This document shows positions 1 through 64,000 of a DNA stretch of 64,000 nt, in pieces. The stretch is from NCBI GenBank assembly GCA_030390025.1, contig CM059430.1, positions 73,160,001-73,224,000 on the forward strand, in the 5' to 3' direction. Made by a program: the position numbers and the translations under genes. Position 1 is the first letter of the stretch. Each line of letters begins with the position of its first letter. The notes under the pieces are model-generated. The model did not search any database, was not told where the DNA came from, and saw only the letters and a program-made list of their open reading frames with translations. The stretch is from Squalus acanthias. Its lineage: Eukaryota.

Positions 1-1499
1 TGTGCTCCAGAAATAGCCGCGACTCTAGTCAAGCTGTACCAGTACAGCTACAAAATTGGCATCGATTCGACAATGAGGAAAACTGCCCAGGTATGTCCTG
101 TCCACAAAAAAAAAGGACAAATCCAACCCGACCAATTACCGCCCCATCAGTCTACTCTCAATCATCAGCCAATTGATGGAATGTGTCATTGGCAGTGCTA
201 TCACGCGGCAGTTACTCACAAATAACCTGCTCAATGTTGCTCAGTTTGGGTTCTGCCAGGACCACTCGGCTCCAGACCGCAATACGACCTTGGACCAAAC
301 ATGGAAAAAGAAATAAATTCCAGAGGTGATGTGTGAGTGACATCCTTTAATATCAACGCAGCATTTGACCGAGTGTGGCATCATGGAGCCTTAATAACAT
401 TGAAGTCAATGGAAATTGGGGGGCGAAACTCTCCACTGGCTTGATTAAAACTTAGCACAAAGGGAGATGTTTTTGGTGGTTGGTGGTGAATCATCACAGC
501 CCCAGGACATCGCTGCAGGAGTTCCTCAGGGCAGTGTCCAATCCGAACCATCTTCAGCTGCTTCATTAATGACCTTACCTCCATCATAATTTCAACAATG
601 GCGATATTCGCAGATGATTCAGTACCATTCGCAACTCCTCAGATAATAAAGCAGTTCATACCTGCAGGCAACAAGTCATTGACGACATTCAGGCTTGAGC
701 TGTTAAGTGGCAAGTGACAATCGCGCCACACAAGTGCCAGGCAATGACTATCTCCAACCAGCGAGAATCTAACCACAGCCCCATAACATTCAACTTCATT
801 AAATCGCCGAATCCCCCACTTTCAACATCCTGGGGGTTAGCATTGAGCAGAAACTTAACTGGACCAGCCACATAAATACTATGGCAAAAAGAGCAAGTCA
901 GAGGCTAGGTATTCTGTGGCGAGTGTCTCACCTCCTGACACCACAACGCCTTTCCACCAGCTACATGCCACAAGGAAGGAGTGTGATGGAATACTCTCCA
1001 CTTGCCTGGATGTGTGCAGCTCCAATAACACTAAACAAGCTCGACACCATCCAGGACAAAGCAGCCCGCTTCATTGGCACCCCATCCACCACCTGAAACA
1101 TTCACTCCATCCACCACCGACGTACCGTGGCTGCAGTGTGTACCATCTACAAGATGCACTGCAGTAAATATCTAAGGCTCCTTCGGCAGCACCTCCCAAA
1201 CCCGCGACCTCTACCACCTAGAAGGACAAGGGAATCTGGCGCATGGGAAAAGTACCACCTCCAAGTTCCTCTCAAAGTCACACACCATCCTGACTTGGAA
1301 GTTGATCGCCGCTCCTTCATCCTCGTTCCGTCAAAATCCTGGAACTCCCTACCTAACAGCATTGTGGGAGTACCTTCAACGCACGGACTGCAGCGGTTCA
1401 AGAATTCGGCTCACCACCACATTCTCAACGGCAACGAAGGATGGGCAATAAATGCTAGCCTTGCCAGCTATGCCCAAGTCCCATGAACGAATAAAAAAA
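1..1499 (+). mobile_element. 3' part of an APE-RT non-LTR retrotransposon ('family B', CR1/L2/Crack group), decayed
   Basis: [16 protein letters not shown] and MEYSPLAWM..APITLNKLDTIQDKAAR motifs in broken frames; 3' tail gaacgaataaaaaaa. Confidence 0.85.
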
Positions 1500-2834
1500 C
1501 ATGTTCAATGTATATGGTTGATGCTGGCGAGGCCAAGTTTATTGCCCATCCCGAGTGGCTCTGAGAAGCTTGTGGCGAGCGTCCTGCTTGCGTTGTCACA
1601 ATTGTGTTTAATAACTGGCTGCATTACTTGCTCAATTTAGATGGCATTAAAAGAGTTAAGATAAAAAGTTTACGTGGCTGGATTGAGTAAAGGCGGAAGA
1701 TTTCCTTCTCCGAAGGTCAATAACGAATTAGTTGGCATTTTTGGCGGTAAATCGTCAGGTTTCACGGTAACTTTTCTGGTGCAATTCCAAAAATTACCAG
1801 AAACATTGAATTCAATATCGTAAGTTGCTGAGGTGTGTCTTGCTAGCTCAGTACAAATAAAGTAAATTTCCGTAGGGCAGCAGCGATCATCAGCGATGAT
1901 CAACAGATCGGTTTCCGCTTGAGGGTCATTTATAATTCGGCAGGACTCATTTCTGCTCATGCCTCTTTCCCGCCCGCTGTTGCAGAACGGGAATGTTTCT
2001 AGTATTAACTGCAGTTTTCTTATGAAAGGAAGCTACGGGGCCAGCTGCATAAAATGCAGGAATGGTATTACTAACAGGTGGATTTGAATGAAATACCTAG
2101 TTGTCATGATCTTGCCATTAAGTCAAATTTCAATTGTTATTCTATTAATTTCCTGTAATGATGAAACTCTTTGCGACATGGTTAACACAAAATGAAAGTT
2201 AAGAAGAAACTGCAAAACCAATTAGTTAATGTGTTATTCAGCAGATAGCTTCGCATGTAAAAGGCACTTTCGCCGATTTATTTCTTCATCACCGAATACG
2301 AATATTAGTGTCTTTCCATTGGAGCATTACAATCAAGCATAACAGGTAGAAGGGACGTTTCCGTGACGACTTATCAGAAGGGCGACAACCCCATCACTTC
2401 ATCGCACTGCCCCTACTGAGAGTTTCAGTGTCCAGACGCGCAAAAATTCTAGTGTGGTCTTGTCAACCACTGCCTTCAAATCCAGAGAGTGTCACTAACT
2501 GACTAAAGCTAAAATTCGGTGTGGCCATGGAAATACATTCATTTTATGGTATTGTGGATAAATAATTAAATTCCATATATTGATGTTTTGTTAAATAAAT
2601 ATATCAGATTCCTTGATTGCTAAAGGACATTTGGGAAAATCTGTAAATAAAATGACGCCGAAGACGTGGGTTTGAAGAGCTAATTGCCTTTCTCTGGTTC
2701 TACATTTTCTTACTTAAATAAGTGTCAGTGCTAATGTGAGCACAAGTATCTATGACGAGATATTAAAATAAATAAGAACCAACAGATAGACCAAAGTCCG
2801 CAGAATCAACAAGAAATCCAGCAGTCGCTGTAAC

Positions 2835-3585
2835 GGCCCAGAAATTAAACATCGATGGTTCCTGCGGGGGTAAGGATTCCCCGCGATATCGCACTCCGCG
2901 CCTACCTTTTTGTTTGGGGCCAACACGAACTTTAGTTTCAGAGCCTCTTCTTGTTGCACCGCGCAGTGTGTGCGTATCCCTGAGGTGCAATTAGTTTGTG
3001 CGAGCTCTGGGATCACGTGATTCAGTTGGAACCAATGGCAGCACACCATCTTTCATTCATAGTTTTGACAGCAAGAGCTGCCAAAGCTATGAATCCTACA
3101 AACCCCCAAAAGAACAGCTAAACCTCAATTAAATTAAAAAAGCCATCACATTAATAAAATAAGTATAGTTAAATAAATTAAACACTTTAAAAAAAAAATT
3201 ACATTTTTGAAAATATTAAAAATCTTTTTAAAAATTATAAAAATAAAGTTACCTTTCTTTAAAGTCTCTAAAAAAGATAAACCTGTTGAAAAAAATTTAA
3301 ATAACACTTAACTAACTATTTACCTTGTTAAAAGGGGGTCATACGCCTGCTTTCTTTATGTGTAAAATCTTCACCACTCACCTGCTAGTTCAAACCTGAA
3401 AAAAAAACTAATTGCACTGTGTGCGCACAACCTTTTGCACGCACGCGGTTCACTTAGGAACCGCCCCCTTTGCAATTCACGAAGTGCCGGTTTCCCGCGC
3501 ATGCGCAGTGCATGCAGGAAACCGGCAATTCGGGATCTAATACACACAGTGCGTACTCTCGCGTATTAGGTTTAATTTTCGGGCC
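2835..3585. mobile_element. Non-autonomous DNA transposon (MITE, probably PIF/Harbinger), copy 1
   Basis: TIRs ggcccagaaattaaac / gtttaattttcgggcc; AT-rich core; colinear second copy at 52538-53300. Confidence 0.85.
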
Positions 3586-4779
3586 AATATGTTAACAATT
3601 CAACCAAGTGGTATTATACACAGATATGATGCGATAATTATCAGAGGACCTCACTATCGATCTCCAACGTCTCTTTTCTGTCATCCATCTCATAGCAATT
3701 GGCTTCGCCCATGGCCACTCTCACCTTTGCGAACATGGCTGAAAATCTCCAAAAATGGCTACTCCTCCCGCGCCTTTTCGGCAAAATCTGCCGCCCCTCT
3801 TGGATCTGTTCTTTGCCCAATCCCCCTCCTGATCTGATGCTGCCCCTTGACAACAACATCCACAGATATGGGCTAGCAAATGCGGTCGGAGGCGTACCTC
3901 CGGAGTACGCCTCCGACCAGCGAAACAATTAGAATGTACCTGCTGTCAGACAGGCTCAAAAAGGTTGCGTTCTCAGGCCTCGATGTGGAGGGCAGCGAAA
4001 TGGCCCAAGGATCTCAGGATTGCAGGCAGCGCGAAAGCATACCTGGGATTATTTGGACCTGGTCATCCAATCAATAAGTATAATTCAATGTCAATCATTT
4101 ACGAAGGGAATCCCCTAATGATATGCAATGGAATCCCCAAATTTATATTGTACAATGTACAGTATTTGAATATTATTCAATTTTACCTTCATTGCACCAA
4201 CCTCACGAAAAATTTACATCATTAAAAGTGTAATCCGGGCCAATATTTGCATAGAGTCATGTAATACAGTGCGTGTGCATACTTTAGGATGCAAAAATCT
4301 TGAATTAAAATCTTAGATATCCCTTTACGCTGATGCATACAAGCCCTGCCCCTGCTTGCTTGAACTGTAAGGCTTATGTGCGCAATCGCTGACCAGTCGC
4401 TGTGAAAATATCCCAACTCTGCGCTTGCAATTTCTTTTTCGGGTCCCCCACGGATGACCTATCAATGCGTACATTGACAGGCCGCAAGTTCCGGATTTCG
4501 CGTATGCAGAAATCCTGAACTTGCGGGGCATTTCAAAGGGATCACGATGGCGTACTCTGAGTGTAATCCGTTATACACACTGCAATATCAGGGCCATTGG
4601 GTCAGCTTCCACATGTACACTGATTACAGTCAGTTCTACACCTCCTGCACCTTGCTCTGCCTCTGTGTTGTCGTATTGCCTGTGCAATATCCAATCCTGA
4701 ATGAGCTGCCATTTCCTCCTGATAAACTTCGTGAATGTTTTATTAAGGAAATTGACAGATGGCAGCCAGGAACTTTGGG

Positions 4780-5665
4780 AGGATGTGGGAGAGAACAGAT
4801 AGATGTGAAGTGGTCCCATTGTTAAGGAAGTGCTTTCAAGTCACTTAGAAAATCATAACATGAATAGGCAGAGGCAACATAATTTTATGAAAGTGAAATC
4901 GTGTTTGACAATTTTTTAGAGTTTTTTGAGGATGTAACTAGCAGGGTATATAAAGGGAAACCAGTGGATGTAGTATTTTTGGATTTCCAAAAGGCTTTCG
5001 ATAAGATGCCACATAAATGGTTATTACACAAGATTAGGGCTCATGGGGATGGGGGTATTATCGTAGCAGGATTGAGGATTGTTTAACTGACAGAAAACAG
5101 ATAGGAGGAAAAACTATTTATATTCAGGTTGGCAGGCTGTAACTAGTGGGGTGCTGCAAGGATCAGTGTTAGGGCTCAGCTATTTACAATCTATATTAGT
5201 GACCTAAATGAAGGGACCAAGTGTAATTTATCCAAGTTTGCTGCTAATACAAATCTAGTTGGGACAGTAATCTGTGAGGAGAACGCAAAGAGTCTGCAAC
5301 GGGATATAGATAGATTAAGTGAGTGGGCAGTAAGATGACAGATGGAGTATAATGTAGGGAAATGTGAGGTTATTCACTTTGGTAGGAAGAATATAAAAAC
5401 AGAATTTTTTTAAATGGTGAGAAACTTTCAAATGTTGATGTTCAGAGATGATTTGGGTGTCCTCGTGCCAGTAACACAGAAAGCTAGCATGCAGGTACAG
5501 CAAGCAATAAGGAAGTCAAATGGCATGTTGGCCTTTATTGCAAGGGTGTTGGAGTGTACGATTTCGGAAGTCTTAAAACGATTGTACAGGGCTTTGGTGA
5601 GATCACACCTGGTGTACTGTGCTCTTTTTGGTCCCCATATCTAAGGAAGGATATACTTTATACTA
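4780..5665 (+). mobile_element. CR1 (HER1-like) LINE RT fragment
   Basis: LEFFEDVTSRV..VDVVFLDFQKAFDK and QVQQAIRKSNGMLAFIAR. Confidence 0.88.
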
Positions 5666-6316
5666 CATAAGGAGTGATTTCACTGATTGCCGACGTTGGG
5701 GTGGTGGGGGTGGGTGGGTTGGCGGCAGAGTGCAACCATTGCCAGACTGCAACTTTGGGATTTCTGTCCGTCCAAGCTCATGTGCCAAATCCTGAAGTTG
5801 CGGTTAGTTTCAAAGCCCGAATGATAGCGTACTCTGAGAGTATGCCTGCCATACCGACCGCAAATTCAGGGACAATGCAAATTTAAACCGCATCTAAAAC
5901 CTTTTCTCAGAAGCATCCGACAGTGCTTCACATGAAATAAAGCGCTTCATGGTAGTCCAGTTAATTGGTTCATGAATCATAGCCCACAACCAAAATGATG
6001 CAAACAGCAATTACATTAATACCAATTTTATTTCCTTCATCACGCAATAATAAGTCCCTAATGAGGAATTAATAATAATTTAGACAAATATTTTAACCTA
6101 CGTCATCAACAATTATATAATTATATATACCCACAGATGCCTGTGATTGGTCTTTAGTTCATAATGAATGTATAGCTATCCAGTGATTCCTCCTGGAGTG
6201 ACCCCGTGCTGGTGTTTGATAATAAACTGAAATTGGGTTCGATTCTGTTCCATCAACATTCCTTTATGGGTGAGCAGCTTGCCAATAATAATATTCAGAT
6301 CCACGCATGCACACAG

Positions 6317-7620
6317 AGTCATACAGTCATAACGGCACAGAAGGGGGCCATTCGGCCGATCGAGTCCGTGCCGGCTCTCTGTCGAGCAATCTAGACAGTC
6401 CCATTCCTCCACTCTATCCCCGTAGCCCTGCAAGTTTATTTCCCTGAAGTGCCTATCCAGTCTCCCCTTGTAAACATTGAGTTTCTCCGCTTCCACCACT
6501 TCCGTCGCCAGCGAGAGCCAGGTCCTCACCACTCACTGCACACAAAAGTTTTTCCTCACATCACTTGCCCAAAACATTAAATCTCTGTCCGCTAGTTCTT
6601 TTACCATGAATTAGTGGGAACAACCTTTCCCCATCAAGCCTATCCAAACCCGTCATAATCTTGTACACATCTAGCAAATCACCACTCAACCTCCTTTGCA
6701 CTAATGAAAAAAAATCCAGCTTCTGCATCCTGTCCTTATGGCTAAGATTACCCATCCCCGGAACCAATCAGGTAAATCTCCTCTGCACCCTCTCAAGGGC
6801 CGTCACATCCTTCCTAATGTGTGGTGACCAGAACTTTACGCATTCCTCCAGGTGTGGCCTAACCAGTGCTTTATAAAAGTTCAGCATAACCTCTCTACTT
6901 TTGTACTCAGTACCTCTAATTATGAAGCCCAATATCCCATATGCTTTGTTAGCCACTCTCTCAATTTGTCCTGCCACTTTCAGGGACCTCTGTAGATTAA
7001 CTCACAGGTCCCTCTGTCCCTGCACTCTCTTTAAAACTGTTCCATTAAGTGTATATTGCCTCTCCCTGCTCCATCTGCAAAAATGCATCACCTCACGCTT
7101 CTCTGTATTAAATGCTCTTGCCACTTGTCTGGCCATTCTGCTAGCCTTTCTATGTCAAGTTGCAGTCGATTGGCATCCTCCTCACTGTTTGAAAACCATC
7201 CCCAATGTATGGTGTCATCGGCAAATTTAGAAATTCTACTCTGTATTCCAATATCCAGGTCATTTATATATATCAATTAAAGCAGTGGCCCCAGCACTGA
7301 CCCTTGGGGAACACCATTGTCTACCAGCCTCCAGTCTGAAAAACAGCCATTTACAACAACTCGCTGTTTTATGTCATTTAGCCAATTCCTTATCCAAACT
7401 GCCACTGACTCAACTATTCCTTGAACCTCAATTTGTTTAACCAGCCTTCGATGTGCTACTTTGTCAGACGCCTTTCTAAAATCCATGTAGAGAACATCCA
7501 TTGCATTCCCTTCATCAATCCTCCCTTTTACTTCATCAAAAAATTCAATTAGATTAGTCAAACATGATCTGCCTTTTACAAATCCGTGTTGGCTCACCTT
7601 AATTAGGTTAAACCTAGCTA
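6317..7620 (-). mobile_element. CR1 LINE, 5'-truncated, with 3' tail
   Basis: [46 protein letters not shown]. Confidence 0.9.
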
Positions 7621-8290
7621 ACTTTCCTCAGGTCACACTCTCTTTATTCTCAGACGCCTCTGCCAACGGCTCCTCGCAGGTCCGCACAGTCCTCGGGTGC
7701 CGCTCTCATTATTCTCTGCCGCCTCTGCCACCGATTCCTCGCAGCTCCATGTAACCATTGGCCAACTTTGATTCCAGCGCTTTCAAGTGAATATTGCAGG
7801 AAACTGGTGAGTGCAGAGCTAAACGAAGGGATTACTGGAAGACAGATCTTATCCTTCTTAATTAGAAATCATAGAAATGATAGAAATTCACATTGAGTTC
7901 CAGAGTGACATACTTAATGCTGAAACTAGAGCATTATCCTTAAATAAAGTCAATAACATAGATTAAGTCTAAGGTACACTGGGAAATTAGAAAAAAATGA
8001 ATGATGGTAGAGCGGCAATGTGGAACATTTAATGAAGTATTTCATAATTTTAAAGAGTATACATTCAATTGAGAAATAAAAACTTCACGGGAAAAGTGAT
8101 CCATACGCGGCTAACTTAACAGATTAAGGAGAGTATTAGATTAAATGAAGAGGACAATAATGTTGTTAAGATGGGTAGTAAGCCTGAGGATTGGGAGAGT
8201 TTTAGAAATCAAAAAAGGATGACCAAAAAATTGATAAAAGGGAGAAAAAAGAAAATTAGAGTAAACGAATAAGAAACATAAAAAGATTGC

Positions 8291-9655
8291 TTTTATTCAT
8301 TCCTGGGTCGCGGTGTCAATATCCTGGAAGTCCCTGCCCAACAGCACTGTAGGAGTTCTTTACCACAAGGACTGCAGCTGTTCAAGAATGCTGCTCACCA
8401 CCACCTTCTCAAGGGCAATTAGGGATGGGCAATAAATGCTGGACTTGCCAGCGATGTGAGCGTCGCTGGAAAGTGGTGGAATGAATGTTTAAGGTGGTGG
8501 ATAGGGTACCAATCCAGCGGGCTGCTTCGTCCTGGATGTTGTCGAGCTTCTTTAGTGTTGCTGGACCTGCACTCATTTAGGCAAGTGGAGAGTGTTCCAT
8601 CAAACTCCTGATTTGTGCCTTGTAGATGGTGGAAAGACTTTGGGAAGTCAGGACGTAAGACACACGCCGCAGAATACCGAGCCTCTGACCCACTCTTGTT
8701 GCCACAATATTTATGTGGCTAATCCAATTTAGTTTCTAGTCATTCATGACCCCCAGGAATTTGATGGTGGGGGATTCGGCGATGGTAGTGCCTTTGAATA
8801 TAAAGGGGTGGTGGCTAGATTCTCGCTTGTTGGAGATAGTCATTGCCTGGTACTTGTATGGGGCGAATCTTACGCGCCACTTATCAGCCAAGCCTGAATG
8901 TCATCCAGTTCTTGCTGCATGCGGGCATGAACTGCTTCATTATCTGAGGATTTGCGAAAGGAACTCCACACTGTGTAATTGCCATCAAGCATACCCACCT
9001 TATGTTGGAGGGAGTGTCATTGATGAAGTAGCTGAAGATAGTTGGGGTTGGGACACAGCCCTGAGGTACTCTTACAGTGATGCCCTGAGGGTAAGATGAT
9101 TGACCTCCAAAACCAACAACATCTTCCTTTCTGCTAGGTATAACATCAGCCAGTGCACCGCTTTCCCCCTGATTCCGATTGACTTCCGTTTTACTAGGTC
9201 TCCTTGATGCCACATTTGGTCAAATGCTGATTTGATGTCAAGGGCAGTCACTCTCATCTCAGCTCTGGCATTCAGCTCATTTTTTCCATGTTTGGGCCAA
9301 GGCTGCAATGGCTTCTGGAGCAGAGCGGCCGTGGCAGAACCCAAGCTGAGCATTGGTGAGCAGCTTGTTACTGAGTAAGTGCCCCTTGATAGCACTGTCG
9401 ACGACACCTTTCATCTCTTTGCTGATGAGTGAAAGTAGACTGATAGGGCGGTAATTGGCTGGATAGGATTTGTGTAGCTTTTTGTTGAGTGGATATATCT
9501 AAGCAGTTTTACACATTGTCAGGTAGATCCTAGTATTGTAGCTGTACAAGAACAGCTTTGCAAAAGGTGCGGCTAGTTCTGCAGCACATTCTTTCGCACG
9601 ACAGCCGAGATGTTGTCGCGGCCCATAGCCTTTGCTGTATACTGTGCGCTCAACG
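8291..9655 (-). mobile_element. Family B LINE fragment with an internal ~150 bp inversion near its 3' end
   Basis: RVTALDIKSAFDQMWHQG on the minus strand; ~8305-8455 is in + orientation. Confidence 0.8.
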
Positions 9656-10384
9656 ATCAGGAAAGATGGTAAGAGGTTCTACAAGTGTGACAAAGGAAAC
9701 AGAGTAGCGAGAGTAAACCTTTGTCCCGTAGAAGCTGAGACAGGAGAAATTACAATAGTGAATAAGGAAATGGCAGAGACTTTAAACACATAATTGTTAT
9801 CTGACTTCACAGTAAAATCACAAAAAACATACCAGAAATATTGGGGAGCCAAGGCTCTAATCAGAGTGAGGAACATAAAGCAATTAATATTAGCAAAGAA
9901 AAATTACTGGCGAAATGAACTTGATTAAAAGCCAAAAACACCCGGGACCTGATGGCCTACATCCAAGGATTGTAAAAGAGGTGCTGCAAGTTTATTGGCT
10001 GCTAGCTTCAAAAACTCCCGATATACTAGAACGTTCCTCGTGGATTGGAAGGAAGCAGTTGTAACACCGTTTTTACAGAAAATAGGGAGAGAGAAAAAAA
10101 TGAAACCACAGGCCAGTCAGCCTTATATCAGCCGTCGAGAAAATGCTGGAATCCATTATTAGGCAAGTGGGAACAAGGCACTTCGAAAATTATGATATTA
10201 TTAGACAGAGTCAAAATCGTTTTATGTAAAGAAAATCCGATTCGAAAAATCTATTAGAGTTGTTGATGATCTAACCAGTAGGGCAGATAGAGAGGAATCA
10301 GTGGATGTAGCATATTTGGATTTTCGAACGGCATTTGATATGGTGCCACATGATAGATCGGGCACATGGGCTTGGGGGTAACAT

Positions 10385-13330
10385 TTTTTATTCATTCATG
10401 CGATGTGGGCGTCGCTGACTATCCCTAGTTGCCCTTGAGAAGGTGGTGGTGAGCCGCCTTCTTGAACCACTGCAGTCCGTGTGGTGAAGGTAATCCCACC
10501 GTGCTATTAGGGAGGGAGTTCCAGGATTTTGACGCAGCGATGATGAAGGAATGGCTATATACTTCCAAGTCAGGATGATGTGTGACTTGGAGGGGATATT
10601 GGGGTGGTGGTGTTCCCATGCCCCTGCTGCCATTGTCCTTCTAGGTGGTAGAGTTTGCGAGTTTAAGAGGTGCTGCCAAAGAAGTCTTGGCAAGTTGCTG
10701 CAGTGGATCTTGCAGATGGTACACACTGCAGCAACGGTACAATTGTGGTGGAGGGAGTGAATGTTTCACGTGTTCGATGGAGTGCCAATCAAGCGGGCTG
10801 CTCTGTCCTCGATGCTGTCGAGCTTCTTGAGTGTTGTTGGAGCTGCACTCATCCAGGGAAGTGGAGAGTATTCCATCACATTCCTTACTTGTGCCTTGTA
10901 GATGCTGGAAAAGCTTTGGGGAATCACAAGGAGAGACACTCGCCGCAGAAGAACAAGCCTTTGACCTGTTCTTGTTGCCACAGTATGTATGTGTCTGCTC
11001 CAGTAAAGTTTCTGGTCAATGGCGACACCCAGGATGTTAATTGTGGAGGATTCTGCGATGGTATTGCCGTTGAATGTTATGAGACGGTGGTAAGACAATC
11101 GCTTTTTGGAGATAGTGATTGCCTGGCACATGTGTGGCGCGAATTTCACTTGCCACTTATCAGCCCAAGCCTCAATGTCGTCTAGGTCTTGTTGCATGCG
11201 GGCATAGACAAATTTATTCGCTGAGGAGTTACGAATGGCACTGAAAACTGTGCAGTCATCAGCGAATATCTACATTTCTGACCTTATGTTGGAGGTAAGT
11301 TCATTGTTGAAGCAGCTGAAGATGGTTGGGCCTAGGACACTGTACTGAAGAATTCCGGCAGTGAGGTCCTGGGACTCAGATGATTGACCTCCAACCACCC
11401 TAACCTTCTTCCTTTGTGCTAGGTATGAATCCAGACATTCGACAGTTTTCGCCCCGATTCCCATTGACTTTAGTTTTACTAGGGCTCCTTGAAGCCACAC
11501 TCGGTCAAATGCTGCTTTGATTTCAAGGACAGTCACTCTTAGCTCACGTCTGGAATTCAGCTCCATTGCTCGTGTTTGGACCAAGGTTGTAATGAGGTCT
11601 GGAGCAATGTCGTCCTGGCGGAACCCAAACTGAGCATCACTGAGCAGGTTACTGGTGATTAAGAGCCGCTTGATAGCACTTTCGGCGAGACCTTCCATTA
11701 CTTTGCTGATGATTGAGAGTAGTCTGATGGGGCGGTAGTTGATCGGTTTGGATTTGTCATGCATTTTGTGGACAGGACAGAGCTGGGCAGTTTTCCCCAT
11801 TGTCGTATATATGCTAGTGCTATAGCAGTACTGGGACAGGTTAACTAGAACCACGGCTAGTTCTGGAGCATTAGTCTTCAGCACGACAGCCGGGATGTTG
11901 ATGGTGCCCAAAGCCTTTACTCTATCCAGTGCGCTCAGCCGTTTCTTCATATCACGTGGAGTGAATCGAATTGGCTGAAGACTGGCTTCTGTGATGGTGG
12001 GAATCACAGGAGGAGGCCGATATGAATCATCCACCCGGCACTTCCGGCTGAAGAAGTTTGCAAACGTTTCAGCCTTGTCTTTTGCACTCACGTGCTGGGC
12101 TCCACCATCATTGAGGATGGGGATATTCATGAAGCCTCCTCCTCCCGTTAGTTGTTTAATTATCCACCACCATTCACGACTGGATGTGGCAGGACAGCCG
12201 AGCTTTGATCTGGTCAGTTGATTGTGGAATCGCTTGGCCCTATCTGTAGCATGTTATTTCTGCTTTTTAGCATGCATGCAGTCCTGTGTTGCAGCTTTCC
12301 CAAGATGGCACCTCATTTTTAGGGCACCTGGTGCTACTCCTGGCTTGCTGTTCTGCACTCCTTATTGAACCAGGGATGGTCACCTGGCTAGATGTTAATC
12401 TTAGAGTGAATGATATGCCGGGCCATGAGATTACAGATTGTGGTGGAATACAATTCAGCTGCTGCTGATGGCCCACAGCGTCTCATGGATGCCCCTATTT
12501 GAGGAGCTAGCTCTGTTCTGAATGTGCCCCATTTAGCACGGTGGTAGTGGCACACAAGACGATGGACGATGTCCTCAGTGTGAAGATGGAACTTCGGCTC
12601 CACAATGACTGTGCGGTGGTCACTGCTACCTAAACTGTCTTGGACAGATGCATTTGCGATAGGTAGATTGTTGAAGACGAGGTCAAGTAGGTTTTTCCCT
12701 CGTGTTGGTTCTCTCACCACATCTCACAGGCCCAGGCTTGCAGGTATATCCTTCAGGTCTCGGCCAGCCCAGTCAGTGGTGCTGCTACTGAGCCTCTCTT
12801 GGTGTTGTACATTGAAGTCCCCCACCCAGAGTATATTATGTGCCCTTGCTACTCTCAGTGCTTCTTCCAAGTGGACTTCAACATGGAAAAGTACTGATTC
12901 ATCAGCTGAGGGAGGGCCGAAGGTGGTAATCAGCAGGAGGTTCCCTTGCCCATGCTTAACCTGAAGCCATGAGACTTCATCGGGTCTGGAGTCCCAGGGC
13001 CACTCCTTCCCGACTGTATACCACTGGGCCGCCAATCCTGGTGGGTCTGTCCTGCCGGTGGGATAGACATACCAAAGGATGGTGATAGAGGAGATTGGTA
13101 CATTGGCTGAAAGTTATGATTTTGTGAGTTTGACTTTTTCAGGCTGTTGCTTGACTAGTCTGTGTGAAAGCTCCCCAATGTTGGAACAAGTCCCCAGATC
13201 TTGGTGAGGAGGGATTTGCAGGGTCGACTGGGCTGGGTGTGCCGTTGTCGTGTCCAAAGCCAGTGCCGAGGTCGATGCCGGGTGTTCCGTCCGGTTTTAT
13301 TACTTTTATTGTTTCTTGTAGCGGTTTGTT
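10385..13330 (-). mobile_element. Family B LINE, long copy (endonuclease + RT, frameshifted)
   Basis: ILWVGDFNVQH, PTRGKNLLDLV and SSDHR (APE endonuclease); NYRPIRLLS..QFGFRQ..KAAFDRVW (RT); ORF 11270-12130. Confidence 0.9.
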
Positions 13331-13514
13331 ACAACTGAGTGCCTTTCTAGGTTATCTCAGAGGGCAGTTAAGAGACTGGTTTCACATATTGGCAAGACCC
13401 AGATCGCAGATTTCCTTCCCTAAATAACATAAACGAACCAACTGGGTTTTTACGAAAATCCGATAGTTTCATGGTCACCATTACAGCTAAAAACAAAAGT
13501 AAAAGAAAGACTTC

Positions 13515-13915
13515 CTTTTCCGAAGCGCCTTTCACGACCACCGGAAGTCTCAAAGCGCTTTACAGCTAATGAAGAACTTTTGGAGTGGTGTCACTGTTGC
13601 AATGTAAGAAATGCGGCAGCCAATTCACACACAGAAAGCTCCCACTAACAGCATTGTGATAATGACCAGATAATCCGTTTTTGACGTGTTGATTGAGGGA
13701 TAAATATTGACTAGGACACCGGGGACAACTCCCCTGCTCTTCTTCGAAATAGTGCCTTGGGATCTTTTACGTCCATCTGAGAGAGCAGATGGGGCCTCCA
13801 TTTAACGTCTCAACTGAAAGACGGCACCTTCCGACAGTGCAGCACTCCCTCAACACTGCAGTTGAGCGTCAGCCTCGAATTCATGTGCTGAAGACCCAAG
13901 ACTGGGTCTCGAACA
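13515..13915 (-). mobile_element. Deu-domain SINE (SacSINE1-like)
   Basis: Reverse complement of the 19531 element body and tail. Confidence 0.75.
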
Positions 13916-14964
13916 TCCAACAGGTGACACTAGCTTTTTATGCCAGATTTATTTAAACAACTGAAATTTAAATTTCCTAGCTGTCAGGTGGAGATTTGAT
14001 CTCACCTTTCCTGGATTACCAGTCCAGTAACATAACCGCTGTGCTAACTTTCCCCTGAAATTATATAACCATGTATAGAATATTGTTTAAAGGATAGAAA
14101 ACAGGATGTAGCAATAAACGAATCATTTTCAGATTGGCAGGCTGTTACGATTGGGGTGCAACAGGATCAGTGCTGGGACCTCAGCTAGTTACAGTTTATA
14201 TTAATTACATTGATGAAGGGACCGAGTGTAACATATCCAACTTTGACAGTGCATAGCTAGGTGGGAAAGTAAACTGTAAAGATGACATAAAGATTCTGCA
14301 AAGGCATATAGACAGATCAGTGAGTGGGGGAAAAAGGTGGCAGATTGAGTATAATGTTGGGAAATGTGAGGTTATTCGCTTTGGTAGGTGTCATGAAAAA
14401 TATATATTTTTAAATGAAGTGAAATTATTAAATATTGGTGTTCAGAAGAAGCACAGAAAATTAACATGGAGATATACCAAGCAATTAGTAAGGCGAATGT
14501 TATGTTGGCTTTTATTGCAAGGGGTTGGAGTACAGCAGTAAGAAACTCTTGCTACAATTATACAGCACTTTGTTGAGACCACACCTGGAGTAATGTGTAC
14601 AGTTCTGGTCTCCATATCTAAGGAAGGATATACTTGCCCTAGGTGCAGGTGTAACGAAGGTTCACTAGATTGATTCGTGTGAAGAGAGATTTTTCCTATG
14701 AGCAGAGAATGAGCAGAATCGGCCTATACTTTCTGGAGTTTAGAAGAATGAGAGGTGATCTCATTGAAATATAAAAGCTGCTGAGAGGGCTTGATTCGGT
14801 AGATGCTGAAAGGCTACTTGCCTTGGCTGGAGTGCCGAGAACAAGAGGGCATAAACTCAGGATAAGGAGTTCGGCCATTTAGGACTGCGGTATCGAGAAG
14901 TGTCTTTACTCAGAAGATTGTAGATCTCTGGAATTTTCTAGCCAAGGCGTTGAGTACATTTTTA

Positions 14965-15275
14965 AAAATACTTCTCCAAAACCCGCGAGTTCTACCACCT
15001 TGAGCTGCAAAGGCTGCAGGTGCATGTGAACACCATTACCTCCATTTACCCCTCCAAGTCACATTCCTGACATGGACACATATCGCCATTCCTTCATTTT
15101 GTTGGGTCAAAAATCTGGAACTTCCTACCAAACATTATTATGTGAGTACCTTTGCCACACAGCCAGCAGCTGTTGAAGACCAAGGCTCATCACCACCTTC
15201 TGAAGGGTCACTAGTAGTGGGAAATAAATTATTGGCTCGCCAGCGATTTACACCTCACGAGAATGAATAAAATAA
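14965..15275 (+). mobile_element. Family B LINE 3' end
   Basis: Matches ~1190-1499 including the gaatgaataaaa tail. Confidence 0.75.
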
Positions 15276-16026
15276 TAACAAATATTATTAACTACCCAAC
15301 TGGGTTTTGCTATTCTACCTGATTTATCGACCTCCTATGAAAATGCAGAGACAAATGAAAAATCATAGTGGATTTCCTGGAGTATGGATAACAATTGCCC
15401 ACCGACTTCCTTTATCTAAAAAACGCCAGTACCTCATGAAGTAATTGTGATTGTTTTCTTTTAAAACGTAAAAATCACGTAACGCTATGTTGACTTGTTT
15501 GATGACTTTCTACTCTTCCAGATGTTTCACCAGACCGTTTATCTATATGGCCACTAACACGTTTCCAGTACAAATGAGGGAATTACTGGCCTCTGCTTTT
15601 TGACATCGTCCATTCAGCCTTTTATAAATTTAGACATAATGTTCCCTTTTTTTCCAATCCGTTGTAAGATCTTATTGATCTCTCAGCATTCTTGGACAAG
15701 ACACGGATAGGCAGCAGTCAGTATTTTTGAAAAAGAGATCAAGATTTATTAAGCTTACAGCGTAATATACTTAACAATAGGCGATACTTTTAACGAATAG
15801 CTCGCAGCCCTTGTTCTCTGGAACCTCTCGGACATAGATGACGCCGTCTTAAGTCTGTTCATTTGTTCTCGCAGTAAGTCTGTGTGAAGTTATTCTTTGA
15901 GTATCAAGGTTTTAACTCATTTATTATCAAAAGTTCGTTTGGCCAGTGTCCATATATGATCTTTAACAAAATCAACTTTTTTAATTGGTTCCAATGGTAA
16001 AAATACCATTGAACTCGGACTAAGGT

Positions 16027-17256
16027 TAGAACATAAGAACATAAGAAATAGGAGCAGGAGTAGGCCAATCGGTCCCTCGAGCCTGCTCCGCCATTCAATA
16101 AGATCATGGCTGATCTGATCCTAACCGCCAATCTATTATCTATCACAGAACCATCTCCTGCATCTAACAGAATTGCACACACGAAATAGGAGCAGAATCA
16201 GGCTACACAGTCCCTGGGCCCGCTCCACTACCCACAGGGCCATGACCGATCCGAACCTAGACTCATGTCCAAATTCCTGCCCGCTCCCCGTAACCCTTAA
16301 TGCCCTTTACTTCTAGGAAACTGTCTATTTCTGTTTTAAATTTAATTAATGTTGTAGCTTCTACAGCTTTTTGTGGCAGCATATTCCATGGACCTACCAC
16401 CCTCTGAGTGAAGTAGTTCCTCCTCATCTCAGTTTTGAAAGAGCAGCCCCTTATTCTAAGACTATGTCCCCTAGTTCTCGTCTCACCCGTCATCGGGAAC
16501 ATCCTCCCCGCATCCACCCGATCCAACCCCTTCACAATCTTATATGTTTCAATAAGATCGCCTCTCATTCTTCTGAACTCCAATGAGTAGAGTCCCAATC
16601 TACCCAACCTCTCCTCATATGATCACCCCCTCATCCCCGGGATTAACCGAGTGAACCTTTTTTGCACTGCCTCGAGAGCAAGGATGTCTTTCCTTAAGTA
16701 AGGACACCAAAACTGTATGCAGTATTCTAGGTGCGGTCTCACCAATACCTTGTACAACTGAAGCAATACCTCCCTATTTTTATATTCTATCCCCCTAGCA
16801 ATGAAAGCCAACATTCCATTTGCCTTCTTAATCACTTGCTGCACCTGCATACTAACCTTTTGAGTTTCGTGCACCAGGACCCCCAGATCCCTTTGCACTT
16901 CAGTACTCTCCAGTTTCTTGCCATTAAGATAATAAATTGCTCTAGGATTTTTCCTGCCAAAGTGCATCACCTCACACTTTCCAGTGTTGTATTCCATCTG
17001 CCAAATCTCTGCCCACTTACTTAGCCTGTCTATGTCCCCTTGCAGGTTTTTTATGTCCTCCTCATTCACTACTTTCCCTCCCATCTTTGTATCATCTTCA
17101 AATTTTGATATGTTACACTTGGTCCCTTCCTCCAAATCGTTAATATAGATTGTGAAGAGTTGGGGACCCAGCACTGACCCCTGTGGAACACCACTAGTTA
17201 CTGATTGCCAGTCTGAGAATGAACCATTTATCCCAACTCTTTGCTTTCTGTTAGCA
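16027..17256 (-). mobile_element. CR1 LINE 3' region, relatively young, plus a second short CR1 tail
   Basis: 221-aa open RT frame at 16623-17288; (aagaacat)n tail. Confidence 0.9.
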
Positions 17257-19530
17257 TCTGGCCACTCCCTTTTCCAGTACTTTTCCACTAACTCTGTCCT
17301 GCTCTCCTGTTATCTTGTTTGTATATTTTCACCCCATTGGAATTCACTTTATCTCTTTCATTCCTAGCCTCCCTGGGACAAGGCCTTTCTGCACCAAGGG
17401 CCCAGCCCATGTCAGCGCTGTTTAACTAGTCTTGACGGTGTCAAGACTATCTCACTTCAATCTACCAGATGGACACCTTAACTCTATGATCTCTCTCATT
17501 TTATGTCCTTATACTAATTATCGTTCAATATCTTTGCAATTAGTTTTGTTAAGCGAACTCTAATTTCTACTTAGCGATAGGATATTTCATTTATCAATTT
17601 AACCTTCAACGCAGCCTATGGTTCTTTGTTATCAAAGATTAGTCAAAACAGCTTTTGTCTCTCCTTGCAGCTGCATTCTGAAAAAGTATTAGCATTTCAT
17701 TTAACCAGAAGTAATAATGGGTAATATTAGTTGGTCAAAGGCTACATATGAATTTATACACATATGATTCACGTCTACTAAGTATCTCTAAATATCAGCC
17801 TTTCGTACACCGTGAAACAACTCCCAGTTCTACGGATTAATTGAACATGCCCGCCAAAAATAACAACTTTCGTCCATTGGCATATTACAATAGAGGGGGT
17901 TGGGTTTGCTATTGTACAGCCTTTTTCGATTCTGTTACTTACTGTTCAATACTTGCTTAAGATTTTTTAAAAATAATCCCTATTTTGCCGAACATTAATT
18001 CTCACTTCAACAGCCAACGCTGACTCCATTTGCTGTTTTCCAAAGGCAGACTACATCCTTGTTTTTTTTTCCTATCCTTATGTGCTCATAGAATCATTTT
18101 ATATTTCGATTTTATATTGCCTAGAATCCTTTACTCATTTTAGTTTTAGCTCGCCGAACCATTTTTAACCCCCTACCTTTTAGATATAACCCATTAACCC
18201 ATTCTCTCTAACACCTATTGATCTGTCACTGAGGCGCAGCCTTTTGTATCTGTTACTTGCATTACCAACAGTAGCACAATTTTCTTCAGTAATATCATTA
18301 GTTAAGACAGACCTAAGGGGATACTTGTCTTTCTGGTAAGGAGCTGCTGAATGTTAATTCAAAGCCGGCGACTTTTCTAGATGCTCTTTCGCATGTGTCC
18401 ACTAGGAAATCCCCCCGCACTCCCCCCCACCCCCCACCCCCCCCGCCACCGCCCCCCACCCCCGCCCACACCATCCCACAAGAACATTTTCCGCGTTGGA
18501 CATTTTGTCCTGTACAAAAGCAAAATAGTAATTGTAGGATAACAAATAGACTGACGAAGTCGCTTTATTGCATCAGCGAGAAAGGATGATAATTTATCGA
18601 TAGCTGTTTTACGATATTCAAGTGTATTTGCAGTACTTTGTCTTTGCGTAATGCAAACGTTTCCCTTCTATGTGATCCTGTTAGCAAATTATGGCACTTT
18701 CCCACACGGATTTCACAAAGTACAGAGTATAATTAATCATTAGGCTCGTGATATTATTTTTAAATGTCCATAAATTAAATTAAAATAAAGGGAATGCATA
18801 TCACCCCTTTATAATTATGTCGTAATTTGTAATTACAGAGCTGGACAAAGGGGAAGGTAAAATTCCTTTACTACGATGTAGATTTGGAGCAGGGTGAGCG
18901 ATTATATATACAGAGTGGTCTACATATTGATAAACTTTCGAAGCAGACTTCGAAATTGAACCAATCATGGTTTTCTTTAAGAAACTTGTTTTTTGCAACA
19001 AGCCAAGGTGTTAACAAACATGTTGCACAATAGTTTCCTTCAATGTAATGCTCTGTGAAATTATGTAGCATTCTTGACCGGAAGCTTGTTACACAGATAA
19101 AAGGAAAGAAAAACCTGATGTTGAGACGCAAATAGTTTAAGACCCCTCGATATGCATGATGCAAATATGATCTCATGTTTCTTATTTAATCACTATTATT
19201 CATTTGCACTATTGTTACTTTAGGGAATTGCTAGGAAATATTATCGAATTAGTTCAACGTGAAGCAGTTTGTAAATTATACAGATGATTTCATTTCTGGT
19301 GAAACAAAGAGAAAAATGGAAATCTCACGATTGCATCTTGTGTTCAACTCCCGATTCAATGGCGACATGTTTACTATTCTCAGCCTTATATTTTGTGTGA
19401 AAGCTATCTTCCTTCTCAAATAATGGATCGCATGATAAAATGTAATAAAATCAGCATTTTCGAAATAAAGGCCCGCAATTTGCGCTGGGTAACAACGGCG
19501 AACTAATTGCGTTGGCCGTTATTACTGCAC

Positions 19531-19965
19531 TGGGGTATCAGCTGTGGCTCAGTTGGTTGCACACTCGCCACGAGAGTCATGAAGGTTGTGGCTTCAAGTC
19601 CCACTCCAGGGACTTGAACACATAAATCTAAGCTGACAGTGCAGTGCCAATGGAGTGCTGCGCTCTCGAAGGTGCCGTCTTTCGGATGAAACGTTAAACC
19701 GAGGCCCCGTCTGCCTTCTCAAGTTGCGGTAAAAGATCCCATGGCACTATTTCGAAGTAGAGTATGGAGTTATACCCATTGACCTAGCTAGTATTTATCC
19801 CTCAATCAAAATAACAAAAAGAGTTCATCGGGTCATTATCACATTGCTGTTTTTAAGGGCTTGCTGTGCGCAAATTGGCTGCCGCATGTCCCACATTACA
19901 ACAGTGACTGCACTCCAAAAGTACTTAATTGGCTGTAAAACGCTTTGAGACGTCCGGTGGTCGTC
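19531..19965 (+). mobile_element. tRNA-derived Deu-domain SINE (SacSINE1-like), inserted in a MITE remnant starting at 19470
   Basis: A box tggctcagttgg, B box gcttcaagtccc, Deu core ggtgccgtctttcggatgaaacgttaaaccgaggccccgtc. Confidence 0.8.
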
Positions 19966-21724
19966 ATTCTTTAATTTACCGCTCTGAAACTGACCGAAAG
20001 TTCAAGATTTAGATCATGCGCATCTAAACGCGTTAATCCTGAAGTTGCGTTCCATCATTCACTGCTCCGACACTGACTGCGCTGTGGTCTACACCCACCC
20101 CAACCCCACTCCCACAGCCAGCAATCAGTTAATTCAGTGAAACTGACGAAAACTAAGGCTTTTCCACGGTAATATCGCTGTTAATTACCCCATTAAACAT
20201 TAAGCCCAGTTGGAATAGTTGTACCTGGAGTTTTAATAGCGTATTCACTGCTAAACAAACCTTATGGCCCTGGACAGCTATTTTTTTATAATTGTGGAGT
20301 GTCAAATGTCTCCATTATGTTAAAAATTACAATTTTACAGAATTATTTTAAAAATGTTTTTTCATGCTATTTCAGGTTCTGCCTTATCTCCATATGAGAG
20401 TACCAATCAAATTTTTGCTCTCTGTAACATTTATCTTACGTCTGCAAATAAGCAGTTTTCTTCGGGGCCAGCGGTGAGCGCCTTTGCTTCCCGACTGAAC
20501 GCAAGTTCCGGTTCAAAAGATATTCGTTTTATAAAAATAAATATGCATCTTTTGTCATTTTTCCGTGCTATATAAATGTATATTTTGAGATGAATGCTAA
20601 AAACTAGAGTTGGAGGAACTCGCAAAATTAAGGTAATTGTAAAAATATTCATATTTAAATTACAAATTTACTTTCCTCACAGTCTAAGTAGCGAAAATAA
20701 TCGCCGGAATTTCCGGGGCTGTCCCGGATCAGTAGTCGTGCCTTTGGTATCAACGAACCATATGCCAATCTTCCACCGAAGTCACGAAATCCGAGCGGGA
20801 GAACCTCTTCAGAAATTCTAGCGGAAGCTCAGTGCAGTAAAATCAGTAAGCGACAGCATTTGTTTTCTTTCAATTATGGTATTCAGCGCTGAATGCAGCG
20901 AAATATGAAAAGTTTTTGTAACTTGAAGTTCAATGTTTTTGTAACATCATATTTATTTAATAATCCACCATATGTCGCTGGTTTTTAAATTCATGGGGAA
21001 AGGTATTTCCTGATTTTTCGTTTTTGAAATAGTGCTTAAAGAAGGCTGAGTATTGAAGATTTCATAATCTGGTGGAAACATTCGCAGTTCACTGCTGCGC
21101 CCAATCCAAGTCACGCTGAGGCAAACACCGACCCGTTTCTGAGAAGAGTTCAAAGCCTGCTTGCAAAATGTCAAATTGCCATAGAAAGACAACATATAAC
21201 AGAACATTTTAACTCAGATTAACCACTTCAGGAGTTTCATTCAAATATTTCCAAACTTTGAAAAAGATCTGACCTATCCAGTGATGGCATAAGACACGTA
21301 TAACTTCACATTATTTGCAGAATGTTAGAATTGGATCTAAGCAATGTCCGTGCTGGTTCAGAAAGGACGTTAGGTAGAGCATCTCAGTAAGTTTTTGATA
21401 AAAATTATATGTAAGATGTTTATAAATATGTATATAATAATATCTATTTATATAACGCGTTCTACTGGTATCATCGACAGTTAATGATTATTGCGGAGTT
21501 TGTGGTTAATATATACAATTTCATAGAATACCATGAGTAACTCTACCTGACTCTTACATCGGGAGTTATTGAATGGGTTAGCAGAGTGACATCTGTTAGC
21601 TCGGTCGGTAAACGGAGCATGGCATACACATAGAAATAATAAAAATATCAAACAGCAATAATTTAATAGCGTTTACAGAGAGAGCGAGTGCGCGAGAGAG
21701 AAAAAAGGTAGGGACAGAGACAAA

Positions 21725-21904
21725 NNNNNNNNNNNNNNNNNNNNNNNNNNNNNNNNNNNNNNNNNNNNNNNNNNNNNNNNNNNNNNNNNNNNNNNNNNNN
21801 NNNNNNNNNNNNNNNNNNNNNNNNNNNNNNNNNNNNNNNNNNNNNNNNNNNNNNNNNNNNNNNNNNNNNNNNNNNNNNNNNNNNNNNNNNNNNNNNNNNN
21901 NNNN
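21725..21904. other. Assembly gap (N)
   Basis: Run of N. Confidence 1.
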
Positions 21905-21919
21905 ATAACAATTCAATTT

Positions 21920-23520
21920 ATTGCTGCACAGCACTGTTGAGAATGTTATATATGCCACAGGTGGGAATACCCTGTACACTACTGTTGTCAATGCCGTGCA
22001 CACAACTATCGTGAATGTCCTTACACCATTGTTGACCATGTCCTGAGCACCACTTTTGATATTATCCTGTAAGTAACATCTGAGAATGTCCTTTACACCA
22101 ATGTCGACAATATCCTATACAACATTGTTGACAATGTCCTGTACAACATATTTCAGCATGTCCTAAAAATTGCAGTTGGGAACAGTAACATAGGAAGAAG
22201 AATAGGCTATTCAGCCCCTCGAGCCTGTTCCGCCATTCAATGAGATCATGGCTGATCTGCGATCTAACTCCATTAAACCCGCCTTTGGTCCACATCTCTT
22301 AATAACTTTGGTTAACAAAAAGCTATCAATCACCGATTTTAAATTAACATTTGATCTAGCATCAAATGCTCTTTGCGGAAGAGAGTCCCAACCTTCTACC
22401 ATCCTTTGTGTGTAGAAGTGTTTCCTAATTTCACTCCTGAAAGGTCTGGCTCTAAATTTTAGACTGAGCCTCCTAGTTCTAGAATCTCCAAACAGCGGAA
22501 ATAGTTTATCTCTACCTATCCTATTTGTTCCCTTTAATATCCTGAAAACTTCGATCAGAAAACCCCTTAACCTTCTAAATTACAGGGAATACAATCCTAT
22601 TTTGTGTAATCTGATCTCGTAACTTAATCCCTAAATTCCGGGTAAATTTTGGTAAATTTACGCTGCACCCCCTCCGAGGCCAATATATCGTTCCTAAGGT
22701 GTGGTGTCCAGAACTGCTCACAGTACTCCAGGTGTGGTCTAACCAGGGTTTTGTATAGCTGCAGCATAACTTCTACCCTCTTGTACTCTAGTTCTCTAGA
22801 TATAAAGGCAAGCATTGCATTAGCATTTTTGATTATTTTCTGCACCAGTTCATGACATTTTAATGATCTATGTACTTGAACCCCCAAATCTCTTCGGACA
22901 TCCACTGTTTTTAGCTTTTCACCATTTAGAAAGTACCCTGTTCTGTCCTTTTTAGGTCCAAAATGGATGACCTCACAATTGTGTAAATTGAAATCCATTT
23001 ACCACAATTTTGCCCAATCACTTAATCTATCAATATCCCTTCATAATTTTATGCTATCATCTGCACTGTCTACAATGCCGCCTATCTTTGTGTCATCAGC
23101 AAATTTGGATATATGACTTTTTGTGCCATCATCCAAGTCGTTGAAAAATACTGTGAATTGTTGAGGCCCCGATACAGAACTCTGCGGGACACACAGATCC
23201 CTGCAGGACATTCAGATCCCTGCGGGAATCTTCTGTACACTGCTGATGAGAATGCCCTGTATACCACTGCTGTCAATATTAAGTAAGCCACCGTTGTGAA
23301 TGTTTTGTACATCAGTGCTGACAATGTTCTGAACACCGTTGTTGAGAATGTTCTATATATCATTTTTGAGGATGTTCTGTACACCATTGTTGAGAGTGTT
23401 ATTTGCACGATTTTTTACAATGCTATGTCCACTATTTTAACAATAGTCTGTACACCATTGTTGAAAATATAATTTCCAAAATTGTTGGAAATATGCTGTT
23501 TACCTATGTAGAGCAATAGC
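21920..23520. repeat. Degenerate ~24-bp minisatellite (tgtacaccattgttgagaatgtcc) interrupted by a CR1
   Basis: Units at ~21920-22160 and ~23230-23520. Confidence 0.75.
22187..23200 (-). mobile_element. CR1 LINE 3' fragment
   Basis: LQLYKTLVRPHLEYCEQFW; CR1 3' hairpin and tail. Confidence 0.9.
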
Positions 23521-25567
23521 CCTATATAAAAAACACTAAAAAACAGGAAAAAAAAACAAACCTTAGCTCATGCAGAATAGTTTATACACAAGTAAGATAC
23601 CTGTAATACCAAAGGGCCGTAAAACGTTGATTTCATTTTAGTATAAGTTTCTTTGCACCGAAATTTTCTGTCCTTTCGGTAAATTGAAAAAAAGTCCAGA
23701 AGTAATGTAAAATTTGTAAAGTATTTTAAAATACTTTATTTCTACGTTGGTAACACATGGACCAAATTGGCATTCTTCCTAAGTGTGGTGCCAATAATTT
23801 TACACAATACTCCAAATGAGGCCTAAACAGTGACTTATAAAGGATTAGTAACATTTCCCTGTTCGGGTATGCTATGGCTCTATTTACATTGTCAAGGATC
23901 CAGCATGCTTTCTTTGCAAGAGGTCGCATCTCACCCAACAGGCGCAATATGGAAGCACCTTAATAGTTTTTTTCAAACACTGCTACCTCCAATTAAATGC
24001 ACATTTCATTTTACTGACCTTTTCTGGAGATGCGCTACAAATAAAAACTTTTCACCAACGACTTCTGCAGTAACATTGGCAGAATCCTCTGTGACATAAT
24101 CTTAGCTCATTTTCTTCTCAGGATACCGTTGCTAAAGGACTTTATTATCTAATCGTTAATAAAACCACTACAATTTAAAAAGTAAATAAAAGTTTTGATC
24201 GTAACATAATGGAAACACTTTTCTGTAGCGCTCGCATCCGCAGAGACCTACTGGAATAATCACTTATATGTCATGTTTCCATCTGCTTGCTTTACCTTAT
24301 GCTTTAGTTTCGGTTGGACTTCTATTATATGGTTGATCGCAAACCCATATCTGGGATGTGTGAATCGAAGCCACAAAGAATAGATTTGTAAAGCAGGCTG
24401 CGAATAGTTTATACCGACCAGGAGAGAGCTTTGTGCGTGTGTCCTCATGTAATTGTGAAGAGACCCACTCCACCAAAGATACGAGCAGGGAACTGTGGCA
24501 GTGAATCCTGTCGTATAACGTTAAGAGGTATGAATGCCAAATAAATGAAGTAAGCCACTTAACACCTCATAATAGCAGATACAATAACGTCATACTAACA
24601 TCTGGATGCTTATATTTCCTACTAAATTTCCCCCCGTAACTTTATTAAGTTACCAGGTCTTGTTGAGATGTGCGATATGTATTGCTGGACCTATGTTCCA
24701 GGAAGAAGAGGTTTGGCACTTTTTGCAATCATTGTTAATGACGGACGTGACTCCGAATTATATTGTGAATTTGACATTGATGCGCACTTGAAGTTGTTAC
24801 CTTACAGTGTTTACTACATTAGCAATTTACTACCGTCTACATTTGGCACTCACATCTGTAAAAGTAATTTGAAAAAAAATTACACTTCTGCATGTTCATT
24901 GAAACACCTTTTGCATACTCTCTATATCGTTAGCAAATTGAAGTATGAACCTATTGTTGGAATTGTTATTTTGCTCAACAATCTATCAAACCACGTTATC
25001 ATTTCCAAACTATATTTTCCGCGATGAATTAGCATGAGAATAAAATCTTATTTAAATTTAAGTGCTCCTCGTAAATCAACAATGGGTGCAACGAACTTTC
25101 GGATTCGTCAGCAATAATTAATCATTTAAAATTATTAATTTGAAGTGATTAAAATAATCTACATCCTCTGGCACTCACGTTTCTAAAAGGGATGCGAAAA
25201 TAATTTTGAACCTCTATAGAATTATTGCATGTGCCTTAAAAATAAATCTCCTACAATAATAGCTAAGCTCGTTCATGCAATTGTGGGCGCCGGTGAAGAA
25301 CTGAGTCATCATGGGCATTTTTAGTCCTGCACATCTTCTAATCTGCCCCAGTCCTTGTTATAGATGGATCAGTTCTAGACATTTATTTCTTCCAAAAACA
25401 ACGACCGTAGATCTCACTCAGGAGTAAGTGGAATTCTGAAAGGGGCGTTGATCGAAATATGTAACGTTCACGTCATAGGTACTTAGCAAAGTATAACGCC
25501 CACCATTTCAATTTTACTCACATGTTCAGCAATTCCGTTCTCATTTTCCAAAAGTCATCTTGCCGAT

Positions 25568-25622
25568 ATGGTTGTGGGTGATGTGCTGCGTCGCATGTTC
25601 ATCATGAGCATTGTTTCTCCAG
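25568..25622 (+). CDS. Gene A exon 1, leader ([18 protein letters not shown])
   Basis: ATG at 25568, 55 nt, donor CAG|GTAAAA in phase 1. Completes a plausible signal peptide with VFLGTSA from exon 2. Confidence 0.75.
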
Positions 25623-28600
25623 GTAAAACAATCTTGTTTCGTCTTTGCTAAACAGGAACGAATACATAAATAAAACCTTTACAAGTGCTATAATGTTACG
25701 TTTTGGCTATTGCTGCTGTTCCTGAGTTTTTTCTTCGGTTTATGCATTTTTTTATCGCACGTGTTTCTCAGTATAAATCAGAAAAAAAAGGATAAATGTG
25801 GGACTAAGCGTGCTACTTTAGCGAAGAAACACATTCGCATGCGCTGAACTAGTCAGAAAGATCTGTACATGCAATCACTAATATATTAGTTAGCTGGGCG
25901 GACGGTATTATTGTGCCAGCAGATGCCATATATCCCATGTATGAACGCTGTAGTCGAATTTGTTTTTATTTTCTTGACAGTTTTTCTTGGAACATCGGCC
26001 AAAGTAACTCAGATCAATGAAAGAAAGATCACACTCATTGGTTCAAATGTTTCTTTCTATTGCACTTTCCCGCTTTATCAAGAGCTCGCAGAAATTACGG
26101 TGTCCTGGTGGAGACACGGGTACAATAGATACTTACAACCAGACAGTCGGAAAGCGTTCCAAACAAAGAGAAGCTCTAGCAACTTCCACCTTCTGAATGT
26201 GAATACACTGGACGCCGGAATGTATTACTGTGCAGTGACATATCAGGGAAAATCTATGGGAAACGGAACTGGTGCACAACTGGCTGTATATGGTAAGGGT
26301 CGAGTTGTATCTACATCGATATTCAAACGGTATTTAAGAAGGAAAACAAAAATATGATTTTATTGTTGTTACAGACGTTGTTTCCACGGAAATAAGTATC
26401 GACGGTGTATGCATTTGTTATTGTAAATCTCGTTAATGCCATCTCATTATATAGCGAATTCAGAACACGTTATACGTTAAACATCTTACATTTCAACGAA
26501 TGGTTCACTACTTTGATCTCAATGAAATGCCAATCCTGCTACTCTATTCGACGTATCAATTAACGAAAAGAGCTTACTTTTCATCAGTGTCATGGATAAA
26601 ATATGCACCGGTTATGTTCCCCACTTCATGGTCTGTGCCATAATTAAGGTTCAATGATGATAATATACAACCAGGAATTAGTCTGGAATCAAAAGATTGA
26701 CTTTATTCCCATTCCAGGAATTAAGTGCATAACCCATTTGGTATTTGCTAATATAACAGTCATTGCAATTCAAAGTAATTCATTCCATATCAATCTTACT
26801 TTGACTTGACAAGTCCTATTTACAATTATTCTTACCCATGCANNNNNNNNNNNNNNNNNNNNNNNNNNNNNNNNNNNNNNNNNNNNNNNNNNNNNNNNNN
26901 NNNNNNNNNNNNNNNNNNNNNNNNNNNNNNNNNNNNNNNNNNNNNNNNNNNNNNNNNNNNNNNNNNNNNNNNNNNNNNNNNNNNNNNNNNNNNATCTATC
27001 TATATATCTAACATATTCATCAACTATTTATTTATTTAATAATACATATATTCATTTATTTTTTATTTTTTCAAAGAGGAGCCACTTTCTTGTATGGAAA
27101 CAGGAGACTTTAATTTTTGAGCAGAAACATTTTTTCTTTTGCTTCCATTTCCAGTTTTTCAGATGCAAGCGTATTTTTTTTATAACTTTCAAGAAAAGCC
27201 GAAATGCAGGAAGCTGCTTTTGTCCTGACTGAGATGCCACTGAGTGTTGAAGGCCCGAATATCAGAACAAATTCTGCATAACTGCAACAGTTTCAAGTTC
27301 AACAAGCAGAGCTATATGTAGAAATAATAATATATATGTGACAATTATGTCAAATTAATTCTGCTAGATTTAACGAGAGACAATATTTATAACATGATAA
27401 TTTAGTAGCTTTCGCAGAGGAAATCGGAAAATAAAATCATTTCGAATATATAATACAGAAATCAATCGATAAGGTTGCATAATAGATCATTGATAATTCA
27501 GTTACAGTAAAAAATCATAACAGGACTTATTTTATTATATTAACCGTCAGGTAGATTGAAATGAGAACATTTTCCTTTTGGGTGTAATATTCCCTTCTTC
27601 TTCATCTTCTTCTTCTTCTTCTTCTTTATTAAAGCTGTTCCACTTCCCCTGAAGATTCTCCCCAAAGCATCGGAAGGAGTTTCGCCTTCTCCTCTCAACC
27701 TCGAGTGCAAAACGGCCGGTTTTTACCCGAAGGAATTTAAACTCACTTGGCAAAAAGATGGCATTGAACTTATGTCTGGATTTGAAACGGTGCAACATAC
27801 AAATGAGGAGGGACTGTATGAAGTTTCCAGTTCTTTAGAAGTGAGACAACCTGTCCACAACGGGGTACCTTATACCTGTGAAGTGTCGCATGTTTCTCTG
27901 CTAATACCAGCCAGCGTCACCTACACCAACTACAAAGGTGATATTTTAACACGCATCACACTTGTAGCGTTCTGGTTTTTTTTCCACAGAAATCTGTTTT
28001 CTATTGCAACTCACCGACTGCAGCAGTTGATTTGCATATTATCCTTTTATCTCTGAAACTGCGTTTTATCGCAAGTCACAGTAATGGAACAAATGCCCTT
28101 TCCGTTCTGGCTGTCCGTCTAATAATATATAGGAAGGGGTGTTCCAATTAAATTCCTGGAGAATGACAGTTTTCAAAAGGAAAGTGTCCATATTGCTAAT
28201 AATTAGAATTACATGACATTTTTCAGTCAGAAATAAACTGCAAATGTAATTAAGATAGCAGAGTAATCGCCAAGCTGAGAAATTACAGTGCCAGGAAATT
28301 GCGTATTTGTTGCTTTCGTAACCAAGAAGTACTCTTAGTTAAGATACACTGCGTCATTCAAGCTGCTCACTGCATGTAGGAACATGGTAAATTTATTGGT
28401 GGTTGCCTCTGTTGGGTCATGTACGCGTAATTGCAAATTTTTCCTTTCAGATTTCATGCTTTCGGCATATATTCTCAAGACGAAACAAACTACTAGCAAT
28501 AGTGTGCTTTAACCTAAAACACAGAACCTTGTTGTACGCCCTACCATTTGTCACATTGGAATTTCATCCGAAGCCTACATTTAGTTTTCCACCCGTATCT

Positions 28601-31600
28601 GCAACACTAAGGGATTATGACTAATAATAGATGCCCGGATGTTGTGGTACGTAGTGACCGGACGGTACTCGCCGCTGACCTCGAATAAAGCGGCCACAAA
28701 AAGAATTAGTGAGCTCTGTGACGTTGATTTCCCCTATTACGTCGCCAATTTCATTCGGCGACATCTATAAAACATCTGTGGCATCCAGGAACAGTGAAGT
28801 CATCCAGAAGGCTGAGCAGCCAATCAAATTGAACAATTCTCACAGACAGCAAAACCAGGACGTAAAAAGCACTGATTATCATTAATTTTAAATCATTTTA
28901 CAGAGAGCAAAATAATTATTGGAACATACACATAGGATTAAAGTAGAAGCTCAAATATTGTAAATAAACTTTAAAAAAATTTGAATGGCATGGATAGAAT
29001 GAGAGTCCAGAATTATTACATTAATTTTACAGGGCCAGAGAGGTTGTTCAGCATTAATTATGACTTAGTAAACCGTTAAAACCTTACTTACACCTCATTC
29101 AACAAGGCATAACTTTTCCAATAGTTTTTCAGTGAGAAGATTGCGTAAAAAGTTCAAGTTTACGTTAAATCACTGATTATGTGCTGTTCACATCTGTGAA
29201 GACTGTCACATTGCACACTGTGGCGGGGCAGGGTGTCACTGACAACAACTTCTGGACTTCCGCGTTTAACTGCACATGTCCGGACGCCAAAAGTTTCTGT
29301 TAGTTTTACAAAGCACAACCACAATTCCTGGGCCCATATAATGGGTGGAATTTTCACGAGGTTCTCCCCATATTTATCCTTAATTTCGGTGGAAGATCCG
29401 CAAAACCCCTGGAGATCTGGCGTGAACAACTTTAATTCTGCCCCTAAGAATCAACAAATATTTATGTCATATTAAAATAAACACAAGAATGTATGACTTG
29501 CAGACGGGAACTGATTAATATCTGCCCTTGGTAGAATCATCTCCTGCCTGGAACCCGACTTCACAAAACATTAACCTGGGAAGAATTTCTGCGGGATTTG
29601 GCTGCTAGTTAGTGGGGCTGTTATCCTGTTAATAGTAAACCGCTTAACATCTGCATTAGAATAGGGAACGAAGGAATGTCTTGAGAAAACGGATTTGCCC
29701 CTAGTTATATAATCGCCAACTGTAACGTTGAAGCAAAAAGTGTCGAGTGGTAGAATAAGAGAGAAGTTGAAATGATTTTCAAGCAATAAGAACGTTATTT
29801 GGCTCACAGATTATCAGAAGGTATATGATTGGCATCCGACTTCTATTCTGCCCAGCCCGCTGAGGTACAATCTCTGATATGAAGTAATGAAGAAAGCAAA
29901 ATATGTGAAATATGAATAAAATCTACTCAAAAATGTAACAAAAAATTCTATAAATCAAATTTTCCGTTCCAGCAAAGATCACCCTTCATGTCCCAGATAA
30001 AAAATACCCTAAACTATGTACAGTCTACCCAGATTGTAGCTATAGCACTAACTCCAAGTGTTCAGTGCTAGTGAGCAGATGTGGAGATAGTCAGTCCTAA
30101 GATTCAGGACTTAGTCGAATCATTGAACCTTCTTCAATTGGAACAAATCCGACTGAATCGACAGCAGGCAGACAGGAATTGATGTCAGTGGAGTGATGTA
30201 GCTGAGAGGAGTTGTTGACCCCGCTGTCAGACTGTGCAATCTGCAGAGAGGATGAGGGCCCTGTGGAAAGACCCGAGACGTCACCGTGTTGCAGACATTG
30301 AAACTGTTTATACGTTCTTCAATTTTAAGATTTCGTATCTGTCTGTGATCTAAGCTCACTGAAGTTCATGTAAATAAATTGAAATGAAGCCTTAAACACA
30401 CAGCTCTTGGAGCCAACACACTCTCTGCCATCAGTTGTCTCGCTCTCTATCTTCCCCTCTATCTTCTTCTCTCTCTCTATGTGTGTGTGAGTGTGTTTCT
30501 CTTTCTGTCTCAGTCTCTCTCTCTCGCTCTTTGGCTATGTCTATGTCTCTCTCTCTCTGTCTATGTACGTCTTTATATCTGTCCTCTATCTCTCTTTGTC
30601 AGTCTGTCTCTATAACTTTCTCTCTATTTATGTGCCTTCTCTCGCTCACTCTCGGGTTGTCTGTCTCCATCTATATATTTCGTCCCGCATACGAGATTAG
30701 CGTGCAAAGTTAAAACACATGGGATTGGGGGTAAGGCACTTACTTGGATAGAGACCTGGTTGGCAGACAGGAAGCTAAGAGTTGGAATAAACGAGTCTTT
30801 TTCTGAGTGGCAGGCAGTGACTAGTGGGGTACCGCAGGGATCGGTGCTAGGACCCCAGCTATTCACAATATATATTAATGATTTAGACGAGCGAACTAGA
30901 TGTAATATCTTAAAGTTTGCAGACGACACAAAGCTGTGTGCTTTGAGGAGGATGCAGGAAATCTCCAGTATGATTTGGACAGGTTGGGTGAATGGGCAGA
31001 TGCACGGCAGATGCAGTATAATGTGGATAATTGCGAGGTTATCAACTTTGGTGGCAAAAACAGGAAGGCAGATTATTATCTGAACGGCAATAGATTGGGA
31101 AGAGGGGATGTGCAACAAGACCTGGGTGTCCTTGTGCACCAGTCGCTGAAGGTAAGTATGCAGGTGCAGCAGGCGGTTAAGAAGGCAAATGGCATGCTGG
31201 CCTTCATGGCGAGAGGATTCGAGTACAGGAGCAAGGATGTCTTGCTGCAGTTGTACAGGGCCTTGGTGAGAACACACCTTGAGTATTGTGTGCAGTTTTG
31301 GTCGCCTTATCTGATGAAGGATGTTCTTGCCTTGGAGGGAGTGTAGCGAAGATTCACCAGACTAATACCTGGAATGGCAAGAATGAAGTATGAAGAGAGA
31401 TTGGGTCGATTAGGCTTATATTCGCTAGAGGTTAGAAGAATGATAGGGCATCTCATTGAAACTTATAAAATTCTAACAGGACTAGACAGACTAGATGCAG
31501 GAAGGATGTTTCCGATGGCGGGGGTGCCCAGAAACAAGAGTTACAGTCTAAGGATAAGGTGTAAGCCATTTAGGACTGAGATGAGGAGGAATTTCTTCAC

Positions 31601-34600
31601 CCAGAGTGGTGAACCTGTGGAATTCTCTAGCACAGAAGGCAGTTGAGGCCAATTAATTAACTATATTCAAGAAGGAGTTACATATATTTCTTAAGGCTAA
31701 AGGGATCAAGGGATATGGGCAGAAAGCATGGACAGGGTACTGAATTTGGATGATCAGCCATGATCTCATTAAATGGCATAACTGGCTCGAGGGGCAGAAT
31801 GGCCTACTCCTGCTCCGATCTTCTATGTTTAATGTTTCTATGTTTCGCTCTCTATCTGTCTATTTCTTGCTCCCCCCTCTCTCTCTCTCTCTGCCCCGTT
31901 TCTTTCCTTCTCTGTTTTTCTGATGTTTCTCACTACACTCCCTTTAAATGTCCCTTCTGTTGCTGCCCACCAGGTTCTACTGAGGGATTCCAAACCATTA
32001 ACTTGTTCCGTTTACTATTGGGGGTAATGGTGATTCTGGTGGGGACCATCCTAATCGTGGATCATTTGAAAACAGTCTCAATTTTAAGGTAAGATGTTCA
32101 TTCCTTGAATCAGATAATCGCCGACGAATTATAGCATTAACTCACAGGAAACAAAAGTACAGAATTCCTCTTTTGTGACTTCTGACATCTGGGTGGATTG
32201 TTTCCCTGGACATTGGCTGACCCTCATTCATTCTGCACTTTCTTATCCATATGATTATATACAGCAAGAAAAGAAAATCATATTACAGAGTGTGAAAGTG
32301 TCGTTCAGAGTTATACACATACCCATCTCCCATCCGAGGTTACCGAACACTCGCATCTCTCACACACTTTTAATTTACACACCTACCTCTCACTCACTAT
32401 TGCTCCTACACACATTGCTCACACACTGTTACACACACAACTGGTACTCAAGCAGCCATCTCTCACTCACTGTTACTTTACACACACCCCTCTCACTCTA
32501 TCTTACTCACACACCTATCTCTCACTCATTGTTACTCACACACCCATCTCTCACTCACTGTTACTCACACACCCCTCTCACTCTCTCTTACTCACACACC
32601 CATCTCTTACTCTCTCTTACTCACACACCCATCTCTCACTCTCTCTTACTCACACACTCATCTCTCACTCTCTCTTACTCACACACCCATCTCTCACTCT
32701 CTCTTACGCACACACCCATCTCTCATTCACTCTTACTCAGACACCCGTCTCTCACTCACTGTTAATCACACACCCATCTCTCTCTCACTCTTACTCACAC
32801 ACCCATCTCTCTCTCGCTGTTAATCGCACAACCATCTCTCATTCACCATGATTCTCACACCCATCTCTCACTGACCGTTAAACAACATCGCCTACCTCTC
32901 AGTCGAGAAAAATGTTATTTTTTTATCCGCGGGTGAAAATCGGATGATAGCGAATCAATATTCTGGATTACACTTGATCTATTTTCATTTGTATTGACTT
33001 CTGCCGAATCGTTATCACCTGCTTATCTCCCAGCGATAGTTTGAATCACCCTAGCTCAATATTTCACGCTTACTTCACGTTCAGTTACTCACCTACATCC
33101 ATTTCTCACTTACTGAGGTATTAGGAGACTGATTCTGAATAATGTCCCGATGCAATGCATTTCCAGAGATGAAAGCATGAGTCGTTTAATGTTCTCCATA
33201 TAATGAAACAACTTGGCAGTTTCCCACAGCACAGATAGCAGGTTGCAGACGGGCACCTTACTCTGTTTGACTTGTCCATGTGCTAATTTTGACATTACTA
33301 GAGTATTCAATTTATTCAATGAACAGAATAAATAATACGCGACACATGACGATTCGTGTGTGTCTGTGTCTGCGTCTGCGTGTGATTGGACGTAGGGCTC
33401 ATCCATGTCCAGACACATGCGCATATCTGTGGATAGAATCATTGGCAGGAACGTTGGCTGATCGCTGTCCTTACCTAGCCCTGGGACTCCACGGTTAATT
33501 GCTCCTAATCCGGCTGGGATCAGCTAACTCAACAGAACAGAAATGCAATCTGGATCCTTCCGCTGTAATGGTTCGATCCCAGCCACGCCGCGCTGAGCTA
33601 CAGGTCTGCTCCTGTGTTCCTGGACACTTGCTCCGTTATCTCCACTTCCAGCCTAACGAGCAGCTGGTTCCTGTGTCTGATCTTGTTGTGTAAAATTCAG
33701 ACCCATTTAACCTGGTCAATTTTTGGGAGATTGCCGCTTTACATGAGGGTGGAAAACAAGCATCAATAATCCTGATCTCTTATATACCTGGTTTGATGCA
33801 GAAAGCAGCATTATGAGATTCGCTGCCAGATTAATTAAAAGTAACTGGTGATTCTGATCTGGTATGTGGTGCTCATTTTTTTAAGCACCGACCGCTTCCG
33901 GGTCATTCTGAAATCTCCTTTATTTTTAACAGTCACACACCTGATGACAGACTGGCAGCAGCTGATCCCGATCTCACCGACTCCAGGAAAGCAGCGAATT
34001 AACTTCAATGAATCAGTGTAACGACGATGCTGAATAGGAATGTAAAGTAGAAAGTCGATTTGAAGAGGTTCATTCTGCATTAGATATAACGAGGAACCAA
34101 ATATATTTTAAGTTTCCTGGGTACAAGTAGCAATGCGGCCATTTGTAATTGTCTAACACACGGTCCATGGCCCTAATTCGATTCGATAATAATCAAACAC
34201 TTCAATATGACGGTAGGTTAGAGTGAAGTTCTCCCCGCTCCCAGAACACTCCGGAAATAGTCATCAAATGGATTGCTGCCCTTTCCTACCCCAGGGATTC
34301 CACGGCTAATTGCCCTGCCTCTGCTGACGAAGGGTCATCGACCTGAAACTTTAAATCTGTTTCTCCCTCCACAGACGCCGCCTGACCTGCTGAGTATGCC
34401 AGCATTTTCTGTTTTAATGTCAGATTTCCCGCATCAGCAGTATTTTCCTTTTGTATCAAATATGTATAGGGTCAGTTTCGCGTCAGTTTCAATTGTTCGC
34501 CTTGATCTCGAGACAGTTTCATTGACAAAGTGTAAATTACACGTTATTGGAGGCTGAGTAATGTATTTTCCTATATTTTTTGTACTTAAGAATGGTTGAT

Positions 34601-37600
34601 ATCAGGAATGTATGGTCCTGGGGGGAGGGGGGCGGTGGGCTGTCAGGAATGCAGAGTATTGAAGGCATTCGCCAATGGCCACGTGCCTGCCTCTAAATTG
34701 CAAACGTTTTGCCCGGCATTGAAGTGATATTTCTAAATATGGGCCCTGGACTTTGGGAGCCATTCACCGGCCTTTGAAGATTGTGACTCGCGAGATTTAG
34801 CTGCCAGTTGTAGAAATGTTTAAATAAACACGGCAAATGACAGATTTATTTTCACTTAATTTGAAAGAAGGAACAAACTGTTTTAACAAATCCTCACATC
34901 ACGAATAACAAGAACATTAATGCTCATAAAATATTAACAGCAATGGAGGTATGTGAGGCTCGAATGACAGCAGAATAATACTGAGAGCACGAACTGGTGT
35001 AGAATCCCTGCTCAGATACAGTGAGGGACTGGAGAAGCATCGCAAACATTCGAGTCAAACTGGCCGCGTCAGCGGGGAAAGAGAAACCACACGCATCTCC
35101 AGGTTAAAACTACCCGTGTCCTGCCCCAGTCACAGCATCACCCTGGGGACTAGTGCACCAAGTGTGTGAAGGGGTCTTACCGGGAGCAATCGTGGACTGT
35201 GTTAAACAGGTTCCCGTGTGCGCAGGTCAGCGACACACAGTCCGTGGAAAGACAGGTGAATTTCTAGTGCATGCTGCACCGTCATTGTGGAAGAAGGTGA
35301 CGGGGACTGAAGAGGGAAACGACTCAGACTGATGAGTCGGGCCGTCCTTTAGACTGACATCTACTCCACACACTCCAGTTAAGGGCTGCCCACACTCATG
35401 TTACTGCTCCGCACACTCCAGTTATAGGCCCCTGATCATGAAGGGGCTCAGGGGTCCCGCCACTCAGGAGATTCTGGATGATATTTCCTGTTACCCATCC
35501 AATGAAGAGAGCATTTTATTAGGGGCCCTGGAGTGTCACAGCAGTCCCGCACTGCACCTTTAACCGTTTGATCAGTAAAGCTCATCATTTGTATTCAGTT
35601 TTGTTGACCCAATAGCTTTTTCGAATCATAGAATCATAGAATGGTTACAGCACGGAAGGAGGCCTTTCGGCACGTCAAGCCCGTGCCGGCTCTCATCAAG
35701 AGCACTTCAGCTAGTCCCACTCCCCGCCCTTTCCCCGTAGCCCTGCATTTTTTTCCTTCAGGTACTTATCAAATTCCCTTCTGAAAGCCACGATTGAATC
35801 TCCCTCCACCACTCTCTCAGGCATTTCATTCCAGATCGTAACCATTCGCTGCATAAATAATGTTTTTCCTTAAGTCACCTTTGGTTCTTCTGCCAATCAC
35901 CTTAAATCTGTATCCTCGTTCTCGACCCTTTCGCCAATGGGAACAGTTTCTCTCTATCTACTCTGTCTAGACCCCTCATTTTTTCGAATATCTCTGTCAA
36001 ATCTCCTCTCAAACTTCTCTGCTCTAAGGAAAACAACCCCAACTTCTCCAGTCTATCCACGTAACTGAAGTCCCTCATCCCTGGAACCATTCTTGTTAAT
36101 CTTTTCTGCACCCACTCTAAGGCCTTCACATCATTCCTAAAGTGCGGTGCCCAGAACTGGACACAAGGCTCGAGTTGAGGTCGTACCAGTGTTTTATTCA
36201 GGTTCATCATAACTTCCTTGCTTTTGTACTCTATGCCTCTATTTATGAAACACAGGATCCCGTATGCTTTATTAACCGCTAGCTCAACCTGCCCTGCCAC
36301 ATTCAAGGATGTGTGCAAATATACCCCCAGGTATTTCTGTTCATGCACCACCTTTAGAATTGTACCCTTTAGTTTATATTGGCAATCCTCTTCTTCCTAC
36401 CAAAATGTGTCAATTCGCACTTTTCTGCGTTAAATTTAATCTGTCCCGTGTCCGCCCATTTCACCAGCCTGTCTATGTCCTCTTGAAGTCTATCACTATC
36501 CTCCTCCCGGTTCAGTATACTTCCAAGTTTTGTGTCATCTGCAAATTTTTAAATTGTGCCCTGTACACCCAAGTCCACGTCATTGGTAGTCATTTTGTTA
36601 TCTTATTTCCTTTTAGACTTTATTTGATTCCCAATTTTTGGCGATAGTCCCTCTAATGAGGACACCCGCCCTCCCTTTTCTTCGTTCGTAGTCCTTATCC
36701 GTTCACTTTCTGTGCGCCCATGATGATTGCCATGAACTATTCAGTTATATTGGAGCAGCAACCGCTACCTCCCAATTTTAAAATAGGAAATAAATCCAAT
36801 GAGAAGTGAGATGCACTTGTTAAAGTGCATCTCTATTTAAATGTTCACAACCATTAACAGCAGACATCCGGACACAGGCGATGTGAATCCAGACTCATGT
36901 CTCAAAGGTGAAACGGCACTGAGCTGACACACCGCCTTACCAACACCTGCAGTCACTGGAGAGTAACACTTCCTAAATAAGGGGAATTCCTTTTATGTAA
37001 CGGACGCCGTGGTCTCCACGGTCTGGGGTGTATGTGTTGCCATCCCTTCATGATCCTATCCCTGCCGGACACAAACACCCGAAATGCGGCTTAAATGTGA
37101 GTTAAGGGTAAGGAATCAGGATGTGGTACGTGATTCTCTGTAAATTATGTCATTCTGTTATTCAATGTGAACCGAAACAAAACCACTTCCTGCCGTGTTT
37201 AACTAAATTACAACAATAGTTCGCGATGACCTGAGGTCGTGAACGGCGCTATATAAATATAACCTCTTTCATTACAGTAATAGGCAAGCCCCTCCGAGAG
37301 AGAAGTAACTGGCCATGTATCATAAGGTCATAGAGTCATAACGGCACAGACGGAGACCATTCGGCCCATCGAGACCGTGCCGGCTCTCTGCAGAGTAATC
37401 CAGTCAGTCCCATTCCCCTGCTCTATCTCCGTAGCCCTGCAAGTTTATTTTCCTCAAGTGCCTATCCAGTCTCCCCTTGAAAACATTGAGTGTCTCCGCT
37501 TCCACCACTTCCGTCGGCAGCGAGTTCCAGTTCCTCACCACTCGCTTCATAAAAAAGTTTTTCCTCACTTTTCTCCTGTATCTCTTGGCCAAACCTTAAA

Positions 37601-39291
37601 TCTGTGTCCCCTATTCCTTGTACCATCAAGTAGCGGGAACAGCCTTTTCCCGTCAAGCCTATCCAAACCCATCATAATCTTGTACACCTCTATCAAATCA
37701 CCACTCAAACTCCTTTGCTCTAATGAAAACAAATCCAGCTGCTCCAACCTGCCCTTGTAGCTAAGATCCCCCATCCCCGGAACGATTCTGGTAAATCTCC
37801 TCTACACCCTCTCAAAGGCCTTCATATCCATCCTAAAGTGTGGTGAGCAGAACTGGATGCAATAACCCAGTTGTGGCCTAACCAGCGCTTTATAAAGGTT
37901 CAGCATAACTTCTCTATTTTTGTACTCATTACCTCTATTTATGAAGACTAAGGTCCAGTATGTTTTGTTAATCACTCTCTCAATATGTCCTGCCACCTAC
38001 AAGGACCTATGCACATTAACTCTCAGGTCCCTCTGTTCTTGCACACTCTTTAAAACTGTACCATTAAGTGTATATTACCTCTCCCTGTTCCTTCTGCCAA
38101 AATGCATCACCTCACACATCTCTGTATTAAATTTCATCTGCCACTTGACTGCCCATTATGCTTGCCTTTCTATGTCCTGTTGCAGTCGATTGGTGTCATC
38201 CTCATTGTTTGCCACACCCACACGTTTGGTGTCATCGGCAAATTTAGAAATTGTACTCTGTATTCCAATATCCAAGTCATTTATTTATATCAAAAAAAGT
38301 AGTGGCCCCAACACTGACCCTTGGGGAACACCACTGTGTACCATCCTCCAGTCTGAAAAACAGCCATTTACCACAACTCGCTGTTTTCTGTCCATAAGCC
38401 AATTCCTTATCCAAGCTACCACTGACCCACCTATTCCATGAGCCTCAATTTTGTTAACCAGCTTTCTATGTGGTACTTTGTCAAACGCCTTCCTAAAATC
38501 CATGTAGACAACATTCATTGCATTCCCTTCATCAATCCTTGCTACTTCATCAAAAAATCAACAAGATAAGTCAAACATGATCTGCCTTTTACAAATCCGT
38601 GTTGGATCTCCTTAATTAGCTAAGACCTCTCCAAGTGCCTGTTAATTTTTTCCTTGATTATTGTTTCTAAAAATTTACCCACCACTGATGTTAAACTGAC
38701 CGACCTGTAGTTACTAAAATTGTCCTTACACCCTTTCTTGAACAATGGTGTCACATTTGCCACTTTCCAATCCATAGGCACCCCCCCTGCATCTAGGGAA
38801 GATTGGAAAGTTATGGCAAGCCCTTCTGCTATCACCTCCCCCAATTCCCTAAACAATCTGGGATTCAAGCCATCTGGACCAGTCGACTTATCCATCAATC
38901 AGCTAGACTGCGGTCCAAGGATTTGCAAGTTACGCTTTTTAAAGTTTTCCAAAAGGCAACTGTATAGAAAGATGTTGCAGTCTGTATGTGTGTCAAGTTA
39001 CTGTATGGCAATCGATGGTTAGCACTGAAACTAACAATGATTGGGAAACATCCGTTGGCCTGTAAAGTTGTAAGCAAAATGTCGAAGGAGATTTATTTAT
39101 AAAAAAGTAACACTTCAGAAGACACATCTTTGACGTGCATACGTAAGTTTGATATATCCTGCAGAAACTATTAGTTCGCGTTGCCTTGGCTTAATTCCTA
39201 GGATCTTCACTCTTCTTTTACACTGGCATTCAGGTTCTCTGAGAGTAGTCACAGCGCGAGCGGCCTTCAGCCTCCGGGGATTGAGGCATGA
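25568..39291 (+). CDS. Gene A: non-rearranging VJ-C1-TM immunoglobulin-superfamily receptor, putatively activating. Exons 25568-25622, 25981-26292, 27635-27937, 31974-32088 (or read-through to TAA 32092), candidate 39234-39291; about 262-280 aa
   Basis: Four exons with canonical AG/GT sites join in phase 1 into one open frame: signal peptide, V-set, C1-set, TM. The last exon is tentative. Confidence 0.85.
25981..26292 (+). CDS. Gene A exon 2, V-set Ig domain with germline J-like G strand
   Basis: Acceptor ttcttgacAG. KVTQ...VSFYCTF...VSWWR...[16 protein letters not shown]...[11 protein letters not shown] has the canonical Cys, Trp, DxGxYxC and GxGxxLxV. Donor G|GTAAG. Confidence 0.93.
26843..26993. 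other. Assembly gap (N) in the gene A V-C1 intron
   Basis: Run of N. Confidence 1.
27635..27937 (+). CDS. Gene A exon 3, C1-set Ig domain
   Basis: Acceptor after a (TTC)n tract. [10 protein letters not shown]...LTWQKDG...GLYEVSSSL...[10 protein letters not shown] shows the C1 hallmarks CxxxGFYP and YxCxVxH. Donor AAG|GTGATA. Confidence 0.92.
30675..31845 (+). mobile_element. CR1 LINE inserted in a CT-rich microsatellite just upstream of the gene A TM exon
   Basis: [27 protein letters not shown]; 3' tail ttctatgt. Confidence 0.9.
31974..32092 (+). CDS. Gene A exon 4, transmembrane with Arg ([39 protein letters not shown])
   Basis: Polypyrimidine tract plus ccAG acceptor, phase 1, hydrophobic helix. 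The AG|GTAAG donor after 32088 overlaps an in-frame TAA (32090-32092). Confidence 0.85.
32330..32900. repeat. ~28-bp CA/CT-rich minisatellite (ctcacacacccatctctcactctctctta)
   Basis: Direct tandem repetition. Confidence 0.85.
34324..34453 (+). mobile_element. Solo Penelope-like 3' end with a hammerhead-ribozyme-like core
   Basis: CTGACGA-AGGGTC-atc-GACCT-GAAA followed by a tail recognised as a shark Penelope end (...cctgacctgctgagt...cagcattttctgtttt). Confidence 0.65.
35625..36580 (-). mobile_element. CR1 LINE 3' fragment
   Basis: 149-aa RT C-terminal frame; (atagaatc)n tail. Confidence 0.9.
37325..38895 (-). mobile_element. CR1 LINE, same subfamily as 6317-7620
   Basis: [30 protein letters not shown] and [15 protein letters not shown]. 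Confidence 0.9.
39234..39291 (+). CDS. Gene A candidate cytoplasmic exon (R)[18 protein letters not shown]
   Basis: Pyrimidine tract plus ttcAG acceptor; phase 2 matches the TM-exon donor; strong G|GTGAGT donor after 39341; non-repetitive sequence. Confidence 0.4.
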
Positions 39292-39829
39292 TTCTTAACC
39301 AGAACAACCCGCCTTTACTGCTCTGATGTATCGGAACCTTGGTGAGTAGTGGTGTTCAGTTTTATTTCAGAACATTCTCACTGTTCAGAAAAAAGGATTC
39401 CCTAAAACATGTCATACGGATTATCTCCAAGTAAGAGATTCATTCTTCACTCTGTTTTTCTTTCGGTACAGTGCAAGCAACAACTATGCAACCCATCTAC
39501 TTAAAATACTGTATATAAATGGAAATGACAGGGACATTCTACATATTTATTAAAAACAAGCACTCAATATCCAGGATCATGAAAACTAGCATAATTAAAG
39601 TAATGAGACGGATTGTAACGAGGGCGCTGTCGCTCCTTTGCCGTAAATTCTGCGGAAAAGAGCAACAGAAATGCAGGAAAAAGGCGTGAACAGGTGTACA
39701 CCATGTTCAAAACACATTCACTGATAGTTATCTATCTAAAATGATGTTGCGTGCAGTAAGGAACTGAATCCTTGGGGAAGGATAACAGGGGAACAATTAT
39801 AAGTCGTGGTCCATGTTGGATCCAATGAC

Positions 39830-40080
39830 ATAAGAACATAATAACATTAGAAAAAGGAGCAGAAGTAGACCATTTGGCACTTCGAGCCTGCTCCGCCATT
39901 CAATAAGATCAGGGCTGATCCTCTACCTCGTCTCCACTTTCCTGAACTATCCCCAAAGCCCTTGATTCCCTGAAAATTCAAAAATCTATCGATCTCTGTC
40001 TTGAAAATATTCAACGACTGTGCCTCCATAGCCATCTGGGGTACAGAATTCCAAATATTCACCACTCGCTGAGTGAAGAA
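39830..40080 (-). mobile_element. CR1 3' end
   Basis: VNIWNSVPQ..FKTEIDRFL; tail repeat. Confidence 0.8.
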
Positions 40081-40084
40081 AGTT

Positions 40085-43045
40085 ATAGGTGGAAGGGAAC
40101 CAAAATGAAGAGGGGAGAAATAAGGTACACAGAGGACAGGGCAGTATTCGAATAAAGATCAGCTCAGTAATAGGAGCATAAAGACAAAGGAGCATTACAA
40201 AGCTAATCTAGGCGTATTTGGTGTGTATGTGCGTAAATTCACAGAGATTGGCCAAAAAGCTTGCTGTGTTGCAGGCACAAGTTGCCACATGTGATTATGA
40301 TACAGCAGCAACACGGAGATCTGGCTCATACAAGGGCAGGAATAGAATCTTAACTTTCCTGGCTACAATATATTCAGCAGAAATAGAGAAGGGAGTAAAG
40401 GAGGGGTGATTGCAGTATTAATCAAATATAGTGTTACAGCCGTGGAAAGGGATGATGTGCTGGAGGGTTCAAAGGCAGAATCTATTTGGTTCGTGTTACT
40501 GGGCAAAAGAGGAGCTGTGACACTGCTGGCTGTATATTATAGACCACTAAATAGTAGGAAGGAGACACAAGGTAATTTGTAGTCGAATTTCAGCAGATCA
40601 GTGATATTGGAGGACATCAATGATCCTCATTCAGACTGAGAACAAACAGTGTAAAGGGCAAAGAGGGGAAGGAATTCCTGAAATCTGTACAGCAGAATCT
40701 TCTTGATCAGTATGTTTCCAGCCTAACGAGGAAGGCAGCAGTGTTGGATCTAATGCTGGAGAATAAAGTGGTGCAGTGTTGCTAATTTCAGTGAGAGAGA
40801 ATTTGGGAATAAATGATCATAATCTCTTACGTTTTATAGTTATTGAAAAGGACTAAGAACAATCAAGGGCGAAAATGCTCAACTCGAAGAGGGCTCATGT
40901 GATTGAGTTAAAACGGGATCTGGGCCAAGTAAACTGGAAAGAAAGATTGGAAGCAAAGATGGACAGTAAAAACAATAAATGCGCCCAATGGGAGGACTTC
41001 AAAGAGGAGATGGTTCGGGTACAGACTAGATACATTCCGATCAGAGGGTAAGGAAGGGCATCATTATAAAAATGGAGATTAAAATGAAACCGAAAAAGAG
41101 GCTTAAGATAAATGACGGGTTCATAGTACAGTAGAGAATCAAGCTGAAACCTGAGAGTGCAAAGGCGAACCGATAACGGAAATAAGAGGGGCAGAGGGAA
41201 TCTATGAGAATAGAATAGCATGAAACATAAAATGAAACACTGAAGTATTTTTATAATCATATAAAGATAAAAAAAGATAGTCATACGAAACCTGGGGCCG
41301 ATTAACGGCCAAAATGGAAATCAAGTGTAGGCAGAGGGCATGGCTGAGGCATTGGATGAGTATTTTGCTTCTGTCTTCAGTAAAGAAAAGGATACTAACA
41401 ATGTTATAGTAAAGAGAGAGAGATTAGATAGATTGGAACGGATAAAAATAGATAAAGAGGAGATACTGAAACGATTGGCAGCACTCAAAGTAGAATAGTT
41501 AGCCAGTACGGAAGTGATGCGTCCTAAACTGCTGAGCAAAGTAAGGGTGGAAATAACGAAGGCTCTGTTCACAATATTTCAATACCCCTTGCAAATGGGA
41601 TCGGATAAAGAACACTGGAAGGCTGCAAATGTTACACGCCTCTTCAAAATAAGGGGAGCAAGTTAAACCAGATATCTATTGGCAAGTCAGCCTAGCATTG
41701 CTATTGGGAAAACTTCTGGAGACAATAATCCGATACAAATTAATTGTCACTTGGAGAACATGGTTTAATAAACGACAGCCAACACGGATTTCTTTAAGAC
41801 AAATCGTGTCTGGCCTACTTGATTGCGTTTTTTGATGAAATAACGGAGAGTGTTAATGAAGGTAAACCAGTTGCTGTTGTGTATATGGACTTTCAGAAGA
41901 ACTTTAATAAATCAACACATGATAGATTTGTTAGCAAAATTAAAGCCCATGGGATTAAAGGGGCAGTTGCAGCGCGGACACCAAATGGCTAAGAGACAGA
42001 AAGCAGAGAGCAGCGGTGAACGGGTTTTGTTTCACTGGAGGGACGTATACAGTGGTGTCCCGCAGGGGTCGGTATTAGGACCACTGCTCTTTTGATATAT
42101 TAATTACCTGGACTTGGTTAGGTGCATAATTTAACATTTTGTGGATGACCCAAAGCTTGTAAGTGTAGAAAACAGTGAAGATTATAATAGCTGAATTCAG
42201 GAGGATATAGACAGACTTGTGAAATGGGCAGAAGCGAGCCAGATGAAATTTAATGCAGAGGTTTGTGAATTGATGCATTTTGGAAGGAAAAACGAGGTAA
42301 GGTAATGTAAACGCATTGGTAAAATTTTAATGGGTTACAGCAACAGCGAGACCTAAGGTTTCACATATACAAATTTCTGGAGGTGGCAGGAAAATTTCAA
42401 AAGCTGTTGCAAAAACATACGGGGCTTTTTAAGTAGAGGCATAGAGTACAAAAACAAGGAAGTTATGGTAAAAGATAATCATTTACTGGTTAGACGTCAT
42501 TTAGAGTATTTGTTTTCAAGTCTTGGCACCAGACTTTGGAAAGAATGTCAAGGCCTGGGGACGGTGCAGAAGAGATTTACCAGAATATTAGCAGGAATGG
42601 AGAATATTCAGTTATCTAGAGAGACTAGAGGATCTGGGATAATTCTCCTTAGGGCAAAGAACGTTAAGGGAGGAGATGTAATAAAGGTGTTTAAAATTGT
42701 ACGCGCTTTTGATAGAGTAGATAGGGAGAAACTGTTTCCACAGGGCGGAAGATCGGTAACCAGGACACAGATTTAAGATAATTGGGGGGAAAAAAGCCAG
42801 GGGGGAGATGCTGATAATTTATTTTACTCAGTGAGTTGTTATGAACTGCAATTCATTGACTGAAATTATGGTGGAGTTCGATTAAATAGTAATTTCAAAA
42901 TAGAATTAGATAAATACTTGAAAAGGCCATTTGCAGGGATATTGTGCAAGTGTATAGAGTGGAATTAATTGGTAGCTGTTTCAGAGAGCCGACACAGAGA
43001 CGATGGGCCAAATGGCCTCCTTCTGTGCTATATGATCCTATGACT
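40085..43045 (+). mobile_element. Long decayed CR1 LINE (endonuclease to 3' tail)
   Basis: YYRPLNS-type endonuclease motif, [13 protein letters not shown], 3' ggccaaatggcctccttctgtgc. Confidence 0.85.
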
Positions 43046-44153
43046 AGCAATTAAAGTGCAAAAAGCAGCCGCCAGCAGTAACTGTTTGGAATAAAGAATA
43101 TCAACCGCATAGAATGTGTGACAAAACCTTGTCGTGCAACATAAACTGCTCAACCAAGCGACACAAAGGAAAAGAAGCTGAGAATCTAGTGGTGATCTGA
43201 GTTCAAAACCGCAAGGTTTTGATAATGTTATTGGTTTGCAAATACTGTACACGAAAATATGCGTGAAAATATTCTGTCAAAATAAAACTGTTTAGTTAAA
43301 TTTGATGAGTGACTTTAGAAGTTCAGAAAACGTTAATAGTCTTTTGAGTTATCTCGAATATTATAAGCCATTGTTGAGATGTTATAATGCAAGGATTGTG
43401 ATGAACATAATAGAAACTGGGCTCATCAACCTTTAAATAAGGCGACTGAGAGGCTACGTTACAGAGTACTTCCTCAGTAATTATAATGGTGCGCGATATC
43501 CTTTCTTAACTTCCATGGCATTTGGGAGAATTCACTACACGAACCTCCTCCTTAATCTATTCTCTCCGGTATACAATCTGTATTGTGATTGAGTTCTACA
43601 AGCCCCATAGTAGCTACTTTACCTCCAACAATGGGTACTTTTCACAACGCTACAGCTCATCAGTGACATGTTGTGTGAATTTACACCCCTCTCCAGCAGT
43701 TAATGGCCTGCGCCTGGCCTATTTCAGACTAACCTTGAGCTGATTCCACTACGAGCCACACACCAGATGGGCTGGACGTATTGCCATGTTTTAATTGCAA
43801 TTTTAGCGTTATCTCACATGTATGCACAAACCTTCCAGAAGAGCAGCAGTAGATCTAAATTCAAATTGTAAGTTTCTGAAGACGACGAAGAATATTGAAA
43901 GTCGGTAAGGTACGAAACTTTCTTAAGTAATTTTCTTCTGTTCGTGCGTTCAACAAACCTGTTTTTTGTATATTTCCTGAGTGAGAGTTGCAGGAGCGGA
44001 ACAGGGAACCAATGCACTGCGCGTTGTAAGCGGAGCTTTCACCCTGCCAAGCCCAGTTCCTCAGCGGGCTGGAAATCGCTTTAGAAATGTTAACATCTTA
44101 CACGTCACTGTAACTGTAGTCACATTGGAGTTTCGAAAACTATAAACTCAGTG

Positions 44154-44220
44154 ATGTTTTAAAGTTTGTTTCGGAACGTTGCGGTTCTGTATTGTGCCAT
44201 GCTTGGGATGTTCTGCACAG
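44154..44220 (+). pseudogene. Gene B exon 1, leader MF*SLFRNVAVLYCAMLGMFCT
   Basis: ATG TTT TAA then a hydrophobic leader; CAG|GTATGT donor in phase 1; downstream in-frame ATGs at 44199 and 44208. Confidence 0.7.
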
Positions 44221-44434
44221 GTATGTGACCGATTTATAACAGGTTATGCAGTAGCAAAATATCGGAAATTGATCAACCTTTATATTTGTCTTTGTCCTGT
44301 TTTATTGGTCACCTATTAAACGTTGTGCTTTAAATTGCCGTATTGTGCTCATCACTGCTTTGTTCTGCATTTTAACTCTTCATATTCTGCTGTTTTTCAA
44401 GTAAATATTCTGCTATGATATCTATTTCCGACAG

Positions 44435-44755
44435 CTGCCCAAGATGTTTCCCTGAAATTCACTCAGTTCCCCGAATGTGTAGCGTTGAAAAGGGGTGAAA
44501 ACGTTACCCTACTTGCCACGTTATCTGGATTCAAGAAGGACGAGGAAATAAATGCTTTCTGGGGCAAGGTCGCAGACGAGAAATTGATAACAGTAACGCC
44601 TGACAACCGTAGAAAATTTGAAGCTCTACAGAATGGAACAGTTTCCTTTCATCTGCAGAATGTGACATTCCAGGACTCTGGAGTGTATAAAAGCAGATTG
44701 CAAGTTGGGACATTCGAATTTGTTGATGGATGCGGCACAGAACTAATTGTATATC
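44435..44755 (+). CDS. Gene B exon 2, atypical V-set domain with J-like GCGTELIV
   Basis: acAG acceptor; KFTQFPEC...GENVTLLAT...AFWGK...FHLQNVTFQDSGVYKSR...DGCGTELIVY; donor C|GTAAGT; frame open throughout. Confidence 0.88.
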
Positions 44756-44834
44756 GTAAGTGGCGTTCCATACCAATCTAAATGTCGATAAAACTCAGAA
44801 ATATTGGAAGATAACTTGATGGACGGATATATAA

Positions 44835-44901
<67 letters not shown>

Positions 44902-44917
44902 CACACACACACACACA
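44835..44917. repeat. Compound microsatellite (GATA)n(GACA)n(CA)n
   Basis: Direct observation. Confidence 0.95.
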
Positions 44918-44949
44918 GTATTTCTAGTAAAATTCAATAGCACAGATGT

Positions 44950-45280
44950 GTGGACTCCGAAAAGCATTTCCACCATCAACAAGGCACAAGTCAGGATTGT
45001 GATGGGATTCTCTCCAAATGCCTGGATGACTGCAACTCCAACAACACTCACGAAGCTCGACAGCATCCAGGACAAAGCATCCCGCTTGATTATCACCCAA
45101 TCTACCACCTTAAACATTCACTCCATCCACAACCGGCGCACCGTGGCTGCAGTGTGTATCATCTACAAGATGCACTGCAGCAACTCGCCAAGGCTTCTGC
45201 GGCAGCACCACCCAAACCCGCGACCGCTACCAACTTGAAGGACAAGGACAGCATGCGCGTGGTAACACCATCACCTGCAA
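44950..45280 (+). mobile_element. Family B LINE fragment
   Basis: KAQVR..AWMTATPTTLTKLDSIQDKASR. Confidence 0.85.
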
Positions 45281-46487
45281 GGATACAAGGATACTCGATG
45301 CCCAGGATATTCAAAGGGAGATTCTAGTAACTCCGGAAAAACAGCGCAAGTGCTAAAAGCGCGGTTTCTCCAGGATTTGAAATTATTTAAACCGAGGTTA
45401 CGGTGGAAGAAAGGGAAAACTCGTCGGGAATGAGAAGTCCGTATGTTTTTTTTCGTGCTGTAAATTTCTGCTACTTAACATAAAGGAGACATATTGACTT
45501 TTTTCTAATGAAAATTAAAAGGCGGGAATTAGGAGAATAATGTTACACGCAAAGATTATTTTGTAATAGGGAATACTTGTTCACAGATAGTGCTCAATGC
45601 TAAATCGATCACTAGATTTGAAACACCACTGAAAAATGATTAAAGGTGAATGATGTTAAGATGTGGGGAGAAGGAGGAAATTAGGAATGCATCAGTCCCG
45701 TTTCAGATCAAAATTCGGCAAAGACAAAAAAATCCATGTAACATTCTCTGGCGATAAGATCTCTACGGTCTCGAAGTAAAGTGGGGCTGCCACCGGGTCA
45801 CCGTCAAAAGCTCCAGAGCAACGTGATAAATGAATGAAAACGGACGGTTATATACGCCTCTGAGGTTTCTCCAAGTTTCCCATTTGAAGTAATAGCGGTA
45901 ACCTGGTGGGTATTGCGCGGAATTTTAGTTCCATTGTCCCTATCGAAAATTTGACACATCGGCTTGATCAGTTACTGGGCACATTTGGAAAACAGGGAGA
46001 TGCTTAAAGGAAATACGGTTCGATTAGTATTCTAGAGGTGGAAATCAAATGTGCAGAAGGGCTTTTATCATTGGACCATGTCTTTATATTATGCAATATT
46101 TTATTTCGAGTAAAGAAACATCAGTAGTTGATTGAGAACATTTTTAAACTGCCGCAAAAATAAAGCGATTTTAACCATAAGTGAAATGGAGATGAGCTCT
46201 ATGAAACTTTTGACAACAGAGTTAACTATACAGCAGAAGATTTCTTTAACTGACAATCATATTTATAAAATATCATGAGCCTGTACATTTTAAATTGACA
46301 TTAATTATAGTTGCGTAGTTAACATACTGAAAATATAAGCGCCAACTTTATATAATAACCGTGTTAATGTGAAATTGGACATGGTTCTCTTTCAGCTGAA
46401 TGTTGACTTCCTTATTGTTGTTTGGATCTCAGTCCACACTGGTTATCAAATGAACTGAAGATAAAATGTCGAATTATTTTTCCACAG

Positions 46488-46793
46488 TTCCTCCGACGCC
46501 TTTACAGATCTTCTCCTTTGTGCTTAGAACTGTGTAATCGACTTCTTTGACGCTTGAGTGTAAAACGGCTGCGTTTTTCCCGGAAAAGCTGAACATCACT
46601 TGGTTTAAAAATGGATCCGAAATTCAGAGCGGTATGGAACAAAATAAAAAACAGAACACAGCGGGACTGTATGAAGTTTCCAGTTATCTCCATGAAACAG
46701 GTTATTTGCATAGCGGAACGAATTATACCTGTCAGATATCACACGTCTCTCTTCACACTGGCGTACGTGTATATCACGTTATTCACTTTTCAG
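46488..46793 (+). pseudogene. Gene B exon 3, C1-set domain with in-frame TAA
   Basis: LECKTAAFFP...ITWFKNG...GLYEVSSYL...YTCQISHVSL; about 42/101 ungapped identities to gene A C1 by hand count; TAA at 46535; donor CAG|GTAAGT. Confidence 0.9.
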
Positions 46794-49700
46794 GTAAGTG
46801 GCATGCATGTTTCTCAATTAAAATGACGTCTATAATTTCTATATAATAAATAGAAAAACTGTCTTAATATAACTGAGATTCATCATCATGGACTGCGGGC
46901 GCCACTTTGCGCTTCCTTTGCTTCTTTTGTTTATGTGCCAGGCTAACCGATTTCGGGAAATCATTCCAATTACAGTTATGACGATCTGGGCCTTTCCTTA
47001 GCAGGTACATTTGTACATTTATCAGAAGTACGACTTCTACATTTTTGTCCCATTCCCAGCCCGGATATCGGCAACTTTCCGTCCCAATTGATAATGAGCA
47101 AGTACCGAAAATGCATCAACCTGCGACGTCCTGGTCCCTAATCTCTGGCGGATTCTACAAATCTCTCGCCAAAGACCGCCCTCCCCCCCTGTCCCCCCAC
47201 ACCCCGGTGAAATTCGGGCCCGACTGCCTGCTGCTTGCACGGGGATTTAGGCAGATTGTCCGAAGTTGGCAGATCATCCGCTAAAGTTAAAGGTCGAGTC
47301 GGAAAAAAATCCTATCCCGAAAATTCCACTATTATGTATTCAGACCTTAGGTGGGTGCTGCATTAACTGACCGAGCGTTTCAGGAATTTGAGATTAATGG
47401 ATAAATCTTTCAGAACTCGGGCATCGTTCCATAAGGCTGGTAACAGTACTATTTGTTTATCTAATATTCATTATTGTGCAAAATGAAGGTGAAGTTTCAG
47501 TTGCACAGAAACATTTCCTTAAATTTAAGTTAAACATGTTCCAGAATTACAACATTTCAATCAAAATGAGACGTGTGTCCATCAGTTGCACTGATTTTCG
47601 AGTATTACATGATTATCAGCAATACAGCAGATTAACAATATTTTTGCGTGCAGTCCCAATTGTGCCCATTTATAGACACTTCTGTAACAAATACATTTAA
47701 TTAAAGTTGCGGGACTACACCGTCATAAGCAGGAAATCATTCATTGACACTGACATAAATCGAAACAATACAAATGAAACACTTCTCCTAATGAAAAGTA
47801 ATCACTAACAGTGACAGTCTGTCTCTGTTAATCGTTTAACTATTTGATGGCTTTAGCCATATATATCTATATATTATTGAATAGTTTGGGCCTGAATTCC
47901 AGAAGGGTTGCCACGGTCCGCTGACTTACAATCGTTGGGAGATCGGCGGAACCATTGGAGCAAAGCGGACGAAAAGGGATGTCATGAGATGTTTATGAAC
48001 TTTACCCCGGATTCCCCTGATTTCCCGGCGAAGCTACGTCCGCAGCTGGGTAAAGCGGCCGAGGATACCTGCGGCTGTTAATTTTTTCAGCTACAGTTTT
48101 TTATTTGTGCAGCAACTGAAATAACTAATATGAACTTTAATAAATTATACAACATAGGGAACACAAAGTGCCATCTATTAAGAAATAGCATATATCGAAT
48201 TAATTGTCTTTCCGTCTTTCATTTAGGCAATTAGTTATTATTTGAATGCCTCCAAATGTATAGACTTGGCATTAATATTTTTGCGCAGCTTTTTCACACT
48301 CTGAGCTGTAATTAAGTTATGCATTCTGAGCATGTTAAGTATAATAGTAGCATTTAGACAGCTGTTTATTAATCCACAAAAGGACAAATGTTAGAATATT
48401 TATTGCATCCAGAAGAGTTTATATTCAGTTTTTAAAGAAGACATCTTTGTGCGTGTGTCTGTGTGAACGAGTGGATTTGACAAAAAAACAGCATTACGAT
48501 CACACGTTGTTATTGTCTTATGTTTTGTGCTACATAAACTACAGAAAGTTTTTTAAATTGAGGAACAGAGAAACATAGAAACATCCTTATGTCAGGGATT
48601 GCGAGAACCAAGGCACACCAGAAAGCGAGAGAAGGAGAGGGACATAAATGGAGAGCTCATTTCTTTCTTCGGGTGAATATTTTTAACAAAATAAAGTTTA
48701 ATTTTAAGCAATCTCATTGTCTCGCCTGTGGTTTGTGTTTTCGTGACATTTACTAAGGTGAATTTCCAATTCTTTATAGCTGCCAGACAAACATTCTAAT
48801 GCAAACACTTGAGGGTCAGAGGCAGAGGAAGTAATTTTAACTTGTATGGCTAGGCTAAATGTCCACAGAAAACTGACCAGGGTGCAAAACGATCTTCCAA
48901 TTCGTTTTCACCTATTATGTGCTCAGAACTAAAAGTTAAAATTACCTCAGGGATACAGATAGGGGGAGAGGCAGATAACCAGAGATTATTCTTCATTCGA
49001 ATTTAATTTCTTTCAAAAGAGCAATTTACACTAAATGCAGGCTCTTCCAAGGAAAGGAATACGAAGGTTGAGCATTAGTACTAGGCATAATGTTGAAAAT
49101 GGTAAAGGTGTCATAGAGCTCTCAGCGGAGGAGTGGGATTAATGAGATAGCTCTTTTAAATAGGTGGCAGACTTGATAGGCCGAGCAGCCTTCTTCTGTG
49201 CTGTAAGATTCGATGATTGTACGATTCATCAAATACCAAGAAGGAATGAATGGAAGTACAGACGTGACGAAGTGCAGAGAGGATTTAAGTTAAGGTGAGC
49301 GACAGTGAATCAAGTGTACAGGAGTATTTAGGGTATGAGTGGGTCGTTCACTAAGGAAGCCACAGAGAAAAGATCAGAGTGAGGAGTGCTCAGAAGGGAA
49401 GGTCGCAGTGGAAACGTAATGGGAGAAGCATAGCAGCAAGACGGTGGATGAATCATAAATACTGGGAGAGAGGAGGGGAAATAAGTCACTGATGGCCAGA
49501 GTTTCCCTGTAATCCCACCCAAAATGCAACCCGGAGCATGAGTTACCCTTTCCTCTTTCACAGCACATTATGCCACTCACCAACTCCAACATCCGCGGAT
49601 AGAGCATACATTCAGAGAACGTAGCAGAAGAGGATTGAAAGAGAAACGGAACTAACTTAGGGGCAGAGAGCTAAAGGGGAAAGAGAAGGAGAGAGAAGTA

Positions 49701-50160
49701 GAAGAGCGGAGGCAGAGAGAGATACCAAGACAAATGTCACAGATAAGGGGGATTCCATGAGGTATCTCTGATCTGGCGTCAGAATTCAAATGCGAGTCGA
49801 GCGAAAACCTCAGAGAAATAATGTACACAAACAAACCTAGACATTTAAACTATTTATCTGGGTTTGCTGCTAATCTCCCGTCGAAGTGCGGGGTGGGGGT
49901 GGGGGAAAGTGCGACAGTCCCGCACAATTTTAGCGTCTAGCCATTTCTCTGGGATTGCCACTAATCTCCAGCCAAAATTATTGCGAGACCCCGAGGCGAC
50001 CTCCGCAGAATTTCAGAGCTTATTTCTATATGTCTTTATTAACCTTACATTTCTTTTGAATTCAGAGTCTGATCATTCACAGCGCCAGGCTTGTAAAAGT
50101 AATATCACCTCTTTTATCTATCAGTTAGATTTTTAGGTGGAAGTTCTGTTTATCTTGCAG

Positions 50161-50274
50161 ATACGTATCATGGTTTTCCACTCCTGTTCCTGTATCTCCG
50201 TTTAGGATTTGGAATTTTTATTCTACTACTGGTAATCACCATTTTGAAGCTACTGAAATTACATAGACTCAAAG
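50161..50274 (+). CDS. Gene B exon 4, TM with Arg (DTYHGFPLLFLYLRLGFGIFILLLVITILKLLKLHRLK)
   Basis: ttgcAG acceptor, phase 1 to phase 1, hydrophobic helix followed by a basic stop-transfer stretch; GF...RLxxG aligns with the gene A TM. Confidence 0.82.
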
Positions 50275-51121
50275 GTAAAAGTTCACCTTTACTCAAATTT
50301 ATTTATGAGTTAATAATTTCAAAGTATTACGCTGACTATAAAAAGATGGAGAAAATAATAATTGTACCAGTGGAAGTAAAGAGATTAGATCAGAGCGAAG
50401 AGCAATTACCGGCTCTTCAATAAACCAGGCAAATGGTGCAGCCGGTCGATCACTTCTGGAAAAGAAGATATAAGCATCACACCTTTTTATTGATGCTCGC
50501 ATTGGACAGGTGGGCAATAAACTTTCATGCGCAGCCATCAGTCGTTCACGCTAATGTCAGCAGAAACTTGACTGAACTCCCAGAGAAAGGAAATAACTGT
50601 CTCTAAAAATATTGTGTATGTTAGTTTATATAGTTCTCTAGATATGCAGCCGGTTTCATAGCAAAGTTATAGCTGGAGACCCGGAAAACCATGACGATAT
50701 TACAGAGCAATATTTGTAGAATTTCCGCAGGGGTTTTCCCCACCTCTCATTGTAACTTGAGCTGCAACTTATAAATCTAACTGATGCTAACAAGGGTTGC
50801 ATAACTGCTATAAATATGGACTGTGATACATCTCACTCTGACATCAAAGTAAATGCAAGGTTAATAAAGGAATGAAAGATAGAAGCAATAGTCTTCAGTA
50901 ATAAGTAATGCTCCACAGGGCTTGTCCCAATTTTTCGCCAACATTTTGCCAGAATACCGATGTAGCCCTGTGAGTAATAATTGCTGCTGTGATATCTAAA
51001 TAGGTAGGCTCAGATACCCTGTTGGATATCACCATTCTCACGTGGAACTTAGGTGGGAAAATTATGGAAACCCCAGAAACACAGGCACAGGATTTCTCCT
51101 GGGTTCTCAGTCTCCTGCGCT

Positions 51122-52390
51122 ACAACAACAACAATTCATATTTATATAGCGCCTTTAACGGAGTAAAAGGTCCCAAGGCGCTTCACAGGAGCGCCAACAG
51201 ACAAAATTGGACACAGGACCAGTTAAGCAAATATTAGGGCAGATGACCCAAAGCTTTGTCAAAAAGATAGGTTTTAAGGATTGTCTTAAAGGAGTAAAGA
51301 GAGGTAGAGAGTCGGAGAGATTTAGGGAGGGAATGCAAGAGCTTAAGGCCTTGGCAGCTGAAAACACGGCTGCCAACTGTAGATCAATTAAAATCGGGGA
51401 TGCTCGAAGAGGCCAAAACTGTAGGAGCACAGATATCTCAAAGGGTTGTTGGGCTGGAAGACGTTACAGAGATAGGGAGTGGCAAGGCTTAGGAGGGATT
51501 TGTAAAACAATGATGAGAAGTTTAAAACCAAGGCATCGCTTAACCGGGAGTCAATGTTGGTTAGCGAGCCCAGTAGTAATGGTTGAACTGGACTTAGTGC
51601 AAGTTAGGACATGGGCAACAACATTTTGCATGACTTAAAGTTTACCAGGGCAGATCGGGAAAGGCCGGTCATGAGTGCGTTGGAATAGTCAAATCTAGAT
51701 CGAAATTTCGGACAAATAGCGTAACTGCACGTTTACGTGGTTATTCATCCAGAAAAGTCACCCCGTGGCCTTTCCGACGTTCAGTATGAACATTCATGGC
51801 TGGAATTTTAGCAGCGGTTGCCATGCTCTTCCGCCATGTTAAAGGAAAGATCGACAGAAACACGCGTGTAAATAGCGCAATGAACAAAAACATCCCATGC
51901 CGCTTCATTGAAGCCGAAACAGACAAAAATCGAAAGAAGACAAAGAGGGCGATACTTATAGGCTGACCAAAACTTGGTCAAAATGGCACAGGGAGAGTTT
52001 TAAAGGCGCATAGGGTATTCGCGATTAGTTTAACATTGCGAATTCTAGAGATGATGACCTATATGGCTGAAAGCACGGTTGCCAATGATGGATTGTAGCG
52101 ACGGGGCTCCATAAGAAGCAAGAATTGGGCAAAAACAGAGTTCTTAGAGTGTAGTAGGGTTGAAGAAGTTTACAGAGATAGGGCCAATGTTAAATTTCAA
52201 CACAAGGACGCAGTTTAAAATCTGAAGTATTGGCGGACCAAGAGCCAAAATAGGTCAGTTAACAATTGGTGTGGCGTGAGTGAGACCTTGAGCAGGTTTG
52301 GTTATTCGCAGCAGCATTTTGGATGAGCTGAAGTTTCAGGAGGAGTAAGTTCTGGAAAACGAACAGGCACGCATTTTAATCAGATAGTGT
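51122..52390 (-). mobile_element. L2-like LINE 3' fragments (~51122-51700 and ~51950-52390)
   Basis: Tail (ttg)n with gcgctatataaat on the minus strand; degenerate L2-type C-terminus. Confidence 0.65.
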
Positions 52391-52432
52391 ATGTTATGGT
52401 ATTACAGATCGTACAATTTATTTTTGTTTAAG

Positions 52433-52476
52433 GTAAGGACGTAAAATCCTCCTCTGATGCAGAGAAAATAAACTAT
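52433..52476 (+). CDS. Gene B candidate short cytoplasmic exon (GKDVKSSSDAEKINY)
   Basis: tttttgtttaAG acceptor and |GTGAAT donor; bridges the phase 1 TM donor to the phase 0 ITIM exon. Confidence 0.55.
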
Positions 52477-52537
52477 GTGAATCAGTCCAATAGAGCGATG
52501 ATTCTACTGCACCTAACTAGGAGCGTTTTAATACAAT

Positions 52538-53300
52538 GGCCCAGAAATTAAACATCGATGGTTCACGCGGGGGTAAGGATTCTCCGCGATATCGCACTCC
52601 ACGCCTACCTTTTTGTTTGGGGCCCACACGAACTTCAGTTTCAGAGCCTCTCCCTGTTGCAACCGTGCAGTGCTTGAGTGTGCTGGAGGTGCAATTAGTT
52701 CATGCGAGCTCTGGGATCACGTGATTCAGTTAGAGCCAATGGCAGCACACCATCTTTCATTCATAGTTTTGACAGCAAGGGCTGTCAAAGCTATGAATAC
52801 TACAAACACCCAAAAGAACAGCTAAACCTCAATCAAATTAAAAAAAAATACATCACATTAATAAAATAAGTATAGTTAAATAAATTAACCACTTAAAACA
52901 AAAAATTAAATTTTTGGAAAAATTTAAAATCTTTTTAAAAGTTATAAAAATAAACTTACCTTTCTTTAAAGTCTCTCAAAAAGATAAACCTGTTGAACAA
53001 AATATAAAATAACACTTAATTAACTACTTACCTTGTTAAAAGGCGGTCCTACGCCTGCTTTTTTTATGTGTAAAATCTTCACCACTTACCTGCGCGTTCA
53101 AACCTGAAAAAAAAGTAAGTGCACGGCATGCGCACAACCTATAGCGCGCACGCGGTTCACTTAGGAACCGCCCCCTTTGCAATTCACGAATTGCCGGTTT
53201 CCCGCGCATGCGCAGTGCATGCAGGGAACCGGCAGTTCGGGATCTAATACGCGAGAGTACAAAGTGCGTACCATTGCGTATTAGGTTTAATTTTCGGGCC
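52538..53300. mobile_element. Same MITE family, copy 2, inside a gene B cytoplasmic intron
   Basis: Identical TIRs and colinear high similarity to 2835-3585. Confidence 0.85.
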
Positions 53301-53623
53301 GATCTGGTAATAGAGAATTAATGGCATAAGGGTACTGCAGGGAGACATGTTTTATTGCTTATTATTTATTATATATTGAGTACAAACTTGCCATGTGGGG
53401 ATCATTAATAAATTAGCATTCAGAATAACTGTGCCTTGTGGCAGTGCGAACATGTTAAAATAGAAAAAATATATAAACTCAATTTAGAAGCAAAAAAATA
53501 AATCAATGAAAATTGCATTTTAGGAAATGGAACTCTGGCAAATTATTACGATTACATTTGAAATCTATAAACGATCTCATTCTGTTCAATGATATAATGA
53601 ATATTGAGCGAATAGATTTACAG

Positions 53624-53857
53624 GCTATCGAAGACACAACAAGTGAACAGCTCACTTACGCAACTTTGAATTTTACTGAACCCAAGAAGCAGTCAAACCC
53701 CAAGCAGATGAAAAAGAACAACGTGCACACAGAGGTACTAATAATTCCATGTGTACATGTAACGCTATTTAATATAAACAAATATATATCATATATATAT
53801 ATATATATATATATATGCAGCACTATGTCATATATATATATAGATATATATGTGTGA
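53624..53857 (+). CDS. Gene B ITIM exon (AIEDTTSEQLTYATLNFTEPKKQ...NVHTEV)
   Basis: tttacAG acceptor; LTYATL fits the ITIM consensus I/L/V/SxYxxL/V. Ends either at donor GAG|GTACTA (53734) or reads into (TA)n to TGA at 53857. Confidence 0.75.
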   Translation, partial: AIEDTTSEQLTYATLNFTEPKKQSNPKQMKKNNVHTEVLIIPCVHVTLFNINKYISYIYIYIYICSTMSYIYIDIYV

Positions 53858-56800
53858 CACTAAATTTTGTGTTTGTAAGTCAATATAATTTCCACTATGT
53901 ATATTTGGTGTATTAATTGCAGACACGTACACAGAAATATAGATTCATTGTTATCTCAGTTGTACCACCCTGCTACCCTCGTACAGAAGACCACATTCAA
54001 GCCCAACTTACTCGTGCTTGTTTTGTGCATTAGCGGCTGAAATTCGTCTAGGGCTGCGTCGCAGAACAGGCGTAACGCAGCAGCAGAAGGCAGTTTTCAA
54101 ATTCAGCGAATTTTCATTTCCCTTGCCAACGGAAATAAAAATTGTCGGAGTGAATAATAGGCTTCCGGTGCAGTATCGCCTGCTTTGCCTTATCGTCCAA
54201 GACGAATTCCGCCCCTTACCCTTCATAGATAGTGCAAAAAGTCAAATGCCTCAGCATTGTTTCTCCTATCTTACAGCAATGAATGCTCAGCGCCTCAGGG
54301 AGCTGATGACAACTCTAAAGCAACAACAGGTTTCTATATAATTCTTCCCCCATTTTCCTTTAATACTGTTATTTTCCCAGTCTATATTTCAGTCTGATTA
54401 CAACACCCTATATGTACCGCTCACCCACTACTTACTTCTGAATTCCCCCTCCCATCAACTTATCTAAAATTGATATAGATTGAGGAAACAACAGGATAGC
54501 GTTTTCACAGTGCGACTTACATTTTACCCATGGCTCTGCTTAATGTAAACTATAACATTATTAAAGTTAAGATTTGCATCACAAAACGGGCCTATCTTCT
54601 GAAAAGTCCGGTGGTTCTGCGAGCCAGCTGTAAGGATCTGTAAAAGCGACAGTTGGCAGTGTCGTCGCTAAAGGAACGTTAATCTGCCAACTCAATTTAA
54701 AGGCCATTGCAGCCTCATTAACGACGATTTCACTTAGTTACTATCTACCCCAAAGAAGGAAAACGACTCCAAACTTTTCAGGAACCCCAGTTCTAGTTGT
54801 CGAGCGCAGGTTCATCACACCTACAATTGTAATTATCTCATCTAATAAGAAACCACTGCGGCCCATGACCTCAACATTGTCGGTTTACCAACGCACATAT
54901 TGGGCTCAATGAGATAGATTTCGATAGTGATATTGCGATAGTGTAAAATGAGTGCTAGTGAATTGGAAACCCGTTTTACATCTATCCCGATTATTATTTC
55001 CATTGACCTTTGGTTGGCAATCACACGTCGCTCGTGTCCTTCCGTATGCAATTCTGGTATCGTTTGTTACATGTAGAAATCCGCTGAGTGGTGAAGGTAG
55101 AATATAACACTATATCTGAAAAATATTACAGGCCCTGCAAATGGAAGCTGAAGAAAGACAGACCTACTGTGCTGTAGATTTCTTCGGTCAGAAGAAAGGT
55201 CCCAAAACTAAACGGCACGAGGAGACGGTAGTGTACGGACAGGTTCGGCACAAGAACCAGAACAGGGTGCTCGGAACTCATGGACATGTAGTAAAATAAA
55301 AACGACACTAGAATCTTCCGCAGATCAAGTCACTGATCATCCAGATCTTTAGTCTCGGACGGTGGAGAACCATTAACATTTTCCATTCTGTGTGCTTCAC
55401 AGAAAATTACATTCGATGTAAAACGTATATGTAAATCGCCGCTCTGTTTGTAATCGTTGATGTAGCACGACCACACGCCACCCACTGCTACATAACCTGG
55501 AAATAATGGTTCTCAAGTTCTACTCTGGATTATTACCAAATGTTGTTCGTTTATATGAATGCATCACAAGATATTTGGAATAAACATAAGAAAACTGCTT
55601 CACTGTTAAGTATTTTCCGTGAGTACGTTGATAATCTTTATACTTGTTGTCATACGTTACCCTTTAATCTACAGCTTTGCGATAAGTATTCTTCTAGGTC
55701 CTGTTACTGAATTGCTCCAATAAAAATCAAGAAATTCAAAGACTTTCGTGAAACTAATGTGATTTTAATTGGAATAGAAAGCTGATCTATTGTATCCAGA
55801 CATTGGCATTCTCGTCAACAGTTATTGGAATTACCGATTCCATCTGCAGCTTCCTGTGCAGTTGGGATCTGGTTTTTGTTTACCCCGACTGTTCTATTGG
55901 CCTCTACCGTCAAGTGTAAGCATTCCATTACAGTCCGAGTTATGTTTTTTTAAATATCATTTATTACAATGCCCATTTTGTAACCTTGGTAGCACATCTT
56001 TTAATGTCCTGATGATTGTTGGAACCATACTTCCACATAATATATTTGGTTATTTCTGCCTGCATTATTCCACGCATAGCACAATCACAGCCCTACAGAG
56101 ATATTCGGCTATCCATTCTTATCAGAGATATTAAACATATCCATGTTATCTATGGTGGGAGTGCACTTCGTGTATTGACATTTCCACGGGAGAAGAATCA
56201 TAAGTATCGTACATGTTGTCCTTTAACTAATGGGCCTTATGTATCGCCAAGGAGGGGTAGCAGAGAGGAAAATCGGGCGTGAAACCTTGCCCCCTTTATG
56301 GAAGGTGCCTCATATGCATTTGGTTGGTGATGATAGAGGTCAGAAGGAATGGTTATCGGGAATGGGGCAGCAAGGGAGGCCTAAGGTTTCATTGCGGGAC
56401 ACTGAACAGCATTGCTGCTCCCCCTGTAACTCAAGAAAACATAATAAACACTTAAATTACTGGTCCTCTTCTGTTCGTCAAGGACGTCATCGGAGGCTCA
56501 TCTATATATTTAAAGAGGAGGCTTGGACTCGAGGCCGATAATACGATAATAGAAACAAGCAGAGAAGACTTTGACTCATAAAGCTCATGATTGTGGATTG
56601 TGTTAGATGCGGTTATAGCATAAAGTTGCAGGACCTTCCAGTTTTCAAATCAGAAATATATTAATCAGTTATTCAACAGCTGCACTGCAGTAGAACTGCA
56701 TTCCGTTAGAGAATTTCCAAGCGTAATATACACACTGCCAACTATTAGTAGTCGCTTTTTGAAGTAACAAAGGCGTGGATGAGGATTTCATCAGCAGTTG

Positions 56801-57404
56801 GGCTGAAATACTGTTGGATTAGGTTCACACCATCCTTAACAGTTGTGATATACCTTGTAATGTCGTCAGTAAAGCTCGATCTGAAGCATAGAACCCAAGC
56901 AGGCGTGAACCCAAAGAATAGAGTGGCTGGCGCTGGCTGTATGCCTGATTCATGAAAAATTAAGCTAGCACCAACTTCACGTGTTCCCCGTGATGTGCAA
57001 CGCTAGCCCTGCTCCTTGCGCGTTTTTTGTTGGACGCGTTCGAATGCCCAGGCCTTAGCCTATCTAGTCTTTGACCTTCCATCTGCCAGATTCCTCTTCA
57101 ACGCTCGATTTAAAAAAACATTCTGCCCACTTCTGTTTTGATGCGCTTGTCTCCAATAAATCCTGCACTGCCTTGCATCTCGATCGTTCCCCTTGGTATT
57201 CCTACTGTGTACACTCATGGAAAGAGAATCAGACTTGAACGTACCTGGCACACAACTGACAAAGTCATCCATCACCAGGTCTGCAATGGAGACTTTAACC
57301 TCCATCAGCCCCCACAGTATTCTGCCAAATCAATAAACTACGAACATTCCAAAGGGCAAAGATGGTACTCAGCATTATTTTGCTTTTAACTACCAACCAT
57401 TAAA

Positions 57405-57645
57405 TTCAGTGCTAGCAGAGTCGATACAGAAGCAGAAGGTTGTGGTTTCAAATCTCACTCCTGAGACTTGAACATTAATCTAGGCTGGCACTTCAATGCA
57501 GTAATGAATAAGTGCTCCATTGATGGAATTGCAACCTTGTGAATCAAACATTAAGCCAAAGGCCCTTGGGCCCTCTCAGGTGGGCGGAAAAAAGCCATTA
57601 CAATATTCGAAACATAGAGGATGGCTACTCTACAAGAGTGCTGAC
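57405..57645 (+). mobile_element. Degenerate Deu-type SINE
   Basis: gaaggttgtggtttcaaatctcactcc...ctaggctg, similar to 19580-19640. Confidence 0.6.
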
Positions 57646-57649
57646 AGCT

Positions 57650-59100
57650 AACGGCACAACTGATCGATATTGCTCTTGCTCTCTCCTCCTCCTGCGACTC
57701 GAAGGCCTACTTCTCTGCAGCTTTTCCCACGTTCCAGATTGGAGTCAAGACCCATGCCTGAAATGTATAGTCCTTTTCGCTTATTAGCCAGCCTGTGGCC
57801 TAACGGCCTGTTTGGAAAAATAATTTGCGCAGAAGACTGACGCAAAATAAATAGATCATGACCCCTGCTTCGAAATCGGCCATTGGCGTGCCCGATGCGT
57901 TGTCTCTGGTCGCAAATAAGCTGGATATCGAGGGAATTGAATCTCTTTCTATTCACAAACATCCAAGAATGTTGATGTGGGGCACGCCAGGCAACTCCTC
58001 AGAATATGAAGCCGTCCGTGCCTGCATGCAGCAAGACGTGGTCAACATTTAGGCTTGGGCTGATAAGTAGCAAGTAACATTCGCACGACACAAGTGCCAA
58101 GCAATTGCCATCTCCAACAAGAGAGAGTTTAACCACTGCCCGTTGACATTCAACTGTGTTAGCATCGCTGAATCCCCCAGCATCAACATCCTGGTGATCA
58201 ACGTTGAGCAGTAACATAACTGGACCATCCATATAAATACTGTGGCAGCAAAGTCAGGTCAGATTCTGGGTATTCTGCAGCGAGTGACTCACCTGCTGAC
58301 TCCCCAAAGTCTTCCCACCATCTACAAGGCACAAGTCAGGAGGGTGATGGAATACTTGCCACTTGCCTGGATGAATACAGCTCCAAAAATACTCAAGGAG
58401 ATCAACACAATCCAGAACAAAGCAACCTGCTTAATTAGCACCCCGACCACCATCTCAAACATTCACTCCCTCCAACAAATGTGCACCGTGGCTGCAGCGT
58501 TTACAATCTTCAAGATGCAACGCAGCAACTCGGCAAGGTTTCTTCGTCGGCCGACCAAACCCGCAAACTCTGCCGCCTAGAAGGACAAGGGCAGCAGGCG
58601 CATGGATCCACCATCACCTCCAATTTCTCCTCCAAGTCACACTCCATCCTGACTTGAACATATATCTCCCTTTCTTCATCGTGGCTGCGTAAAAATCCTG
58701 GAACTCCCTCCCTAACAGCCCCATGGGAGTACCTTCTCCACACGGACTGCAGAGGTTCAAGAAGGCGGATCACTTCCACTATCTAAAGTGCAATTAGAGA
58801 TTGGGAATAAATGCTGCCCATGCCAGAGGCTCCCACTTCCCATGAACGAATAATAACTTCTCAATTCCTGCAGTCTGGAAAGTGACTGTTGCATAAAAAT
58901 GAATAGCTATGATGTCCTTGACAGTGAGAGGTAATGCTGTCCATGCCCTTGATCGAGGCTCAAGTTCAGGTTGCCAAAGTTAACGTAGCTCGGTGATAGC
59001 CTCCTTTCCGAACACAAAGCGTTTGAGATTATGCTCCTCAGTGAAGTTCAGATAGGAGAAGTGCTTCATGAAAGCACCGCCGTGTATATAGCCTCCTCTG
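57650..59100 (-). mobile_element. PIF/Harbinger (HARBI1-like DDE) transposase fossil split by a LINE
   Basis: N-part 58860-59100 (HFSYLNFTEE..F..EAITEL..LEPRSRAWTALPLTVK..HFYAT..FQ). C-part 57650-57995 (FVNRKRFNSLDIQLICD..RFRSRGHDLFILRQS). Confidence 0.8.
57996..58855 (+). mobile_element. Family B LINE 3' part
   Basis: THLLTPQSLPTIYKAQVRRVMEYLPLAWM; tail catgaacgaataa. Confidence 0.88.
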
Positions 59101-60409
59101 CAGTTGCGTGCTATCCCTTCTACTCCCAACTGCTCCTGCTCTCTCCTGTCTTCTTGGCTGCTACCGACTACTCCAGTTCTGAAGGCAGTCCTACAAGAGC
59201 ACCCATGGCTGCAGTAAACTGTAATGAGGTCAGAAATCAGTTATGAAAATCAGAAAGCCGGCCAAAAATACCTCGATTGATAGCAGTATAACAGAAACAA
59301 AAACAGCAACTAGCTTGTATGTTGTGGATAAGCCCTTTAAATTGCATTACTGAAAGGTTATTTCCTGTTTGTTAGCGCCACGGCTTACTTACCGAGATCA
59401 TCACGTGGCGATTCAAGGGTGGGGCAGCCCAGTTTCAAAAATAGGGTGTACAGCAAGAGTAGGATCTTTACTTAAAGACTTTAATCAGTGTTTTAAAACT
59501 TGCGGCTTACGCCATGGACTCTTACGCAAAAGTTCGATGTAATACAGCGTGTGAGTGCACGCGCCGCCAGCCATTTTGAATGTTTATTCCAGGAAGTCTA
59601 AAACTGCGGTAATAGCCAATCCCCGTGGTGGACGCAGAAGGAAGTGCGGTTGGAAGGAGATTTCGGCATGAAGAGGATTGGGCGAAGGTGGCTAGATACA
59701 TTAAGGTTTCTAACAAAACTATGAATTTCATGTCAACCGAATCTGCAATGCATTCCAGGAAATTTAAAAGCGAAAGTGAACGTTGATGGATCTAACCGCC
59801 GAGATTGAGGGAGGGGAACACGGAACGGCAAAGTTGTGGGGAACAAAATGAACTGTGAGTGCTGGATCCTGTAATAGACTCTGCTAAACATATTGCCCAC
59901 GTTCACTGCTGGAAAAAGCAGAGTGCAGCAGTAAAAGGTCAAATCTTTTGCTCCTGCCTTTATACACAAACTTATGATGTTCGATATTTTACCTGCTTAC
60001 TAAATTTCCATCAAAAATTCTAGTTATTTAATTAGGAATCTCAATCCATCAGTAGTCTGGTGTTCAAATAATATCATCTTGTAGAGCGGTTCAATGAGAT
60101 CAAAAAACACAAGAGGCAAACTCAACCCAAGATTTCATGACTCCTAGCAAGTACCAGGTAACTACAGAGAGAGATGACCAGAGAGGAGCAACCTGCCTTT
60201 GTTGGAATGTGCGTGGGGATCATGAACGAAAGAATATCTCACACAATACCCGAAATTACATCACACAACAGCGCTCTGCGGAATAGGCACGTTCCAATTC
60301 ATTGTTACAAATAAAGAAAATTCTGAAAGGAAGAGAAACGGACCAGAAAGCAAACACACCTGTTAATTCTGAGATTAAGTTTGACGCAGACCTTTGGACG
60401 AAGCCGGAG

Positions 60410-60860
60410 GTGATCTTTCATTATTTACACACCTTGGTGCTCTTACCAGGTTTGTTACCAAATTAACGTATGCTATGTAGGTGCTGGAAGAGGATTTGCC
60501 GAATTCGGAGTGAAAAAGTCGACACAGAGTTACCCAACCCCTGACCTGCCCTAGTAGTAATGGCATTGACGTGGCTGGTATAGTTGAGTTTCTGATCAAT
60601 GGTGGCAGCAGGATGTTAATGGTCGGTGAAGGTAATGTCACTGAATTTGAATGCGGGTTGGTCACGCTCTCTCCTCGTGGAGGTGATCATTGCTTTACAC
60701 TTGTGTGGAGCGAATTTAACTTGCCACGTATCCAACGCATGGATTTGGTCCAATCCTTGCTACATGGTGGCAAGGCCTGCTTCATCATCTGAGGATTCGC
60801 GAATGGAACTGGACACTACAATCATCTGGGAACAGCTACTTCGAACATTATGATGGAGGG
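60410..60860 (-). mobile_element. Highly decayed family B LINE fragment
   Basis: Similarity to the 8550-9000 and 10850-11270 regions. Confidence 0.55.
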
Positions 60861-62048
60861 AAAGTATCTGGGGCCGTTTTCTCTGTGGCTTCCAGTGGTC
60901 CACTGATTATGCTTAAGAGCTGCTTGCAATGGCAACAACAATCACAGATTTCTATAAAGTATGGACAAACTGCAGCTCCGGATCTATGCCCGGGTGATGC
61001 ATTGAAAATCTAACATTTACATTATTTTGACTCGAGAAAAGGGATCAATTATTGGAAGGATTGAGTTGGGACAAACAAGACGAAAACTATAAAATATTTC
61101 AGGAAGAACCGAACAGTTTATCAGATAAGGCAGGTATGCGGAAAATACAAAATGATGAATAGAAGTGCGAGGCAATATATTTCCGAGGAAAAGTAAGGAA
61201 TGCGGATATGGACTGCGTGCAAGTATAATGAAGCATGTAGATGAATATAGAGGTGAAGGAAATCAGACAATAAAGGGTTAAATTGATCGACGCAAGTAGC
61301 CGGATAAACGAGCACCTGTCGAATTGACAGCTCGTTTTATATCGCGCCAGATTTTGGTTTCCATTAAAGTCAAAAAGACCAAGTAGCGAACACTGAGCCT
61401 GGAATGTGGAATTATCAGCTGAAGCATTGAGCCTTTGCAGATCCTTCATCGGCCTATTATGCAGCCTTATCTTATGCGCTGCTCTTTTCTGAAAAAAAGG
61501 AAAATAAAATCTCTTTTCAGTCTGCGGGATTCATTCATAGCCATGTAAATAATTATCCTGCACCTCAACTTGTATATAAGTCAATGGGCATGCAACGTGC
61601 GATTAGCCGTTGATGGAAGCTGCATTAATGGTCATTGTTCTTGTTAAATAATCTAACCACTTAGAGCAAGTGGAGATACATATTTGTGCTTCAGGTGCTC
61701 CATGTCAAAACCAACCCTCATTTGCTACAAATCTTACCGAAGAAGCTGCGAGGCTGATTGCGACAGTTTGATTGTCCTTGATCTTGGCATCAGACTACTT
61801 CCGTCTGAAGTCCATCCAAGTTCTGCTTTCGACAAATTTCGGACACTATATACAAAATGGAATCCCAATACTGTAGTAGCCCATTTAGCAGTGCCAACAA
61901 CACCTCCGCAACTGCTGCGATACAGCGCATTCGACTCCAGATGCCAGCTTCCTGCACGTCCATGCAATGTACCTGCAGTGTTAGTACATACGAAAATGGT
62001 AACAGGTGTAGGTCATTCAGCTCTTCGAGCCTGTTACCCCATTCAATT

Positions 62049-64000
62049 ATGATGTGGAGATGCCGGCGTTGGACTGGGGTGGACAAAAATGAGAAGTCGC
62101 ACAACACCAGGTTATAGTCCAACAGATTTATTTAATTTTACAAGCTTTCGAAGCAGTTCGCTCCTTCGACAGGTAAGTTAGCAATGAGAGAATCTCCCAG
62201 AATTCACAATTTAAACCCAGACAAAATCTATTCACATTATTCCCTGCAACAAAGAGCACAGTCAAGACAATGAGATGTGTCCCAGGGGGTCCAACGTGTC
62301 AAACCACCTGCTGGCTGCATATCCTGTCAATTTGTGTTCTTGTGTTAGCCTTTTTAAAAAAAAAACACCTGGGAAGACCGGCCATGATGTCAAGTCACGT
62401 TCTGTATCGTGACATGAACCCGATATCGCGATTGAGGCCATCCTCATGAGTGCGGAACTTGGCTATCAGTTTCTGCTCTATGATTTTGCGCTGTCGTGTA
62501 TCTCGAAGGCCGCCTTGGAGAACGCTTACCCGCAGATCCGAGGCTGAATGCCCCTGGCTGCTGAAGTGTTCCCCGACTGGGAGGCAACCCTCCTGCCTGG
62601 CGATTGTTGCGCGGTGTCCGTTCATACGTTGTCTCAGTGTCTGCATGATCTCGCCGATGTACCATGCTCTGGAGCATCCTTTACTGCAACGTATCAGGTA
62701 GACAACGTTGGCCGAGTCACATGAGTATGTACCGTGTACCTGGTGGGTAGTGTCCTCACGTGTAATGATGGTATCTGTGTCCATGATTTGGCATGTCTTG
62801 CAGAGGTTGCCGTGGCAGGGTTGTGTGGTGTTTTGTTTGCTGTTCTCCTGAAAGATGGGTAATCTGCTGTGAACGATGGTACTTTTGAGGTTAGGCGGCT
62901 GCTTGAAGGCGAGTAGTGGAGGCGTGGGGATGGCCTTAGCAAGGTGTTCGTCGTCATCGATGACATGTTGAAGGCTGCGAAGAACATGGCGTAGTTTTTC
63001 CGTACCGGGGAAGTACTGGACGACGTAGGGTACTCTGTTGGTTGTGTCCCGTGTTCGTCTTCTGAGGAGGTCTATGCGGTTTTTTGCTGTGGCCCGTCGG
63101 AACTGTCGATCGACGAGTCGAGCGTCATATCCCGTTCTTACGAGAGCGTCTTTCAGTGTCCGTAGGTGTCCATCGCGTTCCTCCTCGTCTGAGCAGATCC
63201 TGTGTATTCGCAGGGCTTGTCCATAGGGGATGGCTTCTTTAACGTGGTTAGGGTGGAAGCTGGAGAAGTGGAGCATCGTGAGGTTGTCCGTGGGCTTGCG
63301 GTAGAGTGAAGTGCTGAGGCGTCCGTCTTTGATGGAGATTCGTGTGTCCAAGAATGAAACCGATTCTGAGGAGTAGTCCATGGTGAGTTTGATGGTGGGA
63401 TGGAACCTGTTGATGCTATCGTGCAGTCCTTTCAGTGATCCTTCGCCGTGGGTCCAAAGGAAGAAGATGTCGTCGATGTATCTGGTGTACAGCGTTGGTT
63501 GGAGGTCCTGTGAAGCGAAGAAGTCTTGCTCGAACTTGTGCATGAAGATCTTGGCGTATTGGGGTGCGAATTTGGTCCCCATGGCTGTTCCGTGTGTTTG
63601 GGTGAAAAAATGGTTGTCGAAGGTGAAGACATTGTGGTCAAGGATGAAGCGGATGAGTTGTAAGATGGCGTCCGGAGATTGGCTGTTGTTGGTGTTGAGT
63701 ACTGAGGCTGTCGCAGCGATGCCGTCATTGTGGGGGATATTGGTGTAGAGTGCCGATACGTCCATTGTGACGAGGAGTGTTCCTGGTTCAACTGGTCCAT
63801 GGGTGCTGAGTTTCTGCAAGAAGTCTGTAGTGTTCATGTCACGATACAGAACGTGACTTGACATCATGGCCGGTCTTCCCATGTGTTTTTTTTTTTAAAA
63901 GGCTAACACAAGAACACAAATTGACAGGATATGCAGCCAGCAGGTGGTTTGACACGTTGGTCCCCCCTGGGACACATCTCATTGTCTTGACTGTGCTCTT
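62049..64000 (-). mobile_element. Penelope-like retroelement, 5'-truncated, with an inverted copy of its 3' end
   Basis: RT + GIY-YIG ORF; 62252-62419 is inverted at 63832-64000. Confidence 0.93.
62395..63882 (-). CDS. Penelope RT-GIY-YIG endonuclease, 495-aa open frame (N-truncated)
   Basis: MDVSALYTNIP, GTAMG, RYIDDIF, FLD, VVYLIRC..WYIGE and RQRMNGH motifs. Confidence 0.92.
   Translation of the reverse strand: MGRPAMMSSHVLYRDMNTTDFLQKLSTHGPVEPGTLLVTMDVSALYTNIPHNDGIAATASVLNTNNSQSPDAILQLIRFILDHNVFTFDNHFFTQTHGTAMGTKFAPQYAKIFMHKFEQDFFASQDLQPTLYTRYIDDIFFLWTHGEGSLKGLHDSINRFHPTIKLTMDYSSESVSFLDTRISIKDGRLSTSLYRKPTDNLTMLHFSSFHPNHVKEAIPYGQALRIHRICSDEEERDGHLRTLKDALVRTGYDARLVDRQFRRATAKNRIDLLRRRTRDTTNRVPYVVQYFPGTEKLRHVLRSLQHVIDDDEHLAKAIPTPPLLAFKQPPNLKSTIVHSRLPIFQENSKQNTTQPCHGNLCKTCQIMDTDTIITREDTTHQVHGTYSCDSANVVYLIRCSKGCSRAWYIGEIMQTLRQRMNGHRATIARQEGCLPVGEHFSSQGHSASDLRVSVLQGGLRDTRQRKIIEQKLIAKFRTHEDGLNRDIGFMSRYRT

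Follow-up and report, generated by a model that had tools for sequence, protein, structure and literature searches.

Two neighbouring genes of receptor type lie on the forward strand of the window, which is the whole stretch of 64,000 nucleotides of Squalus acanthias that was analysed (assembly GCA_030390025.1, contig CM059430.1, positions 73,160,001 to 73,224,000). The sequence shows directly that both have a split leader followed by a single V exon and a single C1 exon; leader, V and C1 exons had also been listed in the preliminary description. The window holds two V exons and two C1 exons in total (Table 1). No flanking genes were found inside the window. A possible third C1 fragment, decayed, is located at 24457-24585, and the introns are rich in reverse-transcriptase fragments.

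Table 1. Features of the two receptor-like genes and of the assembly gap, in positions of the window.
Feature	Start	End	Strand	Details
Gene 1	25568	32092	+	probably intact, activating type
Gene 1 leader exon	25568	25622	+	ATG to phase-1 donor CCAG/gt
Gene 1 V exon with J-like strand	25981	26292	+	YYC...[11 protein letters not shown], donor G/gtaagg
Assembly gap (N) in V-to-C1 intron of gene 1	26843	26993	.	550 bases past V donor, 641 before C1 acceptor
Gene 1 C1-set exon	27635	27937	+	[10 protein letters not shown]...YTCEVSH; phase 1 in and out
Gene 1 TM exon	31974	32092	+	NxxR, Asp-His at inner end, 10-residue tail, TAA 32090-32092
Gene 2	44166	55299	+	broken, inhibitory type
Gene 2 leader relic	44166	44220	+	TTG at relatives' Met position; first in-frame ATG 44199 leaves 7 codons
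Gene 2 V exon with J-like strand	44435	44755	+	Pfam V-set 27.6 bits; both canonical cysteines replaced by Ala, Ser
Gene 2 C1-set exon	46488	46793	+	in-frame TAA at 46535-46537
Gene 2 TM exon	50161	50274	+	phase 1 in and out; inhibitory-type TM
Gene 2 cytoplasmic exon	53624	53734	+	phase 0 in and out; LTYATL (ITIM form)
Gene 2 last coding exon	55132	55299	+	QTYCAV, VVYGQV; TAA 55297-55299 overlaps AATAAA

The four exons of gene 1 are open, every AG/GT border is intact, and together they provide 789 coding bases, or 262 codons and a stop. The first methionine aligns with residue 1 of the leaders of three relatives, P0194, P0048 and P0045 (E 0.02-0.06 in a 1.2-kb search space). The V exon is matched by relatives in 134 tblastn alignments and keeps all ten of the nearly invariant V columns, and the C1 exon keeps nine of nine, which makes 19 of 19 nearly invariant family residues. 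Over 36 residues, the TM exon shares 61% identity with the C-terminus of P0194 (E 1.7e-9), and its TAA falls at exactly the same end; the identity with P0077 is 64%, and relatives also matched the exon by tblastn (E 1.9e-8). A leader, V, C1, TM and cytoplasmic exon had been described for both genes, and the first four are present in both; a separate cytoplasmic exon is lacking in gene 1. This candidate was rejected because 32093-43500 yielded no tail-like match (best E 0.2 or worse).

The assembly gap is intronic and interrupts no exon. Because the V exon ends before the gap and the C1 exon begins after it, no reading frame crosses it, and in the proteins of relatives the V domain passes straight into the C1 domain with zero residues missing. 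Among the contigs aligned to 26101-32100, no contig or read spans the gap, so we infer the continuity of gene 1 across it. A collection of 5.8 billion proteins, queried with the 155-aa open frame around the V exon, contained neither the gene 1 protein nor a close relative of 85-271 residues; therefore, no independent gene model backs gene 1. Judged on its exons and motifs, gene 1 is probably an intact gene of the activating type. Some NxxR receptors bind FcR-gamma, and on this analogy gene 1 may signal through an ITAM adaptor. This type of TM segment binds FcR-gamma in Xenopus FcR-like receptors, according to excerpts of the relevant study (PMC2413239).

In both genes, the V exon itself encodes the J-like strand, immediately 5′ of the phase-1 donor (11 residues in gene 1, DGCGTELIVY in gene 2). 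The preliminary description had also reported that no RSS was visible, and we found no exact CACAGTG or CACTGTG heptamer in 25400-28100 or 44100-46900. The V framework and the GxG strand therefore form a germline-joined VJ exon, and not the separate RSS-flanked V and J segments of rearranging TCR and IgL genes; because V and J are one exon, RAG rearrangement is not needed. In the AF2 model of the gene 1 V domain (pLDDT 91.1), the G strand is broken at G95-T96-G97, and the GxG glycines are nearly invariant across the family. The model has 55 residues between C27 and C83 and no C'' strand, and it falls short of a complete V-set fold, which would include both C' and C''. The Pfam scores were 27.3 bits for I-set (cut-off 23.7) and 25.6 bits for V-set (cut-off 26).

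The preliminary description regarded the ectodomain as TCR- or IgL-chain-like. This holds for the architecture and not for a specific kinship, because a profile of the family V domain comes no closer to TCR V than to CD79b or VNAR. Against the PDB, the V-only profile matched CD79b at 2.5e-12, shark VNAR at 1.5e-11 and TCR V at 9e-11, and its alignments with TCR V-alpha and V-beta span those domains from end to end, the J part too, at about 1e-10. The PDB ranks of the whole-protein and V-only profiles are dominated by multi-domain proteins, and they tell little of kinship because domain scores add up. The gene 1 V exon itself matched TCR V domains of the PDB weakly (1.2e-5 at best), mainly over FR3-J. 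A Foldseek search with the V model gave no clear winner; NKp30 had the top identity among the matches listed (24%), and PD-L1 V domains occurred among both the PDB and the Foldseek matches. The nearest V domains outside cartilaginous fish were Xenopus NCR3 and catfish NITR. On the V tree, Xenopus NCR3 formed its own clade (support 99), apart from 101 of 101 family rows. The V and C1 trees were quick ones; their columns are few, many of their forks are open, and on the V tree nothing supports the branch that joins the family. The references from outside the family were a single SIRP-alpha sequence, three from Xenopus NCR3 and two from catfish NITR. The ESM Atlas returned only general V-plus-C1 clusters.

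The claim that a true C1-set domain follows was borne out. With Pfam PF07654 (cut-off 21 bits), the gene 1 C1 domain scored 49.0 bits and the part of the gene 2 exon downstream of the stop 50.0 bits. The Foldseek matches listed for the AF2 model of the gene 1 domain (pLDDT 86.8) were C1 domains with TMq 0.70-0.84; most belong to MHC class II beta2, others to MHC class I heavy chains, and one to an entry titled antibody complex. The predicted fold is closest to the constant domains of Ig, TCR and MHC. The PDB sequence matches of the exon were C1 domains of Ig, UrIg2 and SIRP. UrIg2 (9dmx) was the top match by summed score (3.3e-17), but its per-domain scores of 17-23 bits are no higher than the 25.5 bits of an Ig lambda C domain.

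Gene 2 retains the plan of the family in a damaged form. Its leader aligns weakly with relatives (E 0.005-0.11), and its V exon has 86 tblastn matches at 30-35% identity and an end branch of 1.18 on the V tree, against a median of 0.22. The C1 exons of the two genes are 47% identical. In the TM exon, an insertion of three residues introduces an Arg, and the best comparison is with residues 6-41 of P0177 (41% identity, E 0.01; 20 matches in that bin). The exon at 53624 resembles the tails of relatives (best E 6e-6; 48+31 matches), and its second motif is NVHTEV in place of the VYAEV of relatives. The last exon, which lies beyond 53857, the end of the region first described, also matches the tails of relatives (E 7e-6 to 1e-5; 38+24 matches). 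The TM exon leaves in phase 1 and cannot join the 53624 exon, which is entered in phase 0, and similarity to relatives revealed no linking exon between 50275 and 53623. Because of the stop codon in C1, the absent V disulfide, the lost start codon and the missing linking exon, we consider gene 2 most likely a pseudogene in this assembly, although the C1 stop codon could be an assembly error. Gene 2 is of the inhibitory type, and its LTYATL and VVYGQV motifs would be predicted to recruit SH2 phosphatases.

Searches with these exons place the two genes in a large V-C1-TM family found in 19 species of cartilaginous fish, a chimaera included. With phmmer, the V exon obtained 189 matches at E<=1e-3 among 1.84 billion representatives (70 at <=1e-10), the best of them 45-52% identical, and 78 of the proteins collected matched both the V and the C1 exons at E<1e-5. 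A C1-set domain followed the V domain in all seven relatives tested. The matches were chondrichthyan in 17 of 18 and, for a profile search, 39 of 40 cases, as were ten of ten and nine of ten of the clusters looked up (the tenth carried no name), which agrees with the chondrichthyan family first proposed. Taken as a whole, the explanation that we consider probable, on comparison of sequences, is that the window contains one intact activating gene and one broken inhibitory gene of a multigene family restricted to cartilaginous fish in our searches. The product would be a type I membrane receptor consisting of a signal peptide, a germline VJ domain, a C1 domain, a short stalk, a TM helix and a tail. 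The mean identity within the family is 36.8% for V and 42.5% for C1, with C1 the more conserved of the two domains in 78% of 1035 family pairs; the greater variability of V would fit a role as the binding end.

Both signalling types occur in the family. A TM segment is present in 77 relatives; ITIM-like motifs occur in 37 of these, and another 17 combine an Arg at the beginning of the segment with a short tail and no ITIM, so that similar ectodomains are joined either to a charged TM segment with a short tail or to an ITIM tail. On the C1 tree, activating and inhibitory members are intermingled (12 changes; shuffles gave 14.6 on average), and the scored members of the gene 1 clade are three activating and seven inhibitory. 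The paired receptors with NK-receptor-type signalling of the preliminary description can thus be maintained for the family, but within the window only gene 1 is intact. The suggestion that the family might be undescribed needs a similar division. Its members are already in public databases as automatic predictions under the names SIRP-alpha-like, SIRP-beta-1-like, tapasin-related-like, NCR3LG1-like, Ig-lambda-like, CD276 homolog and TCR-beta-like, and these names carry little weight because one pipeline assigns many unlike names. Literature searches, whose coverage stopped short of J Immunol, Immunogenetics and supplements, found no paper describing the V-C1-TM family.

Among known systems, the SIRP family is the closest in several respects. 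It combines a non-rearranging V domain containing a J-like strand with C1-set domains, it is a paired family in which the inhibitory form has an ITIM tail and the other form a short tail and a charged TM residue, and it gives the best sequence match of the shark family outside cartilaginous fish. The shark genes could be orthologues or co-orthologues of SIRP, known receptors under another domain count. P0018 has a single match outside cartilaginous fish, a rodent SIRP-alpha (30% identity over 35% of the query, E 1.5e-11). One continuous alignment of the family profile covers V and C1 of human SIRP-alpha 2wng (7e-32), and the NCBI pipeline often applies SIRP-alpha-like or SIRP-beta-1-like to members. 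In addition, the skate member P0041 has two C1 motifs where the other relatives have one, and the second-nearest Atlas cluster is named 'SIRBL', which is a lead only. However, SIRP proteins have two C1-set domains after V, whereas the shark genes have one C1 exon each and members of the family generally have one C1 domain. In mammalian SIRP-beta, a Lys in the TM segment binds DAP12, whereas the activating shark TM segment has an Arg in NxxR. Moreover, SIRP is absent from the best 60 PDB sequences obtained with the V exon or the V-only profile, and other members are named after tapasin-related, NCR3LG1-like, Ig-lambda-like, CD276 and TCR-beta-like proteins. The single SIRP row of the C1 tree is on a branch of 2.72 and was used as the root, so its placement tests nothing. 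We regard a SIRP identity as possible, although we doubt it.

Whether the locus functions at all is a different matter. The preliminary description had proposed RNA mapping as a check of the junctions; spliced contigs across the gene 1 junctions were not seen in 26101-32100. This range omits the leader-to-V join and the 5′ part of the V exon. Exon coverage was limited to part of the V exon, where contigs with lengths of 269 and 305 letters lie; the runs that gave them are guessed, not recorded, to be RNA. There was no depth on the gene 1 C1 exon in any of four runs, and none of the three joints listed is a predicted splice junction, all three being in repeats. At first glance, these observations, the several lesions of gene 2, the possible third C1 fragment and the introns full of reverse-transcriptase fragments would fit a decaying, repeat-riddled remnant in which neither gene works and gene 1 is open but silent. 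However, the open exons of gene 1, its intact AG/GT borders and its complete set of nearly invariant residues oppose this explanation. In addition, the V-exon contigs (one mismatch) came from small runs, and low-coverage genomic DNA would rarely cover the V exon. We therefore consider a wholly silent locus quite unlikely.

The proteins could also be ligands of the B7-H6 or B7 type, with a V domain, a C1-like domain, a TM segment and a long tail. Several relatives are automatically named natural cytotoxicity triggering receptor 3 ligand 1-like or CD276 homolog, the PD-L1 V domains recur among the matches of the V exon, and the C1 exon also scores 26.1 bits with the CD80-like C2-set_2 model and 28.6 bits with the butyrophilin Ig-C model of Pfam. 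The C1-set score is much higher (49 bits), however, and the J-type GxG bulge is nearly invariant in the family. The NxxR TM segment with a 10-residue tail and the ITIM tails are features of receptors, and both of the nearest V domains outside cartilaginous fish belong to receptors, which makes the ligand reading very unlikely. Finally, sharks carry germline-joined Ig genes, and a V and J in one exon followed by a C1 exon, with names such as Ig-lambda-like or TCR-beta-like for some relatives, recalls these; but germline-joined IgL or TCR genes can practically be set aside, given the weak TCR V matches of the V exon, the V model lacking C'', the TM exons with NxxR or ITIM-like tails that are absent from Ig light chains, and the 39 of 40 profile matches that belong to the V-C1-TM family and not to Ig or TCR.

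The V-C1-TM family also shares features with several other known systems. TCR and IgL chains likewise have a V domain with a J strand followed by C1 (and then by a TM segment in TCR), a split leader and phase-1 exons. The shark genes differ by the single germline VJ exon, the absence of an RSS heptamer and the absence of a C'' strand. TCR signalling relies on CD3 assembly motifs, whereas the shark genes have NxxR or ITIM, and gene 1 is without a stalk cysteine. NKp30 (NCR3) also has a germline VJ domain of the short, I-like kind, and mammalian NKp30, which is an activating form, has an Arg-bearing TM segment. In NKp30, however, the VJ domain is followed by the stalk and TM segment with no C1 domain, whereas both shark genes have a C1 exon. 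The NITRs of bony fish resemble the family in their germline VJ domain, their multigene nature and their activating charged-TM and ITIM forms; unlike the shark genes, they are not known to have a C1-set domain, and they are remote in sequence, with end branches of 1.6 on the V tree. The elasmobranch UrIg and UrIg2 have a non-rearranging single-exon VJ and a split leader followed by C1-type domains. A gene of that kind would have three or more C domains in series after VJ, whereas the shark pair has one C1 domain and then a TM segment. For UrIg2, the available portion of PMC12227049 gives nine or more C domains and mentions neither ITIM nor NxxR. Chicken PRARP and Xenopus VJC1 are named as non-rearranging VJ or VJ-C1 genes in excerpts of two further papers (PMC10751288, PMC11599192).

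The window alone represents the smaller gain, namely one intact and one broken member of a family that is databased under misleading automatic names. The family as a whole is a candidate NK- or myeloid-type paired receptor system for sharks, for which nothing was found in the literature searched. Genes that combine an unsplit VJ exon with C1 are sought as kin of the gene into which the RAG transposon inserted. It is conceivable, although in our view unlikely, that the family is a surviving, never-rearranged lineage of the VJ-C1-TM chain that gave rise to the TCR and Ig chains, present in all cartilaginous fish, with chimaeras among them, and recruited to activating and inhibitory signalling of the NK type. 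In the parts of the shark literature covered, only NKp30, UrIg and UrIg2 are named for cartilaginous fish. If the proposal is true, the family would join UrIg and UrIg2 as a third relative of the antigen receptors in sharks that does not rearrange, and it alone of the three would have the TCR's two-domain membrane-chain plan. A large VJ-C1-TM family with both signalling types, and with a range that reaches from chimaeras to rays, would place a TCR-chain-like candidate beside these relatives.

The AT-rich window (G+C 33-50%), in which reverse-transcriptase fragments are abundant throughout, contains two + strand genes with a common plan within 25568-55299. This bears out the two same-strand genes of the preliminary description, whose observations were largely right. 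A local search of the whole 64 kb with the exon translations returned just two V-like and two C1-like exons. Genes 1 and 2 are 28% identical in the V exon and 47% in the C1 exon, and they are placed in different subclades of the C1 tree.

Features of the two receptor genes (window coordinates)
Feature	Coordinates	Strand	Remarks
Gene 1 leader exon	25568-25622	+	
Gene 1 V exon	25981-26292	+	donor G|gtaagg
Assembly gap (N run)	26843-26993		intron between gene 1 V exon (end 26292) and C1 exon (start 27635)
Gene 1 C1 exon	27635-27937	+	preceded by ...ttaaag
Gene 1 transmembrane exon	31974-32092	+	terminates in TAA
Gene 2 V exon	44435-44755	+	
Gene 2 C1 exon	46488-46793	+	
Gene 2 transmembrane exon	50161-50274	+	
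Gene 2 tail exon	53624-53734	+	
Gene 2 last tail exon	55132-55299	+	TAA end beside AATAAA; outside the interval first described (25568-53857)

LINE-like reverse-transcriptase ORF fragments on both strands occupy introns and flanks (6900-17300, 22600-23000, 30624-31646, 35902-36351, 38285-38898 and 41850-42776), and summed contig depth at 30700-31900 reached tens of thousands in the sequencing runs compared. A second assembly gap (21725-21904, 180 N) lies outside the interval first described. A stretch approximately 1 kb 5' of the gene 1 leader, 24457-24585 (+), weakly matches the E-F-G strand part of the family C1 domain (E 0.001, one internal stop) and may derive from a third gene whose C1 exon has decayed.

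The splice borders of gene 1 have AG acceptors and GT donors, and its exons (55+312+303+119 = 789 bases) yield 262 codons and a stop across predicted joins, each exon having been used as a separate query. As claimed, the J-like strand lies within the V exon, which alone encodes YYC...[11 protein letters not shown] uninterrupted. On other contigs, short V-only gene predictions continue past the equivalent donor that follows the J strand; therefore, the single VJ exon is a family trait. All nearly invariant family positions (19/19) are retained. The transmembrane exon has an NxxR motif at its start and Asp-His at its end, followed by a 10-residue tail. Because this exon shares 61% identity with the C-terminal end of the Heptranchias relative P0194 and stops at the same point, gene 1 requires no further cytoplasmic exon, and a similarity search with relatives' tails found none downstream. 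The leader/V/C1/TM/cytoplasmic series initially claimed thus stands for the tail exons of gene 2 but not for gene 1. The gene 1 stop is closely followed by a tandem array (32354-32872; 29-base unit, 14.8 copies, 84% matches) that overlaps a 103-base period.

The gap in gene 1 is crossed by no reading frame, and both flanking exons are in phase 1. In relatives, the end of the J strand runs straight into the C1 domain with zero residues missing; therefore, no exon is expected within the gap. P0187, the relative closest to gene 1 in V identity (48%), also belongs to the C1 clade containing the gene 1 C1 exon. The sequences of both flanks fit a single gene; no contig in four runs bridged the gap.

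Six runs contained part of the gene 1 V exon, and none of the six is recorded as RNA. Contigs, compared with 26101-32100 only, included two of 305 and 269 letters with one mismatch each, covering 26101-26204 and 26101-26190. The contig of a third run continues across the V donor into the intron and is therefore DNA. Over 26101-32100, the C1 exon had zero contig depth and no contig joint occurred at any exon border, so the splicing of gene 1 is predicted. Within the C1-to-TM intron, a repeat lacking annotation (28701-29300) reached a summed depth of up to ~500 in three runs, with zero in neighbouring unique sequence.

The claim of a true C1-set domain held, as the second exons of the two genes score 49 and 50 bits against a Pfam cut-off of 21. 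PDB sequence matches of the C1 exon are constant domains of Ig, UrIg2 and SIRP, and among the Foldseek matches listed, its model resembles C1 domains, mainly MHC class II beta2. For the V exon, Pfam I-set scores slightly higher than V-set. Its model (pLDDT 91.1) predicts a V-like fold with an A' strand and a bulged G strand, and no C'' strand; its Foldseek neighbours are mixed (NCAM, CD79b, shark VNAR, PD-L1, NKp30 and SIRP-alpha). A V-only family profile matched CD79b (2.5e-12), VNAR (1.5e-11) and TCR V-alpha (9e-11) in the PDB.

We consider gene 2 likely to be a pseudogene. Its C1 exon is interrupted by TAA (46535-46537), which might conceivably be an assembly error. In addition, its V domain has Ala and Ser at two cysteines kept by at least 90% of relatives and a branch length five times the median of the V tree. 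Where relatives' leaders start, there is a TTG (44166; alignments weak) with a stop two codons upstream, and His replaces Tyr in the second tail motif. The phases are mismatched between 50274 and 53624, where a similarity search with relatives found no linking exon. A (GATA)n microsatellite (44826-44899, 18.5 copies) immediately follows the V exon donor.

With the gene 1 V exon as query, 189 proteins matched at E<=1e-3 in a set of 1.84 billion representatives, the best being 45-52% identical; 78 retrieved proteins match both V and C1 exons. The family is chondrichthyan, as first proposed: cartilaginous fish account for the strong named matches (clusters 10/10 and 9/10; individual matches 17/18 and 39/40), and the match tables include 19 family species (11 sharks, 7 rays and skates, and Callorhinchus). 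Sharks and rays occur together within C1 subclades, and the subfamilies are therefore old. Distant V matches in other vertebrates are Xenopus NCR3, catfish NITR and tandem VJ arrays of turtles, paddlefish, milkfish, opah and a frog. Automatic names of members are inconsistent (SIRP-alpha-like, SIRP-beta-1-like, tapasin-related-like, NCR3LG1-like, Ig-lambda-like, CD276, H-2 class I-like and TCR-beta-like). The Heterodontus francisci public gene model P0004 (423 aa), whose N-terminal 50-190 residues match reverse-transcriptase fragments window-wide, is probably a repeat fused to a family member.

According to the portions of PMC10751288 and PMC12227049 available, the non-rearranging VJ genes named for cartilaginous fish are NKp30, UrIg and UrIg2, and VJ-C1 genes are known in tetrapods. 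The family is not mentioned in the literature searched, a scope outside which key subscription papers and all supplements fall. By sequence, SIRP is the closest named family, to which these genes may or may not belong. The Amblyraja radiata member P0041 (493 aa) has two C1-type motifs, the first grouping inside the family, and thus the SIRP-like V-C1-C1 plan. We rate genes 1 and 2 as germline VJ-C1 paired receptors, a kind already known.

Among the 77 relatives in which a membrane segment is present, ITIM-like tails occur in 37 and the combination of an Arg-bearing helix and a short tail in 17; the two types are intermixed across the C1 tree. A paired receptor family is thus upheld among relatives, but gene 2 here reads as a pseudogene; the initial interpretation is right in outline and overstated for this locus. 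The NxxR helices of Xenopus FcR-like receptors pair with FcR-gamma, according to PMC2413239. By this analogy, gene 1 would encode a receptor at the cell surface that engages an FcR-gamma-type ITAM adaptor through its NxxR helix. Inhibitory paralogues that are intact would, through their tyrosine motifs, recruit SH2 phosphatases. The V domain, more variable than C1 across the family as expected for such a role, would be the binding end.
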